Assembly: GCF_003918875.1 (NCBI RefSeq)
Contig: NW_025764959.1
Span: forward strand, 1-64,000
Direction of reading: 5' to 3'
DNA: 64,000 bases
Source of the DNA: Haliotis rubra
Taxonomy: Eukaryota
The stretch's first letter is position 1; each line of letters opens with the position of its first letter. Positions 1-64,000 of this stretch are shown here, piece after piece. The notes beneath the pieces are model-generated. The model made no database searches and had not been told where the DNA came from. It was given only the letters and a program-made list of their open reading frames with translations. The translations under genes were made by a program, and so were the position numbers.

Positions 1-3000
1 TTGTTTTGAATATGATGCCCACAGTTTTAACATTAATGTGAACCCCCATTTCTGAGCCCAGTTTTGGATGTGGTTTAGCATTCTTTGGGAATTTGATTGT
101 AGCTTGTTTTCCTGAGGTGGATGATGTCCAAAATGAAATGTCATGTGAACCACAGTAGAAATTTCTGGCCACTTGTCCGGAAAAATGTCATTTATCATAA
201 AATTGAATAGTGTTAGGGAAATTATGCTCCCCACAGTTCATTTTCTAGTGGGAAAGGGTCGAGACAGTATTTATTATTGATTGTGTATTTGTCTGTTATT
301 AAAGAAATGGCAGAATGAAATTTAGAATCCACTTCCCGTGTATGGCATTTTCTTGTAGTTTTTGTATTAGGCCGTTGTACCCAGATCATGTATCCAGCTT
401 TGCTGAAATCTATAAAATAGCCAGCGTGTATTGATTTTTGTGCTTGGGCTACTATATCATGTTCAAATGTAAAATGTGATCAAAGTTTGTAATGAGGTAA
501 GCCAGCTTAATTGTATTGGCGTGGGTTTGAATTTGGTGAAGATGGCGTTTCGTGGTTTTCCATGAGAGATGGGTATGTTTCTAATGGTCCAGATATGGTT
601 GAATAGGGTGAGTGCTAAGAAGTTTAGGATGTTTGGTGGTGAGTTTGTTTGAGTATGGTGTAGCGGTGTAATGTTATCTGGACCAGGGGCTGAGGGCTGT
701 TTTATGTTTTAAGGCTGCCTTAAGTTCGTGTATGTTTATGTTTTTTGTTTATAGGTAGATGTATGAGTGGGAGATTGGTTCGAGGTGAGTAGAGGGGTGG
801 GTGTTTTTAATGGTGTTTTGGAAGAGTTAGCTGTGTAGTTGGTGGAAGGCTGCTAGTGTCCGAGAAGTGGGCAGCAACAGCATTAAGCTTTATCTTTGTT
901 TGTGGGAGGCTTCGAAGGTTAGGTTGAATAATGGATTTGGAATTTCCCTGCGGCTTTAAATTTTTTCCCATTTTTCTAGAGTTATGTTGATTTTTAGCCT
1001 GAAGGGGTTGAACTTAAAGATTTTCTCCAATGTTCCTTTTTTGCTGCCTTGATTAATTTGTTTTTGTATTATTTCCTGAGTTTTTTGCAGCTAAATGTAA
1101 TTTGAGACGGTCCCTCTTTTGATTTATTAGGGCCTTTTCTTGCCTTCTCTGGCGTTAATTATATCTTGGCTCCACCATGGGACTGTTTTTGCTGTAGTGG
1201 TCCAGAAATGTGGGTATGCATGTATTTGTTATATTGATGATGGGTGTTTGTAGAGTTGTGAATTACAAAGTTTCTGTGTCAGTAAGTTTATAATGTTTGA
1301 TAGGTCGATTTGATTGCAGGTTTGGTGAGTTTGTTCCAGTCTGCTTTGTGTATATTGTATTTGATTTCGGCGCTAGAAGTAGGGTAGTTTAAGGGAGGTT
1401 TGTATATGTGATTCTGGTGTAAGAAGTGAAAGATATGGTGATTTTTATGGGGCAGTGGTCACTGCCGCATTAATCCATGTACCTCCCATGCACCTATGCT
1501 TTTGAGGTGTGTGGGCGTGGTGATTGATGAATCTATTGCAGTTGGAGATTGGGCGTGGGAGAAGGGGTATCTGGTGGGTTGATTGTCGTTTTGGAGTGTG
1601 ATGAGGTTGTAGTCGTCTAGCCAGTTAGTTAGAGAGAAAACCGTTGTTATCAGTATAGGGGTTTTGTGCCCCATAATGGATGAGGTGAGAGTTTAGGTCC
1701 CCGAGGGATAAAGGTGTTGGGCGTTAAGCATCTCTTTAAGCGATATTATGACCTAAATCTTAGAGGGTATAAGTTTAATAGAGGGTCTTCTGTAGAGTAT
1801 TTATAGAAGAGTTAATAGTTTATTATTTATTGTAGTTTTATTGCCAGGACTTCTAAGTTAGTAAGTTTGAATGTCAATTTCTGAATAACTGAGCGTTTAT
1901 TTGAGATGAATATTCCCAGTCCCGCTGCTGGACCCGGGAGATTTATTGGCCGGGGTCTATCCCCTTCCCTGATATAATTGTGCAACCGGGATTTTAGAGA
2001 GCGAATTTTAATGGTGAAAGTTTTGTTTCTTGCTTAAGAATATTATTTGGGGCAGAAATTTTGTTTGGGCAGTATGTACCTTAAGCTCATACCCGTTTGC
2101 CTCAGAGGCCATTTACAATTCCCATTGTATCAGAGCCATGACTGCAGTAATTTGGAGATATGATGACTATAATAAATGTGGATGGGGCAGAAATTTTTGA
2201 AGAGAGAGGTTGAAGCAGCTAGGGTAGCTGAAGTGGTGGGTTGTTTTTATAGAGAGGGATTTAACTGCTATGATGAGACCAGACTGGGCTTGTGATATAG
2301 TATTTGCTCTCTGCGATGCAATGCCATGTAATTTTTTGGCTGTAAGGATTGATTTCATGAGTACTGCTGCAGTGATGAATTCAATAATGAGGTTTAAAAT
2401 TGTGGTTTTATTTTTTGTGGGGTGGAAGTGTAAGATTTGTTTGTGGGGCAGATGGTGAGTGGATTATTTGGGGTGGAGTGACCAGGGCCTTTTGGTGAAG
2501 CGGGTGAAGGAGGGCTGGGGGGATGGAAAGATGTGGGGAGGAGTGGTTGGATGGGGGAGGTTTAGCGAGTGGGTGGGGGCAGTTTTGGAACAGGGGGGCT
2601 GGGGCTGGGGATGAGGGAGACTTTGATGGCCAGGACGGAGGTAAGTACCTGCGGTGGTCAGCCTGGGTTTGCTGGGCTGGGCGGGTGGCGTCTGGGGAGG
2701 TTTGGATGTTGAGGGTGGGGAGTGAGTAGGATGGAGGCTGGCGGGCCTAGATTTGGTAGGGCGGGTGGGGCGGCAGGAAGGGCGGAGGTGTTGCGGAAGA
2801 GGAGACAGTTTGAGGGAGGAGATAGATAGTAGGGAGTAATTGTTTTGTGGGTGGTGCCGCTTGGGCAGGTCAGTTTGTTTGAGGTGCCGTTGATTTTATT
2901 TGTGTCTGTTTTGTGGGGCATGATTTGGTGAGTGTTCCAGAGTTGGCAGTGTATAATATGTAGTGTGGTGATGTTCATGCATGTCTGACATTTTGGAAGC

Positions 3001-3833
3001 ATAGTGAATAGTTTTTACAGTTGTCTGTTGTGTGATTGAATTGAAAGCAGTTTTACTGTGTTGGGTTTTTACGGATAAAATTTTGTAGTTTAACGCCAAA
3101 TGCGATGTAGGTTGGTAGTGCGACGAAATGTGAGGAAGGTTATCTGGGTATTGGGCTGGTTTGCGATGGCTGTTTTGTGTTTATTGTTTTGTAGTCTGTG
3201 ATTTTGCCGGTTTGATGGTATTTTGCAATGTGTATGTATTCTGAATGTCTGTTGCGCTTCCCCTGCGATGTGACGACCGTGTTTGTGTTCGCCACTGAAA
3301 GCCCCATTTTATCAGGTTTCGTCTATGTGTTTGAGTGCGTTGTTGAGTGAATGTTCATCTGGAATAAAGTTACTGAAACCTCTGCCACAGAAGTTTATGC
3401 ATTTGTATGATGCTTGTTTCTGGCAGAGGGCAAATTTGTCAGAGTATGCGGATTAGGGTGCATGGTGCTGGTGGCGCAGGTATTTATTGGTTGTGGCTGC
3501 GGTGGGGGTGTCTGGTCATGTTTTGTTGGATTGTTGCTGCTTTCGGGAGAAATGTGAGGGCGTTTGGCTGGTGTTTTATGGGTGGTGGTGGTGCTGGTAG
3601 GCCGGCAGTTTCCATGGGTTGGGGTGGAGTACGCCGAAGTCTGCGGGCATGGGCTGATGTTGTTTGGAGAGGTGTACCGGGCGTCTATTGGTTGAGAACA
3701 GTGAACAGTGTGGGTAGAATGCATTGTGGTCGCGAGTGTGCGATCGAATTTGATGCCGGTGTTTGTTACGCTTTTCCGGCTCCAGCAGACGCTGGATCAA
3801 TGAATGAATGAATGCGTGAATGAATGAATGTCA
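1..3833 (-). mobile_element. Error-ridden inverted copy of the 5' ~4.4 kb of the LINE at 16714-23443 (5'UTR, ORF1, endonuclease, part of RT); continues beyond the window start
   Basis: Base 1 onward is the reverse complement of ~21075 downward. (GAAT)n at ~3800-3830 mirrors (ATTC)n at 16716-16748. Minus-strand ORF fragments (LTNWLDDYNLITL, IIAVKSLS, THKTITPYY) match the plus-strand LINE. Confidence 0.93.
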
Positions 3834-6800
3834 AAGTGAAGTACATCGGACTCTGGGGAAACCTTATACGCCCCTCAGTACAAACAAGTAGATTTTATAT
3901 CACGAGTCGCCGCTTCAGTACAGATCCAGCTATACCGCAACTTCATTGCCGGATCGAAATGGACTTACGGTCCGAGCTTAATCAATCATGTGCTTGTCAA
4001 AACCAGCTAATTTGTAGTGGATATTGCCCATTGGCGACAGGGAGGTACAAGCCGTCGAACAGTACCCATTAATGAAACTTATTTGTAATAGTTATCCAGA
4101 GAAGTAAAACAGTTGCATTTCTTGACGTTTGAGTTTAACTCACCATTTTACCCTTTCACATCATAGTTTATGAGACGACTGGATTGTGTGGATAATGAAA
4201 TCTTACCATAAAGATGTATATATAGCTGAAGAGGCGTTATCAGTAGAAGTATCTGAAGAGCGTGACAGCCTTGCTGTAACAGCTGAATGGTCAATACGGG
4301 GAGACCAGCCACACTGAGCCTATTCGATTTCACCACTGGCCCGATCTGTGTTCAGTTTCTTCAGGAATACACGATGACTTCAGGCTGATTGCCGTATTGA
4401 GTTTACTGTTCAGCTCCAGCTGGCAGCACAAATTAAAAGGCTGTTCTACTGGAACGAGATACTGTTCAACAGATACGTCACAATTATATTATCGTACCGC
4501 ATAACGCATGAGGTCGTTATTGTGGCGTGAGCCGAGATATACGTCGACATCCGGACAGCATTTACCGATCACCGTTAATTCGCGCAACAGCAGTAACCGC
4601 AGTAATCCCTGGACGAAATCGCTTCAAAAGAGTTCATAATTAACGTTCGTCCAGACAAAGATCCTCACATTTATTCATCCAACATCCAGCAATTATGGTT
4701 CAATATCAGATTTTAACATTTCGAACAAGAATCAATAATCAGCGTTAATGCAGCGTGTCAGAACTGATTTCATCTATGAGTGTTCGGCGAGATCAAATGA
4801 ACATATCAGCCGCCGTCGCATAGAGATTTCGGTTCGTCCGTTTATCGTCCGAATTCGTAGATGGTAAACACCTCCATCCCGACAGCCAGGAGCTGGCCCA
4901 GAACGCGCAAGGGTATCGGAACAAGTCTGTTTCGGTTTTAGCACGAGTGGTTATTTTATGCGATAGCGTACCGATAGTCACCATCGTCATGGAAGTGAGA
5001 TCCGATCTTCAGGTTTATCCGACTGATTCATCATTGCAGGAGTCAGCATTTCGATACGAAGAGGATGAGCGACAGCACGTAGCGGGGATTATACAGTAGC
5101 TGTTTCGGCGAGATCGTTATTTGAATGATCGTTAATCAATCATGTGCCGTTCTATAAGCTGGCAAAGGAGGAGTTCAACAACTAACGCCATTCAATAATA
5201 CCGATTAAAGTCGCAAGATTACCTTCATTTCTGTCGCATTGCTTTGTTACAGAGGAGCAACAAACATAATAAGAGAAAACCATCCATGCTTCCACGAAAC
5301 CTCTATTTCCAACGACGAAACACTTCGCATATCAGAAAACTGCTAAAGTCAGCGCATGTGATCGTATTGTTCGCATTTCTTTTGATATCTTTGTTCATTT
5401 CACCTTCTTTCATCATAGACATCACGAAGGATATTAACCATTCGAATATCGTTTCAACCTTTACCATATAAAGATGTTGATTACGTGTACTTAATATCAT
5501 TGGAGTTTAACGCATCAACGTAATACGTCTCCGTAACAGCCAGTTCTGAATAATATCAATAAGCGATAATACTAAGAGCCCACGACGACCACGTTCCGTG
5601 ATGTTCCGATCTTCTTTCAGGGGAATGAGTTTTGAAATTTTGACGCCGGTTTCAGTTATTCAGTTCTTTCGTGCCGTGGCGATTGTCATTCAATCCTCCA
5701 GTTCGCCAAAGGTTCCACTGCGAGAGCACGAAATGACGATCGGCATGAGAGATGGTCATTATGATATAAACATGGTCAGCGAATGACAACGGTTCCGTCC
5801 AGCGTACCATAGTTGAAACTACGGTTACATTATTGATACGATCGTTATTAGCGCCATTTCAAAGAGTTTATATCGTGAACGTTGATTGTCGACTTCATTA
5901 TTTACTATCAACATACCATGTTTGCTGGTCATGGTGATACCCGTGCACAACATAACAAAGCATATGTCGCCATCATATCAGAAGCGTTACGTAGAATTAT
6001 GTCGTAGTGAAATGTTCATTCGCGAAGCGAGCCAGCATCCGCCTGCAGTTTCTTCATAGAGACGACACTCGTTTGTTCGTAGACGGTAAACACCTTCCAG
6101 GGTTCGCTGTGCCGTCGCTCCAGCCGTTCGTATCGGTGCGTCTGGTAGAGCATTTATCAAAACAAGTTTCTTCCGAAGCGTCGTGAGCACTAGCTTGCCA
6201 TGTTGATATCATCTGACGTGATCTTCACGCATTAATACGGGCTGGGCGATATCTTCAGTTAACCGGACCTTTCAGGTTTATCGGCCCGTAGGAGTCGCGA
6301 CGCCTGAAAGAAACAAACCAGCAGGCGGAGATGACGGGAAACCCACCGTAGTTAGCACGTTTGAATAGCGCAGATCGTAGTAACGCGTCTCGATCGAAAT
6401 GGGACTATTGAAGCACGCTTAAACGAAACTTCGACTTTGCAGTAAAGCGATAATCAATTCAGTTCGGGAAGTCAGCGCGATGTCACCATACGAAGCTGGC
6501 TTGTTGGCAGGAGAAGTCGCCGTTAAATATAGCATTTGTCTTCATTGTACAAGAATAAAACAATAGAAAACTCGTTAGCAGGCAGCAGCGACTTCGCATG
6601 ACGTGACCTTATACACCACCATACCTTCGTCTTCATCTATCACAAGCAGGATATTCGGCGACCCCCACGATGCAAGAGTAGCTGAAATCGTCTGCAATGG
6701 TCTGGCGTATCGGTTCTGGAGCTTATCATAAATGTTGAACAATGTTATCGGCCAGATGGGGACTTATCATGATGACACCGTCCTGCGTAGATAAATCTTC

Positions 6801-8138
6801 GTTCCGCGAATGAGTCGCCCCTGAAGATTCAGCTTCTTTGCGACGCCCGCGCGCATCGAGTTTAATCGCAAGCGATATACGAAACTATCGGCGGAGAGCA
6901 GCATTTTTTCCACCATAGCCCCATGCGGTCGCTGTCGAGTTGTACCCAACAGTGTTTCATTTTGCCGTTGTTATCCATGGCTTTTGGCCAGTTTACGTTA
7001 TTAAAGAGCGACGTTTATAAGTGATGCCGGTTCCGGAATGTTTCAATAAAGAGCTTCATACCGGCATCCACGCATCATGACTTCATTGTCTATCTCATCA
7101 ACATACCATCAACAATAGTGATTGCGCCACGTCAAAGTTAATGTAGCACTAGTTGAACCAGATTTCTGAGCAGAAGTCTTTGCCTTCACGAAGCGTCTCC
7201 CTGCCTCGTCCTCCGTCTCTATCGTCAGTTACTGATTTACCGATCGTCCGTCCCAAACGTTTGATTTTGCATCCGTTGTTCAAACGGGAAAACAGAAGCG
7301 AATTCAACGTCGCCCGGCGATAGCCTGATACATGTTGATTATAAGCGTTTGAGTAATCTGAAGTTTATTACACCGATAACCTGCGTCAGCCGACACTGAA
7401 AGAACTCTTTTCGCCGGAGATTTGCCGCCCACGCCCCACCAAATAAACAGCGGGGATTTATTATCAGCGATCGTTACGTAACTGAGCCACTTCGATTTAC
7501 GGGATTCACTGGAGCACCAATCGCTGCTTGTCGAAACAAGCTGACTTCGTGCGGGAAGTTCGATGTTCACAATCGATAAAGTCGCTTCTGGTTTTATCGC
7601 TTTGGGGATAACAGAACATCATTCAAAACAAACGATAATATCAACAGAAAATCCCTCGGTAGCCAGTAGTGGCAAAGTCAGTATTGCATTGCAGCATCAT
7701 TTAAACCGTCAGATTGTTGAAATCCAATATGTTGCGCATATAGTTTGAAGAATGAACATAAAGAAGTAATATCTTCGTCACAATGCCGTCAGACAGGGAT
7801 ATCATGTAAAGCGTTAACAAAATGGGGATTGAACGATCATTGTCTTGTAAGCTGATGTTCCGACTTCTGTTTTCAGCGTATCGAGCCAGGATGCCATTCG
7901 AAGAAGCCGTAGTGGTTAACATAGCTCACTGGGCATACTCAGGCGATAGAAATATGAAACATTCTCCGGTATATTTGCTGCCCCTTTCGTTGAGGTCATG
8001 GTCATTTGTTGTCAGCGAGGTTGTGCCGCTGGAATCCATCGTTCGGTTATCTGCTTTTGAACATTGTGATGTCCGCTTCAAGCCTTTGATACCAAGAGGA
8101 GAAAACGACCGAACTGCGTCACCATCTCGCCTATCTTC
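3834..8138 (-). other. Heavily garbled, ~2-fold compressed reverse-complement copy of array units 1-4 (probable fold-back read artefact)
   Basis: Recognisable inverted anchors: ~3835 to 16710, ~3990 to 16530, ~4210 to 16050, ~4700 to 15150, ~5465 to 13665, ~5895 to 12800, ~6390 to 11790, ~7090 to 10400. Anchor period is ~1.2 kb against 2.39 kb in the array. Confidence 0.8.
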
Positions 8139-9653
8139 CACGCCTTTCGTCATTTTGCGCGGGCTTCTGACGGGTGTCATGCCCAATAATCTATTCTGTC
8201 CAATAAATGTGCTTAAAAAGCCATGGATAACCAACTAAAATGAAACACATTTAGATATTGACGATGGATTTTATCTTACACAACTCTCGGCTACGCCACA
8301 GCATAACATTTTTCAACCGTTGTCATTCCTTTGACCATATAAATGACCATGACATATCATAATGATTGAAGAAAACCACCCAAAATACTCTCTATCTCTC
8401 ATACCTAATGTTTCAGAATGTCATCCTTTCTCGAATTGTACTCTATCCTTTGAAATGAACATGCCCCAGTGCTTGGGCTGAACCTAGGAGGTTAAAACTG
8501 TTAATGCATACAGCATACAATGCAAAAGAAAACTGAATCTTTCAAATTGGCATCAGCACAAGTCAAAAGTATTTCAAGAAAAAGCACTCGGTGTACAACA
8601 TTCCCTGAAGAAACAGAACACGAAAGATCGGAACATCCTTACACAAGACAGTGGTCATCATTGAAATGGGCTCAGTTAGCAAGCTGGTCCCATCTGTACA
8701 ATGCCCTTTTACATTATTGTGTATTCAAAGCAACATTTACACATGATAGAGTTGTATTACGTTGTCCTGTGCAACTCTCCAACAGAATTGTCACATATGT
8801 ATTCAAGATGTACTTTCTACCCAATCTAACACACACATGAACTGTCTTCAAACTATATATACACATCTTTATATGGTAAGGTTTCAAACAATCTGACGTT
8901 CACCAAGTATTGTTTCAGATGGACAATATCCACATACAAAAGTCTCAGATCATTCGTGATATATATCTATGATGTAAGAAGAGGTAGAGAAATGGTGAGG
9001 TTAACAAATAAGGTGCTACGTCAAAGAAATGCAGACAATACAGTCCATACTTTGACTTTGCCTACTTTAAACAGGGATTTTCTGTTATTGTGCAAGTGGT
9101 TTTGTCGTTCTTATTTATTACAAATAGAGGTTTCGTGAAGCATAAGACGTTTTTCTGTTGCTATGTTTTTGTCAGCGGCCCTCTCCCTCTACCAACAAAG
9201 CCAATGCATTAGAAGTAAGACGACGAAGGGCACCGTTAGATTAATCCCGACTTTATCAAGAAACGCTGATTGATATTCCCCGAGATAACGAGATTGGATT
9301 GGTTGAACTTTCCTCAGACCTCCCTTTACTACAAATTAAGCTTGTTTTGACAAGCACATGATTGGTGCTTCAAAGTGGACAATGAGATCCCATTTCGATC
9401 AAAGCCCAATGAAGTTGCAGTATAGCTTTGATCTCGCCACTGGCTTCCAAAACGCTCTCTTTGATGTATAAATCCCCACTTGTTTGTACTGAGGGCAAGT
9501 ATAAAGGTTTCCCAGAGTCCGATGTACTTCACTCCATCTCAGCCTGCAGGACCGATCACACCCTCTTTCAATTATCAGAGCGTCACTGACTTCCTACAGT
9601 ATTAGCTATAGGCCCGATATCAGTCCAGAATTGTGTAGATAAGTCCCTAGAAA

Positions 9654-10271
9654 ATGGATCCAGTTCAAGTTGCCATCAAGCTGAGAGGTCTCCTTGTTGC
9701 CCATGACAATGCAGTGAAAGAGATCCTGACATTGGGGTAAATATCAACACTTCTTATCTGCCTGTAAAAATGCCAATATTTAGTACTCTGACCTTCAAAA
9801 ATTGAAAAACCTCATGACTTTATTTTGATCATCTCTGCATTAAGACTTCTAATTACCCCCGTTTTACTTTTTTTTCAGACATGCAGGTGTACAAGCTGAT
9901 GCAAAGATGACGGCCAACTCCTCCAACAACTGTATAATTCGAGGTGAACAGCTGATCCAGAGACGATGGGTACTGGAAGGTGTGAAGGGAGATGTTACCA
10001 TCTACAGACAAATCAAGTGGCAAGAGGTGCAGGCCTGTGTAAATGCCATCACCAAAGATGTTTCTGGAGAGGGATACAGGAGGCGGATTGGAATGCTGAA
10101 ACTTCCTTCAATGACGATGACGCTTCCTTCACCGAACCCGAGGTCGACAGCTCATACAGTGAGGACGACGAAGACCAGGAAGACCTCTACACCAACGACA
10201 GCAGCTACGATATGATGACTCTCAGTCGAGCTTTGTCTGTAGACGACTGTGCACTTCATAGACACGCTTAA
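9654..10271 (+). CDS. Array gene copy 1 (two exons; several indels, probably sequencing error)
   Basis: Same exon/intron structure as intact copies, with indels mostly in homopolymers; this is the copy nearest the fold-back point. Confidence 0.6.
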
Positions 10272-12049
10272 GGGAAATCACAAGTTCCTGGCCACATCAG
10301 CTAGTGCTACATTAACTTTGTTATTGTTCTTGTTCAGAAATGTTGTGCAAAGAGCATCCTGTTATATTGTAACCATAATTGCTTGTTGATGGTTATGTTG
10401 ATGAAATAAAATAATGAAGTCGATATTATAATCTTTGTCATTTGCTGACACGTTCACGACATCTTGAGGACAGACATTAGTATAGAAAGCTCTTTTGATA
10501 CTAGAGAAACGATTCATTCAAGATGGCATCTCACAGTTTCACGCCTTTCGTCATTTGCGCGGGTTCTGACGGTGTCATGCCCAATAATCTATTCTGTCCA
10601 ATAAAATGTAGCTAAAAGCCATGGATAATAACCAACTAAAATGAAACACATTTAGATATTGACGATGGGATTTCCATCTTACACAACTCCGGCTACGCCA
10701 CAGCATAACATTTTCAACCGTTGTCATTCCTTTGACCATATAAATGACCATGACATATCATAATGATTGAAGAAAACCACCCAAAATACTCTATCTCTCA
10801 TACCGAATGTTTCGTAATGTCATCCTTTCGACTGTACTCTATCCTTTTGAAATGAACATGCCCCAGTGCTTGGGCTGAACCTAGGAGGTTAAAACTGTTA
10901 ATGCATACAGCATACAATGCAAAAGAAAACTGAATTCTTTCAAATTGGCATCAGCACAAGTCAAAAGTATTTCAAGAAAAAGCACTCGGTGTACAACATT
11001 CCCCTGAAGAAACAGAACACGAAAGATCGGAACATCCTTACACAAGACAGTGGTCATCATTGAAATGGGCTCAGTTAGCAAAGCTGGTCCCATCTGTACA
11101 ATGCCCTTTTACATTATTGTGTATTCAAAGCAACATTTACACATGATAGAGTTGTATTACGTTGTCCTGTGCAACTCTCCAACAGAATTGTCACATATGT
11201 ATTCAAGATGTACTTTCTACCCAATCTAACACACATGAACTGTCTTCAAACTATATATACACATCTTTTATATGGTAAGGTTTCAAACAATCTGACGTTC
11301 ACCAAGAATTGTTTCAGATGGACAATATCCACATACAAAAGTCTCAGATCATTCGTGATATATATCTATGATGTAAGAAGAGGTAGAGAAATGGTGAGGT
11401 TAACAAATAAGGTGCTACGTCAAAGAAATGCAGACAATACAGTCCATACTTTGACTTTGCCTACTTTAACAGGGATTTTCTGTTATTGTGCAAGTGGTTT
11501 TGTCGTTCTTATTTATTACAAATAGAGGTTTCGTGAAGCATAAGACGTTTTCTGTTGCTATGTTTTTTGTCAGCGGCCTTCTCCCTACCAACAAAAGCCA
11601 ATGCATTAGAAGTAAGACGACGAAGGGCACCGTTAGATTAATCCCGACTTTATCAAGAAACGCTGATTGATATTCCCCGAGATAACGAGATTGGATTGGT
11701 TGAACTTTCCTCAGACCTCCCTTTACTACAAATTAAGCTTGTTTGACAAGCACATGATTGGTGCTTCAAAGTGGACAATGAGATCCCATTTCGATCAAAG
11801 CCCAATGAAGTTTGCAGTATAGCTTTGATCTCGCCACTGGCTTCCAAAACGCTCTCTTTGATGTATAAATCCCCACTTGTTTGTACTGAGGGCAAGTATA
11901 AAGGTTTCCCAGAGTCCGATGTACTTCACTCCATCTCAGCCTGCAGGACCGATCACACCCTCTTTCAATTATCAGAGCGTCACTGACTTCCTGCAGTATT
12001 AGCTATAGGCCCGATATCAGTCCAGAATTGTGTAGATAAGCCCTAGAAA

Positions 12050-12662
12050 ATGGATCCAGTTCAAGTTGCCATCAAGCTGAGAGGTCTCCTTGTTGCCCAT
12101 GACAATGCAGTGAAAGAGATCCTGACATTAGGTAAATATCAACACTTCTTATCTGCCTGTAAAAATGCCAATATTTAGTACTCTGACCTTCAAAATTGAA
12201 AACCTCATGACTTTATTTTGATCATCTCTACCAAGACTTCTAATTACCCCGTTTTACTTTTTTTCAGACATGCAGGTGTACAAGCTGATGCAAAAGATGA
12301 CGGCCAACTCCTCCAACAACTGTATAATTCGAGGTGAACAGCTGATCCAGAGACGATGGGTACTGGAAGGTGTGAAGGAGATGTTTACCATCTACAGACA
12401 AATCAAGTGGCAAGAGGTGCAGGCCTGTGTAAATGCCATCACCAAAGATGTTTCTGGAGAAAGGGATACAGAGGCGGATTGGAATGCTGAAACTTCCTTC
12501 AATGACGATGACGCTTCCTTCACCGAACCCGAGGTCGACAGCTCATACAGTGAGGACGACGAAGACCAGGAAGACCTCTACACCAACGACAGCAGCTACG
12601 ATATGATGACTCTCAGTCGAGCTTTGTCTGTAGACGACTGTGCACTTCATAGACACGCTTAA
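12050..12662 (+). CDS. Array gene copy 2, intact 158-aa unknown protein (exons 12050-12131, 12268-12662)
   Basis: aaaATGG start; MDPVQVAIKLRGLLVAHDNAVKEILTL; phase-1 intron G|GTAAAT...CTAAT...TTTTCAG|AC; then DMQVYKLMQK...HRHA-stop in frame. Confidence 0.85.
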
Positions 12663-14438
12663 GGGAAATCACAAGTTCCTGGCCACATCAGCTAGTGCTA
12701 CATTAACTTTGTTATTGTTCTTGTTCAGAAATGTTGTGCAAAGAGCATCCTGTTATATTGTAACCATAATTGCTTGTTGATGGTTATGTTGATGAAATAA
12801 AATAATGAAGTCGATATTATAATCTTTGTCATTTGCTGACACGTTCACGACATCTTGAGGACAGACATTAGTATAGAAAGCTCTTTTGATACTAAGAGAG
12901 AAACGATTCATTCAAGATGGCATCTCACAGTTTCACGCCTTTCGTCATTTTGCGCGGGTTCTGACGGTGTCATGCCCAATAATCTATTCTGTCCAATAAA
13001 TGTAGCTAAAAGCCATGGATAATAACCAACTAAAATGAAACACATTTAGATATTGACGATGGGATTTCCATCTTACACAACTCCGGCTACGCCACAGCAT
13101 AACATTTTCAACCGTTGTCATTCCTTTGACCATATAAATGACCATGACATATCATAATGATTGAAGAAAACCACCCAAAATACTCTATCTCTCATACCGA
13201 ATGTTTCGTAATGTCATCCTTTCGACTGTACTCTATCCTTTTGAAATGAACATGCCCCAGTGCTTGGGCTGAACCTAGGAGGTTAAAAACTGTTAATGCA
13301 TACAGCATACAATGCAAAAGAAAACTGAATCTTTCAAATTGGCATCAGCACAAGTCAAAAGTATTTCAAGAAAAAGCACTCGGTGTACAACATTCCCCTG
13401 AAGAAACAGAACACGAAAGATCGGAACATCCTTACACAAGACAGTGGTCATCATTGAAATGGGCTCAGTTAGCAAGCTGGTCCCATCTGTACAATGCCCT
13501 TTTACATTATTGTGTATTCAAAGCAACATTTACACATGATAGAGTTGTATTACGTTGTCCTGTGCAACTCTCCAACAGAATTGTCACATATGTATTCAAG
13601 ATGTACTTTCTACCCAATCTAACACACATGAACTGTCTTCAAACTATATATACACATCTTTATATGGTAAGGTTTCAAACAATCTGACGTTCACCAAGAA
13701 TTGTTTCAGATGGACAATATCCACATACAAAAGTCTCAGATCATTCGTGATATATATCTATGATGTAAGAAGAGGTAGAGAAATGGTGAGGTTAACAAAT
13801 AAGGTGCTACGTCAAAGAAATGCAGACAATACAGTCCATACTTTGACTTTGCCTACTTTAACAGGGATTTTCTGTTATTGTGCAAGTGGTTTTGTCGTTC
13901 TTATTTATTACAAATAGAGGTTTCGTGAAGCATAAGACGTTTTCTGTTGCTATGTTTTGTCAGCGGCCTTCTCCTCTACCAACAAAGCCAATGCATTAGA
14001 AGTAAGACGACGAAGGGCACCGTTAGATTAATCCCGACTTTATCAAGAAACGCTGATTGATATTCCCGAGATAACGAGATTGGATTGGTTGAACTTTCCT
14101 CAGACCTCCTTTACTACAAATTAAGCTTGTTTCGACAAGCACATGATTGGTGCTTCAAAGTGGACAATGAGATCCCATTTCGATCAAAGCCCAATGAAGT
14201 TGCAGTATAGCTTTGATCTCGCCACTGGCTTCCAAAACGCTCTCTTTGATGTATAAATCCCCACTTGTTTGTACTGAGGGGCAAGTATAAAGGTTTCCCA
14301 GAGTCCGATGTACTTCACTCCATCTCAGCCTGCAGGACCGATCACACCCTCTTTCAATTATCAGAGCGTCACTGACTTCCTACAGTATTAGCTATAGGCC
14401 CGATATCAGTCCAGAATTGTGTAGATAAGCCCTAGAAA

Positions 14439-15051
14439 ATGGATCCAGTTCAAGTTGCCATCAAGCTGAGAGGTCTCCTTGTTGCCCCATGACAATGCAG
14501 TGAAAGAGATCCTGACATTAGGTAAATATCAACACTTCTTATCTGCCTGTAAAATGCCAATATTTAGTACTCTGACCTTCAAAATTGAAAACCCTCATGA
14601 CTTTATTTTGATCATCTCTACCAAGACTTCTAATTACCCCGTTTTACTTTTTCAGACATGCAGGTGGTACAAGCTGATGCAAAAGATGACGGCCAACTCC
14701 TCCAACAACTGTATAATTCGAGGTGAACAGCTGATCCAGAGACGATGGGTACTGGAAGGTGTGAAGGAGATGTTTACCATCTACAGACAAATCAAGTGGC
14801 AAGAGGTGCAGGCCTGTGTAAATGCCATCACCAAAGATGTTTCTGGAGAAAGGGATACAGAGGCGGATTGGAATGCTGAAACTTCCTTCAATGACGATGA
14901 CGCTTCCTTCACCGAACCCGAGGTCGACAGCTCATACAGTGAGGACGACGAAGACCAGGAAGACCTCTACACCAACGACAGCAGCTACGATATGATGACT
15001 CTCAGTCGAGCTTTGTCTGTAGACGACTGTGCACTTCATAGACACGCTTAA
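14439..15051 (+). CDS. Array gene copy 3 (two single-base insertions, probably sequencing error)
   Basis: GCCCCAT versus GCCCAT and GTGGTAC versus GTGTAC; otherwise the same as copy 2. Confidence 0.65.
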
Positions 15052-17122
15052 GGGAAATCACAAGTTCCTGGCCACATCAGCTAGTGCTACATTAACTTTG
15101 TTATTGTTCTTGTTCAGAAATGTTGTGCAAAGAGCATCCTGTTATATTGTAACCATAATTGCTTGTTGATGGTTATGTTGATGAAATAAAATAATGAAGT
15201 CGATATTATAATCTTTGTCATTTGCTGACACGTTCACGACATCTTGAGGACAGACATTAGTATAGAAAGCTCTTTTGATACTAAGAGAGAAACGATTCAT
15301 TCAAGATGGCATCTCACAGTTTCACGCCTTTCGTCATTTTGCGCGGGTTCTGACGGTGTCATGCCCAATAATCTATTCTGTCCAATAAATGTAGCTAAAA
15401 GCCATGGATAATAACCAACTAAAATGAAACACATTTAGATATTGACGATGGGATTTCCATCTTACACAACTCCGGCTACGCCACAGCATAACATTTTCAA
15501 CCGTTGTCATTCCTTTGACCATATAAATGACCATGACATATCATAATGATTGAAGAAAACCACCCAAAATACTCTATCTCTCATACCGAATGTTTCGTAA
15601 TGTCATCCTTTCGACTGTACTCTATCCTTTTGAAATGAACATGCCCCAGTGCTTGGGCTGAACCTAGGAGGTTAAAAACTGTTAATGCATACAGCATACA
15701 ATGCAAAAGAAAACTGAATCTTTCAAATTGGCATCAGCACAAGTCAAAAGTATTTCAAGAAAAAGCACTCGGTGTACAACATTCCCCTGAAGAAACAGAA
15801 CACGAAAGATCGGAACATCCTTACACAAGACAGTGGTCATCATTGAAATGGGCTCAGTTAGCAAGCTGGTCCCATCTGTACAATGCCCTTTTTACATTAT
15901 TGTGTATTCAAAGCAACATTTACACATGATAGAGTTGTATTACGTTGTCCTGTGCAACTCTCCAACAGAATTGTCACATATGTATTCAAGATGTACTTTC
16001 TACCCAATCTAACACACATGAACTGTCTTCAAACTATATATACACATCTTTATATGGTAAGATTTCAAACAATCTGACGTTCACCAAGTATTGTTTCAGA
16101 TGGACAATATCCACATACAAAAGTCTCAGATCATTCGTGATATATATTTATGATGTAAGAAGAGGTAGAGAAATGGTGAGGTTAACAAATAAGGTGCTAC
16201 GTCAAAGAAATGCAGACAATACAGTCCATACTTTGACTTTGCCTACTTTAACAGGGATTTTCTGTTATTGTGCAAGTGGTTTTGTCGTTCTTATTTATTA
16301 CAAATAGAGGTTTCGTGAAGCATAAGACGTTTTCTGTTGCTATGTTTTTGTCAGCGGCCTTCTCCCTCTACCAACAAAAGCCAATGCATTAGAAGTAAGA
16401 CGACGAAGGGCACCATTAGATTAATCCCGACTTTATCAAGAAACGCTGATTGATATTCCCCGAGATAACGAGATTGGATTGGTTGAACTTTCCTCAGACC
16501 TCCCTTTACTACAAATTAAGCTGGTTTTGACAAGCACATGATTGGTGCTTCAAAGTGGACAATGAGATCCCATTTCGATCAAAGCCCAATGAAGTTGCAG
16601 TATAGCTTTGATCTCGCCACTGGCTTCCAAAACGCTCTCTTTGATGTATAAATCCCCACTTGTTTGTACTGAGGGCAAGTATAAAGGTTTCCCAGAGTCC
16701 GATGTACTTCACTGACATTCATTCATTCACACATTCATTCATTCATTGATCAGCGTCCTTGGAGCCGGAAAAGCGTAACAAGCCGCAGCATCAAATTCGA
16801 AATCGCACACTCACTCGACCCTGGCGTCGCCATTTCTACCCACACTGTTCACTGACTTTCTCAACCAATAGCACCGGCAAGGGCGCCTAGCCACTGGCTC
16901 TTCGGGCTCCGGCCCCCCTCAAACAGCAAGTATAACTTGCCTACTATTTATTTCATAAACTGTAAATACTTAATCTCATCAATCATTTTGTAAATACTTT
17001 ATCTTTGTCTTTCACCTTATATGTTTATTTTGTGCATTCTGTATATAGTACATGTAACACTCTACCCACACCCACTGCCCCCTCCCCAACTTTCAAACCC
17101 CTCCCCCCACCCCACCCCCAAC

Positions 17123-18788
17123 ATGTCCTCCCCACTACCTTCCACATCACTCTTCTCCACGCCAATTAAAGACTTCCCACAACTCACCTCTCCAAACAAC
17201 ATCAACCCCATACCCATAGACTTCGGCATAAATCTAGACCACCTACTCCCACCCCAACCCATGGAAACTGCCAAACCCCTACCAACACCACCACCACCCA
17301 TAAAACCCAACACCCAACCAAACAAAAAACGCCCTCACATTTCTCCCGAAGCAACCCAACAATCCAACAAAAAAACATGTGACCAAGACACCCCACCGCA
17401 GCCACAACCAACCAAATACCTACTCCTAGCATTCGCCACCAACACCAATACACCCCTAAATCACACATACTCTACAAACAAATTTGCCCTCTGCCTCAAG
17501 AAACAACACATCACTTACAAATACATAAACTTCTGTGGCAGAGGTTTCAAAGTAACATTTCCAGATGAACATTCACTCAACAACACACTCAAACACACTT
17601 TAATAGACGGAAACACAATAAAATGGGAGAAACCGAGGTGGCAGACACAAACACAGGGGGTCATTCACATCGACAACAGGGAAACACCAACAGACATTCA
17701 AGAATACATACACATTGCAAATACCATCACAAACCAACCCAAAATCACAGACTACAAAACAATAAACACAAAACAACCATCCGCAAACAACCCCAATACC
17801 CAGATAACCTTCCTCACATTTCAATCAACCACCCTACCAACCTACATCACATTTGGCGCATTAAACTACAAAGTACACCCCATCCGTAAAAAACCCAACA
17901 CAATGTAAAAACTGCTTTCAATTCAATCACACAACAGACAACTGTAAAAACTATTCACTATGCCCAAAATGCGGGTCAGACATGCATGACATCACAGAAT
18001 GCACCCACACTACATATTGCATACACTGCCAAATACAAGGACACTCTGCAAATCAAAACACCTGCCCCATAAAACAGACACAAATATTAAAAATCAACAA
18101 GCACCTCAAACAAACTGACCTGCCCAAACCTGCAACTTACACCCACAAAACAATTACTCCCTACTATCACTATCGTCCTCCTCTCCCTCAAACATCTCCT
18201 CTTCCACAAACACCTCCGCCCCTTCCTACCACGCCCCCACCCGCCCTACCAAATCCCACAAACCCCGCCAACCTCCATCCCTACCTCCCTCCCAACCACC
18301 ATCCCCTCCCCCAACATCCAAACCTCCCCAAACGCCTTAACCCACCCCGCCCCAACCCAATAAACCCAAACCCCAACCCACCACCAAGTACCCACCTCCA
18401 AATCCCCAACCCATCAAAACCACTACTCCCTCCTCCCAACCCCACCCCATCAAACCCACCCAAACAACCCCGTTCCAAAACTGCCCCCCACCCACTAAAC
18501 CCCCATCCAACCACTCCCCCACATCTTCCATCCCCCAACCCTCCTTCACCGCTTCACCAAAAACCCGGTCACTCCACCCAAAAAATCCACTACATCTGCC
18601 CCACAAACAAATCTCACACTCACTTACAAAAAATAACCCACAATTTAAACCTCATTATTGAATTCATCACTGCAGCAATACTCATGAACAACCCCACAGC
18701 CAAAAAATTACACAACATTGCACGCAGAAACAAAATATATCACAAGAGTCTAGCTAGTCTCATCATAGCAGTTAAATCCCTCTCATAA
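17123..18788 (+). CDS. LINE ORF1, gag-like nucleic-acid-binding protein (one frameshift near 17895)
   Basis: Joining frames gives CKNCFQFNHTTDNC, CPKCGSDMHDITEC and CIHCQIQGHSANQNTC (CX2CX4HX4-6C three times), with Pro-rich flanks. Start chosen at MSSPLP (alternative 17021). Confidence 0.85.
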
Positions 18789-18889
18789 AACAACCCACCA
18801 CTAAGCTACCCTAGCACTTCAACCCTCTCTTCAAAATTTCTGCCCCATCCATGGCTTATTATAATATCATATTCCAAATTACCGCAGTC

Positions 18890-21800
18890 ATGGCTCTGAT
18901 ACAATGGAATTGTAACGGCCTCCGAGCAAACGGGCATGAGCTTAAGGCACTCATCGCCCAAAACAAAATTTCGCCCCAAATAATATTCTTACAAGAAACA
19001 AAACTTTCACCAAAATTCGCCTTCAAAATCCCAGGCTACAATTATATCAGGAAGGATAGACCCCGGCCAATAAATCTCCCAGGTCCCCCAGCAGGGGGAC
19101 TGGGAATATTCATCTCAAATAAACTCAATTATTCAGAAATTGACATTCAAACTACTAACTTAGAAGTCCTGGCAATAAAAACTACAATAAATAATAAACT
19201 ATTAACTTTCATAAATACCTACAGAAGACCCTCTATCAAACTTATACCCCAAGATTTAGACAATATCGCAAAATTCTTAACGCCCAACACCTTTATCCTC
19301 GGGGACCTAAACTCTCACCACCCATTATGGGGCACAAAACCCTATACTGATAATAACGGTTTTCTCCTAACTAACTGGCTAGACGACCACAACCTCATCA
19401 CACTAAACGACAATCAACCCACCAGATACCCTCTCTCCCACACCCAATCTCCAACTGCAATAGATCTTACAATCACCACCCCCACATACTCAAAAGCTTG
19501 CCTATGGAGGTACATGCAGACACATGGGGCAGTGACCACTGCCCCATAAAATCACCATATCTTCACTTCTTACACCAGAGATCACATACAAACCCCCAAA
19601 CTACCCCCACTTCTAGCGCCGAAATCAAATACAATATACACAAAGCAGACTGGAACAAATTCACCAAACTCTGCAATCAAATCGACCCATCAAACATTAT
19701 AAACACTGACATAGAAACTTTTAATTCACAACTCACAAACACCATCATCAATATAACAAATACATGCATACCCACATTTCCGGACCACTCAAGCACAAAA
19801 ACAGTCCCATGGTGGAGCCAAGACATAATTAACGCCAGAAGGCAAGAAAAAGGCCCTTAATAAATCAAAGAGGGACCGTTCCAAATTACATTTAGCTAAA
19901 AACTCAGAAATAATACAAAACAATTAATCAAGGCAGCAAAAGGAACATTGGAGAAAATTTTGCTCAACCCTCAGGCTAAATCAACATAACTCTAGAAAAA
20001 TGTGGAAAAATTTAAAGCCATACAGGGGAAATTCCAAATCCATTATTCAACCTAACCTTCCGAACCTCCCCACAAACAAAGATAAAGCTAATGCTGTTGC
20101 TGCCCATTTCTCGGACACTAGCAGCTCCACCAATTACACAGCTAACTTCCAAAACACCATTAAAAACACCCACCCTACTCACCTGAACCACCCCACTCAC
20201 ATCTACCTATAAACAAAAACATAAACATACACGAACTTAAGGCAGCCTTAAAACATAAAAACAGCCTCAGCCCTGGTCCAGATAACATTACATACACCAT
20301 ACTAAACAAACTTCCACCAAACATCCTAAACTTAACACTCACCCTATTCAACCATATCTGGACCACAGGAAACATACCATCTTCATGGAAAACAGCCAAG
20401 GTGGTACCAATCCTAAAGCCAGGGAAACCCATAAACTCCCCAGATTCATTTCGACCCATCTCCCTTACCTCACACCTATGTAAAACTTTAGAGTCTATAG
20501 TAAACAATAGACTAAAACACCAAATTCAAACCCATAACCTAATTAAGCAGGACCAGAGTGGCTTCACTCCTAATAGGCAAACTTTGGATCACATTTTACA
20601 TTTGGAACATGATATAAAGGTAGCCCAAGCACAAAAACAATACACGCTGGCCATTTTATAGATTTCAGCAAAGCTTTCGACATGATCTGGCACAACGGCC
20701 TAATACAAAACTACAAGAAAATGCCATACACGGGCGGATTCTAAATTTCATTCAAGCATTTCTTAATAACAGACAAATAATAGTCAAATCACACAACACT
20801 GTCTCGGACCCTTTCCCACTAGAAAATGGAACCCCAGGGGGCATAATTTCCCCAACACTATTCAATTTTATGATAAATGACATTTTTCCGGACAAGTGGC
20901 CAGAAATTTCTACTGCTAAATTTGCTGATGACATTTCATTTTGGACATCATCCACCTCAGGAAAACAAGCCACAATCAAATCTCAAAGAATGCTAAACCA
21001 CATCCAAAACTGGGCCCAGAAATGGGGGGTTCCACATTAACGTTAAAAAAACCGTGGGCATCATATTCAAAAAACAAAGAATGCAAAATTATACACCCAA
21101 ACTTCATCTCAATAACCAAGAAATCAAGTTCGAAAAAGAGGCAAAATTCTTAGGTGTAACTTTCGACCAACACATGACATGGACACCCCATATTAATAAC
21201 TTGGTCAACTCATGTCAAAAAGATCTAAATCTCATGCGAGCCATCAGCGGCACAAACTGGGGAGCCGACAAACAAACACTTATTAGTATATACAAAACTC
21301 TGATACAGTCTAGACTGGACTATGCTGCTCCGGTCCTCCACTCTATCTCCCCAACCAACCTTCAAAAATTAAACTCAATTCAGTATAAAGCCCTTAAACA
21401 AGCCCTAGGCACTAGGACTGGTACCTCCCACAACACTCTTCTCTTACTCACAGGCATCCCTTCAATCAAAACACGAATAAATCAAACCGCACTCAATTAC
21501 TGGGCTGGGGCCCAACACAACCCAATCTACAAACTTATCACAACTAAATACACAAACATTAAAAAAATCTACTATCAAAAAATTTAAAAACAACCCAAAC
21601 AAAGCCCCCCTACTCACTCACCTCAACAGTCTGCTTCACTCACACCATCTAAACACCATCCAACACACACCTCCCATAACAAGCTACATTCATGACAAAC
21701 CCCCACCCCCTACAGATATCACCCTAGTAGAAACACTCCAAAATCTCCCTAAACCCACAGACACTCAAACCAAAACAAACCTCATCCAAACCCACATCAA

Positions 21801-22680
21801 CCTAAATTATCCCAACCATACCCAGATTTATACAGACGCCTCAATCGGCACAAACAAACGCATAGGCATAGGCATCCATGTAAACCAAACACCCCCCCTA
21901 ACAACAAACCTCCATTATACAAACCACACAAACATTAACACAGCAGAACTCACAGCAATCCTATCAGCACTTCACCTCATCCCCACTATGCCCCACACCA
22001 ACATCCTATTACTTACAGACTCTCTCAGCGCCATCAAACAACTTCAACACAAGCACTCAAAAGCACGAAACGACTTAATACACAACATAATTATACAAAC
22101 CAACTCACTCCAACAACTAAATAAAAACATAACACTAATGTGGATTCCAGCTCACACACACAACAAAGGAAATAACACAGCAGACATAGCAGCCAAACTA
22201 GCCACCACACAAAACTCTCCACCCATTAAATTTCATACATCCAAAACCGAAATAAAACAACTCATCAAACACCACATAATCAACCAAAACTACCAACACA
22301 ACCTTAACACAAACAAATCCACCTGGGTCAAAGCAATCATAACTAAACCTATCACCAAAACACTCACCTACTCAAGCAACAAACACATGGACACACTCAT
22401 CACAAGATTAATCACTGGCATTACAAACTTAAATCATCCATTATACAAACAAAACAGACACCCAGATGGATTATGCACACATTGCAATCAACCTGAAACC
22501 ATTGAACACATATTCACAAACTGCCACCTCCAACAAACAAACATCACACAACTACACACCAGCATTCCAACTAAATATCACAACAACATACAGCTACTTT
22601 TAAATCCTTTTAACCCGCCAAATGTACTCCATGCCATAGCCACCTTTATCCAAAACTCAAATATAATAAATAAAATTTAG
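18890..22680 (+). CDS. LINE ORF2: AP endonuclease, reverse transcriptase, RNase H, zinc finger (several frameshifts)
   Basis: APE motifs IQWNCNG, LQET, GDLNSHHPLWG, IDL, GSDH. RT motifs FRPISLTS, QSGF, DFSKAFD, FADD (20921), KFLGV. RNase H motifs IYTDAS, AEL, TDSLSA, WIPAH, GNNTAD. Zinc finger CTHCNQPETIEHIFTNC. Confidence 0.93.
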
Positions 22681-23575
22681 ATCCTCCCAAACAATCCTCA
22701 ACATACTACCTTTCAATAGCCTATATATTTAGACCAGGCACCCAAAATCTCACTTCTCTATACTCATACCCTACCACCAACATAAGCCTGCTCATTTAGA
22801 CCTGGGAAACAAATTCATTTATTTATAGTTGTCCTATTTCCGCTAAAAGGTCCGCGCCTCTCCCAGCCAATCAGCAACCACTAAAGCATAAACAAACCTA
22901 GCTCCAGCCCTCATGTACAAAGGTCACGACCTCAGCCCCAAGCCAGTTCACAACAGTTTTTACCACAGACACGGCCTTTGCCTTACCGTCCCCTCACCCC
23001 CACCCCCACCCCCGTTTCAACTCATTTTTTCTTTCTTTATTAGGCCCCTATATTAAATAACTACAGCATAACTGTATCACCACATCATATCCCCAATATG
23101 CTATACACTCATTCTACACTCACTCCCACCCCACCCCCACCCCCGTCACCCCCTCACCCAACTTTTACTACCCCGTATTTATTCCAACTCCTCTTATTAA
23201 TAACAACTGCTTTATTTTTCTGTCTCTCTTTATAATTTCGGCTTTTATTTATTTATATCATATTTTAACTACTTTTATTCTAAAACTACCTAAGTTTAAT
23301 CCCCCATAATTTACATTTTTTTGGGTATGGTGGTTTATCCCTATTACTACATCATTAATTAATTTATATATCAACCCCACCTACCCCGTCGGCGATATTG
23401 GCCACGCTAAAAGCCGACGTAAAACTTCAAATTTCGTTCGTTCGATGTACTTCACTCCATCTCAGCCTGCAGGACCGATCACACCCTCCTTCAATTATCA
23501 GAGCGTCACTGACTTCCTACAGTATTAGCTATAGGCCCGATATCAGTCCAGAATTGTGTAGATAAGCCCTAGAAA

Positions 23576-24191
23576 ATGGATCCAGTTCAAGTTGCCATCA
23601 AGCTGAGAGGTCTCCTTGTTGCCCATGACAATGCAGTGAAAGAGATCCTGACATTAGGTAAATATCAGCACTTCTTATCTGCCTGTAAAAATGCCAATGT
23701 TTAGTACTCTGACCTTCAAAATTGAAAACCTCATGACTTTATTTTGATCATCTCTACCAAGACTTCTAATTACCTACCCCGTTTTACTTTTTTCAGACAT
23801 GCAGGTGTACAAGCTGATGCAAAAGATGACGGCCAACTCCTCCAACAACTGTATAATTCGAGGTGAACAGCTGATCCAGAGACGATGGGTACTGGAAGGT
23901 GTGAAGGAGATGTTTACCATCTACAGACAAATCAAGTGGCAAGAGGTGCAGGCCTGTGTAAATGCCATCACCAAAGATGTTTCTGGAGAAAGGGATACAG
24001 AGGCGGATTGGAATGCTGAAACTTCCTTCAATGACGATGACGCTTCCTTCACCGAACCCGAGGTCGACAGCTCATACAGTGAGGACGACGAAGACGAGGA
24101 AGACCTCTACACCAACGACAGCAGCTACGATATGACGACTCTCAGTCGAGCTTTGTCTGTAGACGACTGTGCACTTCATAGACACGCTTAA
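23576..24191 (+). CDS. Array gene copy 4, intact ORF, separated from its promoter by the LINE (exons 23576-23657, 23797-24191)
   Basis: Same spliced frame as copy 2. Confidence 0.8.
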
Positions 24192-24648
24192 GGGAAATCA
24201 CAAGTTCCTGGCCACATCAGCTAGTGCTACATTAACTTTGTTATTGTTCTTGTTCAGAAATGTTGTGCAAAGAACATCCTGTTATATTGTAACCATAATT
24301 GCTTGTTGATGGTTATGTTGATGAAATAAAATAATGAAGTCGATATTATAATCTTTGTCATTTGCTGACACGCTCACGACATCTTGAGGACAGACATTAG
24401 TATAGAAAGCTCTTTTGATACTAAGAGAGAAACGATTCATTCAAGATGGCATCTCTTTGATGTATAAATCCCCACTTGTTTGTACTGAGGGCAAGTATAA
24501 AGGTTTCCCAGAGTCCGATGTACTTCACTCCATCTCAGCCTGCAGGACCGATCACACCCTCTTTCAATTATCAGAGCGTCACTGACTTCCTACAGTATTA
24601 GCTATAGGCCCGATATCAGTCCAGAATTGTGTAGATAAGCCCTAGAAA

Positions 24649-25261
24649 ATGGATCCAGTTCAAGTTGCCATCAAGCTGAGAGGTCTCCTTGTTGCCCATG
24701 ACAATGCAGTGAAAGAGATCCTGACATTAGGTAAATATCAACACTTCTTATCTGCCTGTAAAAATGCCAATGTTTAGTACTCTGACCTTTAAAATTGAAA
24801 ACCTCATGACTTTATTTTGATCATCTCTACCAAGACTTCTAATTACCCCGTTTTACTTTTTTTCAGACATGCAGGTGTACAAGCTGATGCAAAAGATGAC
24901 GGCCAACTCCTCCAACAACTGTATAATTCGAGGTGAACAGCTGATCCAGAGACGATGGGTACTGGAAGGTGTGAAGGAGATGTTTACCATCTACAGACAA
25001 ATCAAGTGGCAAGAGGTGCAGGCCTGTGTAAATGCCATCACCAAAGATGTTTCTGGAGAAAGGGATACAGAGGCGGATTGGAATGCTGAAACTTCCTTCA
25101 ATGACGATGACGCTTCCTTCACCGAACCCGAGGTCGACAGCTCATACAGTGAGGACGACGAAGACGAGGAAGACCTCTACACCAACGACAGCAGCTACGA
25201 TATGACGACTCTCAGTCGAGCTTTGTCTGTAGACGACTGTGCACTTCATAGACACGCTTAA
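24649..25261 (+). CDS. Array gene copy 5, intact, in a short unit
   Basis: Same spliced frame; upstream deletion junction at ~24452. Confidence 0.8.
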
Positions 25262-27034
25262 GGAAATCACAAGTTCCTGGCCACATCAGCTAGTGCTACA
25301 TTAACTTTGCTATTGTTCTTGTTCAGAAATGTTGTGCAAAGAACATCCTGTTATATTGTAACCATAATTGCTTGTTGATGGTTATGTTGATGAAATAAAA
25401 TAATGAAGTCGATATTATAATCTTTGTCATTTGCTGACACGTTCACGACATCTTGAGGACAGACATTAGTATAGAAAGCTCTTTTGATACTAAAGAGAAA
25501 CGATTCATTCAAGATGGCATCTCACAGTTTCACGCCTTTCGTCATTTTGCGCGGGTTCTGACGGTGTCATGCCCAATAATCTATTCTGTCCAATAAATGT
25601 AGCTAAAAGCCATGGATAATAACCAACTAAAATGAAACACATTTAGATATTGACGATGGGATTTCCATCTTACACAACTCCGGCTACGCCACAGCATAAC
25701 ATTTTCAACCGTTGTCATTCCTTTGACCATATAAATGACCATGACATATCATAATGATTGAAGAAAACCACCCAAAATACTCTATCTCTCATACCGAATG
25801 TTTTCGTAATGTCATCCTTTCGACTGTACTCTATCCTTTTGAAATGAACATGCCCCAGTGCTTGGGCTGAACCTAGGAGGTTAAAACTGTTAATGCATAC
25901 AGCATACAATGCAAAAGAAAACTGAATCTTTCAAATTGGCATCAGCACAAGTCAAAAGTATTTCAGAAAAAAGCACTCGGTGTACAACATTCCCCTGAAG
26001 AAACAGAACACGAAAGATCGGAACATCCTTACACAAGACAGTGGTCATCATTGAAATGGGCTCAGTTAGCAAGCTGGTCCCATCTGTACAATGCCCTTTA
26101 CATTATTGTGTATTCAAAGCAACATTTACACATGATAGAGTTGTATTACGTTGTCCTGTGCAACTCTCAACAGAATTGTCACATATGTATTCAAGATGTA
26201 CTTTCTACCCAATCTAACACACATGAACTGTCTTCAAACTATATATACACATCTTTATATGGTAAGGTTTCAAACAATCTGACGTTCACCAAGTATTGTT
26301 TCAGATGGACAGTATCCACATACAAAAGTCTCAGATCATTCGTAATATATATTTATGATGTAAGAAGAGGTAGAAATGGTGAGGTTAACAAATAAGGTGC
26401 TACGTCCAAAGAAATGCAGACAATACAGTCCATACTTTGACTTTGCCTACTTTAACAGGGATTTTCTGTTATTGTGCAAGTGGTTTTGTCGTTCTTATTT
26501 ATTACAAATAGAGGTTTCGTGAAGCATAAGACGTTTTCTGTTGCTATGTTTTTGTCAGCGGCCTTCTCCCCTACCAACAAAAGCCAATGCATTAGAAGTA
26601 AGACGACGAAGGGCACCGTTAGATTAATCCCGACTTTATCAAGAAACGCTGATTGATATTCCCGAGATAACGAGATTGGATTGGTTGAACTTTCCTCAGA
26701 CCTCCCTTTACTACAAATTAAGCTTGTTTTGACAAGCACATGATTGGTGCTTCAAAGTGGACAATGAGATCCCATTTCGATCAAAGCCCAATGAAGTTGC
26801 AGTATAGCTTTGATCTCGCCACTGGCTTCCAAAACGCTCTCTTTGATGTATAAATCCCCACTTGTTTGTACTGAGGGCAAGTATAAAGGTTTCCCAGAGT
26901 CCGATGTACTTCACTCCATCTCAGCCTGCAGGACCGATCACACCCTCTTTCAATTATCAGAGCGTCACTGACTTCCTACAGTATTAGCTATAGGCCCGAT
27001 ATCAGTCCAGAATTGTGTAGATAAGCCCTAGAAA

Positions 27035-27643
27035 ATGGATCCAGTTCAAGTTGCCATCAAGCTGAGAGGTCTCCTTGTTGCCCATGACAATGCAGTGAAA
27101 GAGATCCTGACATTAGGTAAATATCAACACTTCTTATCTGCCTGTAAAATGCCAATATTTAGTACTCTGACCTTCAAAATTGAAAACCTCATGACTTTAT
27201 TTTGATCATCTCTACCAAGACTTCTAATTACCCCGTTTTACTTTTTCAGACATGCAGGTGTACAAGCTGATGCAAAGATGACGGCCAACTCCTCCAACAA
27301 CTGTATAATTCGAGGTGAACAGCTGATCCAGAGACGATGGGTACTGGAAGGTGTGAAGGAGATGTTTACCATCTACAGACAAATCAAGTGGCAAGAGGTG
27401 CAGGCCTGTGTAAATGCCATCACCAAAGATGTTTCTGGAGAAAGTGATACAGAGGCGGATTGGAATGCTGAAACTTCCTTCAATGACGATGACGCTTCCT
27501 TCACCGAACCCGAGGTCGACAGCTCATACAGTGAGGACGACGAAGACCAGGAAGACCTCTACACCAACGACAGCAGCTACGATATGACGACTCTCAGTCG
27601 AGCTTTGTCTGTAGACGACTGTGCACTTCATAGACACGCTTAA
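27035..27643 (+). CDS. Array gene copy 6 (1-bp deletion in an A-run)
   Basis: GCAAAGATG versus GCAAAAGATG. Confidence 0.65.
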
Positions 27644-28098
27644 GGAAATCACAAGTTCCTGGCCACATCAGCTAGTGCTACATTAACTTTGTTATTGTTC
27701 TTGTTCAGAAATGTTGTGCAAAGAACATCCTGTTATATTGTAACCATAATTGCTTGTTGATGGTTATGTTGATGAAATAAAATAATGAAGTCGATATTAT
27801 AATCTTTGTCATTTGCTGACACGCTCACGACATCTTGAGGACAGACATTAGTATAGAAAGCTCTTTTGATACTAAGAGAGAAACGATTCATTCAAGATGG
27901 CATCTCTTTGATGTATAAATCCCCACTTGTTTGTACTGAGGGCAAGTATAAAGGTTTCCCAGAGTCCGATGTACTTCACTCCATCTCAGCCTGCAGGACC
28001 GATCACCCCTCTTTCAATTATCAGAGCGTCACTGACTTCCTACAGTATTAGCTATAGGCCCGATATCAGTCCAGAATTGTGTAGATAAGCCCTAGAAA

Positions 28099-28711
28099 AT
28101 GGATCCAGTTCAAGTTGCCATCAAGCTGAGAGGTCTCCTTGTTGCCCATGACAATGCAGTGAAAGAGATCCTGACATTAGGTAAATATCAACACTTCTTA
28201 TCTGCCTGTAAAAATGCCAATGTTTAGTACTCTGACCTTCAAAATTGAAAACCTCATGACTTTATTTTGATCATCTCTACCAAGACTTCTAATTACCCCG
28301 TTTTACTTTTTTTCAGACATGCAGGTGTACAAGCTGATGCAAAAGATGACGGCCAACTCCTCCAACAACTGTATAATTCGAGGTGAACAGCTGATCCAGA
28401 GACGATGGGTACTGGAAGGTGTGAAGGAGATGTTTACCGTCTACAGACAAATCAAGTGGCAAGAGGTGCAGGCCTGTGTAAATGCCATCACCAAAGATGT
28501 TTCTGGAGAAAGGGATACAGAGGCGGATTGGAATGCTGAAACTTCCTTCAATGACGATGACGCTTCCTTCAGCGAACCCGAGGTCGACAGCTCATACAGT
28601 GAGGACGACGAAGACGAGGAAGACCTCTACACCAACGACAGCAGCTACGATATGACGACTCTCAGTCGAGCTTTGTCTGTAGACGACTGTGCACTTCATA
28701 GACACGCTTAA
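28099..28711 (+). CDS. Array gene copy 7, intact, in a short unit; private I>V and T>S changes
   Basis: Same spliced frame; FTVY and SFSEP variants; junction at ~27903. Confidence 0.8.
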
Positions 28712-29167
28712 GGGAAATCACAAGTTCCTGGCCACATCAGCTAGTGCTACATTAACTTTGTTATTGTTCTTGTTCAGAAATGTTGTGCAAAGAACATCCT
28801 GTTATATTGTAACCATAATTGCTTGTTGATGGTTATGTTGATGAAATAAAATAATGAAGTCGATATTATAATCTTTGTCATTTGCTGACACGCTCACGAC
28901 ATCTTGAGGACAGACATTAGTATAGAAAGCTCTTTTGATACTAAGAGAGAAACGATTCATTCAAGATGGCATCTCTTTGATGTATAAATCCCCACTTGTT
29001 TGTACTGAGGGCAAGTATAAAGGTTTCCCAGAGTCCGATGTACTTCACTCCATCTCAGCCTGCAGGACCGATCACCCCTCTTTCAATTATCAGAGCGTCA
29101 CTGACTTCCTACAGTATTAGCTATAGGCCCGATATCAGTCCAGAATTGTGTAGATAAGCCCTAGAAA

Positions 29168-29780
29168 ATGGATCCAGTTCAAGTTGCCATCAAGCTGAGA
29201 GGTCTCCTTGTTGCCCATGACAATGCAGTGAAAGAGATCCTGACATTAGGTAAATATCAACACTTCTTATCTGCCTGTAAAAATGCCAATGTTTAGTACT
29301 CTGACCTTTAAAATTGAAAACCTCATGACTTTATTTTGATCATCTCTACCAAGACTTCTAATTACCCCGTTTTACTTTTTTTCAGACATGCAGGTGTACA
29401 AGCTGATGCAAAAGATGACGGCCAACTCCTCCAACAACTGTATAATTCGAGGTGAACAGCTGATCCAGAGACGATGGGTACTGGAAGGTGTGAAGGAGAT
29501 GTTTACCATCTACAGACAAATCAAGTGGCAAGAGGTGCAGGCCTGTGTAAATGCCATCACCAAAGATGTTTCTGGAGAAAGGGATACAGAGGCGGATTGG
29601 AATGCTGAAACTTCCTTCAATGACGATGACGCTTCCTTCACCGAACCCGAGGTCGACAGCTCATACAGTGAGGACGACGAAGACGAGGAAGACCTCTACA
29701 CCAACGACAGCAGCTACGATATGACGACTCTCAGTCGAGCTTTGTCTGTAGACGACTGTGCACTTCATAGACACGCTTAA
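29168..29780 (+). CDS. Array gene copy 8, intact, in a short unit
   Basis: Same spliced frame; junction at ~28972. Confidence 0.8.
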
Positions 29781-31558
29781 GGGAAATCACAAGTTCCTGG
29801 CCACATCAGCTAGTGCTACATTAACTTTGTTATTGTTCTTGTTCAGAAATGTTGTGCAAAGAACATCCTGTTATATTGTAACCATAATTGCTTGTTGATG
29901 GTTATGTTGATGAAATAAAATAATGAAGTCGATATTATAATCTTTGTCATTTGCTGACACGTTCACGACATCTTGAGGACAGACATTAGTATAGAAAGCT
30001 CTTTTGATACTAAGAGAGAAACGATTCATTCAAGATGGCATCTCACAGTTTCACGCCTTTCGTCATTTTGCGCGGGTTCTGACGGTGTCATGCCCAATAA
30101 TCTATTCTGTCCAATAAATGTAGCTAAAAGCCATGGATAATAACCAACTAAAATGAAACACATTTAGATATTGACGATGGGATTTCCATCTTACACAACT
30201 CCGGCTACGCCACAGCATAACATTTTCAACCGTTGTCATTCCTTTGACCATATAAATGACCATGACATATCATAATGATTGAAGAAAACCACCCAAAATA
30301 CTCTATCTCTCATACCGAATGTTTCGTAATGTCATCCTTTCGACTGTACTCTATCCTTTTGAAATGAACATGCCCCAGTGCTTGGGCTGAACCTAGGAGG
30401 TTAAAAACTGTTAATGCATACAGCATACAATGCAAAAGAAAACTGAATCTTTCAAATTGGCATCAGCACAAGTCAAAAGTATTTCAAGAAAAAGCACTCG
30501 GTGTACAACATTCCCCTGAAGAAACAGAACACGAAAGATCGGAACATCCTTACACAAGACAGTGGTCATCATTGAAATGGGCTCAGTTAGCAAGCTGGTC
30601 CCATCTGTACAATGCCCTTTTACATTATTGTGTATTCAAAGCAACATTTACACATGATAGAGTTGTATTACGTTGTCCTGTGCAACTCTCCAACAGAATT
30701 GTCACATATGTATTCAAGATGTACTTTCTACCCAATCTAACACACATGAACTGTCTTCAAACTATATATACACATCTTTATATGGTAAGGTTTCAAACAA
30801 TCTGACGTTCACCAAGTATTGTTTCAGATGGACAATATCCACATACAAAAGTCTCAGATCATTCGTGATATATATTTATGATGTAAGAAGAGGTAGAAAT
30901 GGTGAGGTTAACAAATAAGGTGCTACGTCAAAGAAATGCAGACAATACAGTCCATACTTTGACTTTGCCTACTTTAACAGGGATTTTCTGTTATTGTGCA
31001 AGTGGTTTTGTCGTTCTTATTTATTACAAATAGAGGTTTCGTGAAGCATAAGACGTTTTCTGTTGCTATGTTTTTGTCAGCGGCCTTCTCCCTCTACCAA
31101 CAAAAGCCAATGCATTAGAAGTAAGACGACGAAGGGCACCGTTAGATTAATCCCGACTTTATCAAGAAACGCTGATTGATATTCCCCGAGATAACGAGAT
31201 TGGATTGGTTGAACTTTCCTCAGACCTCCCTTTACTACAAATTAAGCTTGTTTTGACAAGCACATGATTGGTGCTTCAAAGTGGACAATGAGATCCCATT
31301 TCGATCAAAGCCCAATGAAGTTGCAGTATAGCTTTGATCTCGCCACTGGCTTCCAAAACGCTCTCTTTGATGTATAAATCCCCACTTGTTTGTACTGAGG
31401 GCAAGTATAAAGGTTTCCCAGAGTCCGATGTACTTCACTCCATCTCAGCCTGCAGGACCGATCACACCCTCTTTCAATTATCAGAGCGTCACTGACTTCC
31501 TACAGTATTAGCTATAGGCCCGATATCAGTCCAGAATTGTGTAGATAAGCCCTAGAAA

Positions 31559-32167
31559 ATGGATCCAGTTCAAGTTGCCATCAAGCTGAGAGGTCTCCTT
31601 GTTGCCCATGACAATGCAGTGAAAGAGATCCTGACATTAGGTAAATATCAACACTTCTTATCTGCCTGTAAAATGCCAATATTTAGTACTCTGACCTTCA
31701 AAATTGAAAACCTCATGACTTTATTTTGATCATCTCTACCAAGACTTCTAATTACCCCGTTTTACTTTTTCAGACATGCAGGTGTACAAGCTGATGCAAA
31801 GATGACGGCCAACTCCTCCAACAACTGTATAATTCGAGGTGAACAGCTGATCCAGAGACGATGGGTACTGGAAGGTGTGAAGGAGATGTTTACCATCTAC
31901 AGACAAATCAAGTGGCAAGAGGTGCAGGCCTGTGTAAATGCCATCACCAAAGATGTTTCTGGAGAAAGGGATACAGAGGCGGATTGGAATGCTGAAACTT
32001 CCTTCAATGACGATGACGCTTCCTTCACCGAACCCGAGGTCGACAGCTCATACAGTGAGGACGACGAAGACGAGGAAGACCTCTACACCAACGACAGCAG
32101 CTACGATATGACGACTCTCAGTCGAGCTTTGTCTGTAGACGACTGTGCACTTCATAGACACGCTTAA
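31559..32167 (+). CDS. Array gene copy 9 (1-bp deletion in the A-run)
   Basis: GCAAAGATG. Confidence 0.65.
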
Positions 32168-33944
32168 GGGAAATCACAAGTTCCTGGCCACATCAGCTAG
32201 TGCTACATTAACTTTGTTATTGTTCTTGTTCAGAAATGTTGTGCAAAGAACATCCTGTTATATTGTAACCATAATTGCTTGTTGATGGTTATGTTGATGA
32301 AATAAAATAATGAAGTCGATATTATAATCTTTGTCATTTGCTGACACGTTCACGACATCTTGAGGACAGACATTAGTATAGAAAGCTCTTTTGATACTAA
32401 GAGAGAAACGATTCATTCAAGATGGCATCTCACAGTTTCACGCCTTTCGTCATTTTGCGCGGGTTCTGACGGTGTCATGCCCAATAATCTATTCTGTCCA
32501 ATAAATGTAGCTAAAAGCCATGGATAATAACCAACTAAAATGAAACACATTTAGATATTGACGATGGGATTTCCATCTTACACAACTCCGGCTACGCCAC
32601 AGCATAACATTTTCAACCGTTGTCATTCCTTTGACCATATAAATGACCATGACATATCATAATGATTGAAGAAAACCACCCAAAATACTCTATCTCTCAT
32701 ACCGAATGTTTCGTAATGTCATCCTTTCGACTGTACTCTATCCTTTTGAAATGAACATGCCCCAGTGCTTGGGCTGAACCTAGGAGGTTAAAAACTGTTA
32801 ATGCATACAGCATACAATGCAAAAGAAAACTGAATCTTTCAAATTGGCATCAGCACAAGTCAAAAGTATTTCAAGAAAAAGCACTCGGTGTACAACATTC
32901 CCCTGAAGAAACAGAACACGAAAGATCGGAACATCCTTACACAAGACAGTGGTCATCATTGAAATGGGCTCAGTTAGCAAGCTGGTCCCATCTGTACAAT
33001 GCCCTTTTACATTATTGTGTATTCAAAGCAACATTTACACATGATAGAGTTGTATTACGTTGTCCTGTGCAACTCTCCAACAGAATTGCCACATATGTAT
33101 TCAAGATGTACTTTCTACCCAATCTAACACACATGAACTGTCTTCAAACTATATATACACATCTTTATATGGTAAGGTTTCAAACAATCTGACGTTCACC
33201 AAGTATTGTTTCAGATGGACAATATCCACATACAAAAGTCTCAGATCATTCGTGATATATATCTATGATGTAAGAAGAGGTAGAGAAATGGTGAGGTTAA
33301 CAAATAAGGTGCTACGTCAAAGAAATGCAGACAATACAGTCCATACTTTGACTTTGCCTACTTTAACAGGGATTTTCTGTTATTGTGCAAGTGGTTTTGT
33401 CGTTCTTATTTATTACAAATAGAGGTTTCGTGAAGCATAAGACGTTTTCTGTTGCTATGTTTTGTCAGCGGCCTTCTCCCCTACCAACAAAAGCCAATGC
33501 ATTAGAAGTAAGACGACGAAGGGCACCGTTAGATTAATCCCGACTTTATCAAGAAACGCTGATTGATATTCCCGAGATAACGAGATTGGATTGGTTGAAC
33601 TTTCCTCAGACCTCCCTTTACTACAAATTAAGCTTGTTTTGACAAGCACATGATTGGTGCTTCAAAGTGGACAATGAGATCCCATTTCGATCAAAGCCCA
33701 ATGAAGTTGCAGTATAGCTTTGATCTCGCCACTGGCTTCCAAAACGCTCTCTTTGATGTATAAATCCCCACTTGTTTGTACTGAGGGCAAGTATAAAGGT
33801 TTCCCAGAGTCCGATGTACTTCACTCCATCTCAGCCTGCAGGACCGATCACACCCTCTTTCAATTATCAGAGCGTCACTGACTTCCTACAGTATTAGCTA
33901 CAGGCCCGATATCAGTCCAGAATTGTGTAGATAAGCCCTAGAAA

Positions 33945-34557
33945 ATGGATCCAGTTCAAGTTGCCATCAAGCTGAGAGGTCTCCTTGTTGCCCATGACAA
34001 TGCAGTGAAAGAGATCCTGACATTAGGTAAATATCAACAGTTCTTATCTGCCTGTAAAATGCCAATATTTAGTACTCTGACCTTCAAAATTGAAAACCTC
34101 ATGACTTTATTTTGATCATCTCTACCAAGACTTCTAATTACCCCGTTTTACTTTTTTTCAGACATGCAGGTGTACAAGCTGATGCAAAAAGATGACGGCC
34201 AACTCCTCCAACAACTGTATAATTCGAGGTGAACAGCTGATCCAGAGACGATGGGTACTGGAAGGTGTGAAGGAGATGTTTACCATCTACAGACAAATCA
34301 AGTGGCAAGAGGTGCAGGCCTGTGTAAATGCCATCACCAAAGATGTTTCTGGAGAAAGTGATACAGAGGCGGATTGGAATGCTGAAACTTCCTTCAATGA
34401 CGATGACGCTTCCTTCACCGAACCCGAGGTCGACAGCTCATACAGTGAGGACGACGAAGACGAGGAAGACCTCTACACCAACGACAGCAGCTACGATATG
34501 ACGACTCTCAGTCGAGCTTTGTCTGTAGACGACTGTGCACTTCATAGACACGCTTAA
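33945..34557 (+). CDS. Array gene copy 10 (1-bp insertion in the same A-run)
   Basis: GCAAAAAGATG. Confidence 0.65.
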
Positions 34558-35883
34558 GGGAAATCACAAGTTCCTGGCCACATCAGCTAGTGCTACAGTA
34601 ACTTTGTTATTGTTCTTGTTCAGAAATGTTGTGCAAAGAACATCCTGTTATATTGTAACCATAATTGCTTGTTGATGGTTATGTTGATGAAATAAAATAA
34701 TGAAGTCGATATTATAATCTTTGTCATTTGCTGACACGTTCACGACATCTTGAGGACAGACATTAGTATAGAAAGCTCTTTTGATACTAAGAGAAACGAT
34801 TCATTCAAGATGGCATCTCACAGTTTCACGCCTTTCGTCATTTTGCGCGGGTTCTGACGGTGTCATGCCCAATAATCTATTCTGTCCAATAAATGTAGCT
34901 AAAAGCCATGGATAATAACCAACTAAAATGAAACACATTTAGATATTGACGATGGGATTTCCATCTTACACAACTCCGGCTACGCCACAGCATAACATTT
35001 TCAACCGTTGTCATTCCTTTGACCATATAAATGACCATGACATATCATAATGATTGAAGAAAACCACCCAAAATACTCTATCTCTCATACCGAATGTTTC
35101 GTAATGTCATCCTTTCGACTGTACTCTATCCTTTTGAAATGAACATGCCCCAGTGCTTGGGCTGAACCTAGGAGGTTAAAAACTGTTAATGCATACAGCA
35201 TACAATGCAAAAGAAAACTGAATCTTTCAAATTGGCATCAGCACAAGTCAAAAGTATTTCAAGAAAAAGCACTCGGTGTACAACATTCCCCTGAAGAAAC
35301 AGAACACGAAAGATCGGAACATCCTTACACAAGACAGTGGTCATCATTGAAATGGGCTCAGTTAGCAAGCTGGTCCCATCTGTACAATGCCCTTTTACAT
35401 TATTGTGTATTCAAAGCAACATTTACACATGATAGAGTTGTATTACGTTGTCCTGTGCAACTCTCCAACAGAATTGCCACATATGTATTCAAGATGTACT
35501 TTCTACCCAATCTAACACACATGAACTGTCTTCAAACTATATATACACATCTTTATATGGTAAGGTTTCAAACAATCTGACGTTCACCAAGTATTGTTTC
35601 AGATGGACAATATCCACATACAAAAGTCTCAGATCATTCGTGATATATATCTATGATGTAAGAAGAGGTAGAGAAATGGTGAGGTTAACAAATAAGGTGC
35701 TACGTCAAAGAAATGCAGACAATACAGTCCATACTTTGACTTTGCCTACTTTAACAGGGATTTTCTGTTATTGTGCAAGTGGTTTTGTCGTTCTTATTTA
35801 TTACAAATAGAGGTTTCGTGAAGCATAAGACGTTTTCTGTTGCTATGTTTTTGTCAGCGGCCTTCTCCCTCTACCAACAAAAG

Positions 35884-36220
35884 CCAATGCATTAGAAGTA
35901 AGACGACGAAGGGCACCGTTAGATTAATCCCGACTTTATCAAGAAACGCTGATTGATATTCCCCGAGATAACGAGATTGGATTGGTTGAACTTTCCTCAG
36001 ACCTCCCTTTACTACAAATTAAGCTTGTTTTGACAAGCACATGATTGGTGCTTCAAAGTGGACAATGAGATCCCATTTCGATCAAAGCCCAATGAAGTTG
36101 CAGTATAGCTTTGATCTCGCCACTGGCTTCCAAAACGCTCTCTTTGATGTATAAATCCCCACTTGTTTGTACTGAGGGCAAGTATAAAGGTTTCCCAGAG
36201 TCCGATGTACTTCACTCCAT
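35884..36220 (+). promoter_or_regulatory. Pol II promoter of the array gene (representative unit 11; present in every full unit)
   Basis: CCAAT/ATTGG at 35884, 35976, 35981, 36044, 36089. TATAAAT at 36150. TATAAAG at 36183 lies 31 nt before the A (36214) of Inr TCACTCC (YYANWYY). The 122-nt leader has no ATG. Confidence 0.75.
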
Positions 36221-36335
36221 CTCAGCCTGCAGGACCGATCACACCCTCTTTCAATTATCAGAGCGTCACTGACTTCCTACAGTATTAGCTACAGGCCCGA
36301 TATCAGTCCAGAATTGTGTAGATAAGCCCTAGAAA

Positions 36336-36948
36336 ATGGATCCAGTTCAAGTTGCCATCAAGCTGAGAGGTCTCCTTGTTGCCCATGACAATGCAGTGAA
36401 AGAGATCCTGACATTAGGTAAATATCAACAGTTCTTATCTGCCTGTAAAATGCCAATATTTAGTACTCTGACCTTCAAAATTGAAAACCTCATGACTTTA
36501 TTTTGATCATCTCTACCAAGACTTCTAATTACCCCGTTTTACTTTTTTTTCAGACATGCAGGTGTACAAGCTGATGCAAAAGATGACGGCCAACTCCTCC
36601 AACAACTGTATAATTCGAGGTGAACAGCTGATCCAGAGACGATGGGTACTGGAAGGTGTGAAGGAGATGTTTACCATCTACAGACAAATCAAGTGGCAAG
36701 AGGTGCAGGCCTGTGTAAATGCCATCACCAAAGATGTTTCTGGAGAAAGTGATACAGAGGCGGATTGGAATGCTGAAACTTCCTTCAATGACGATGACGC
36801 TTCCTTCACCGAACCCGAGGTCGACAGCTCATACAGTGAGGACGACGAAGACGAGGAAGACCTCTACACCAACGACAGCAGCTACGATATGACGACTCTC
36901 AGTCGAGCTTTGTCTGTAGACGACTGTGCACTTCATAGACACGCTTAA
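36336..36948 (+). CDS. Array gene copy 11, intact (exons 36336-36417, 36554-36948)
   Basis: Same spliced frame. Confidence 0.85.
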
Positions 36949-37081
36949 GGGAAATCACAAGTTCCTGGCCACATCAGCTAGTGCTACAGTAACTTTGTTA
37001 TTGTTCTTGTTCAGAAATGTTGTGCAAAGAACATCCTGTTATATTGTAACCATAATTGCTTGTTGATGGTTATGTTGATGA

Positions 37082-37087
37082 AATAAA
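37082..37087 (+). terminator. Polyadenylation signal of the array gene (representative; present in all complete units)
   Basis: AATAAA ~135 nt after the stop, followed by T-rich TCTTTGTCATTT. Confidence 0.7.
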
Positions 37088-38727
37088 ATAATGAAGTCGA
37101 TATTATAATCTTTGTCATTTGCTGACACGTTCACGACATCTTGAGGACAGACATTAGTATAGAAAGCTCTTTTGATACTAAGAGAGAAACGATTCATTCA
37201 AGATGGCATCTCACAGTTTCACGCCTTTCGTCATTTTGCGCGGGTTCTGACGGTGTCATGCCCAATAATCTATTCTGTCCAATAAATGTAGCTAAAAGCC
37301 ATGGATAATAACCAACTAAAATGAAACACATTTAGATATTGACGATGGGATTTCCATCTTACACAACTCCGGCTACGCCACAGCATAACATTTTCAACCG
37401 TTGTCATTCCTTTGACCATATAAATGACCATGACATATCATAATGATTGAAGAAAACCACCCAAAATACTCTATCTCTCATACCGAATGTTTCGTAATGT
37501 CATCCTTTCGACTGTACTCTATCCTTTTGAAATGAACATGCCCCAGTGCTTGGGCTGAACCTAGGAGGTTAAAACTGTTAATGCATACAGCATACAATGC
37601 AAAAGAAAACTGAATCTTTCAAATTGGCATCAGCACAAGTCAAAAGTATTTCAAGAAAAAGCACTCGGTGTACAACATTCCCCTGAAGAAACAGAACACG
37701 AAAGATCGGAACATCCTTACACAAGACAGTGGTCATCATTGAAATGGGCTCAGTTAGCAAGCTGGTCCCATCTGTACAATGCCCTTTTACATTATTGTGT
37801 ATTCAAAGCAACATTTACACATGATAGAGTTGTATTACGTTGTCCTGTGCAACTCTCCAACAGAATTGCCACATATGTATTCAAGATGTACTTTCTACCC
37901 AATCTAACACACATGAACTGTCTTCAAACTATATATACACATCTTTATATGGTAAGGTTTCAAACAATCTGACGTTCACCAAGTATTGTTTCAGATGGAC
38001 AATATCCACATACAAAAGTCTCAGATCATTCGTGATATATATCTATGATGTAAGAAGAGGTAGAGAAATGGTGAGGTTAACAAATAAGGTGCTACGTCAA
38101 AGAAATGCAGACAATACAGTCCATACTTTGACTTTGCCTACTTTAACAGGGATTTTCTGTTATTGTGCAAGTGGTTTTGTCGTTCTTATTTATTACAAAT
38201 AGAGGTTTCGTGAAGCATAAGACGTTTTCTGTTGCTATGTTTTTGTCAGCGGCCTTCTCCCTCTACCAACAAAAGCCAATGCATTAGAAGTAAGACGACG
38301 AAGGGCACCGTTAGATTAATCCCGACTTTATCAAGAAACGCTGATTGATATTCCCCGAGATAACGAGATTGGATTGGTTGAACTTTCCTCAGACCTCCCT
38401 TTACTACAAATTAAGCTTGTTTTGACAAGCACATGATTGGTGCTTCAAAGTGGACAATGAGATCCCATTTCGATCAAAGCCCAATGAAGTTGCAGTATAG
38501 CTTTGATCTCGCCACTGGCTTCCAAAACGCTCTCTTTGATGTATAAATCCCCACTTGTTTGTACTGAGGGCAAGTATAAAGGTTTCCCAGAGTCCGATGT
38601 ACTTCACTCCATCTCAGCCTGCAGGACCGATCACACCCTCTTTCAATTATCAGAGCGTCACTGACTTCCTACAGTATTAGCTATAGGCCCGATATCAGTC
38701 CAGAATTGTGTAGATAAGCCCTAGAAA

Positions 38728-39339
38728 ATGGATCCAGTTCAAGTTGCCATCAAGCTGAGAGGTCTCCTTGTTGCCCATGACAATGCAGTGAAAGAGATCC
38801 TGACATTAGGTAAATATCAACAGTTCTTATCTGCCTGTAAAATGCCAATATTTAGTACTCTGACCTTCAAAATTGAAAACCTCATGACTTTATTTTGATC
38901 ATCTCTACCAAGACTTCTAATTACCCCGTTTTACTTTTTTTCAGACATGCAGGTGTACAAGCTGATGCAAAAGATGACGGCCAACTCCTCCAACAACTGT
39001 ATAATTCGAGGTGAACAGCTGATCCAGAGACGATGGGTACTGGAAGGTGTGAAGGAGATGTTTACCATCTACAGACAAATCAAGTGGCAAGAGGTGCAGG
39101 CCTGTGTAAATGCCATCACCAAAGATGTTTCTGGAGAAAGTGATACAGAGGCGGATTGGAATGCTGAAACTTCCTTCAATGACGATGACGCTTCCTTCAC
39201 CGAACCCGAGGTCGACAGCTCATACAGTGAGGACGACGAAGACGAGGAAGACCTCTACACCAACGACAGCAGCTACGATATGACGACTCTCAGTCGAGCT
39301 TTGTCTGTAGACGACTGTGCACTTCATAGACACGCTTAA
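38728..39339 (+). CDS. Array gene copy 12, intact
   Basis: Same spliced frame. Confidence 0.85.
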
Positions 39340-41119
39340 GGGGAAATCACAAGTTCCTGGCCACATCAGCTAGTGCTACAGTAACTTTGTTATTGTTCTT
39401 GTTCAGAAATGTTGTGCAAAGAACATCCTGTTATATTGTAACCATAATTGCTTGTTGATGGTTATGTTGATGAAATAAAATAATGAAGTCGATATTATAA
39501 TCTTTGTCATTTGCTGACACGTTCACGACATCTTGAGGACAGACATTAGTATAGAAAGCTCTTTTGATACTAAGAGAGAAACGATTCATTCAAGATGGCA
39601 TCTCACAGTTTCACGCCTTTCGTCATTTTGCGCGGGTTCTGACGGTGTCATGCCCAATAATCTATTCTGTCCAATAAATGTAGCTAAAAGCCATGGATAA
39701 TAACCAACTAAAATGAAACACATTTAGATATTGACGATGGGATTTCCATCTTACACAACTCCGGCTACGCCACAGCATAACATTTTCAACCGTTGTCATT
39801 CCTTTGACCATATAAATGACCATGACATATCATAATGATTGAAGAAAACCACCCAAAATACTCTATCTCTCATACCGAATGTTTCGTAATGTCATCCTTT
39901 CGACTGTACTCTATCCTTTTGAAATGAACATGCCCCAGTGCTTGGGCTGAACCTAGGAGGTTAAAAACTGTTAATGCATACAGCATACAATGCAAAAGAA
40001 AACTGAATCTTTCAAATTGGCATCAGCACAAGTCAAAAGTATTTCAAGAAAAAGCACTCGGTGTACAACATTCCCCTGAAGAAACAGAACACGAAAGATC
40101 GGAACATCCTTACACAAGACAGTGGTCATCATTGAAATGGGCTCAGTTAGCAAGCTGGTCCCATCTGTACAATGCCCTTTTACATTATTGTGTATTCAAA
40201 GCAACATTTACACATGATAGAGTTGTATTACGTTGTCCTGTGCAACTCTCCAACAGAATTGTCACATATGTATTCAAGATGTACTTTCTACCCAATCTAA
40301 CACACATGAACTGTCTTCAAACTATATATACACATCTTTATATGGTAAGGTTTCAAACAATCTGACGTTCACCAAGTATTGTTTCAGATGGACAATATCC
40401 ACATACAAAAGTCTCAGATCATTCGTGATATATATCTATGATGTAAGAAGAGGTAGAGAAATGGTGAGGTTAACAAATAAGGTGCTACGTCAAAGAAATG
40501 CAGACAATACAGTCCATACTTTGACTTTGCCTACTTTAACAGGGATTTTCTGTTATTGTGCAAGTGGTTTTGTCGTTCTTATTTATTACAAATAGAGGTT
40601 TCGTGAAGCATAAGACGTTTTCTGTTGCTATGTTTTTGTCAGCGGCCTTCTCCCTCTACCAACAAAGCCAATGCATTAGAAGTAAGACGACGAAGGGCAC
40701 CGTTAGATTAATCCCGACTTTATCAAGAAACGCTGATTGATATTCCCCGAGATAACGAGATTGGATTGGTTGAACTTTCCTCAGACCTCCCTTTACTACA
40801 AATTAAGCTTGTTTTGACAAGCACATGATTGGTGCTTCAAAGTGGACAATGAGATCCCATTTCGATCAAAGCCCAATGAAGTTGCAGTATAGCTTTGATC
40901 TCGCCACTGGCTTCCAAAACGCTCTCTTTGATGTATAAATCCCCACTTGTTTGTACTGAGGGCAAGTATAAAGGTTTCCCAGAGTCCGATGTACTTCACT
41001 CCATCTCAGCCTGCAGGACCGATCACACCCTCTTTCAATTATCAGAGCGTCACTGACTTCCTACAGTATTAGCTATAGGCCCGATATCAGTCCAGAATTG
41101 TGTAGATAAGCCCTAGAAA

Positions 41120-41729
41120 ATGGATCCAGTTCAAGTTGCCATCAAGCTGAGAGGTCTCCTTGTTGCCCATGACAATGCAGTGAAAGAGATCCTGACATTA
41201 GGTAAATATCAACAGTTCTTATCTGCCTGTAAAATGCCAATATTTAGTACTCTGACCTTCAAAATTGAAAACCTCATGACTTTATTTTGATCATCTCTAC
41301 CAAGACTTCTAATTACCCCGTTTTACTTTTTTCAGACATGCAGGTGTACAAGCTGATGCAAAGATGACGGCCAACTCCTCCAACAACTGTATAATTCGAG
41401 GTGAACAGCTGATCCAGAGACGATGGGTACTGGAAGGTGTGAAGGAGATGTTTACCATCTACAGACAAATCAAGTGGCAAGAGGTGCAGGCCTGTGTAAA
41501 TGCCATCACCAAAGATGTTTCTGGAGAAAGTGATACAGAGGCGGATTGGAATGCTGAAACTTCCTTCAATGACGATGACGCTTCCTTCACCGAACCCGAG
41601 GTCGACAGCTCATACAGTGAGGACGACGAAGACGAGGAAGACCTCTACACCAACGACAGCAGCTACGATATGACGACTCTCAGTCGAGCTTTGTCTGTAG
41701 ACGACTGTGCACTTCATAGACACGCTTAA
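41120..41729 (+). CDS. Array gene copy 13 (1-bp deletion in the A-run)
   Basis: GCAAAGATG. Confidence 0.65.
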
Positions 41730-43509
41730 GGGAAATCACAAGTTCCTGGCCACATCAGCTAGTGCTACAGTTAACTTTGTTATTGTTCTTGTTCAGAAAT
41801 GTTGTGCAAAGAACATCCTGTTATATTGTAACCATAATTGCTTGTTGATGGTTATGTTGATGAAATAAAATAATGAAGTCGATATTATAATCTTTGTCAT
41901 TTGCTGACACGTTCACGACATCTTGAGGACAGACATTAGTATAGAAAGCTCTTTTGATACTAAGAGAGAAACGATTCATTCAAGATGGCATCTCACAGTT
42001 TCACGCCTTTCGTCATTTTGCGCGGGTTCTGACGGTGTCATGCCCAATAATCTATTCTGTCCAATAAATGTAGCTAAAAGCCATGGATAATAACCAACTA
42101 AAATGAAACACATTTAGATATTGACGATGGGATTTCCATCTTACACAACTCCGGCTACGCCACAGCATAACATTTTCAACCGTTGTCATTCCTTTGACCA
42201 TATAAATGACCATGACATATCATAATGATTGAAGAAAACCACCCAAAATACTCTATCTCTCATACCGAATGTTTCGTAATGTCATCCTTTCGACTGTACT
42301 CTATCCTTTTGAAATGAACATGCCCCAGTGCTTGGGCTGAACCTAGGAGGTTAAAAACTGTTAATGCATACAGCATACAATGCAAAAGAAAACTGAATCT
42401 TTCAAATTGGCATCAGCACAAGTCAAAAGTATTTCAAGAAAAAGCACTCGGTGTACAACATTCCCCTGAAGAAACAGAACACGAAAGATCGGAACATCCT
42501 TACACAAGACAGTGGTCATCATTGAAATGGGCTCAGTTAGCAAGCTGGTCCCATCTGTACAATGCCCTTTTACATTATTGTGTATTCAAAGCAACATTTA
42601 CACATGATAGAGTTGTATTACGTTGTCCTGTGCAACTCTCCAACAGAATTGCCACATATGTATTCAAGATGTACTTTCTACCCAATCTAACACACATGAA
42701 CTGTCTTCAAACTATATATACACATCTTTATATGGTAAGGTTTCAAACAATCTGACGTTCACCAAGTATTGTTTCAGATGGACAATATCCACATACAAAA
42801 GTCTCAGATCATTCGTGATATATATCTATGATGTAAGAAGAGGTAGAGAAATGGTGAGGTTAACAAATAAGGTGCTACGTCAAAGAAATGCAGACAATAC
42901 AGTCCATACTTTGACTTTGCCTACTTTAACAGGGATTTTCTGTTATTGTGCAAGTGGTTTTGTCGTTCTTATTTATTACAAATAGAGGTTTCGTGAAGCA
43001 TAAGACGTTTTCTGTTGCTATGTTTTTGTCAGCGGCCTTCTCCCTCTACCAACAAAAGCCAATGCATTAGAAGTAAGACGACGAAGGGCACCGTTAGATT
43101 AATCCCGACTTTATCAAGAAACGCTGATTGATATTCCCGAGATAACGAGATTGGATTGGTTGAACTTTCCTCAGACCTCCCTTTACTACAAATTAAGCTT
43201 GTTTTGACAAGCACATGATTGGTGCTTCAAAGTGGACAATGAGATCCCATTTCGATCAAAGCCCAATGAAGTTGCAGTATAGCTTTGATCTCGCCACTGG
43301 CTTCCAAAACGCTCTCTTTGATGTATAAATCCCCACTTGTTTGTACTGAGGGCAAGTATAAAGGTTTCCCAGAGTCCGATGTACTTCACTCCATCTCAGC
43401 CTGCAGGACCGATCACACCCTCTTTCAATTATCAGAGCGTCACTGACTTCCTACAGTATTAGCTACAGGCCCGATATCAGTCCAGAATTGTGTAGATAAG
43501 CCCTAGAAA

Positions 43510-44122
43510 ATGGATCCAGTTCAAGTTGCCATCAAGCTGAGAGGTCTCCTTGTTGCCCATGACAATGCAGTGAAAGAGATCCTGACATTAGGTAAATATC
43601 AACAGTTCTTATCTGCCTGTAAAATGCCAATATTTAGTACTCTGACCTTCAAAATTGAAAACCTCATGACTTTATTTTGATCATCTCTACCAAGACTTCT
43701 AATTACCCCGTTTTACTTTTTTTTCAGACATGCAGGTGTACAAGCTGATGCAAAAGATGACGGCCAACTCCTCCAACAACTGTATAATTCGAGGTGAACA
43801 GCTGATCCAGAGACGATGGGTACTGGAAGGTGTGAAGGAGATGTTTACCATCTACAGACAAATCAAGTGGCAAGAGGTGCAGGCCTGTGTAAATGCCATC
43901 ACCAAAGATGTTTCTGGAGAAAGTGATACAGAGGCGGATTGGAATGCTGAAACTTCCTTCAATGACGATGACGCTTCCTTCACCGAACCCGAGGTCGACA
44001 GCTCATACAGTGAGGACGACGAAGACGAGGAAGACCTCTACACCAACGACAGCAGCTACGATATGACGACTCTCAGTCGAGCTTTGTCTGTAGACGACTG
44101 TGCACTTCATAGACACGCTTAA
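43510..44122 (+). CDS. Array gene copy 14, intact
   Basis: Same spliced frame. Confidence 0.85.
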
Positions 44123-45901
44123 GGGAAATCACAAGTTCCTGGCCACATCAGCTAGTGCTACAGTAACTTTGTTATTGTTCTTGTTCAGAAATGTTGTGCA
44201 AAGAACATCCTGTTATATTGTAACCATAATTGCTTGTTGATGGTTATGTTGATGAAATAAAATAATGAAGTCGATATTATAATCTTTGTCATTTGCTGAC
44301 ACGTTCACGACATCTTGAGGACAGACATTAGTATAGAAAGCTCTTTTGATACTAAGAGAGAAACGATTCATTCAAGATGGCATCTCACAGTTTCACGCCT
44401 TTCGTCATTTTGCGCGGGTTCTGACGGTGTCATGCCCAATAATCTATTCTGTCCAATAAATGTAGCTAAAAGCCATGGATAATAACCAACTAAAATGAAA
44501 CACATTTAGATATTGACGATGGGATTTCCATCTTACACAACTCCGGCTACGCCACAGCATAACATTTTCAACCGTTGTCATTCCTTTGACCATATAAATG
44601 ACCATGACATATCATAATGATTGAAGAAAACACCCAAAATACTCTATCTCTCATACCGAATGTTTCGTAATGTCATCCTTTCGACTGTACTCTATCCTTT
44701 GGAAATGAACATGCCCCCAGTGCTTGGGCTGAACCTAGGAGGTTAAAACTGTTAATGCATACAGCATACAATGCAAAAGAAAACTGAATCTTTCAAATTG
44801 GCATCAGCACAAGTCAAAAGTATTTCAAGAAAAAGCACTCGGTGTACAACATTCCCCTGAAGAAACAGAACACGAAAGATCGGAACATCCTTACACAAGA
44901 CAGTGGTCATCATTGAAATGGGCTCAGTTAGCAAGCTGGTCCCATCTGTACAATGCCCTTTTACATTATTGTGTATTCAAAGCAACATTTACACATGATA
45001 GAGTTGTATTACGTTGTCCTGTGCAACTCTCCAACAGAATTGTCACATATGTATTCAAGATGTACTTTCTACCCAATCTAACACACATGAACTGTCTTCA
45101 AACTATATATACACATCTTTATATGGTAAGGTTTCAAACAATCTGACGTTCACCAAGTATTGTTTCAGATGGACAATATCCACATACAAAAGTCTCAGAT
45201 CATTCGTGATATATATCTATGATGTAAGAAGAGGTAGAGAAATGGTGAGGTTAACAAATAAGGTGCTACGTCAAAGAAATGCAGACAATACAGTCCATAC
45301 TTTGACTTTGCCTACTTTAACAGGGATTTTCTGTTATTGTGCAAGTGGTTTTGTCGTTCTTATTTATTACAAATAGAGGTTTCGTGAAGCATAAGACGTT
45401 TTCTGTTGCTATGTTTTTGTCAGCGGCCTTCTCCCTCTACCAACAAAAGCCAATGCATTAGAAGTAAGACGACGAAGGGCACCGTTAGATTAATCCCGAC
45501 TTTATCAAGAAACGCTGATTGATATTCCCCGAGATAACGAGATTGGATTGGTTGAACTTTCCTCAGACCTCCCTTTACTACAAATTAAGCTTGTTTTGAC
45601 AAGCACATGATTGGTGCTTCAAAGTGGACAATGAGATCCCATTTCGATCAAAGCCCAATGAAGTTGCAGTATAGCTTTGATCTCGCCACTGGCTTCCAAA
45701 ACGCTCTCTTTGATGTATAAATCCCCACTTGTTTGTACTGAGGGCAAGTATAAAGGTTTCCCAGAGTCCGATGTACTTCACTCCATCTCAGCCTGCAGGA
45801 CCGATCACACCCTCTTTCAATTATCAGAGCGTCACTGACTTCCTACAGTATTAGCTATAGGCCCGATATCAGTCCAGAATTGTGTAGATAAGCCCTAGAA
45901 A

Positions 45902-46513
45902 ATGGATCCAGTTCAAGTTGCCATCAAGCTGAGAGGTCTCCTTGTTGCCCATGACAATGCAGTGAAAGAGATCCTGACATTAGGTAAATATCAACAGTTC
46001 TTATCTGCCTGTAAAATGCCAATATTTAGTACTCTGACCTTCAAAATTGAAAACCTCATGACTTTATTTTGATCATCTCTACCAAGACTTCTAATTACCC
46101 CGTTTTACTTTTTTTCAGACATGCAGGTGTACAAGCTGATGCAAAAGATGACGGCCAACTCCTCCAACAACTGTATAATTCGAGGTGAACAGCTGATCCA
46201 GAGACGATGGGTACTGGAAGGTGTGAAGGAGATGTTTACCATCTACAGACAAATCAAGTGGCAAGAGGTGCAGGCCTGTGTAAATGCCATCACCAAAGAT
46301 GTTTCTGGAGAAAGTGATACAGAGGCGGATTGGAATGCTGAAACTTCCTTCAATGACGATGACGCTTCCTTCACCGAACCCGAGGTCGACAGCTCATACA
46401 GTGAGGACGACGAAGACGAGGAAGACCTCTACACCAACGACAGCAGCTACGATATGACGACTCTCAGTCGAGCTTTGTCTGTAGACGACTGTGCACTTCA
46501 TAGACACGCTTAA
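45902..46513 (+). CDS. Array gene copy 15, intact
   Basis: Same spliced frame. Confidence 0.85.
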
Positions 46514-48316
46514 GGGAAATCACAAGTTCCTGGCCACATCAGCTAGTGCTACAGTAACTTTGTTATTGTTCTTGTTCAGAAATGTTGTGCAAAGAACATC
46601 CTGTTATATTGTAACCATAATTGCTTGTTGATGGTTATGTTGATGAAATAAAATAATGAAGTCGATATTATAATCTTTGTCATTTGCTGACACGTTCACG
46701 ACATCTTGAGGACAGACATTAGTATAGAAAGCTCTTTTGATACTAAGAGAGAAACGATTCATTCAAGATGGCATCTCACAGTTTCACGCCTTTCGTCATT
46801 TTGCGCGGGTTCTGACGGTGTCATGCCCAATAATCTATTCTGTCCAATAAATGTAGCTAAAAGCCATGGATAATAACCAACTAAAATAAAACACATTTAG
46901 ATATTGACGATGGGATTTCCATCTTACACAACTCCGGCTACGCCACAGCATAACATTTTCAACCGTTGTCATTCCTTTGACCATATAAATGACCATGACA
47001 TATCATAATGATTGAAGAAAACCACCCAACACACTCATGATGACTATCTCTCATACCGTATGTTTCGTAATGTCATCCTTTCGACTGTACTCTATCCTTT
47101 TGAAATGAACATGCCCCAGTGCTTGGGCTGAACCTAGGAGGTTAAAAACTGTTAATGCATACAGCATACAATGCAAAAGAAAACTGAATCTTTCAAATTG
47201 GCATCAGCACAAGTCAAAAGTATCTCAAGAAAAAGCACTCGGTGTACAGCATTACCCTGAAGAAACAGAACACGAAAGATCGGAACATCCTTACACAAGA
47301 CAGTGGTCATCATTGAAATGGGCTCAGTTAGCAAGCTGGTCCCATCTGTACAATGCCCTCCCATCTGTACAATTTTTACATTATTGTGTATTCAAAGCAA
47401 CATTTACACATGATAGAGTTGTATTACGTTGTCCTGTGCAACTCTCCAACAGAATTGCCACATATGTATTCAAGATGTACTTTCTACCCAATCTAACACA
47501 CATGAACTGTCTTCAAACTATATATACACATCTTTATATGGTAAGGTTTCAAACAATCTGACGTTCACCAAGTATTGTTTCAGATGGACAATATCCACAT
47601 ACAAAAGTCTCAGATCATTCGTGATATATATCTATGATGTAAGAAGAGGTAGAGAAATGGTGAGGTTAACAAATAAGGTGCTACGTCAAAGAAATGCAGA
47701 CAATACAGTCCATACTTTGACTTTGCCTACTTTAACAGGGATTTTCTGTTATTGTGCAAGTGGTTTTGTCGTTCTTATTTATTACAAATAGAGGTTTCGT
47801 GAAGCATAAGACGTTTTCTGTTGCTATGTTTTTGTCAGCGGCCTTCTGCCCCTACCAACAAAAGCCAATGCATTAGAAGTAAGACGACGAAGGGCACCGT
47901 TAGATTAATCCCGACTTTATCAAGAAACGCTGATTGATATTCCCCGAGATAACGAGATTGGATTGGTTGAACTTTCCTCAGACCTCCCTTTACTACAAAT
48001 TAAGCTTGTTTTGACAAGCACATGATTGGTGCTTCAAAGTGGACAATGAGATCCCATTTCGATCAAAGCCCAATGAAGTTGCAGTATAGCTTTGATCTCG
48101 CCACTGGCTTCCAAAACGCTCTCTTTGATGTATAAATCCCCACTTGTTTGTACTGAGGGCAAGTATAAAGGTTTCCCAGAGTCCGATGTACTTCACTCCA
48201 TCTCAGCCTGCAGGACCGATCACACCCTCTTTCAATTATCAGAGCGTCACTGACTTCCTACAGTATTAGCTATAGGCCCGATATCAGTCCAGAATTGTGT
48301 AGATAAGCCCTAGAAA

Positions 48317-48926
48317 ATGGATCCAGTTCAAGTTGCCATCAAGCTGAGAGGTCTCCTTGTTGCCCATGACAATGCAGTGAAAGAGATCCTGACATTAGGT
48401 AAATATCAACAGTTCTTATCTGCCTGTAAAATGCCAATATTTAGTACTCTGACCTTCAAAATTGAAAACCTCATGACTTTATTTTGATCATCTCTACCAA
48501 GACTTCTAATTACCCCGTTTTACTTTTTTCAGACATGCAGGTGTACAAGCTGATGCAAAGATGACGGCCAACTCCTCCAACAACTGTATAATTCGAGGTG
48601 AACAGCTGATCCAGAGACGATGGGTACTGGAAGGTGTGAAGGAGATGTTTACCATCTACAGACAAATCAAGTGGCAAGAGGTGCAGGCCTGTGTAAATGC
48701 CATCACCAAAGATGTTTCTGGAGAAAGTGATACAGAGGCGGATTGGAATGCTGAAACTTCCTTCAATGACGATGACGCTTCCTTCACCGAACCCGAGGTC
48801 GACAGCTCATACAGTGAGGACGACGAAGACGAGGAAGACCTCTACACCAACGACAGCAGCTACGATATGACGACTCTCAGTCGAGCTTTGTCTGTAGACG
48901 ACTGTGCACTTCATAGACACGCTTAA
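48317..48926 (+). CDS. Array gene copy 16 (1-bp deletion in the A-run)
   Basis: GCAAAGATG. Confidence 0.65.
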
Positions 48927-49750
48927 GGGGAAATCACAAGTTCCTGGCCACATCAGCTAGTGCTACAGTAACTTTGTTATTGTTCTTGTTCAGAAATGTT
49001 GTGCAAAGAACATCCTGTTATATTGTAACCATAATTGCTTGTTGATGGTTATGTTGATGAAATAAAATAATGAAGTCGATATTATAATCTTTGTCATTTG
49101 CTGACACGTTCACGACATCTTGAGGACAGACATTAGTATAGAAAGCTCTTTTGATACTAAGAGAGAAACGATTCATTCAAGATGGCATCTCACAGTTTCA
49201 CGCCTTTCGTCATTTTGCGCGGGTTCTGACGGGTCATGCCCAATAATCTATTCTGTCCAATAAATGTAGCTAAAAGCCATGGATAATAACCAACTAAAAT
49301 AAAACACATTTAGATATTGACGATGGGATTTCCATCTTACACAACTCCGGCTACGCCACAGCATAACATTTTCAACCGTTGTCATTCCTTTGACCATATA
49401 AATGACCATGACATATCATAATGATTGAAGAAAACCACCCAACACACTCATGATGACTATCTCTCATACCGTATGTTTCGTAATGTCATCCTTTCGACTG
49501 TACTCTATCCTTTTGAAATGAACATGCCCCAGTGCTTGGGCTGAACCTAGGAGGTTAAAAACTGTTAATGCATACAGCATACAATGCAAAAGAAAACTGA
49601 ATCTTTCAAATTGGCATCAGCACAAGTCAAAAGTATCTCAAGAAAAAGCACTCGGTGTACAGCATTACCCTGAAGAAACAGAACACGAAAGATCGGAACA
49701 TCCTTACACAAGACAGTGGTCATCATTGAAATGGGCTCAGTTAGCAAGCT

Positions 49751-49869
49751 TGGCACTTATTCTCGAAACTTTCGAAGCCCTAAGAATTCTTAACTTGATC
49801 GTAACCAGTGTGTTAAGAATGGGCTTAAGAAGTTCGTAGGGCTTAAGAAATTTCGAGAATAGCTAGCCA
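49751..49869. mobile_element. 119-bp MITE inserted in the spacer of unit 17
   Basis: Absent from all other units (empty site AGCT|GGTCCC). Imperfect ~45-bp TIRs: TGGCACTTATTCTCGAAACTTTCGAAGCCCTAAGAA / TTCGTAGGGCTTAAGAAATTTCGAGAATAGCTAGCCA. Confidence 0.9.
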
Positions 49870-50834
49870 GGTCCCATCTGTACAATGCCCTTTTACATTA
49901 TTGTGTATTCAAAGCAACATTTACACATGATAGAGTTGTATTACGTTGTCCTGTGCAACTCTCCAACAGAATTGCCACATATGTATTCAAGATGTACTTT
50001 CTACCCAATCTAACACACATGAACTGTCTTCAAACTATATATACACATCTTTATATGGTAAGGTTTCAAACAATCTGACGTTCACCAAGTATTGTTTCAG
50101 ATGGACAATATCCACATACAAAAGTCTCAGATCATTCGTGATATATATCTATGATGTAAGAAGAGGTAGAGAAATGGTGAGGTTAACAAATAAGGTGCTA
50201 CGTCAAAGAAATGCAGACAATACAGTCCATACTTTGACTTTGCCTACTTTAACAGGGATTTTCTGTTATTGTGCAAGTGGTTTTGTCGTTCTTATTTATT
50301 ACAAATAGAGGTTTCGTGAAGCATAAGACGTTTTCTGTTGCTATGGTTTTGTCAGCGGCCTTCTCCCTCTACCAACAAAAGCCAATGCATTAGAAGTAAG
50401 ACGACGAAGGGCACCGTTAGATTAATCCCGACTTTATCAAGAAACGCTGATTGATATTCCCCGAGATAACGAGATTGGATTGGTTGAACTTTCCTCAGAC
50501 CTCCCTTTACTACAAATTAAGCTTGTTTTGACAAGCACATGATTGGTGCTTCAAAGTGGACAATGAGATCCCATTTCGATCAAAGCCCAATGAAGTTGCA
50601 GTATAGCTTTGATCTCGCCACTGGCTTCCAAAACGCTCTCTTTGATGTATAAATCCCCCACTTGTTTGTACTGAGGGCAAGTATAAAGGTTTCCCAGAGT
50701 CCGATGTACTTCACTCCATCTCAGCCTGCAGGACCGATCACACCCTCTTTCAATTATCAGAGCGTCACTGACTTCCTACAGTATTAGCTATAGGCCCGAT
50801 ATCAGTCCAGAATTGTGTAGATAAGCCCTAGAAA

Positions 50835-51446
50835 ATGGATCCAGTTCAAGTTGCCATCAAGCTGAGAGGTCTCCTTGTTGCCCATGACAATGCAGTGAAA
50901 GAGATCCTGACATTAGGTAAATATCAACAGTTCTTATCTGCCTGTAAAATGCCAATATTTAGTACTCTGACCTTCAAAATTGAAAACCTCATGACTTTAT
51001 TTTGATCATCTCTACCAAGACTTCTAATTACCCCGTTTTACTTTTTTTCAGACATGCAGGTGTACAAGCTGATGCAAAAGATGACGGCCAACTCCTCCAA
51101 CAACTGTATAATTCGAGGTGAACAGCTGATCCAGAGACGATGGGTACTGGAAGGTGTGAAGGAGATGTTTACCATCTACAGACAAATCAAGTGGCAAGAG
51201 GTGCAGGCCTGTGTAAATGCCATCACCAAAGATGTTTCTGGAGAAAGTGATACAGAGGCGGATTGGAATGCTGAAACTTCCTTCAATGACGATGACGCTT
51301 CCTTCACCGAACCCGAGGTCGACAGCTCATACAGTGAGGACGACGAAGACGAGGAAGACCTCTACACCAACGACAGCAGCTACGATATGACGACTCTCAG
51401 TCGAGCTTTGTCTGTAGACGACTGTGCACTTCATAGACACGCTTAA
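50835..51446 (+). CDS. Array gene copy 17, intact
   Basis: Same spliced frame. Confidence 0.85.
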
Positions 51447-53226
51447 GGGAAATCACAAGTTCCTGGCCACATCAGCTAGTGCTACAGTAACTTTGTTATT
51501 GTTCTTGTTCAGAAATGTTGTGCAAAGAACATCCTGTTATATTGTAACCATAATTGCTTGTTGATGGTTATGTTGATGAAATAAAATAATGAAGTCGATA
51601 TTATAATCTTTGTCATTTGCTGACACGTTCACGACATCTTGAGGACAGACATTAGTATAGAAAGCTCTTTTGATACTAAGAGAGAAACGATTCATTCAAG
51701 ATGGCATCTCACAGTTTCACGCCTTTCGTCATTTTGCGCGGGTTCTGACGGTGTCATGCCCAATAATCTATTCTGTCCAATAAATGTAGCTAAAAGCCAT
51801 GGATAATAACCAACTAAAATGAAACACATTTAGATATTGACGATGGGATTTCCATCTTACACAACTCCGGCTACGCCACAGCATAACATTTTCAACCGTT
51901 GTCATTCCTTTGACCATATAAATGACGATGACATATCATAATGATTGAAGAAAAACACCCAAAACACTCTATCTCTCATACCGTATGTTTCGTAATGTCA
52001 TACTTTCAACTGTACTCTATCCTTTGGAAATGAACATGCCCCCCAGTGCTTGGGCTGAACCCAGGAGGTTAATAACTGTTAATGCATACAGCATGCAATG
52101 CAAAAGAAAACTGAATCTTTCAAATTGGCATCAGCACAAGTCAAAAGTATTTCAAGAAAAAGCACTCGGTGTACAACATTCCCCTGAAGAAACAGAACAC
52201 GAAAGATCGGAACATCCTTACACAAGACAGTGGTCATCATTGAAATGGGCTCAGTTAGCAAGCTGGTCCCATCTGTACAATGCCCTTTTACATTATTGTG
52301 TATTCAAAGTAACATTTACACATGATAGAGTTGTATTACGTTGTCCTGTGCAACTCTCCAACAGAATTGCCACATATGTATTCAAGATGTATTTTCTACC
52401 CAATCTAACACACATGAACTGTCTTCAAACTATATATACACATCTTTATATGGTAAGGTTTCAAACAATCTGACGTTCACCAAGTATTGTTTCAGATGGA
52501 CAATATCCACATACAAAAGTCTCAGATCATTCGTGCAATATTTCTATGATGTAAGAAGAGATAGAGAAATGGTGAGGTTAACAAATAAGGTGCTACGTCA
52601 AAGAAATGCAGACAATACAGTCCATACTTTGACTTGGCCTACTTTAACGGGGATTTTCTGTTATTGTGCAACTGGTTTTGTCGTTCCTATTTATTACAAA
52701 TAGAGATTACGTCAAGCATAAGACGTTTTCTGTTGCTATGGTTTTCAGCGGCCTTCTCCCTCTACCAACAAAAGCCAATGCATTAGAAGTAAGACGACGA
52801 AGGGCACCGTTAGATTAATCCCGACTTTATCAAGAAACGCTGATTGATATTCCCCGAGATAACGAGATTGGATTGGTTGAACTTTCCTCAGACCTCCCTT
52901 TACTACAAATTAAGCTTGTTTTGACAAGCACATGATTGGTGCTTCAAAGTGGACAATGAGATCCCATTTCGATCAAAGCCCAATGAAGTTGCAGTATAGC
53001 TTTGATCTCGCCACTGGCTTCCAAAACGCTCTCTTTGATGTATAAATCCCCACTTGTTTGTACTGAGGGCCAGTATAAAGGTTTCCCAGAGACCGATGTA
53101 CTTCACTCCATCTCAGCCTGCAGGACCGATCACACCCTCTTTCAATTATCAGAGCGTCACTGACTTCCTACAGTATTAGCTATAGGCCCGATATCAGTCC
53201 AGAATTGTGTAGATAAGCCCTAGAAA

Positions 53227-53569
53227 ATGGATCCAGTTCAAGTTGCCATCAAGCTGAGAGGTCTCCTTGTTGCCCATGACAATGCAGTGAAAGAGATCCT
53301 GACATTAGGTAAATATCAACAGTTCTTATCTGCCTGTAAAATGCCAATATTTAGTACTCTGACCTTCAAAATTGAAAACCTCATGACTTTATTTTGATCA
53401 TCTCTACCAAGACTTCTAATTACCCCGTTTTACTTTTTCAGACATGCAGGTGTACAAGCTGATGCAAAAGATGACGGCCAACTCCTCCAACAACTGTATA
53501 ATTCGAGGTGAACAGCTGATCCAGAGACCATTTATATTTAATTTATGTGTGGTTCCGTTTTGTGGATAG
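53227..53569 (+). pseudogene. Array gene copy 18, truncated in exon 2
   Basis: Homology stops after LIQR (53528); the frame runs into flanking DNA (PFIFNLCVVPFCG) and stops at 53569. Confidence 0.85.
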
Positions 53570-53985
53570 CATTCTGTATTGACAGGTGTTATGATTCCAA
53601 GGTTGACATTCAAGTTAGTGTTCTAAGGTGTAACATTGCATGGTAGATATACATTGCAAGATTCTCAATTTGGGCATAATCGTTTGTTCTCTTGGGGATA
53701 CTAAACTTCCATTTAGAAAATATATAAGCATAATTTGTGGGAATTTAATTTTCAGGTAACTGACTATAAGAAGGGCATATTAAGAGAATGTGATAGCCTT
53801 ATCGTCTTCCACATATCCTTTGTGGCATACACAACACAGTGTTTTATTCATTTCAGTATTGATATACCTTCCGGTCTCAATACTTAATTGATGTGAGAAA
53901 CATCGAAATTGGGAGAGCACAACCCAATATATTTATAAATACTTAAATAAGGTATAGCTCTGTACCAAAGGAGACTTTAAAAAGG

Positions 53986-54843
53986 AGTAGGGTAATATAT
54001 AGAGAATACTACACGAGGTCTCATTACATACGAATTATACGAAACGAGTGTCCTTCCTATGGTATCCAATCTCAGAAGGATAATAGTTCTGGTGGTTGCT
54101 CTCTGCCCTATCAGATAACATAGGAAGGTCACGAGTTTCGTATAATTCGTATGTAATGAGACCTCGTGCGGTATTTTATTTATTACCCACGTCTTACATG
54201 CATTAAATTGACAAAATAGCGTATTTTTGTTAATAATATTTTGGTTTCAAACCGAAACCGGTTTCATAAAGAGGTTGCGGAAGAGTTTTGTACTGTAGTA
54301 CAATATTTGCATGACGTCACTGTAATGACGTCACCTCCTTGGTAACCGACGTCACGATGCATGTCAACGTATGGGTAGTTGCATACTAATCTCGTACGTC
54401 ACACGAGTGTCGTATCGCGTTGACCTGTGTCGTAACGACTTGACCTGAGATTCTAACGAGTTGATTGGATTATACGATGACCTCTCAATTAGGTCACGTT
54501 GTGACGGAACTACTTTTTCATTAATAACAAACACGCGAATTGATTCATTCTACAACTTACTAGTATATGCATTGTCGGAATGTAAACATTGCGAACGTTG
54601 CCGTATCGCTGTTTAATTGTGAGTCGAACTGAGACATTATATCCGTCGAAAAACATAAACGCAATGTTTCCACCAGTGATGTTAGCCGAAAGAAGCAACT
54701 GGAAACCAAGAAACGGGGTGCTACGGAGTAGTTTACTGTAGGAGGCTGTACGAGGCGATGACAACTGACATGCATCGTGACGTCGATTACCAAGGCAGTG
54801 ACGTCATTACAGTGTGACGTCATGCAAATATTATAGTAGGGTA
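53986..54843. mobile_element. Non-autonomous fold-back DNA element containing two long inverted-repeat pairs
   Basis: IR1 arms ~53990-54065 and ~54113-54188; IR2 arms 54302-54366 and 54766-54832; bounded by direct repeat AGTAGGGTA (53986, 54835). Confidence 0.65.
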
Positions 54844-55162
54844 TGTTAATTTTCCATTTGTAAACCACTGCTTTAGGGTACATGTACATGGCACCAGGTG
54901 AATGTAAGTGTGTGTGTACTATTTACCGGTGGCAGCAAATGAGTGAAGCACCAGTGGGTGCTGTTGACAGCAGTGCGTGACAGAAGTTACCCACCTTTGT
55001 AAACAGTATTAACGTAAACATGTCTGAAGCGATGATGGTGAATTCATTTTTTTGCAGTTGCAAACCGGTGTATTAGGATTTCTAATTTATTAACACACTG
55101 ACCAATGGAATTTTAAGTAGTTTACAAATTATGTGATTTAAAAATTAACTGCTTGTTTGAGG

Positions 55163-55645
55163 ATCAGACAATCCAGTGACTGACATGCAATTTATTCCTC
55201 TGGACTAGAATACAATAGTGATATAACAAGCAAGATACTAGTGGTGAGTGGGTGAGTTGGGTTTTACACCACTTTTAATAATATTCCAGCAATATGCAGT
55301 AGGGACACCAGAAATGGCCTTGCGACAACCATGTGGTATTGAACCAACTGACGAGCGAGGCAGCTTTTATACTAGGCTACCCCACGCAGCGAAGCCTTTA
55401 ACCTCATCACCCAGTTAAGTTATTGTGAATTTTGATATTAATAATCAAAATACAATACGCCAAAATGTGAGTCAATGTGGAATCGATTATAAACTTTTGC
55501 TTAAGATGCTGATACTCAAACCAGTCATGGTGTGAGTACTTGAAACTGATTACAAAGAGGAAATGTGTTTGTTCAAACACAAAAATAAAAAATACTGAAA
55601 ATAGTTCAGTCATGGGTGACCAATAAATGGTGGAATAAAAACTTC
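55163..55645 (+). repeat. First, more degraded copy of a ~0.49 kb direct duplication containing a SINE (second copy 56424-56919)
   Basis: Both copies start ATCAGACAATCCAGTGACTGACATGC and end GGAATAAAAACTTC. Confidence 0.9.
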
Positions 55646-55767
55646 CTAAACAGACAATATAAAATAGAAGGTGATATTACTGAATTTGTTCATGAAAACC
55701 TGGACATTATGTCAAAACCTGAGTTAGAATTGTTCTTCAGCAACCCATCCTTGTAGTAAGGGGAAAT

Positions 55768-56024
55768 CTGGCCCCGATTTCTCGAAACAAACTTAAGTCT
55801 GAGTTTCGACTTAAGTTAGAGTTTTAACTTGAATTTGAGAAAATGCATTTCCCAGAATGAACTAAAATCGATATTAAACTCAAACATAGTAGACAATTTG
55901 AGTTTGGTGGATAGTTTTGGCTTTTTTATTTTAAAAAATGCAGTTGAGTTCATCTGTTTCAAATTGTCCAACTCAGTTTGAAATTTGAGTAAAAACTTAA
56001 GTTTGTTTCCAGAAATCGGGCCAG
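55768..56024. mobile_element. 257-bp MITE
   Basis: TIRs CTGGCCCCGATTTCTCGAAACAAACTTAAGT / ACTTAAGTTTGTTTCCAGAAATCGGGCCAG. Confidence 0.85.
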
Positions 56025-56502
56025 ATTGTCTGGGTCGGTATGACCCTATCTAACAGAAGGTACATGTAAATGTAGACAAATGTTCATGATGGCAATCACA
56101 GGATTGTCTGGCCTACACTGGAATATTGCAGCTTAAAGGAACAAACATGATCTTACAAAAAATATATATTTTACAGGTGCCTCTCTATCCTTTGATCCTT
56201 GGGTTATGTTGTGCACTACCCTTAACTACCGTCTTGGTGCAAATATGCACATAAGCATGCATACACATGCACGCACAAACTACAGGATAAGACAAACATA
56301 AGCTATGTTAACAACTCAAGTCTTAAAAGCATCTATGCCATATAAATATCACAATTTCAACTTCAAGAATATGTAGTTGCAGATGTAGCTGAATAAATAC
56401 AAGTAAAACATAACTGTATTTGAATCAGACAATCCAGTGACTGACATGCAATTTATTCCTCTGGACTAGAATACAATGAAATATAACAAGCAAAGTCACT
56501 AG

Positions 56503-56663
56503 TGAGTGAGTGAGTGAGTTGGGTTTTACACCACTTTTAGCAATATTCCAGCAATATCACGGTGGGGGACACCAGAAATGGCCTTCACACATTGTAACCA
56601 TGTGGGTATTCGAACCCGGCTTGACGAGCGAACGCTTTAACCACTAGGCTACCCCACCGCCCC
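56503..56663 (-). mobile_element. tRNA-derived SINE (family A)
   Basis: Minus strand reads GGGGCGGTGGGGTAGCCTAGTGG (A box), GGTTCGAAT (B box) and an (ACTC)n tail; homologous to 63200-63362, 63648-63805 and a degraded copy at ~55245-55385. Confidence 0.88.
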
Positions 56664-58462
56664 AGCAAGTAACTAAGCCTCATCACCCAGTTAAGTTATT
56701 ATTAATTTTGATAATAATCAAAATACAATACTGTAAAATGTAGCAGGTCAATGTAAAATCTGATTATAAACTTTTGCTTAAAGATGCTGATACCTCAAAC
56801 CAGTCATGGTGTGAGTATAAAACTGATTACAAAAGGAAATGTGTTTGTTCAAACACTAATAAAAAATACTGAAAATAATTAGTCATGGGTAGGCCAATAA
56901 ATAGTGGAATAAAAACTTCACACTACTCTAAAAATGTAAAGGAAAACAAATTGCATCATTTGACTGAAGTTAATCTGTCATGGAAATAGATTTGTAGTCA
57001 CATGAAAAAAATGTCCTTTTGAGAAGTATATCTTACCTACCCCAACTGAAAACACAAACACCTAGTCCAGCACTGGTCCTGAATTGTAGTTATCTCACAT
57101 GAAATATCCAATTATTCAACAAACACATTAAAAAAACATAAAATACTTCTGTAAATTGACTTATTATCCCTCTAGCACCTCTGCAACAATACTGTTGGCC
57201 AACATGATGCACAATCTGTCAAAGACTAAAATTCAAAAGATGACCTAAAAGTAAAAATATTTTCAAAAACATACTTGATAACGCTACAAATCATGACTGG
57301 TGTAGAATGATCCAAGATTCCAAGTCAAATGTATTCATGGTTGTGCTTCCTATTAAACAGGCAGAGAATGAGGGATTTAGGATTTACATACTTTTACAAT
57401 GTACAAATACATTTATTCTTAAACAGAAATGACAGAATGTACTTACATAGACAGAAAAATCCAACTGTCAATATTTCTAAGAAAGTCCAGTTCTATAGGA
57501 AACTTAACACGCCTGACACATCATCAACTTACACTTAATCACAGCAAATACAGAACTTGCAGTCTAATCTAGAAAATCTGTAAACCTAGAAATGTGAATG
57601 ATCTCGTGATTCCTGACAATGTCTTGCACTGATGTATAAAACTTGAGCATTGTGACCGTCAAGTCAATGTCAGCAATCAGTCTGATGGTGAATGAAGATG
57701 GCGTAGATATTGACAAGTTCAAATATAAATTAACAACAATGTCGAACTACATTACTGAACATTTACACAAACAAACAACAATATAACAATCACTCGATAA
57801 CCACTAGTTCGTATTCATCCTGTGATGTTTACACAGGCAAACATGCATCCATTATCAATGTGTCCTCCCTTGCTTACCTCCCCGAGTTACCTCCCTTACC
57901 TTGAAAATGGCAGAAACAGAACTATCACAGGAAGTTAAAAAGTACATAAGTGCCACACATGAAATATTCTCTAACAACATTTTTTCACTTGTTCATGAAC
58001 TGCAACTTCAGAAGACACAAAGTTGTACACTGACCATAAAGATTTACTCATATCCAGAAAACCTAGGTGGAAATATATCAATGCTTCAAACAGAGCAGCT
58101 CTTCTGCACTTCAAGACACGGAATTATTTCTTTGAAAGGAGGCAAACAAATTTTATTCCAAAGACGTTATATTTGTACATCAAACAAGTCTAATGAATTT
58201 TGCGTAATATTTTTTTTCATTTTCTTTAGAGTCAAATATTTAAAAATGTTTATGTTGTAACATTTGAGGTATTGAGGAAGCATTTTCAATAAATGAAAAT
58301 TTATAGCACTGTCATTATAGTACATCAGAAATTATCATGGTACATCACAAATATGCCCACATACCATATTACAAACTCCACAGACAATATTTAGGCAACA
58401 TGTACTGGAAGAATAACCCTGATCTCAGATGTCAGTGTTTCACTTGGGTTCTTTAGAAGTGA

Positions 58463-58939
58463 CATCCTCGATAATCTCCAGGGTATACATTACGATAAAT
58501 CTCTCCTACACTGGATACATCTACCGCTCGGCCTGATGATTTCATTAGCTCCCTTGGCTAACTTTTTATCCAATCAGGTGTCTACGCTCGGAAGTTGAGC
58601 GTACCAATCACAACTTGCTTTCGCTTCTTAATTTATCTGATTAAACTTGGCAACACAATTGATGCAGAGGTACTCTGAAAGAGGTAGGAGTTCTTGCATA
58701 TATTTTTTCTAAAGTTTCAGACCTGTCAATTTATCTGTATGATTTCCCCCCAAATCTGAGACGTGCTGCGAATAAACCTTCGCGGCTGCAACCACTATCT
58801 TTGTTGACACTGGCAAGCTCGGTTGTAACGGCGGCTTAGCTGATTGGCTACTGGCTAAAATTATCGGGCAGAGTAATAGATGCATCCAGGGTATAGTGGA
58901 GATTTATTGTAATGTATACCATGGAGATTATCAAGGATG
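58463..58939. mobile_element. MITE with ~60-bp TIRs and a 9-bp TSD (Mutator-like by TSD length)
   Basis: CATCCTCGATAATCTCCAGGGTATACATTAC... / ...GTAATGTATACCATGGAGATTATCAAGGATG; TAGAAGTGA at 58454-58462 and 58940-58948. Confidence 0.85.
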
Positions 58940-59341
58940 TAGAAGTGATAGTCAAGGACTTTTGGATATCAGCTTCACCTGAATTCAACTGAAGATGGTG
59001 TAAGAAGAAACTCTGAAACACGTTTAAAGAAGTAGCTATCAAAAGATCTTAGTCTGTAACCTCAACACAACAATGTTACAATATGATTATGTATGTATTC
59101 TTTATCAGCATTATAAGGCAGAGCATCAGTATTCACTTGTTTGTTTCAGTGACAAATAACTTAACACACATACAAAATCTGACTCACGTAACATGCCTTT
59201 GGCTTTAGTCCACACAAATGATAATAATCTAAATGTTAAGGATTAACTTTGCTATAAATGACAAAAAAAGTTTATTCTGGCAGATAGAATATCACCGCAG
59301 CTAAAAACAACATACACATCAAGTGCAATAACTGCTAACAA

Positions 59342-59852
59342 TAGGGGTGGGTGATAACACCGGCTAACCGGTATATTGCAATTCAAACCTCACAATACGA
59401 TATAGTGTGGTACACTCTTCGCGAACTGGTTCACCCAATACCATCGGCAATTTTCGTGATGTAGTAAAAAATGCTAAAAATATTTGTATTTCCTTCATAT
59501 CATTATACATTAGTAGTTTTGATAAGTTTATTGGTCATATAATTGCATTTGTATGACTCTTAAACCATATGAATAAAAAAAAATAGAATTGGTACCGGCA
59601 CTCGTTGTAGGGATAAACAAAACAAAATGGCGGACACCGCTGCATACGCTTTTTCTCCAGTTCCAACTTTAAAGCAAAGTCTTCAATTTGGAAACATTTT
59701 CAAACTGATCTCTTGTACAATCACATCTGAGTCCTGACAGTGGCCAGTGGCATTGTTTCAAAAGAAAGGAAACAGTAATTCATTACCTTAAACCATGTGT
59801 TACACTTTCACAATATATCGCAATGTGAACATTTTGGCAATACCCAAGTCTA
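59342..59852. mobile_element. Degenerate hAT-like non-autonomous element
   Basis: Ends TAGGGGTGGGT / ACCCAAGTCTA; flanking 8-mers GCTAACAA and GTTAACAA (one mismatch). Confidence 0.5.
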
Positions 59853-59976
59853 GTTAACAACGACTAAATCCTGGTTCACTGAAATATTCTGGTACAGACA
59901 ACACTGGTCTCATGACTGAATCAGCGAAGTTTCACAACAAACAATGACTGGTACAATATTGTATTTATCACACAGC

Positions 59977-62900
59977 TCAGAAGAGGCAGGCTGTGACCTT
60001 GCACATGCAGCAGAGCGCCATCAATAAGAAGATGCCGATGACTGCCACTAGGGCGAGGCCAGTCAGGTTCATCATGTCGGTCATGGGCGTCTTCCTTACC
60101 AACTGCTCTGCACCGCTATACTTGTGGGGACCTTGCTGCCGCCACTGGGAAGCCCCGCAGGAACTGAACAACAACCTACACAGACGAGGAAACGTTGTTA
60201 CCATGGTTACAAGAAATAACTAATTCTCAACTAATTCTCTCTTTCACTCTCTACCTATATTCAACCATCATTCTCAGGTAACCACTTTATAACTTTAAAC
60301 AACACTCACTCACTCACTCACTCAACCACCACTTTCACGTACTTATGATCACTCACTCATGTAACCCCAGCTGTCACTCACTCATGCAACCATCACTCTC
60401 ACCCACCTCACTCACTCACCCACCACTTTTACATACTTATAATCACTCACTCACTCAAGTAACCCTCTTCTCACTCACTCAACCACCTCACTCACTCAGC
60501 CACCACTTTCACTTATTTATGATCACTCACTCATGTAACCCCAGCTCTCACTCACTCACTCACTCATGCAACCATCACTCTCACTCACTCAGCCACCACT
60601 TTCACTTATATGATCACTCACTCACTCAACCACCTCACTCACTCAGCCACTTTCACTCACTCAAGATCACTCACTCACATAACCCCTCCTCTCAGTCACT
60701 CACTCATGCAACCATCACTCACTCACTCACTCACCTCCATGCCAACAGGGGGTGCTTCCACAGCTCTGGCTTGGCACCGAAGAAGGAGGCAATCTCATCG
60801 TTGTAGGTGATAGGGTCCTTCTGGATGGTGTGTCGAGCTGTCTTGTACCACCTCTCGGCATACACCCTCTGAAACAAAGACCACGATTGACAATATACCA
60901 CATCCAATATACCACAAAATGTCAGCTTGCTCACATTTCTGCTGACACATCAAAATTGATAATCAAGGCTGTGGGGGGGGCATGGTGGGCGAGCTGGCTA
61001 AAGCGCCAGGATAGTGATCCAGCGAGCATGAGGTGATGGGATCGAGCCCACCTGTGAACGGGATTAAAAACCTTGGAGTCAACTTTGTGTGCAGACTCTT
61101 TCAGTGTTGTCACAACCCCTAGTGTACTGTACACAACCCTGTGCACTTAAAAGAACCCACGAATCCATTGGTATATGACTAGATTGTGGCCACATGAATA
61201 TGTTTTGGTGAAAGTCATTTGTGTTTACTGTGAAATAAACAAGAAAATGGGTGAGTTACTGCTACAAATTCTAAGCAGGGATTTTGGCTCGGAATCGAGA
61301 AATCACGATTTTTCGAGCTTCCGAAGATACTAGCTCCCAAAGTACTGCTTCGATTTTTGTGTTGTAAGTCTCAATTTGTAGGTAAATCTATTGGCTTGAA
61401 ATGTGTGCAACTTTAAATGGGATAAATACAGTGAGTATTGTTGAATTTGCCCTGAAACGAACCTGGTGTGTTGACCTCGTTACATCCCTTTCCTTTTATG
61501 TAGTACTAAGACCCCGTCAGTGACAGTATATACCTTGATGGCAGTTTTAGCGTTACAAGCCCCTGTGATCAGGTGAACATATTCATGTTCGTCCAATTTC
61601 TAAATGCCTTACAAAAACTCCATAAAAAAGGTTTTAAATCTCTTTGTCTTGTTCCATCTGGAGGCTTTGACAGCAATACTATCTCCCTACAACTAATCAT
61701 AAGTATTTTTGAATCTCTTTCCCTGTCTTGTGTCATGTCGAGGCTTTTAAGCAAGAGACTTTTTCGAATCTCTTTCCCTTTTTGTATCATCTCAAGGCTT
61801 TTTACAGCAATGCTATCTCCCTACAACTAATCACAAGAATTTTTCGAATCTCTTTCTCTGTCTTGTATCATCTCGAGGCTTTGACAGCAGTGCTACCTCA
61901 ATACAACTTATCACAAGAATGTTCCAAACCTTTTCTCTGTTGATGTCTTGCTCCATCTCGAAGTTGGAAGGCAGTTTGACCCGCCCCTTGATCAACTCTG
62001 AGAACCAGCGAGCCTGTGTCTCAGACATTGTCAGCACGCCACCAGAAGCCGGCTGTACGAAGCCAATGAAAGCCAGAGACTTGCCGATGTCAGGGCTGAA
62101 CACGTTCTTGTACAACTGGAATGCACAAAAATATGGTACACAAAGGAATGGACAAGATTTGGCTAAAACAAATTGTAATCAAACTGATGTATTTACTTTT
62201 GTATTGTAGGTTATTATATCAGCGATTCATGTATTGCAATACATACCACAATATTAGTGTATTCATTCTTTCAACTGGAATTTGTTATAAATCTGAACTG
62301 AAAATTATTTCTGTTTTTCTAATGAGTCATCGCAGCTCCCATCTTTACCCTGAAACTGATGCATTCAGTTCACCTTCATTTCGTTGCTGTTGTCGACAAG
62401 GACCTTGTCCTTCACACTGTCAGGGAGATAGGGAAGGTCGATGCTGTATCCTGTACAGTACAGGATCTTGTCAAACTCGGCAGACTCCCCGTTCACAAAA
62501 TAAACTTTCTCACCTTCAATTCTCTGAAATTTGAGATCAGAAAGATGAATGGTGGACAGTTTGACATCCACACGGTGATAAAACTGATTTGGTTGGTTGG
62601 TTTGTTGTCTACCACCGCATTCAGCAATATTCCAGTTATATGGCGGTGGTTTGTAAATAATTAAGTCTGGACCAGACAATCCAGTGATCAACATCACGAG
62701 CATCGACCACCGCAATTGGGAACAAATGTCATGTGTCAACCAAGTCAGTGAGCCTGACCACCCGGATCCTGTTTGTCACCTCTTACGACAAGCATGGGTT
62801 AATGAGGACCAATTGTAACCTGGATCTTCACGGGTGATAAAACTGATTTAAAAGTTACCTCCTGTGCAACTGAATTTTCCTGTTCAACCACTACAACCCG

Positions 62901-63995
62901 AGCTACACAGTAACAACAAGTTGTGCCCTACCAGTATATTCGGAACCACAGTGATTTCCTTCCGCTGTATGTGATGTATCAGGGTGGGGCTCACTGTTGG
63001 CTGGGTCTGCAAAGCTCTCATCTTCGGGTTCAGGTTCCATCTTGAATACACACATTCAAAATATGATAGATAGAATTATTCCTCACAACTTTACAAGTCA
63101 TGTAGTCAGTTTTCAGTGATGGCCAAGTCTGTTCTCAAAACAATGTCTTATTGCCAGGGTTGCTATTATGTCTTTCTTTCACATTGTCTGTTTGAATGAC
63201 TGACTGAGTTTGGTTTTACGCCGCTTTTAGCAATATTCCAGCAACATCACGGCGGGGGACACCAGAAATGGGCTTCACACATTGTGCCCATGTGGGGATT
63301 CGAACCCGGGTCTTCGGCGTGACGAGCCAACGCTTTAACCATTAGGCTACCCCACCACCCCCTGTTTGAATGAGGCTTGATTAAGTGTCTGTTGAAGATT
63401 ATTTCATATACATGCTGTGATGTAAGCAGTGTTGAACCCTTCCGTCTCTTAACTCCTGCAGATCAAGGAAATACTTGACTTGTGTTAGACACATCTAACT
63501 CAGATATACCACATGGCAATATAATTTATATTATGAGAAACTAAAATAGAAGCATTTGTCAAATTTATCTCTGACACCTTACTACATCCAGTAAGATTAA
63601 AAAAATGACATAGAAATTAACACCGACTTTACATGTTTTATCAAAAGTGAGTGAGTTTGATTTTACGCCGCTTTAGCAATATTCCAGCAACATCACGGCG
63701 GGGACACCGAAATGGACTTCACACATTTTACCCATGTGGGGAATCGAACACGGGCCTTCGGCGTGACGAGCGAACGCTTTACCCACTAGGCTTCCCCACC
63801 ACCCCTGTTTTATCAAGAGCTTACCTCCTTGGGTTGCCAGAAACAAGCTTAATAACTGACTCCAGAATCGTGTTTGCCCATCTCCATGGCAACAAGAAAA
63901 AAGCTCTGCAGGCATAAAGATCTGTGGCATATCCGAAGATGTAGTTAGGGATGACCCAGCAGCCGGAGCGGGTGCTGACGTACACAGACTTACAC
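59977..63995 (-). CDS. Flavin-containing monooxygenase (FMO, dimethylaniline monooxygenase-like), last six exons: 63995-63825, 63040-62932, 62523-62374, 62115-61930, 60868-60735, 60175-59977; 5' part lies beyond the window
   Basis: All junctions are GT-AG and phase-consistent. Spliced protein contains VYVSTRSGCWVIP, QPTVS, ILYCTGY (FATGY-type motif), LYKNVF, LAFIGFVQP, SETQARW, RHTIQ, QWRQQGPHKYSGA and a C-terminal hydrophobic anchor, as in animal FMOs. Confidence 0.93.
60302..60734. repeat. (ACTC)n-based microsatellite/minisatellite in an FMO intron
   Basis: Degenerate ACTC runs with recurring CCACCACTTTCAC...ATGATCACTCACTC. Confidence 0.9.
60973..61200 (+). mobile_element. tRNA-derived SINE (family B, central domain resembling Deu/Nin SINEs)
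   Basis: G-rich 5' end, GGCGAGCTGG A-box-like, GGATCGAGCCC B-box-like, then GTCAACTTTGTGTGCAGACTC...GCACTTAAAAGAACCC. Family assignment is from recall only. Confidence 0.55.
61630..61960. repeat. Degenerate ~56-79 bp tandem repeat overlapping an FMO exon end
   Basis: AATCTCTTT...TCTTGT.TCAT.TCGAGGCTTT...CAGCAAT.CTATCTCCCTACAACTAATCA recurs at ~61637, 61712, 61768, 61847. Confidence 0.8.
62589..62835 (-). mobile_element. Interspersed SINE-like repeat with the same 3' region as family A
   Basis: (TTGG)n tail next to ACCGCATTCAGCAATATTCCAG, as in family A. Its CAGACAATCCAGTGA motif also occurs at 55165 and 56426. Confidence 0.6.
63200..63362 (-). mobile_element. tRNA-derived SINE (family A) with TSD
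   Basis: A and B boxes on the minus strand; TSD TGTTTGAATGA at 63189 and 63363. Confidence 0.92.
63648..63805 (-). mobile_element. tRNA-derived SINE (family A) with TSD
   Basis: TSD TGTTTTATCAA(A/G)AG at 63634 and 63806; the element lies ~19 bp from an FMO splice donor. Confidence 0.9.
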
Positions 63996-64000
63996 CTGCA

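Follow-up and report, generated by a model that had tools for sequence, protein, structure and literature searches.

The window analysed here (the whole stretch of DNA under study, i.e., the first 64 kb of the Haliotis rubra contig QXJH01000106.1, whose coordinates it shares) contains a 45-kb head-to-tail tandem array at 8136-53528 with a unit of ~2390 bp. Self-BLAST of the window gave a unit-to-unit identity of 96-98% across the array, with one partial match at 93.6%; the array is not listed by TRF because the longest TRF period is 500. Eighteen copies of exon 1 were found in these directly adjoining units, which bears out the macrosatellite of at least 18 gene copies proposed in an earlier note on this DNA. 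The features of the array and of a reference unit are the following.

4..4018, minus strand: older inverted relic, made of a LINE of the array family and a diverged piece of the unit promoter
8136..16713, plus strand: left array block, ~3.6 units of ~2.39 kb (self-BLAST, gene copies, junction sequence)
9654, 12050 and 14439, plus strand: ATGs of the left block, the fourth unit being broken off within its leader by the LINE
16714..23440, plus strand: non-LTR retrotransposon (LINE) in sense orientation (Pfam Exo_endo_phos, RVT_1, RNase_H, zf-RVT)
23441..53528, plus strand: right array block, 14 more gene copies, ATGs from 23576 to 53227
34827..37219, plus strand: reference unit, 2393 bp (cross-species BLAST, alignment)
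35966..36216, plus strand: conserved promoter block of the reference unit
35976, 35981, 36044 and 36089: CCAAT boxes of the promoter block
36081 (minus), 36109 (plus) and 36142 (plus): TCF/LEF core heptamers of the promoter block
36150 and 36183: TATA boxes, at -186 and -153 from the ATG
36336..36417, plus strand: coding part of exon 1, 82 nt, 27 codons plus 1 nt (RNA junction; NCBI gene 36336-36948)
36418..36553, plus strand: phase-1 intron, GT..AG, 136 nt (the equivalent intron 38810-38944 is spliced out in an X4 contig)
36554..36948, plus strand: coding part of exon 2, including the stop codon TAA (36946-36948)
37082..37087, plus strand: AATAAA polyadenylation signal (an X1 contig ends at 37089)

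The array initially described holds for the ~2.39-kb units, but the LINE at 16714-23440 splits it into a left and a right block, and three shortened units of 1.07 kb are present (junctions at ~24452, ~27903 and ~28972). The last copy of the right block is cut in exon 2 by the array end at 53528. In the reference unit, a fast-evolving spacer occupies positions 1 to ~1070 and is followed by the conserved promoter, the gene and the 3' region. A second H. rubra array, with units 99.5-99.7% identical, lies on QXJH01000922.1.

Each full unit comprises a promoter, two exons and an AATAAA signal. The phase-1 intron, in-frame second exon, AATAAA, aaaATGG start and ATG-free leader that had been read from the letters were all found: the copies share the donor TTAG/GTAAAT, an intron of 133-142 nt in phase 1 and the acceptor TTTCAG/ACATGCAG, the ATG sits in the context gaaaATGG, no further ATG occurs in the final 125 nt of the leader and AATAAA lies ~135 nt past the stop. 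The predicted exon junction was recovered in contigs of three probable-RNA runs (X1, X2 and X4, all labelled 'RNA?', the kind of run being a guess) and is matched by NCBI gene models. The X4 contig joins 38807 to 38943, which is exactly 38809/38945 with GT..AG once the cut is shifted by 2, and the X1 and X2 contigs display the identical junction. Depth in all three runs is zero over the intron and over the unit's distal 1.3 kb; run X15, which is DNA-like, extends over most of the unit, including its distal part, and lacks the splice joint. The array unit is a complete, spliced, protein-coding gene.

It might be argued that unequal crossing-over left most of the array behind as a by-product, with a few functional copies at its edge or elsewhere, most units silent or decaying and a neutral copy number, a view that we consider unlikely. 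Several properties of the transcripts would suit it. The word depth of the RNA-like contigs is low (5-11), and the X1 and X2 contigs carry the junction of a short unit, connect exon 1 with a diverged upstream piece (89-95% identity) and hold 291 nt without match in the window or in L015. At least some transcripts thus originate from a variant, edge or read-through copy instead of the predicted TATA start. These contigs also reach upstream past both TATA boxes. The X4 splice contig, in contrast, fits the bulk copies with 0-1 mismatch.

The state of the copies bears on the same question. The 158-aa protein ascribed by the earlier note to each unit is intact in 10 of the 18 copies as assembled, all of which carry NCBI gene models, but 8 are broken, as would be expected from decaying units. 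In four copies, the run GCAAAAGATG is shortened from A4 to A3, which leads to a stop at codon 38, one has A5 in this run, two have other frameshifts and one is cut by the array end; five of them thus deviate solely by one base in the A-run. However, the A3 state co-occurs with another shortened homopolymer and not with a substitution haplotype, the RNA contigs are free of indels at this run, and all copies examined in H. asinina (9/9) and H. rufescens (7/7) are intact. Based on these observations, the one-base A-run frameshifts of H. rubra are probably homopolymer errors of the assembly, which weakens the case for decay. The R/S, E/Q and T/M protein variants announced among the copies were seen, and RefSeq (NCBI) contains H. 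rubra proteins that match four copy-specific variants of the window exactly.

Residues ~3-89 are predicted to adopt a mildly basic antiparallel helical hairpin (AF2 models with helices 3-40 and 50-89/91) followed by a disordered tail, which is strongly acidic (net charge about -21) and Ser/Thr-rich with scattered aromatic residues. The protein displays 9 S/T-x-x-D/E (CK2-type) sites and a conserved C-terminal motif, RAL-x-x-D-x-C-x-LHR. As its maximum Kyte-Doolittle value over a 19-residue window is 0.74, neither a signal peptide nor a membrane helix is indicated, and the product is predicted to be intracellular. In agreement with the initial statement that it is not a histone, rRNA, snRNA or transposon protein, Pfam and Rfam returned no histone, RNA, transposon or other family match, and the fold comparison with PDB structures (Foldseek) gave a generic helical hairpin and no informative match. 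Two identities were considered and rejected. Language-model features had pointed to the GINS (Sld5/Psf) family, with Atlas feature scores of 0.50-0.58 only; Sld5 matched none of 18 members at E<=1 and no GINS chain was among the best 50 Foldseek PDB matches listed. A histone gene repeat is contradicted by the lack of a Pfam match, the intron, the lack of an Rfam histone 3' element and the presence of AATAAA.

An exhaustive phmmer search of 1.84 billion representatives yielded 15 matches in all, and the named organisms across all searches were only Haliotis species and the limpet Patella caerulea. The family is therefore lineage-restricted, as had been proposed, and its amplification is established at the DNA level. 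In four Haliotis species, RefSeq lists the gene as 'uncharacterized protein LOC...', i.e., annotated but uncharacterised, and we found no paper on it. The family has no characterised member.

The array extends to other abalones, with units of 2.36-2.41 kb in H. asinina and 2.49-2.55 kb in H. rufescens, and is also present in H. cracherodii. Between Haliotis species, dN/dS (NG86), for which a comparison with orthologs had been suggested, is 0.13-0.28, and 0.10-0.17 for residues 1-90. The coding sequences differ by 0.2-0.5% within arrays, compared with a between-species dS of 0.14-0.47. Intron identity between species is only 67-80%, and the promoter block is more conserved than the intron. The gene is under purifying selection and the array evolves in concert. 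Homologs with a conserved frame were also found outside Haliotis, where distant relatives with 29-51% identity have the core and the C-terminal motif in common. Exon 1 is conserved in the relatives L007, L010 and L008 and in Patella. The full-length homolog P0049 of P. caerulea has an 82-nt exon 1 and the identical phase-1 intron position, and lies in tandem units of ~2.38 kb that are 98.5-99% alike. The overlapping ends of the L007 contig imply a tandem unit of ~2.23 kb with the same exon 1 and phase. The ~2.2-2.5-kb tandem layout and the gene structure thus recur in Haliotis, L007 and Patella, and such a recurrence with complete promoters speaks against a by-product of crossing-over. The L008 and L009 homologs of another species, which would favour that view, exist as single copies and have longer introns; the family therefore does not require an array. 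Since abalones and limpets split in the early Palaeozoic, the array layout has been either retained for very long or repeatedly reinvented.

The LINE of the array is flanked by the target-site duplication CGATGTACTTCACT and lies in a unit whose conserved TATA box is ~25-30 nt upstream of the insertion. In the relic at the start of the window, the LINE part (4-3832) is 83-85% identical to the array LINE, and its 5' end adjoins unit positions 1185-1390 (at 4018-3835) through the same junction as in the array. Within the window and the fetched loci, insertions were found at one nucleotide of the leader in H. rubra (two), H. rufescens (one) and H. cracherodii (two). Their truncations and orientations differ, one H. 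cracherodii insertion being in the opposite orientation and the full-length copy in sense, and their aligned 3' junction is identical. Related LINEs have therefore inserted independently at the same leader nucleotide in three Haliotis species, and the array hosts a LINE lineage whose insertions recur at the leader or transcription start of the gene. This situation resembles R1/R2 in rDNA and Tx1-type elements in snRNA, 5S and spliced-leader arrays, where LINEs recur at one position in several species; here, however, the target is the leader or transcription start of a protein-coding array, and one insertion is reversed.

A high-copy repeat with a LINE inside and beside it, and a product without known domain, could suggest that the whole repeat is TE-derived or a satellite with an incidental or TE-encoded ORF. 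We find this scarcely credible, as the ORF is spliced and under purifying selection and the distant homologs keep the same exon structure, including those in single-copy loci. A transposon-encoded protein was also rejected on the direct abutment of the units, the ordinary loci of the single-copy homologs and the lack of any TE Pfam domain. The LINE itself, having its own target-site duplications, is an insertion and not a component of the unit.

Genetic conflict had been offered as another option, and a small, amplified, homogenised and lineage-restricted gene with an acidic, CK2-site-rich tail and an associated retrotransposon lineage does recall Stellate/Suppressor of Stellate of Drosophila (tandem units on the ~1-kb scale, small protein) or ampliconic sex-linked genes. 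Yet a drive-type family engaged in a germline arms race fits poorly with a dN/dS of 0.13-0.28, a strongly constrained N-terminal domain and the conservation of protein, intron position and array layout as far as Patella. Unlike Stellate, the abalone protein has no similarity to the CK2 beta subunit, its tail being instead rich in CK2-type substrate sites, and the unit showed no antagonist, suppressor or antisense partner (ORFs; no Rfam match; zero RNA depth over the spacer). We consequently regard this explanation as very improbable.

The promoter offers a possible clue to regulation. The CCAAT boxes and a TATA box were found as announced, but there are two TATA boxes, upstream of which the X1 and X2 contigs begin; only the second (-153) is conserved across the three Haliotis species compared. 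In Haliotis, L007 and Patella alike, the interval from -330 to -100 relative to the ATG contains three TCF core heptamers, compared with 0-2 in the rest of the unit (~2.1 kb); shuffled sequences contained a mean of 0.04-0.05 heptamers and 0/20000 reached three in any lineage. These promoters do not align, yet all cluster TCF/LEF cores just upstream of TATA. Besides, ATCAAAGA is the only 8-mer common to four non-alignable promoter lineages, a result reached by 0.8% of resamples. In L010, the fourth of these lineages, only one exact TCF heptamer is present, and two of the three motifs are lost in three H. rubra units, which again could be read as decay. From these motif counts, the gene is a candidate for TCF/beta-catenin-driven expression.

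Taken together, we favour as reasonably probable that the array consists of tandem copies of a genuine two-exon gene, which is expressed and evolves in concert, and that its amplification would serve dosage. Many identical short TATA-driven units could be activated simultaneously, with TCF/beta-catenin as the most likely trigger, resulting in a burst of this small protein, plausibly in embryos or the germline. The protein itself is probably a non-enzymatic binder or adaptor acting through its hairpin and phosphorylatable acidic tail. A bolder version, which we hold to be doubtful, would be an ancient gastropod macrosatellite predating the abalone-limpet split, directly targeted by TCF/beta-catenin for an early-embryo burst and accompanied by a co-evolved LINE. 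The protein could then feed back on beta-catenin/TCF or chromatin, and the target-specific LINE, by landing at the transcription start, would be transcribed from the host promoter.

Kilobase head-to-tail units with a complete gene and its promoter are known from D4Z4/DUX4, RS447/USP17, TSPY and CT47, with which the abalone array shares concerted identity. In contrast to these macrosatellites, its protein is unrelated, with no homeobox, protease or other Pfam domain, and its unit is smaller (2.4 kb), has one short intron and a layout shared between Haliotis and Patella. The early histone arrays of marine invertebrates, a classic burst-supply device in embryos, likewise consist of short TATA-driven genes that are homogenised and present at high copy number in kilobase units; however, the abalone unit has one gene with an intron, AATAAA instead of the histone 3' stem-loop and no histone fold. 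In the same way, at least three CTTTGAT/ATCAAAG cores precede the TATA box of Xenopus siamois and Xnr3 within ~150 nt, whereas the abalone case is made from motifs alone, for a tandem-amplified gene without DNA-binding domain.

To conclude, only a few protein-coding macrosatellites are known, most of them from mammals and flies, and they are usually young. New here are the array in H. asinina, H. rufescens and H. cracherodii and the Patella homolog in tandem units, together with the between-species dN/dS and concerted evolution, the TCF/LEF motif cluster and the recurrent LINE insertions in the leader. A 2.4-kb array encoding an orphan protein is common to four abalones, and its structure, unit size class and motif cluster are found again in a true limpet. 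For genome annotation, the array copies are real genes and the H. rubra frameshifts should probably be treated as homopolymer errors. The LINE lineage may also be specialised on a protein-coding array, which would be a rare case. Finally, spiralian developmental biology gains a candidate, a high-copy gene with TCF motifs; as all copies are alike, one probe or morpholino is enough to follow it.

The tandem array described in the earlier note is real, and the interpretation offered there is largely correct. Self-comparison resolved window 8136-53528 into head-to-tail units of ~2390 bp with a mutual identity of 96-98%, and the proposed exon 1 is present 18 times in the window, which bears out a tandem array of gene-bearing units. 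Tandem Repeats Finder (longest period 500) did not report the array because only periods up to 500 were covered. The regular pattern is broken by a 6.7-kb insertion (window 16714-23440), and three units measure only ~1.07 kb, with junctions near window 24452, 27903 and 28972. The three short units share one deletion with the endpoints ...GGCATCTC / TTTGATGTATAAAT and CTC microhomology. A second H. rubra array, whose units are 99.5-99.7% identical to the reference unit of the window (34827-37219, 2393 bp), extends from ~377.3 kb of contig QXJH01000922.1 towards the contig end; the NCBI annotation there holds one gene only. This array still continues where the examined locus stops, ~3 kb before the contig end, so that more copies must exist than are assembled. 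Word depth in X15, a DNA-like sequencing run, is ~4300-4800.

The gene carried by the units is made up of the following elements.

Elements of the array gene (positions counted from the ATG, at window 36336 in the reference unit)
CCAAT boxes: four in each full unit
TATA boxes: two in each full unit, at -186 and -153
Leader: final 125 nt free of ATG
Start context: gaaaATGG
Exon 1, coding: 82 nt
Donor: TTAG|GTAAAT
Intron: 133-142 nt, with a pyrimidine tract
Acceptor: CAG|ACATGCAG
Exon 2, coding: 395 nt
Polyadenylation signal: AATAAA, ~135 nt past the stop

This gene model is correct on three independent grounds, namely a junction in probable-RNA runs, RefSeq proteins and the NCBI annotation of intact copies. 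The splice junction predicted from sequence was found in contigs of X1, X2 and X4, three runs of probable RNA. Indeed, the X4 contig skips from 38807 to 38943 (GT..AG), which upon shifting the cut by 2 gives the exon 1 end at 38809 and the exon 2 start at 38945, and the X1 and X2 contigs contain the identical junction when aligned over neighbouring copies. In these three runs, neither the intron nor the distal 1.3 kb of the unit has any depth. In X15, word depth is several thousand over most of the unit, its distal part included, and the splice joint is absent. At the protein level, four copy-specific variants of the window match the H. rubra RefSeq proteins P0005, P0007, P0008 and P0010 letter for letter. 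Finally, NCBI annotates 158-aa proteins at exactly the ten intact copies on QXJH01000106.1 (GCA_003918875.1), whose coordinates are those of the window, and the window is thus the first 64 kb of this contig. RefSeq already holds models of the gene, which is still uncharacterised: a literature search that also covered macrosatellites of abalones and tandemly arranged zygotic genes of gastropods found no paper on it, and the array genes are absent from the main text and appendix lists of a study of abalone copy number (PMC9936805).

The view that every unit holds a complete gene stands for 10 of the 18 copies, which yield the intact 158-aa product when the proposed splice is applied to H. rubra as assembled, but not for the other eight, which are broken in that assembly. 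Four copies (ATGs at 27035, 31559, 41120 and 48317) have three instead of four A in the run GCAAAAGATG and reach a stop at codon 38; the copy with its ATG at 33945 has five A there, those at 9654 and 14439 carry other one-base shifts, and the one at 53227 is cut off at the array end. The three-A form does not mark a substitution haplotype; the copies that have it also have a T-run that is shortened, and indels in the A-run are found in none of the RNA contigs. All copies examined are intact in H. asinina (9/9) and in H. rufescens (7/7), the latter lacking the A-run and nevertheless keeping the frame. The frameshifts are most likely homopolymer errors of the long-read H. rubra assembly. An alternative acceptor 8 nt downstream, which would give a 155-aa frame in the three-A copies, was rejected, as it has no RNA backing and H. 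rufescens keeps the proposed frame without the A-run.

As to where transcription begins, the anticipated TATA element is present, in fact as two boxes, but the predicted start is not confirmed, for the X1 and X2 contigs extend upstream beyond both. These contigs also cross a short-unit junction (37207->38527), so that the short units or their relatives must be transcribed or read through. Their upstream piece resembles the region 3' of the poly(A) signal of the preceding gene at 89% identity only, and they continue into 291 nt absent from the window and from the second array. This upstream course implies that read-through, or else a copy that is variant or lies at the array edge, gives rise to some transcripts, and the same upstream sequence is the main evidence for a rival reading, in which only a few copies of the array are active.

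The 158-aa gene is also arranged in tandem in H. asinina (chromosome CM074529.1, spacing 2.36-2.41 kb), H. rufescens (2.49-2.55 kb) and H. cracherodii. Conservation between species is good only from about position -440 (relative to the ATG) through to the unit end; the distal spacer is 71% identical with that of H. asinina and nearly unalignable in H. rufescens. Within the conserved part, a promoter block at about -370 to -150 surpasses the intron (67-80% identity between Haliotis species) in conservation. The dN/dS comparison proposed in the earlier note gave 0.13-0.28 between Haliotis species for the whole protein and 0.10-0.17 for residues 1-90 (Nei-Gojobori, species consensus sequences), and copies of one array differ by only 0.2-0.5% in coding sequence. 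The array gene is under purifying selection and undergoes concerted evolution.

In the wider family, phmmer, run exhaustively over 1.84 billion representatives, retrieved 15 proteins at E<=0.001, and a profile search added the 129-aa Patella caerulea 'hypothetical protein SNE40_019294' (P0049). Alignments A1, A3 and A4 of the family delineate four regions.

Regions of the protein family
N-terminal helix, conserved: MD-x4-AIKLR-x-LL-x2-HD
Core, conserved: G-x-QLI-x-RR-x-V-x-EG-x2-E-x-F-x2-YR-x2-KW-x-Q-V/I-Q-x-CVN-x-I
Linker: variable, acidic, Ser-rich
C-terminal motif: ends in C-E-L-H-R

Homologs with a conserved frame and exon structure were found beyond Haliotis. The Patella locus is itself a tandem array of at least five ~2.38-kb units, 98.5-99% alike, which ends next to an ankyrin/SOCS-box gene; its exon 1 is 82 nt long and its phase-1 intron sits as in Haliotis. 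A 2317-bp contig of GCA_006243085.1 (L007), with exon 1, donor and phase as in Haliotis, has overlapping ends that imply a tandem unit of ~2.23 kb. Another assembly has a pair of paralogs (loci L008 and L009) in single copy, with introns of greater length, which makes the array a common but not a universal trait of the family. Partial units of ~675 bp in Patella (L012:4746-5057 and 5421-5732), in which exon 2 is repeated without exon 1, point to array-internal rearrangement there too.

The protein had not been recognised as belonging to any known family, and database searches agree. Pfam (exon 2 and 18 family members) returned nothing credible, no part of the window matched Rfam at the gathering thresholds, and sequence and profile searches of the PDB matched no family member to a solved structure, the sole hit being a dUTPase at chance level (E 0.086). 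The Haliotis protein and its Patella counterpart, modelled with AlphaFold2 (mean pLDDT 64 and 71), both show an antiparallel two-helix hairpin (3-40, 50-89/91) followed by a disordered tail, with an extra C-terminal helix of low confidence in Haliotis. Foldseek comparison of the two models with PDB, AFDB clusters, Swiss-Prot and ESM Atlas retrieved generic helical hairpins only (TM-score <0.55, no E <0.02), the best AFDB match being K1R0G9, an uncharacterised 133-aa protein. With a pI of 9.1, the hairpin is mildly basic. The tail, whose net charge is about -21, holds eight of the nine S/T-x-x-D/E sites of the protein and six aromatic residues. No hydrophobic stretch of the sequence is compatible with a signal peptide or membrane helix. 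As the fold searches yield generic hairpins only, the protein is probably a non-enzymatic intracellular binder or adaptor. Two other candidates were rejected: a GINS identity (language-model scores of 0.50-0.58) had neither profile nor fold support, and zinc binding by the four conserved Cys/His positions is contradicted by Haliotis, where other residues stand at two or three of them (W60, S148; C152S in H. rufescens).

The 6.7-kb insertion (+ strand) is a LINE encoding AP endonuclease, reverse transcriptase and RNase H, flanked on both sides by a 14-bp target duplication and inserted in sense orientation ~25-30 nt past a conserved TATA box. An older copy, 83-85% identical, occupies 4-3832 (-) in the left flank (relic 4-4018), and its 5' end adjoins a piece of unit promoter, inverted and diverged, which breaks off at the unit position that the array LINE also interrupts. 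In H. rufescens (L006:12404-14525), the aligned same nucleotide carries an element that is truncated at its 5' end and has an (AAGT)n tail; tblastx segments show it to be collinear with the H. rubra LINE, with 34-71% amino-acid identity. Two insertions of the H. rufescens type occupy this site in H. cracherodii (L019:8949-9868 and 12451-14425), one in sense orientation, the other antisense and bordered by a target duplication of 21 bp. That a single site has taken five insertions, variously truncated, in three species suggests a target-specific LINE lineage living on the array. This location could let the host TATA promoter transcribe a full-length sense copy. The right flank holds other features, the two repeats probably lying within an intron of the FMO-like gene; ORF 62365-62739 (-) resembles an exon of that gene.

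Features of the right flank (window positions)
~59977-64000 (-): FMO-like gene (flavin-containing monooxygenase-like; Pfam FMO-like on NCBI product)
60470-60733: short tandem repeat, period 144, CTCA-rich motifs
61756-61940: short tandem repeat, period 80

The promoter of the array gene contains three CTTTGAT heptamers (or complement), the core recognised by HMG-box TCF/LEF factors, at -259 to -169 in H. rubra, H. asinina and H. rufescens, the last one adjoining the first TATA box; elsewhere in the Haliotis unit there are none, save one in H. asinina. Three cores are likewise found at -179 to -145 in the L007 species (0 elsewhere) and within -284 to -178 in Patella (five in total), and three cores were reached by 0/20000 shuffles in Haliotis, L007 and Patella each. 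A fourth lineage, L010, has one exact heptamer only, and the short units retain only the TATA-proximal site. The promoters of these four divergent lineages show no significant BLAST alignment with one another; the single 8-mer common to all is ATCAAAGA, and one shared 8-mer is reached by 0.8% of Markov resamples. Haliotis, L007, L010 and Patella also have in common the promoter heptamer TGGCTTC, located between the second and third TCF sites. In every full unit, the Haliotis promoter (window 35966-36216) also has a perfect 9-bp inverted repeat, GATCAAAGC...GCTTTGATC, around a CCAAT box. Beta-catenin/TCF acts in early cell-fate decisions of spiralians, and we hypothesize from these motifs that the array gene may respond to it.

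To conclude, the array gene adds a new member to the protein-coding genes known to be amplified in tandem, and it is unusual in three ways: the phylogenetic depth of its layout, its conserved cluster of TCF motifs and its resident LINE.
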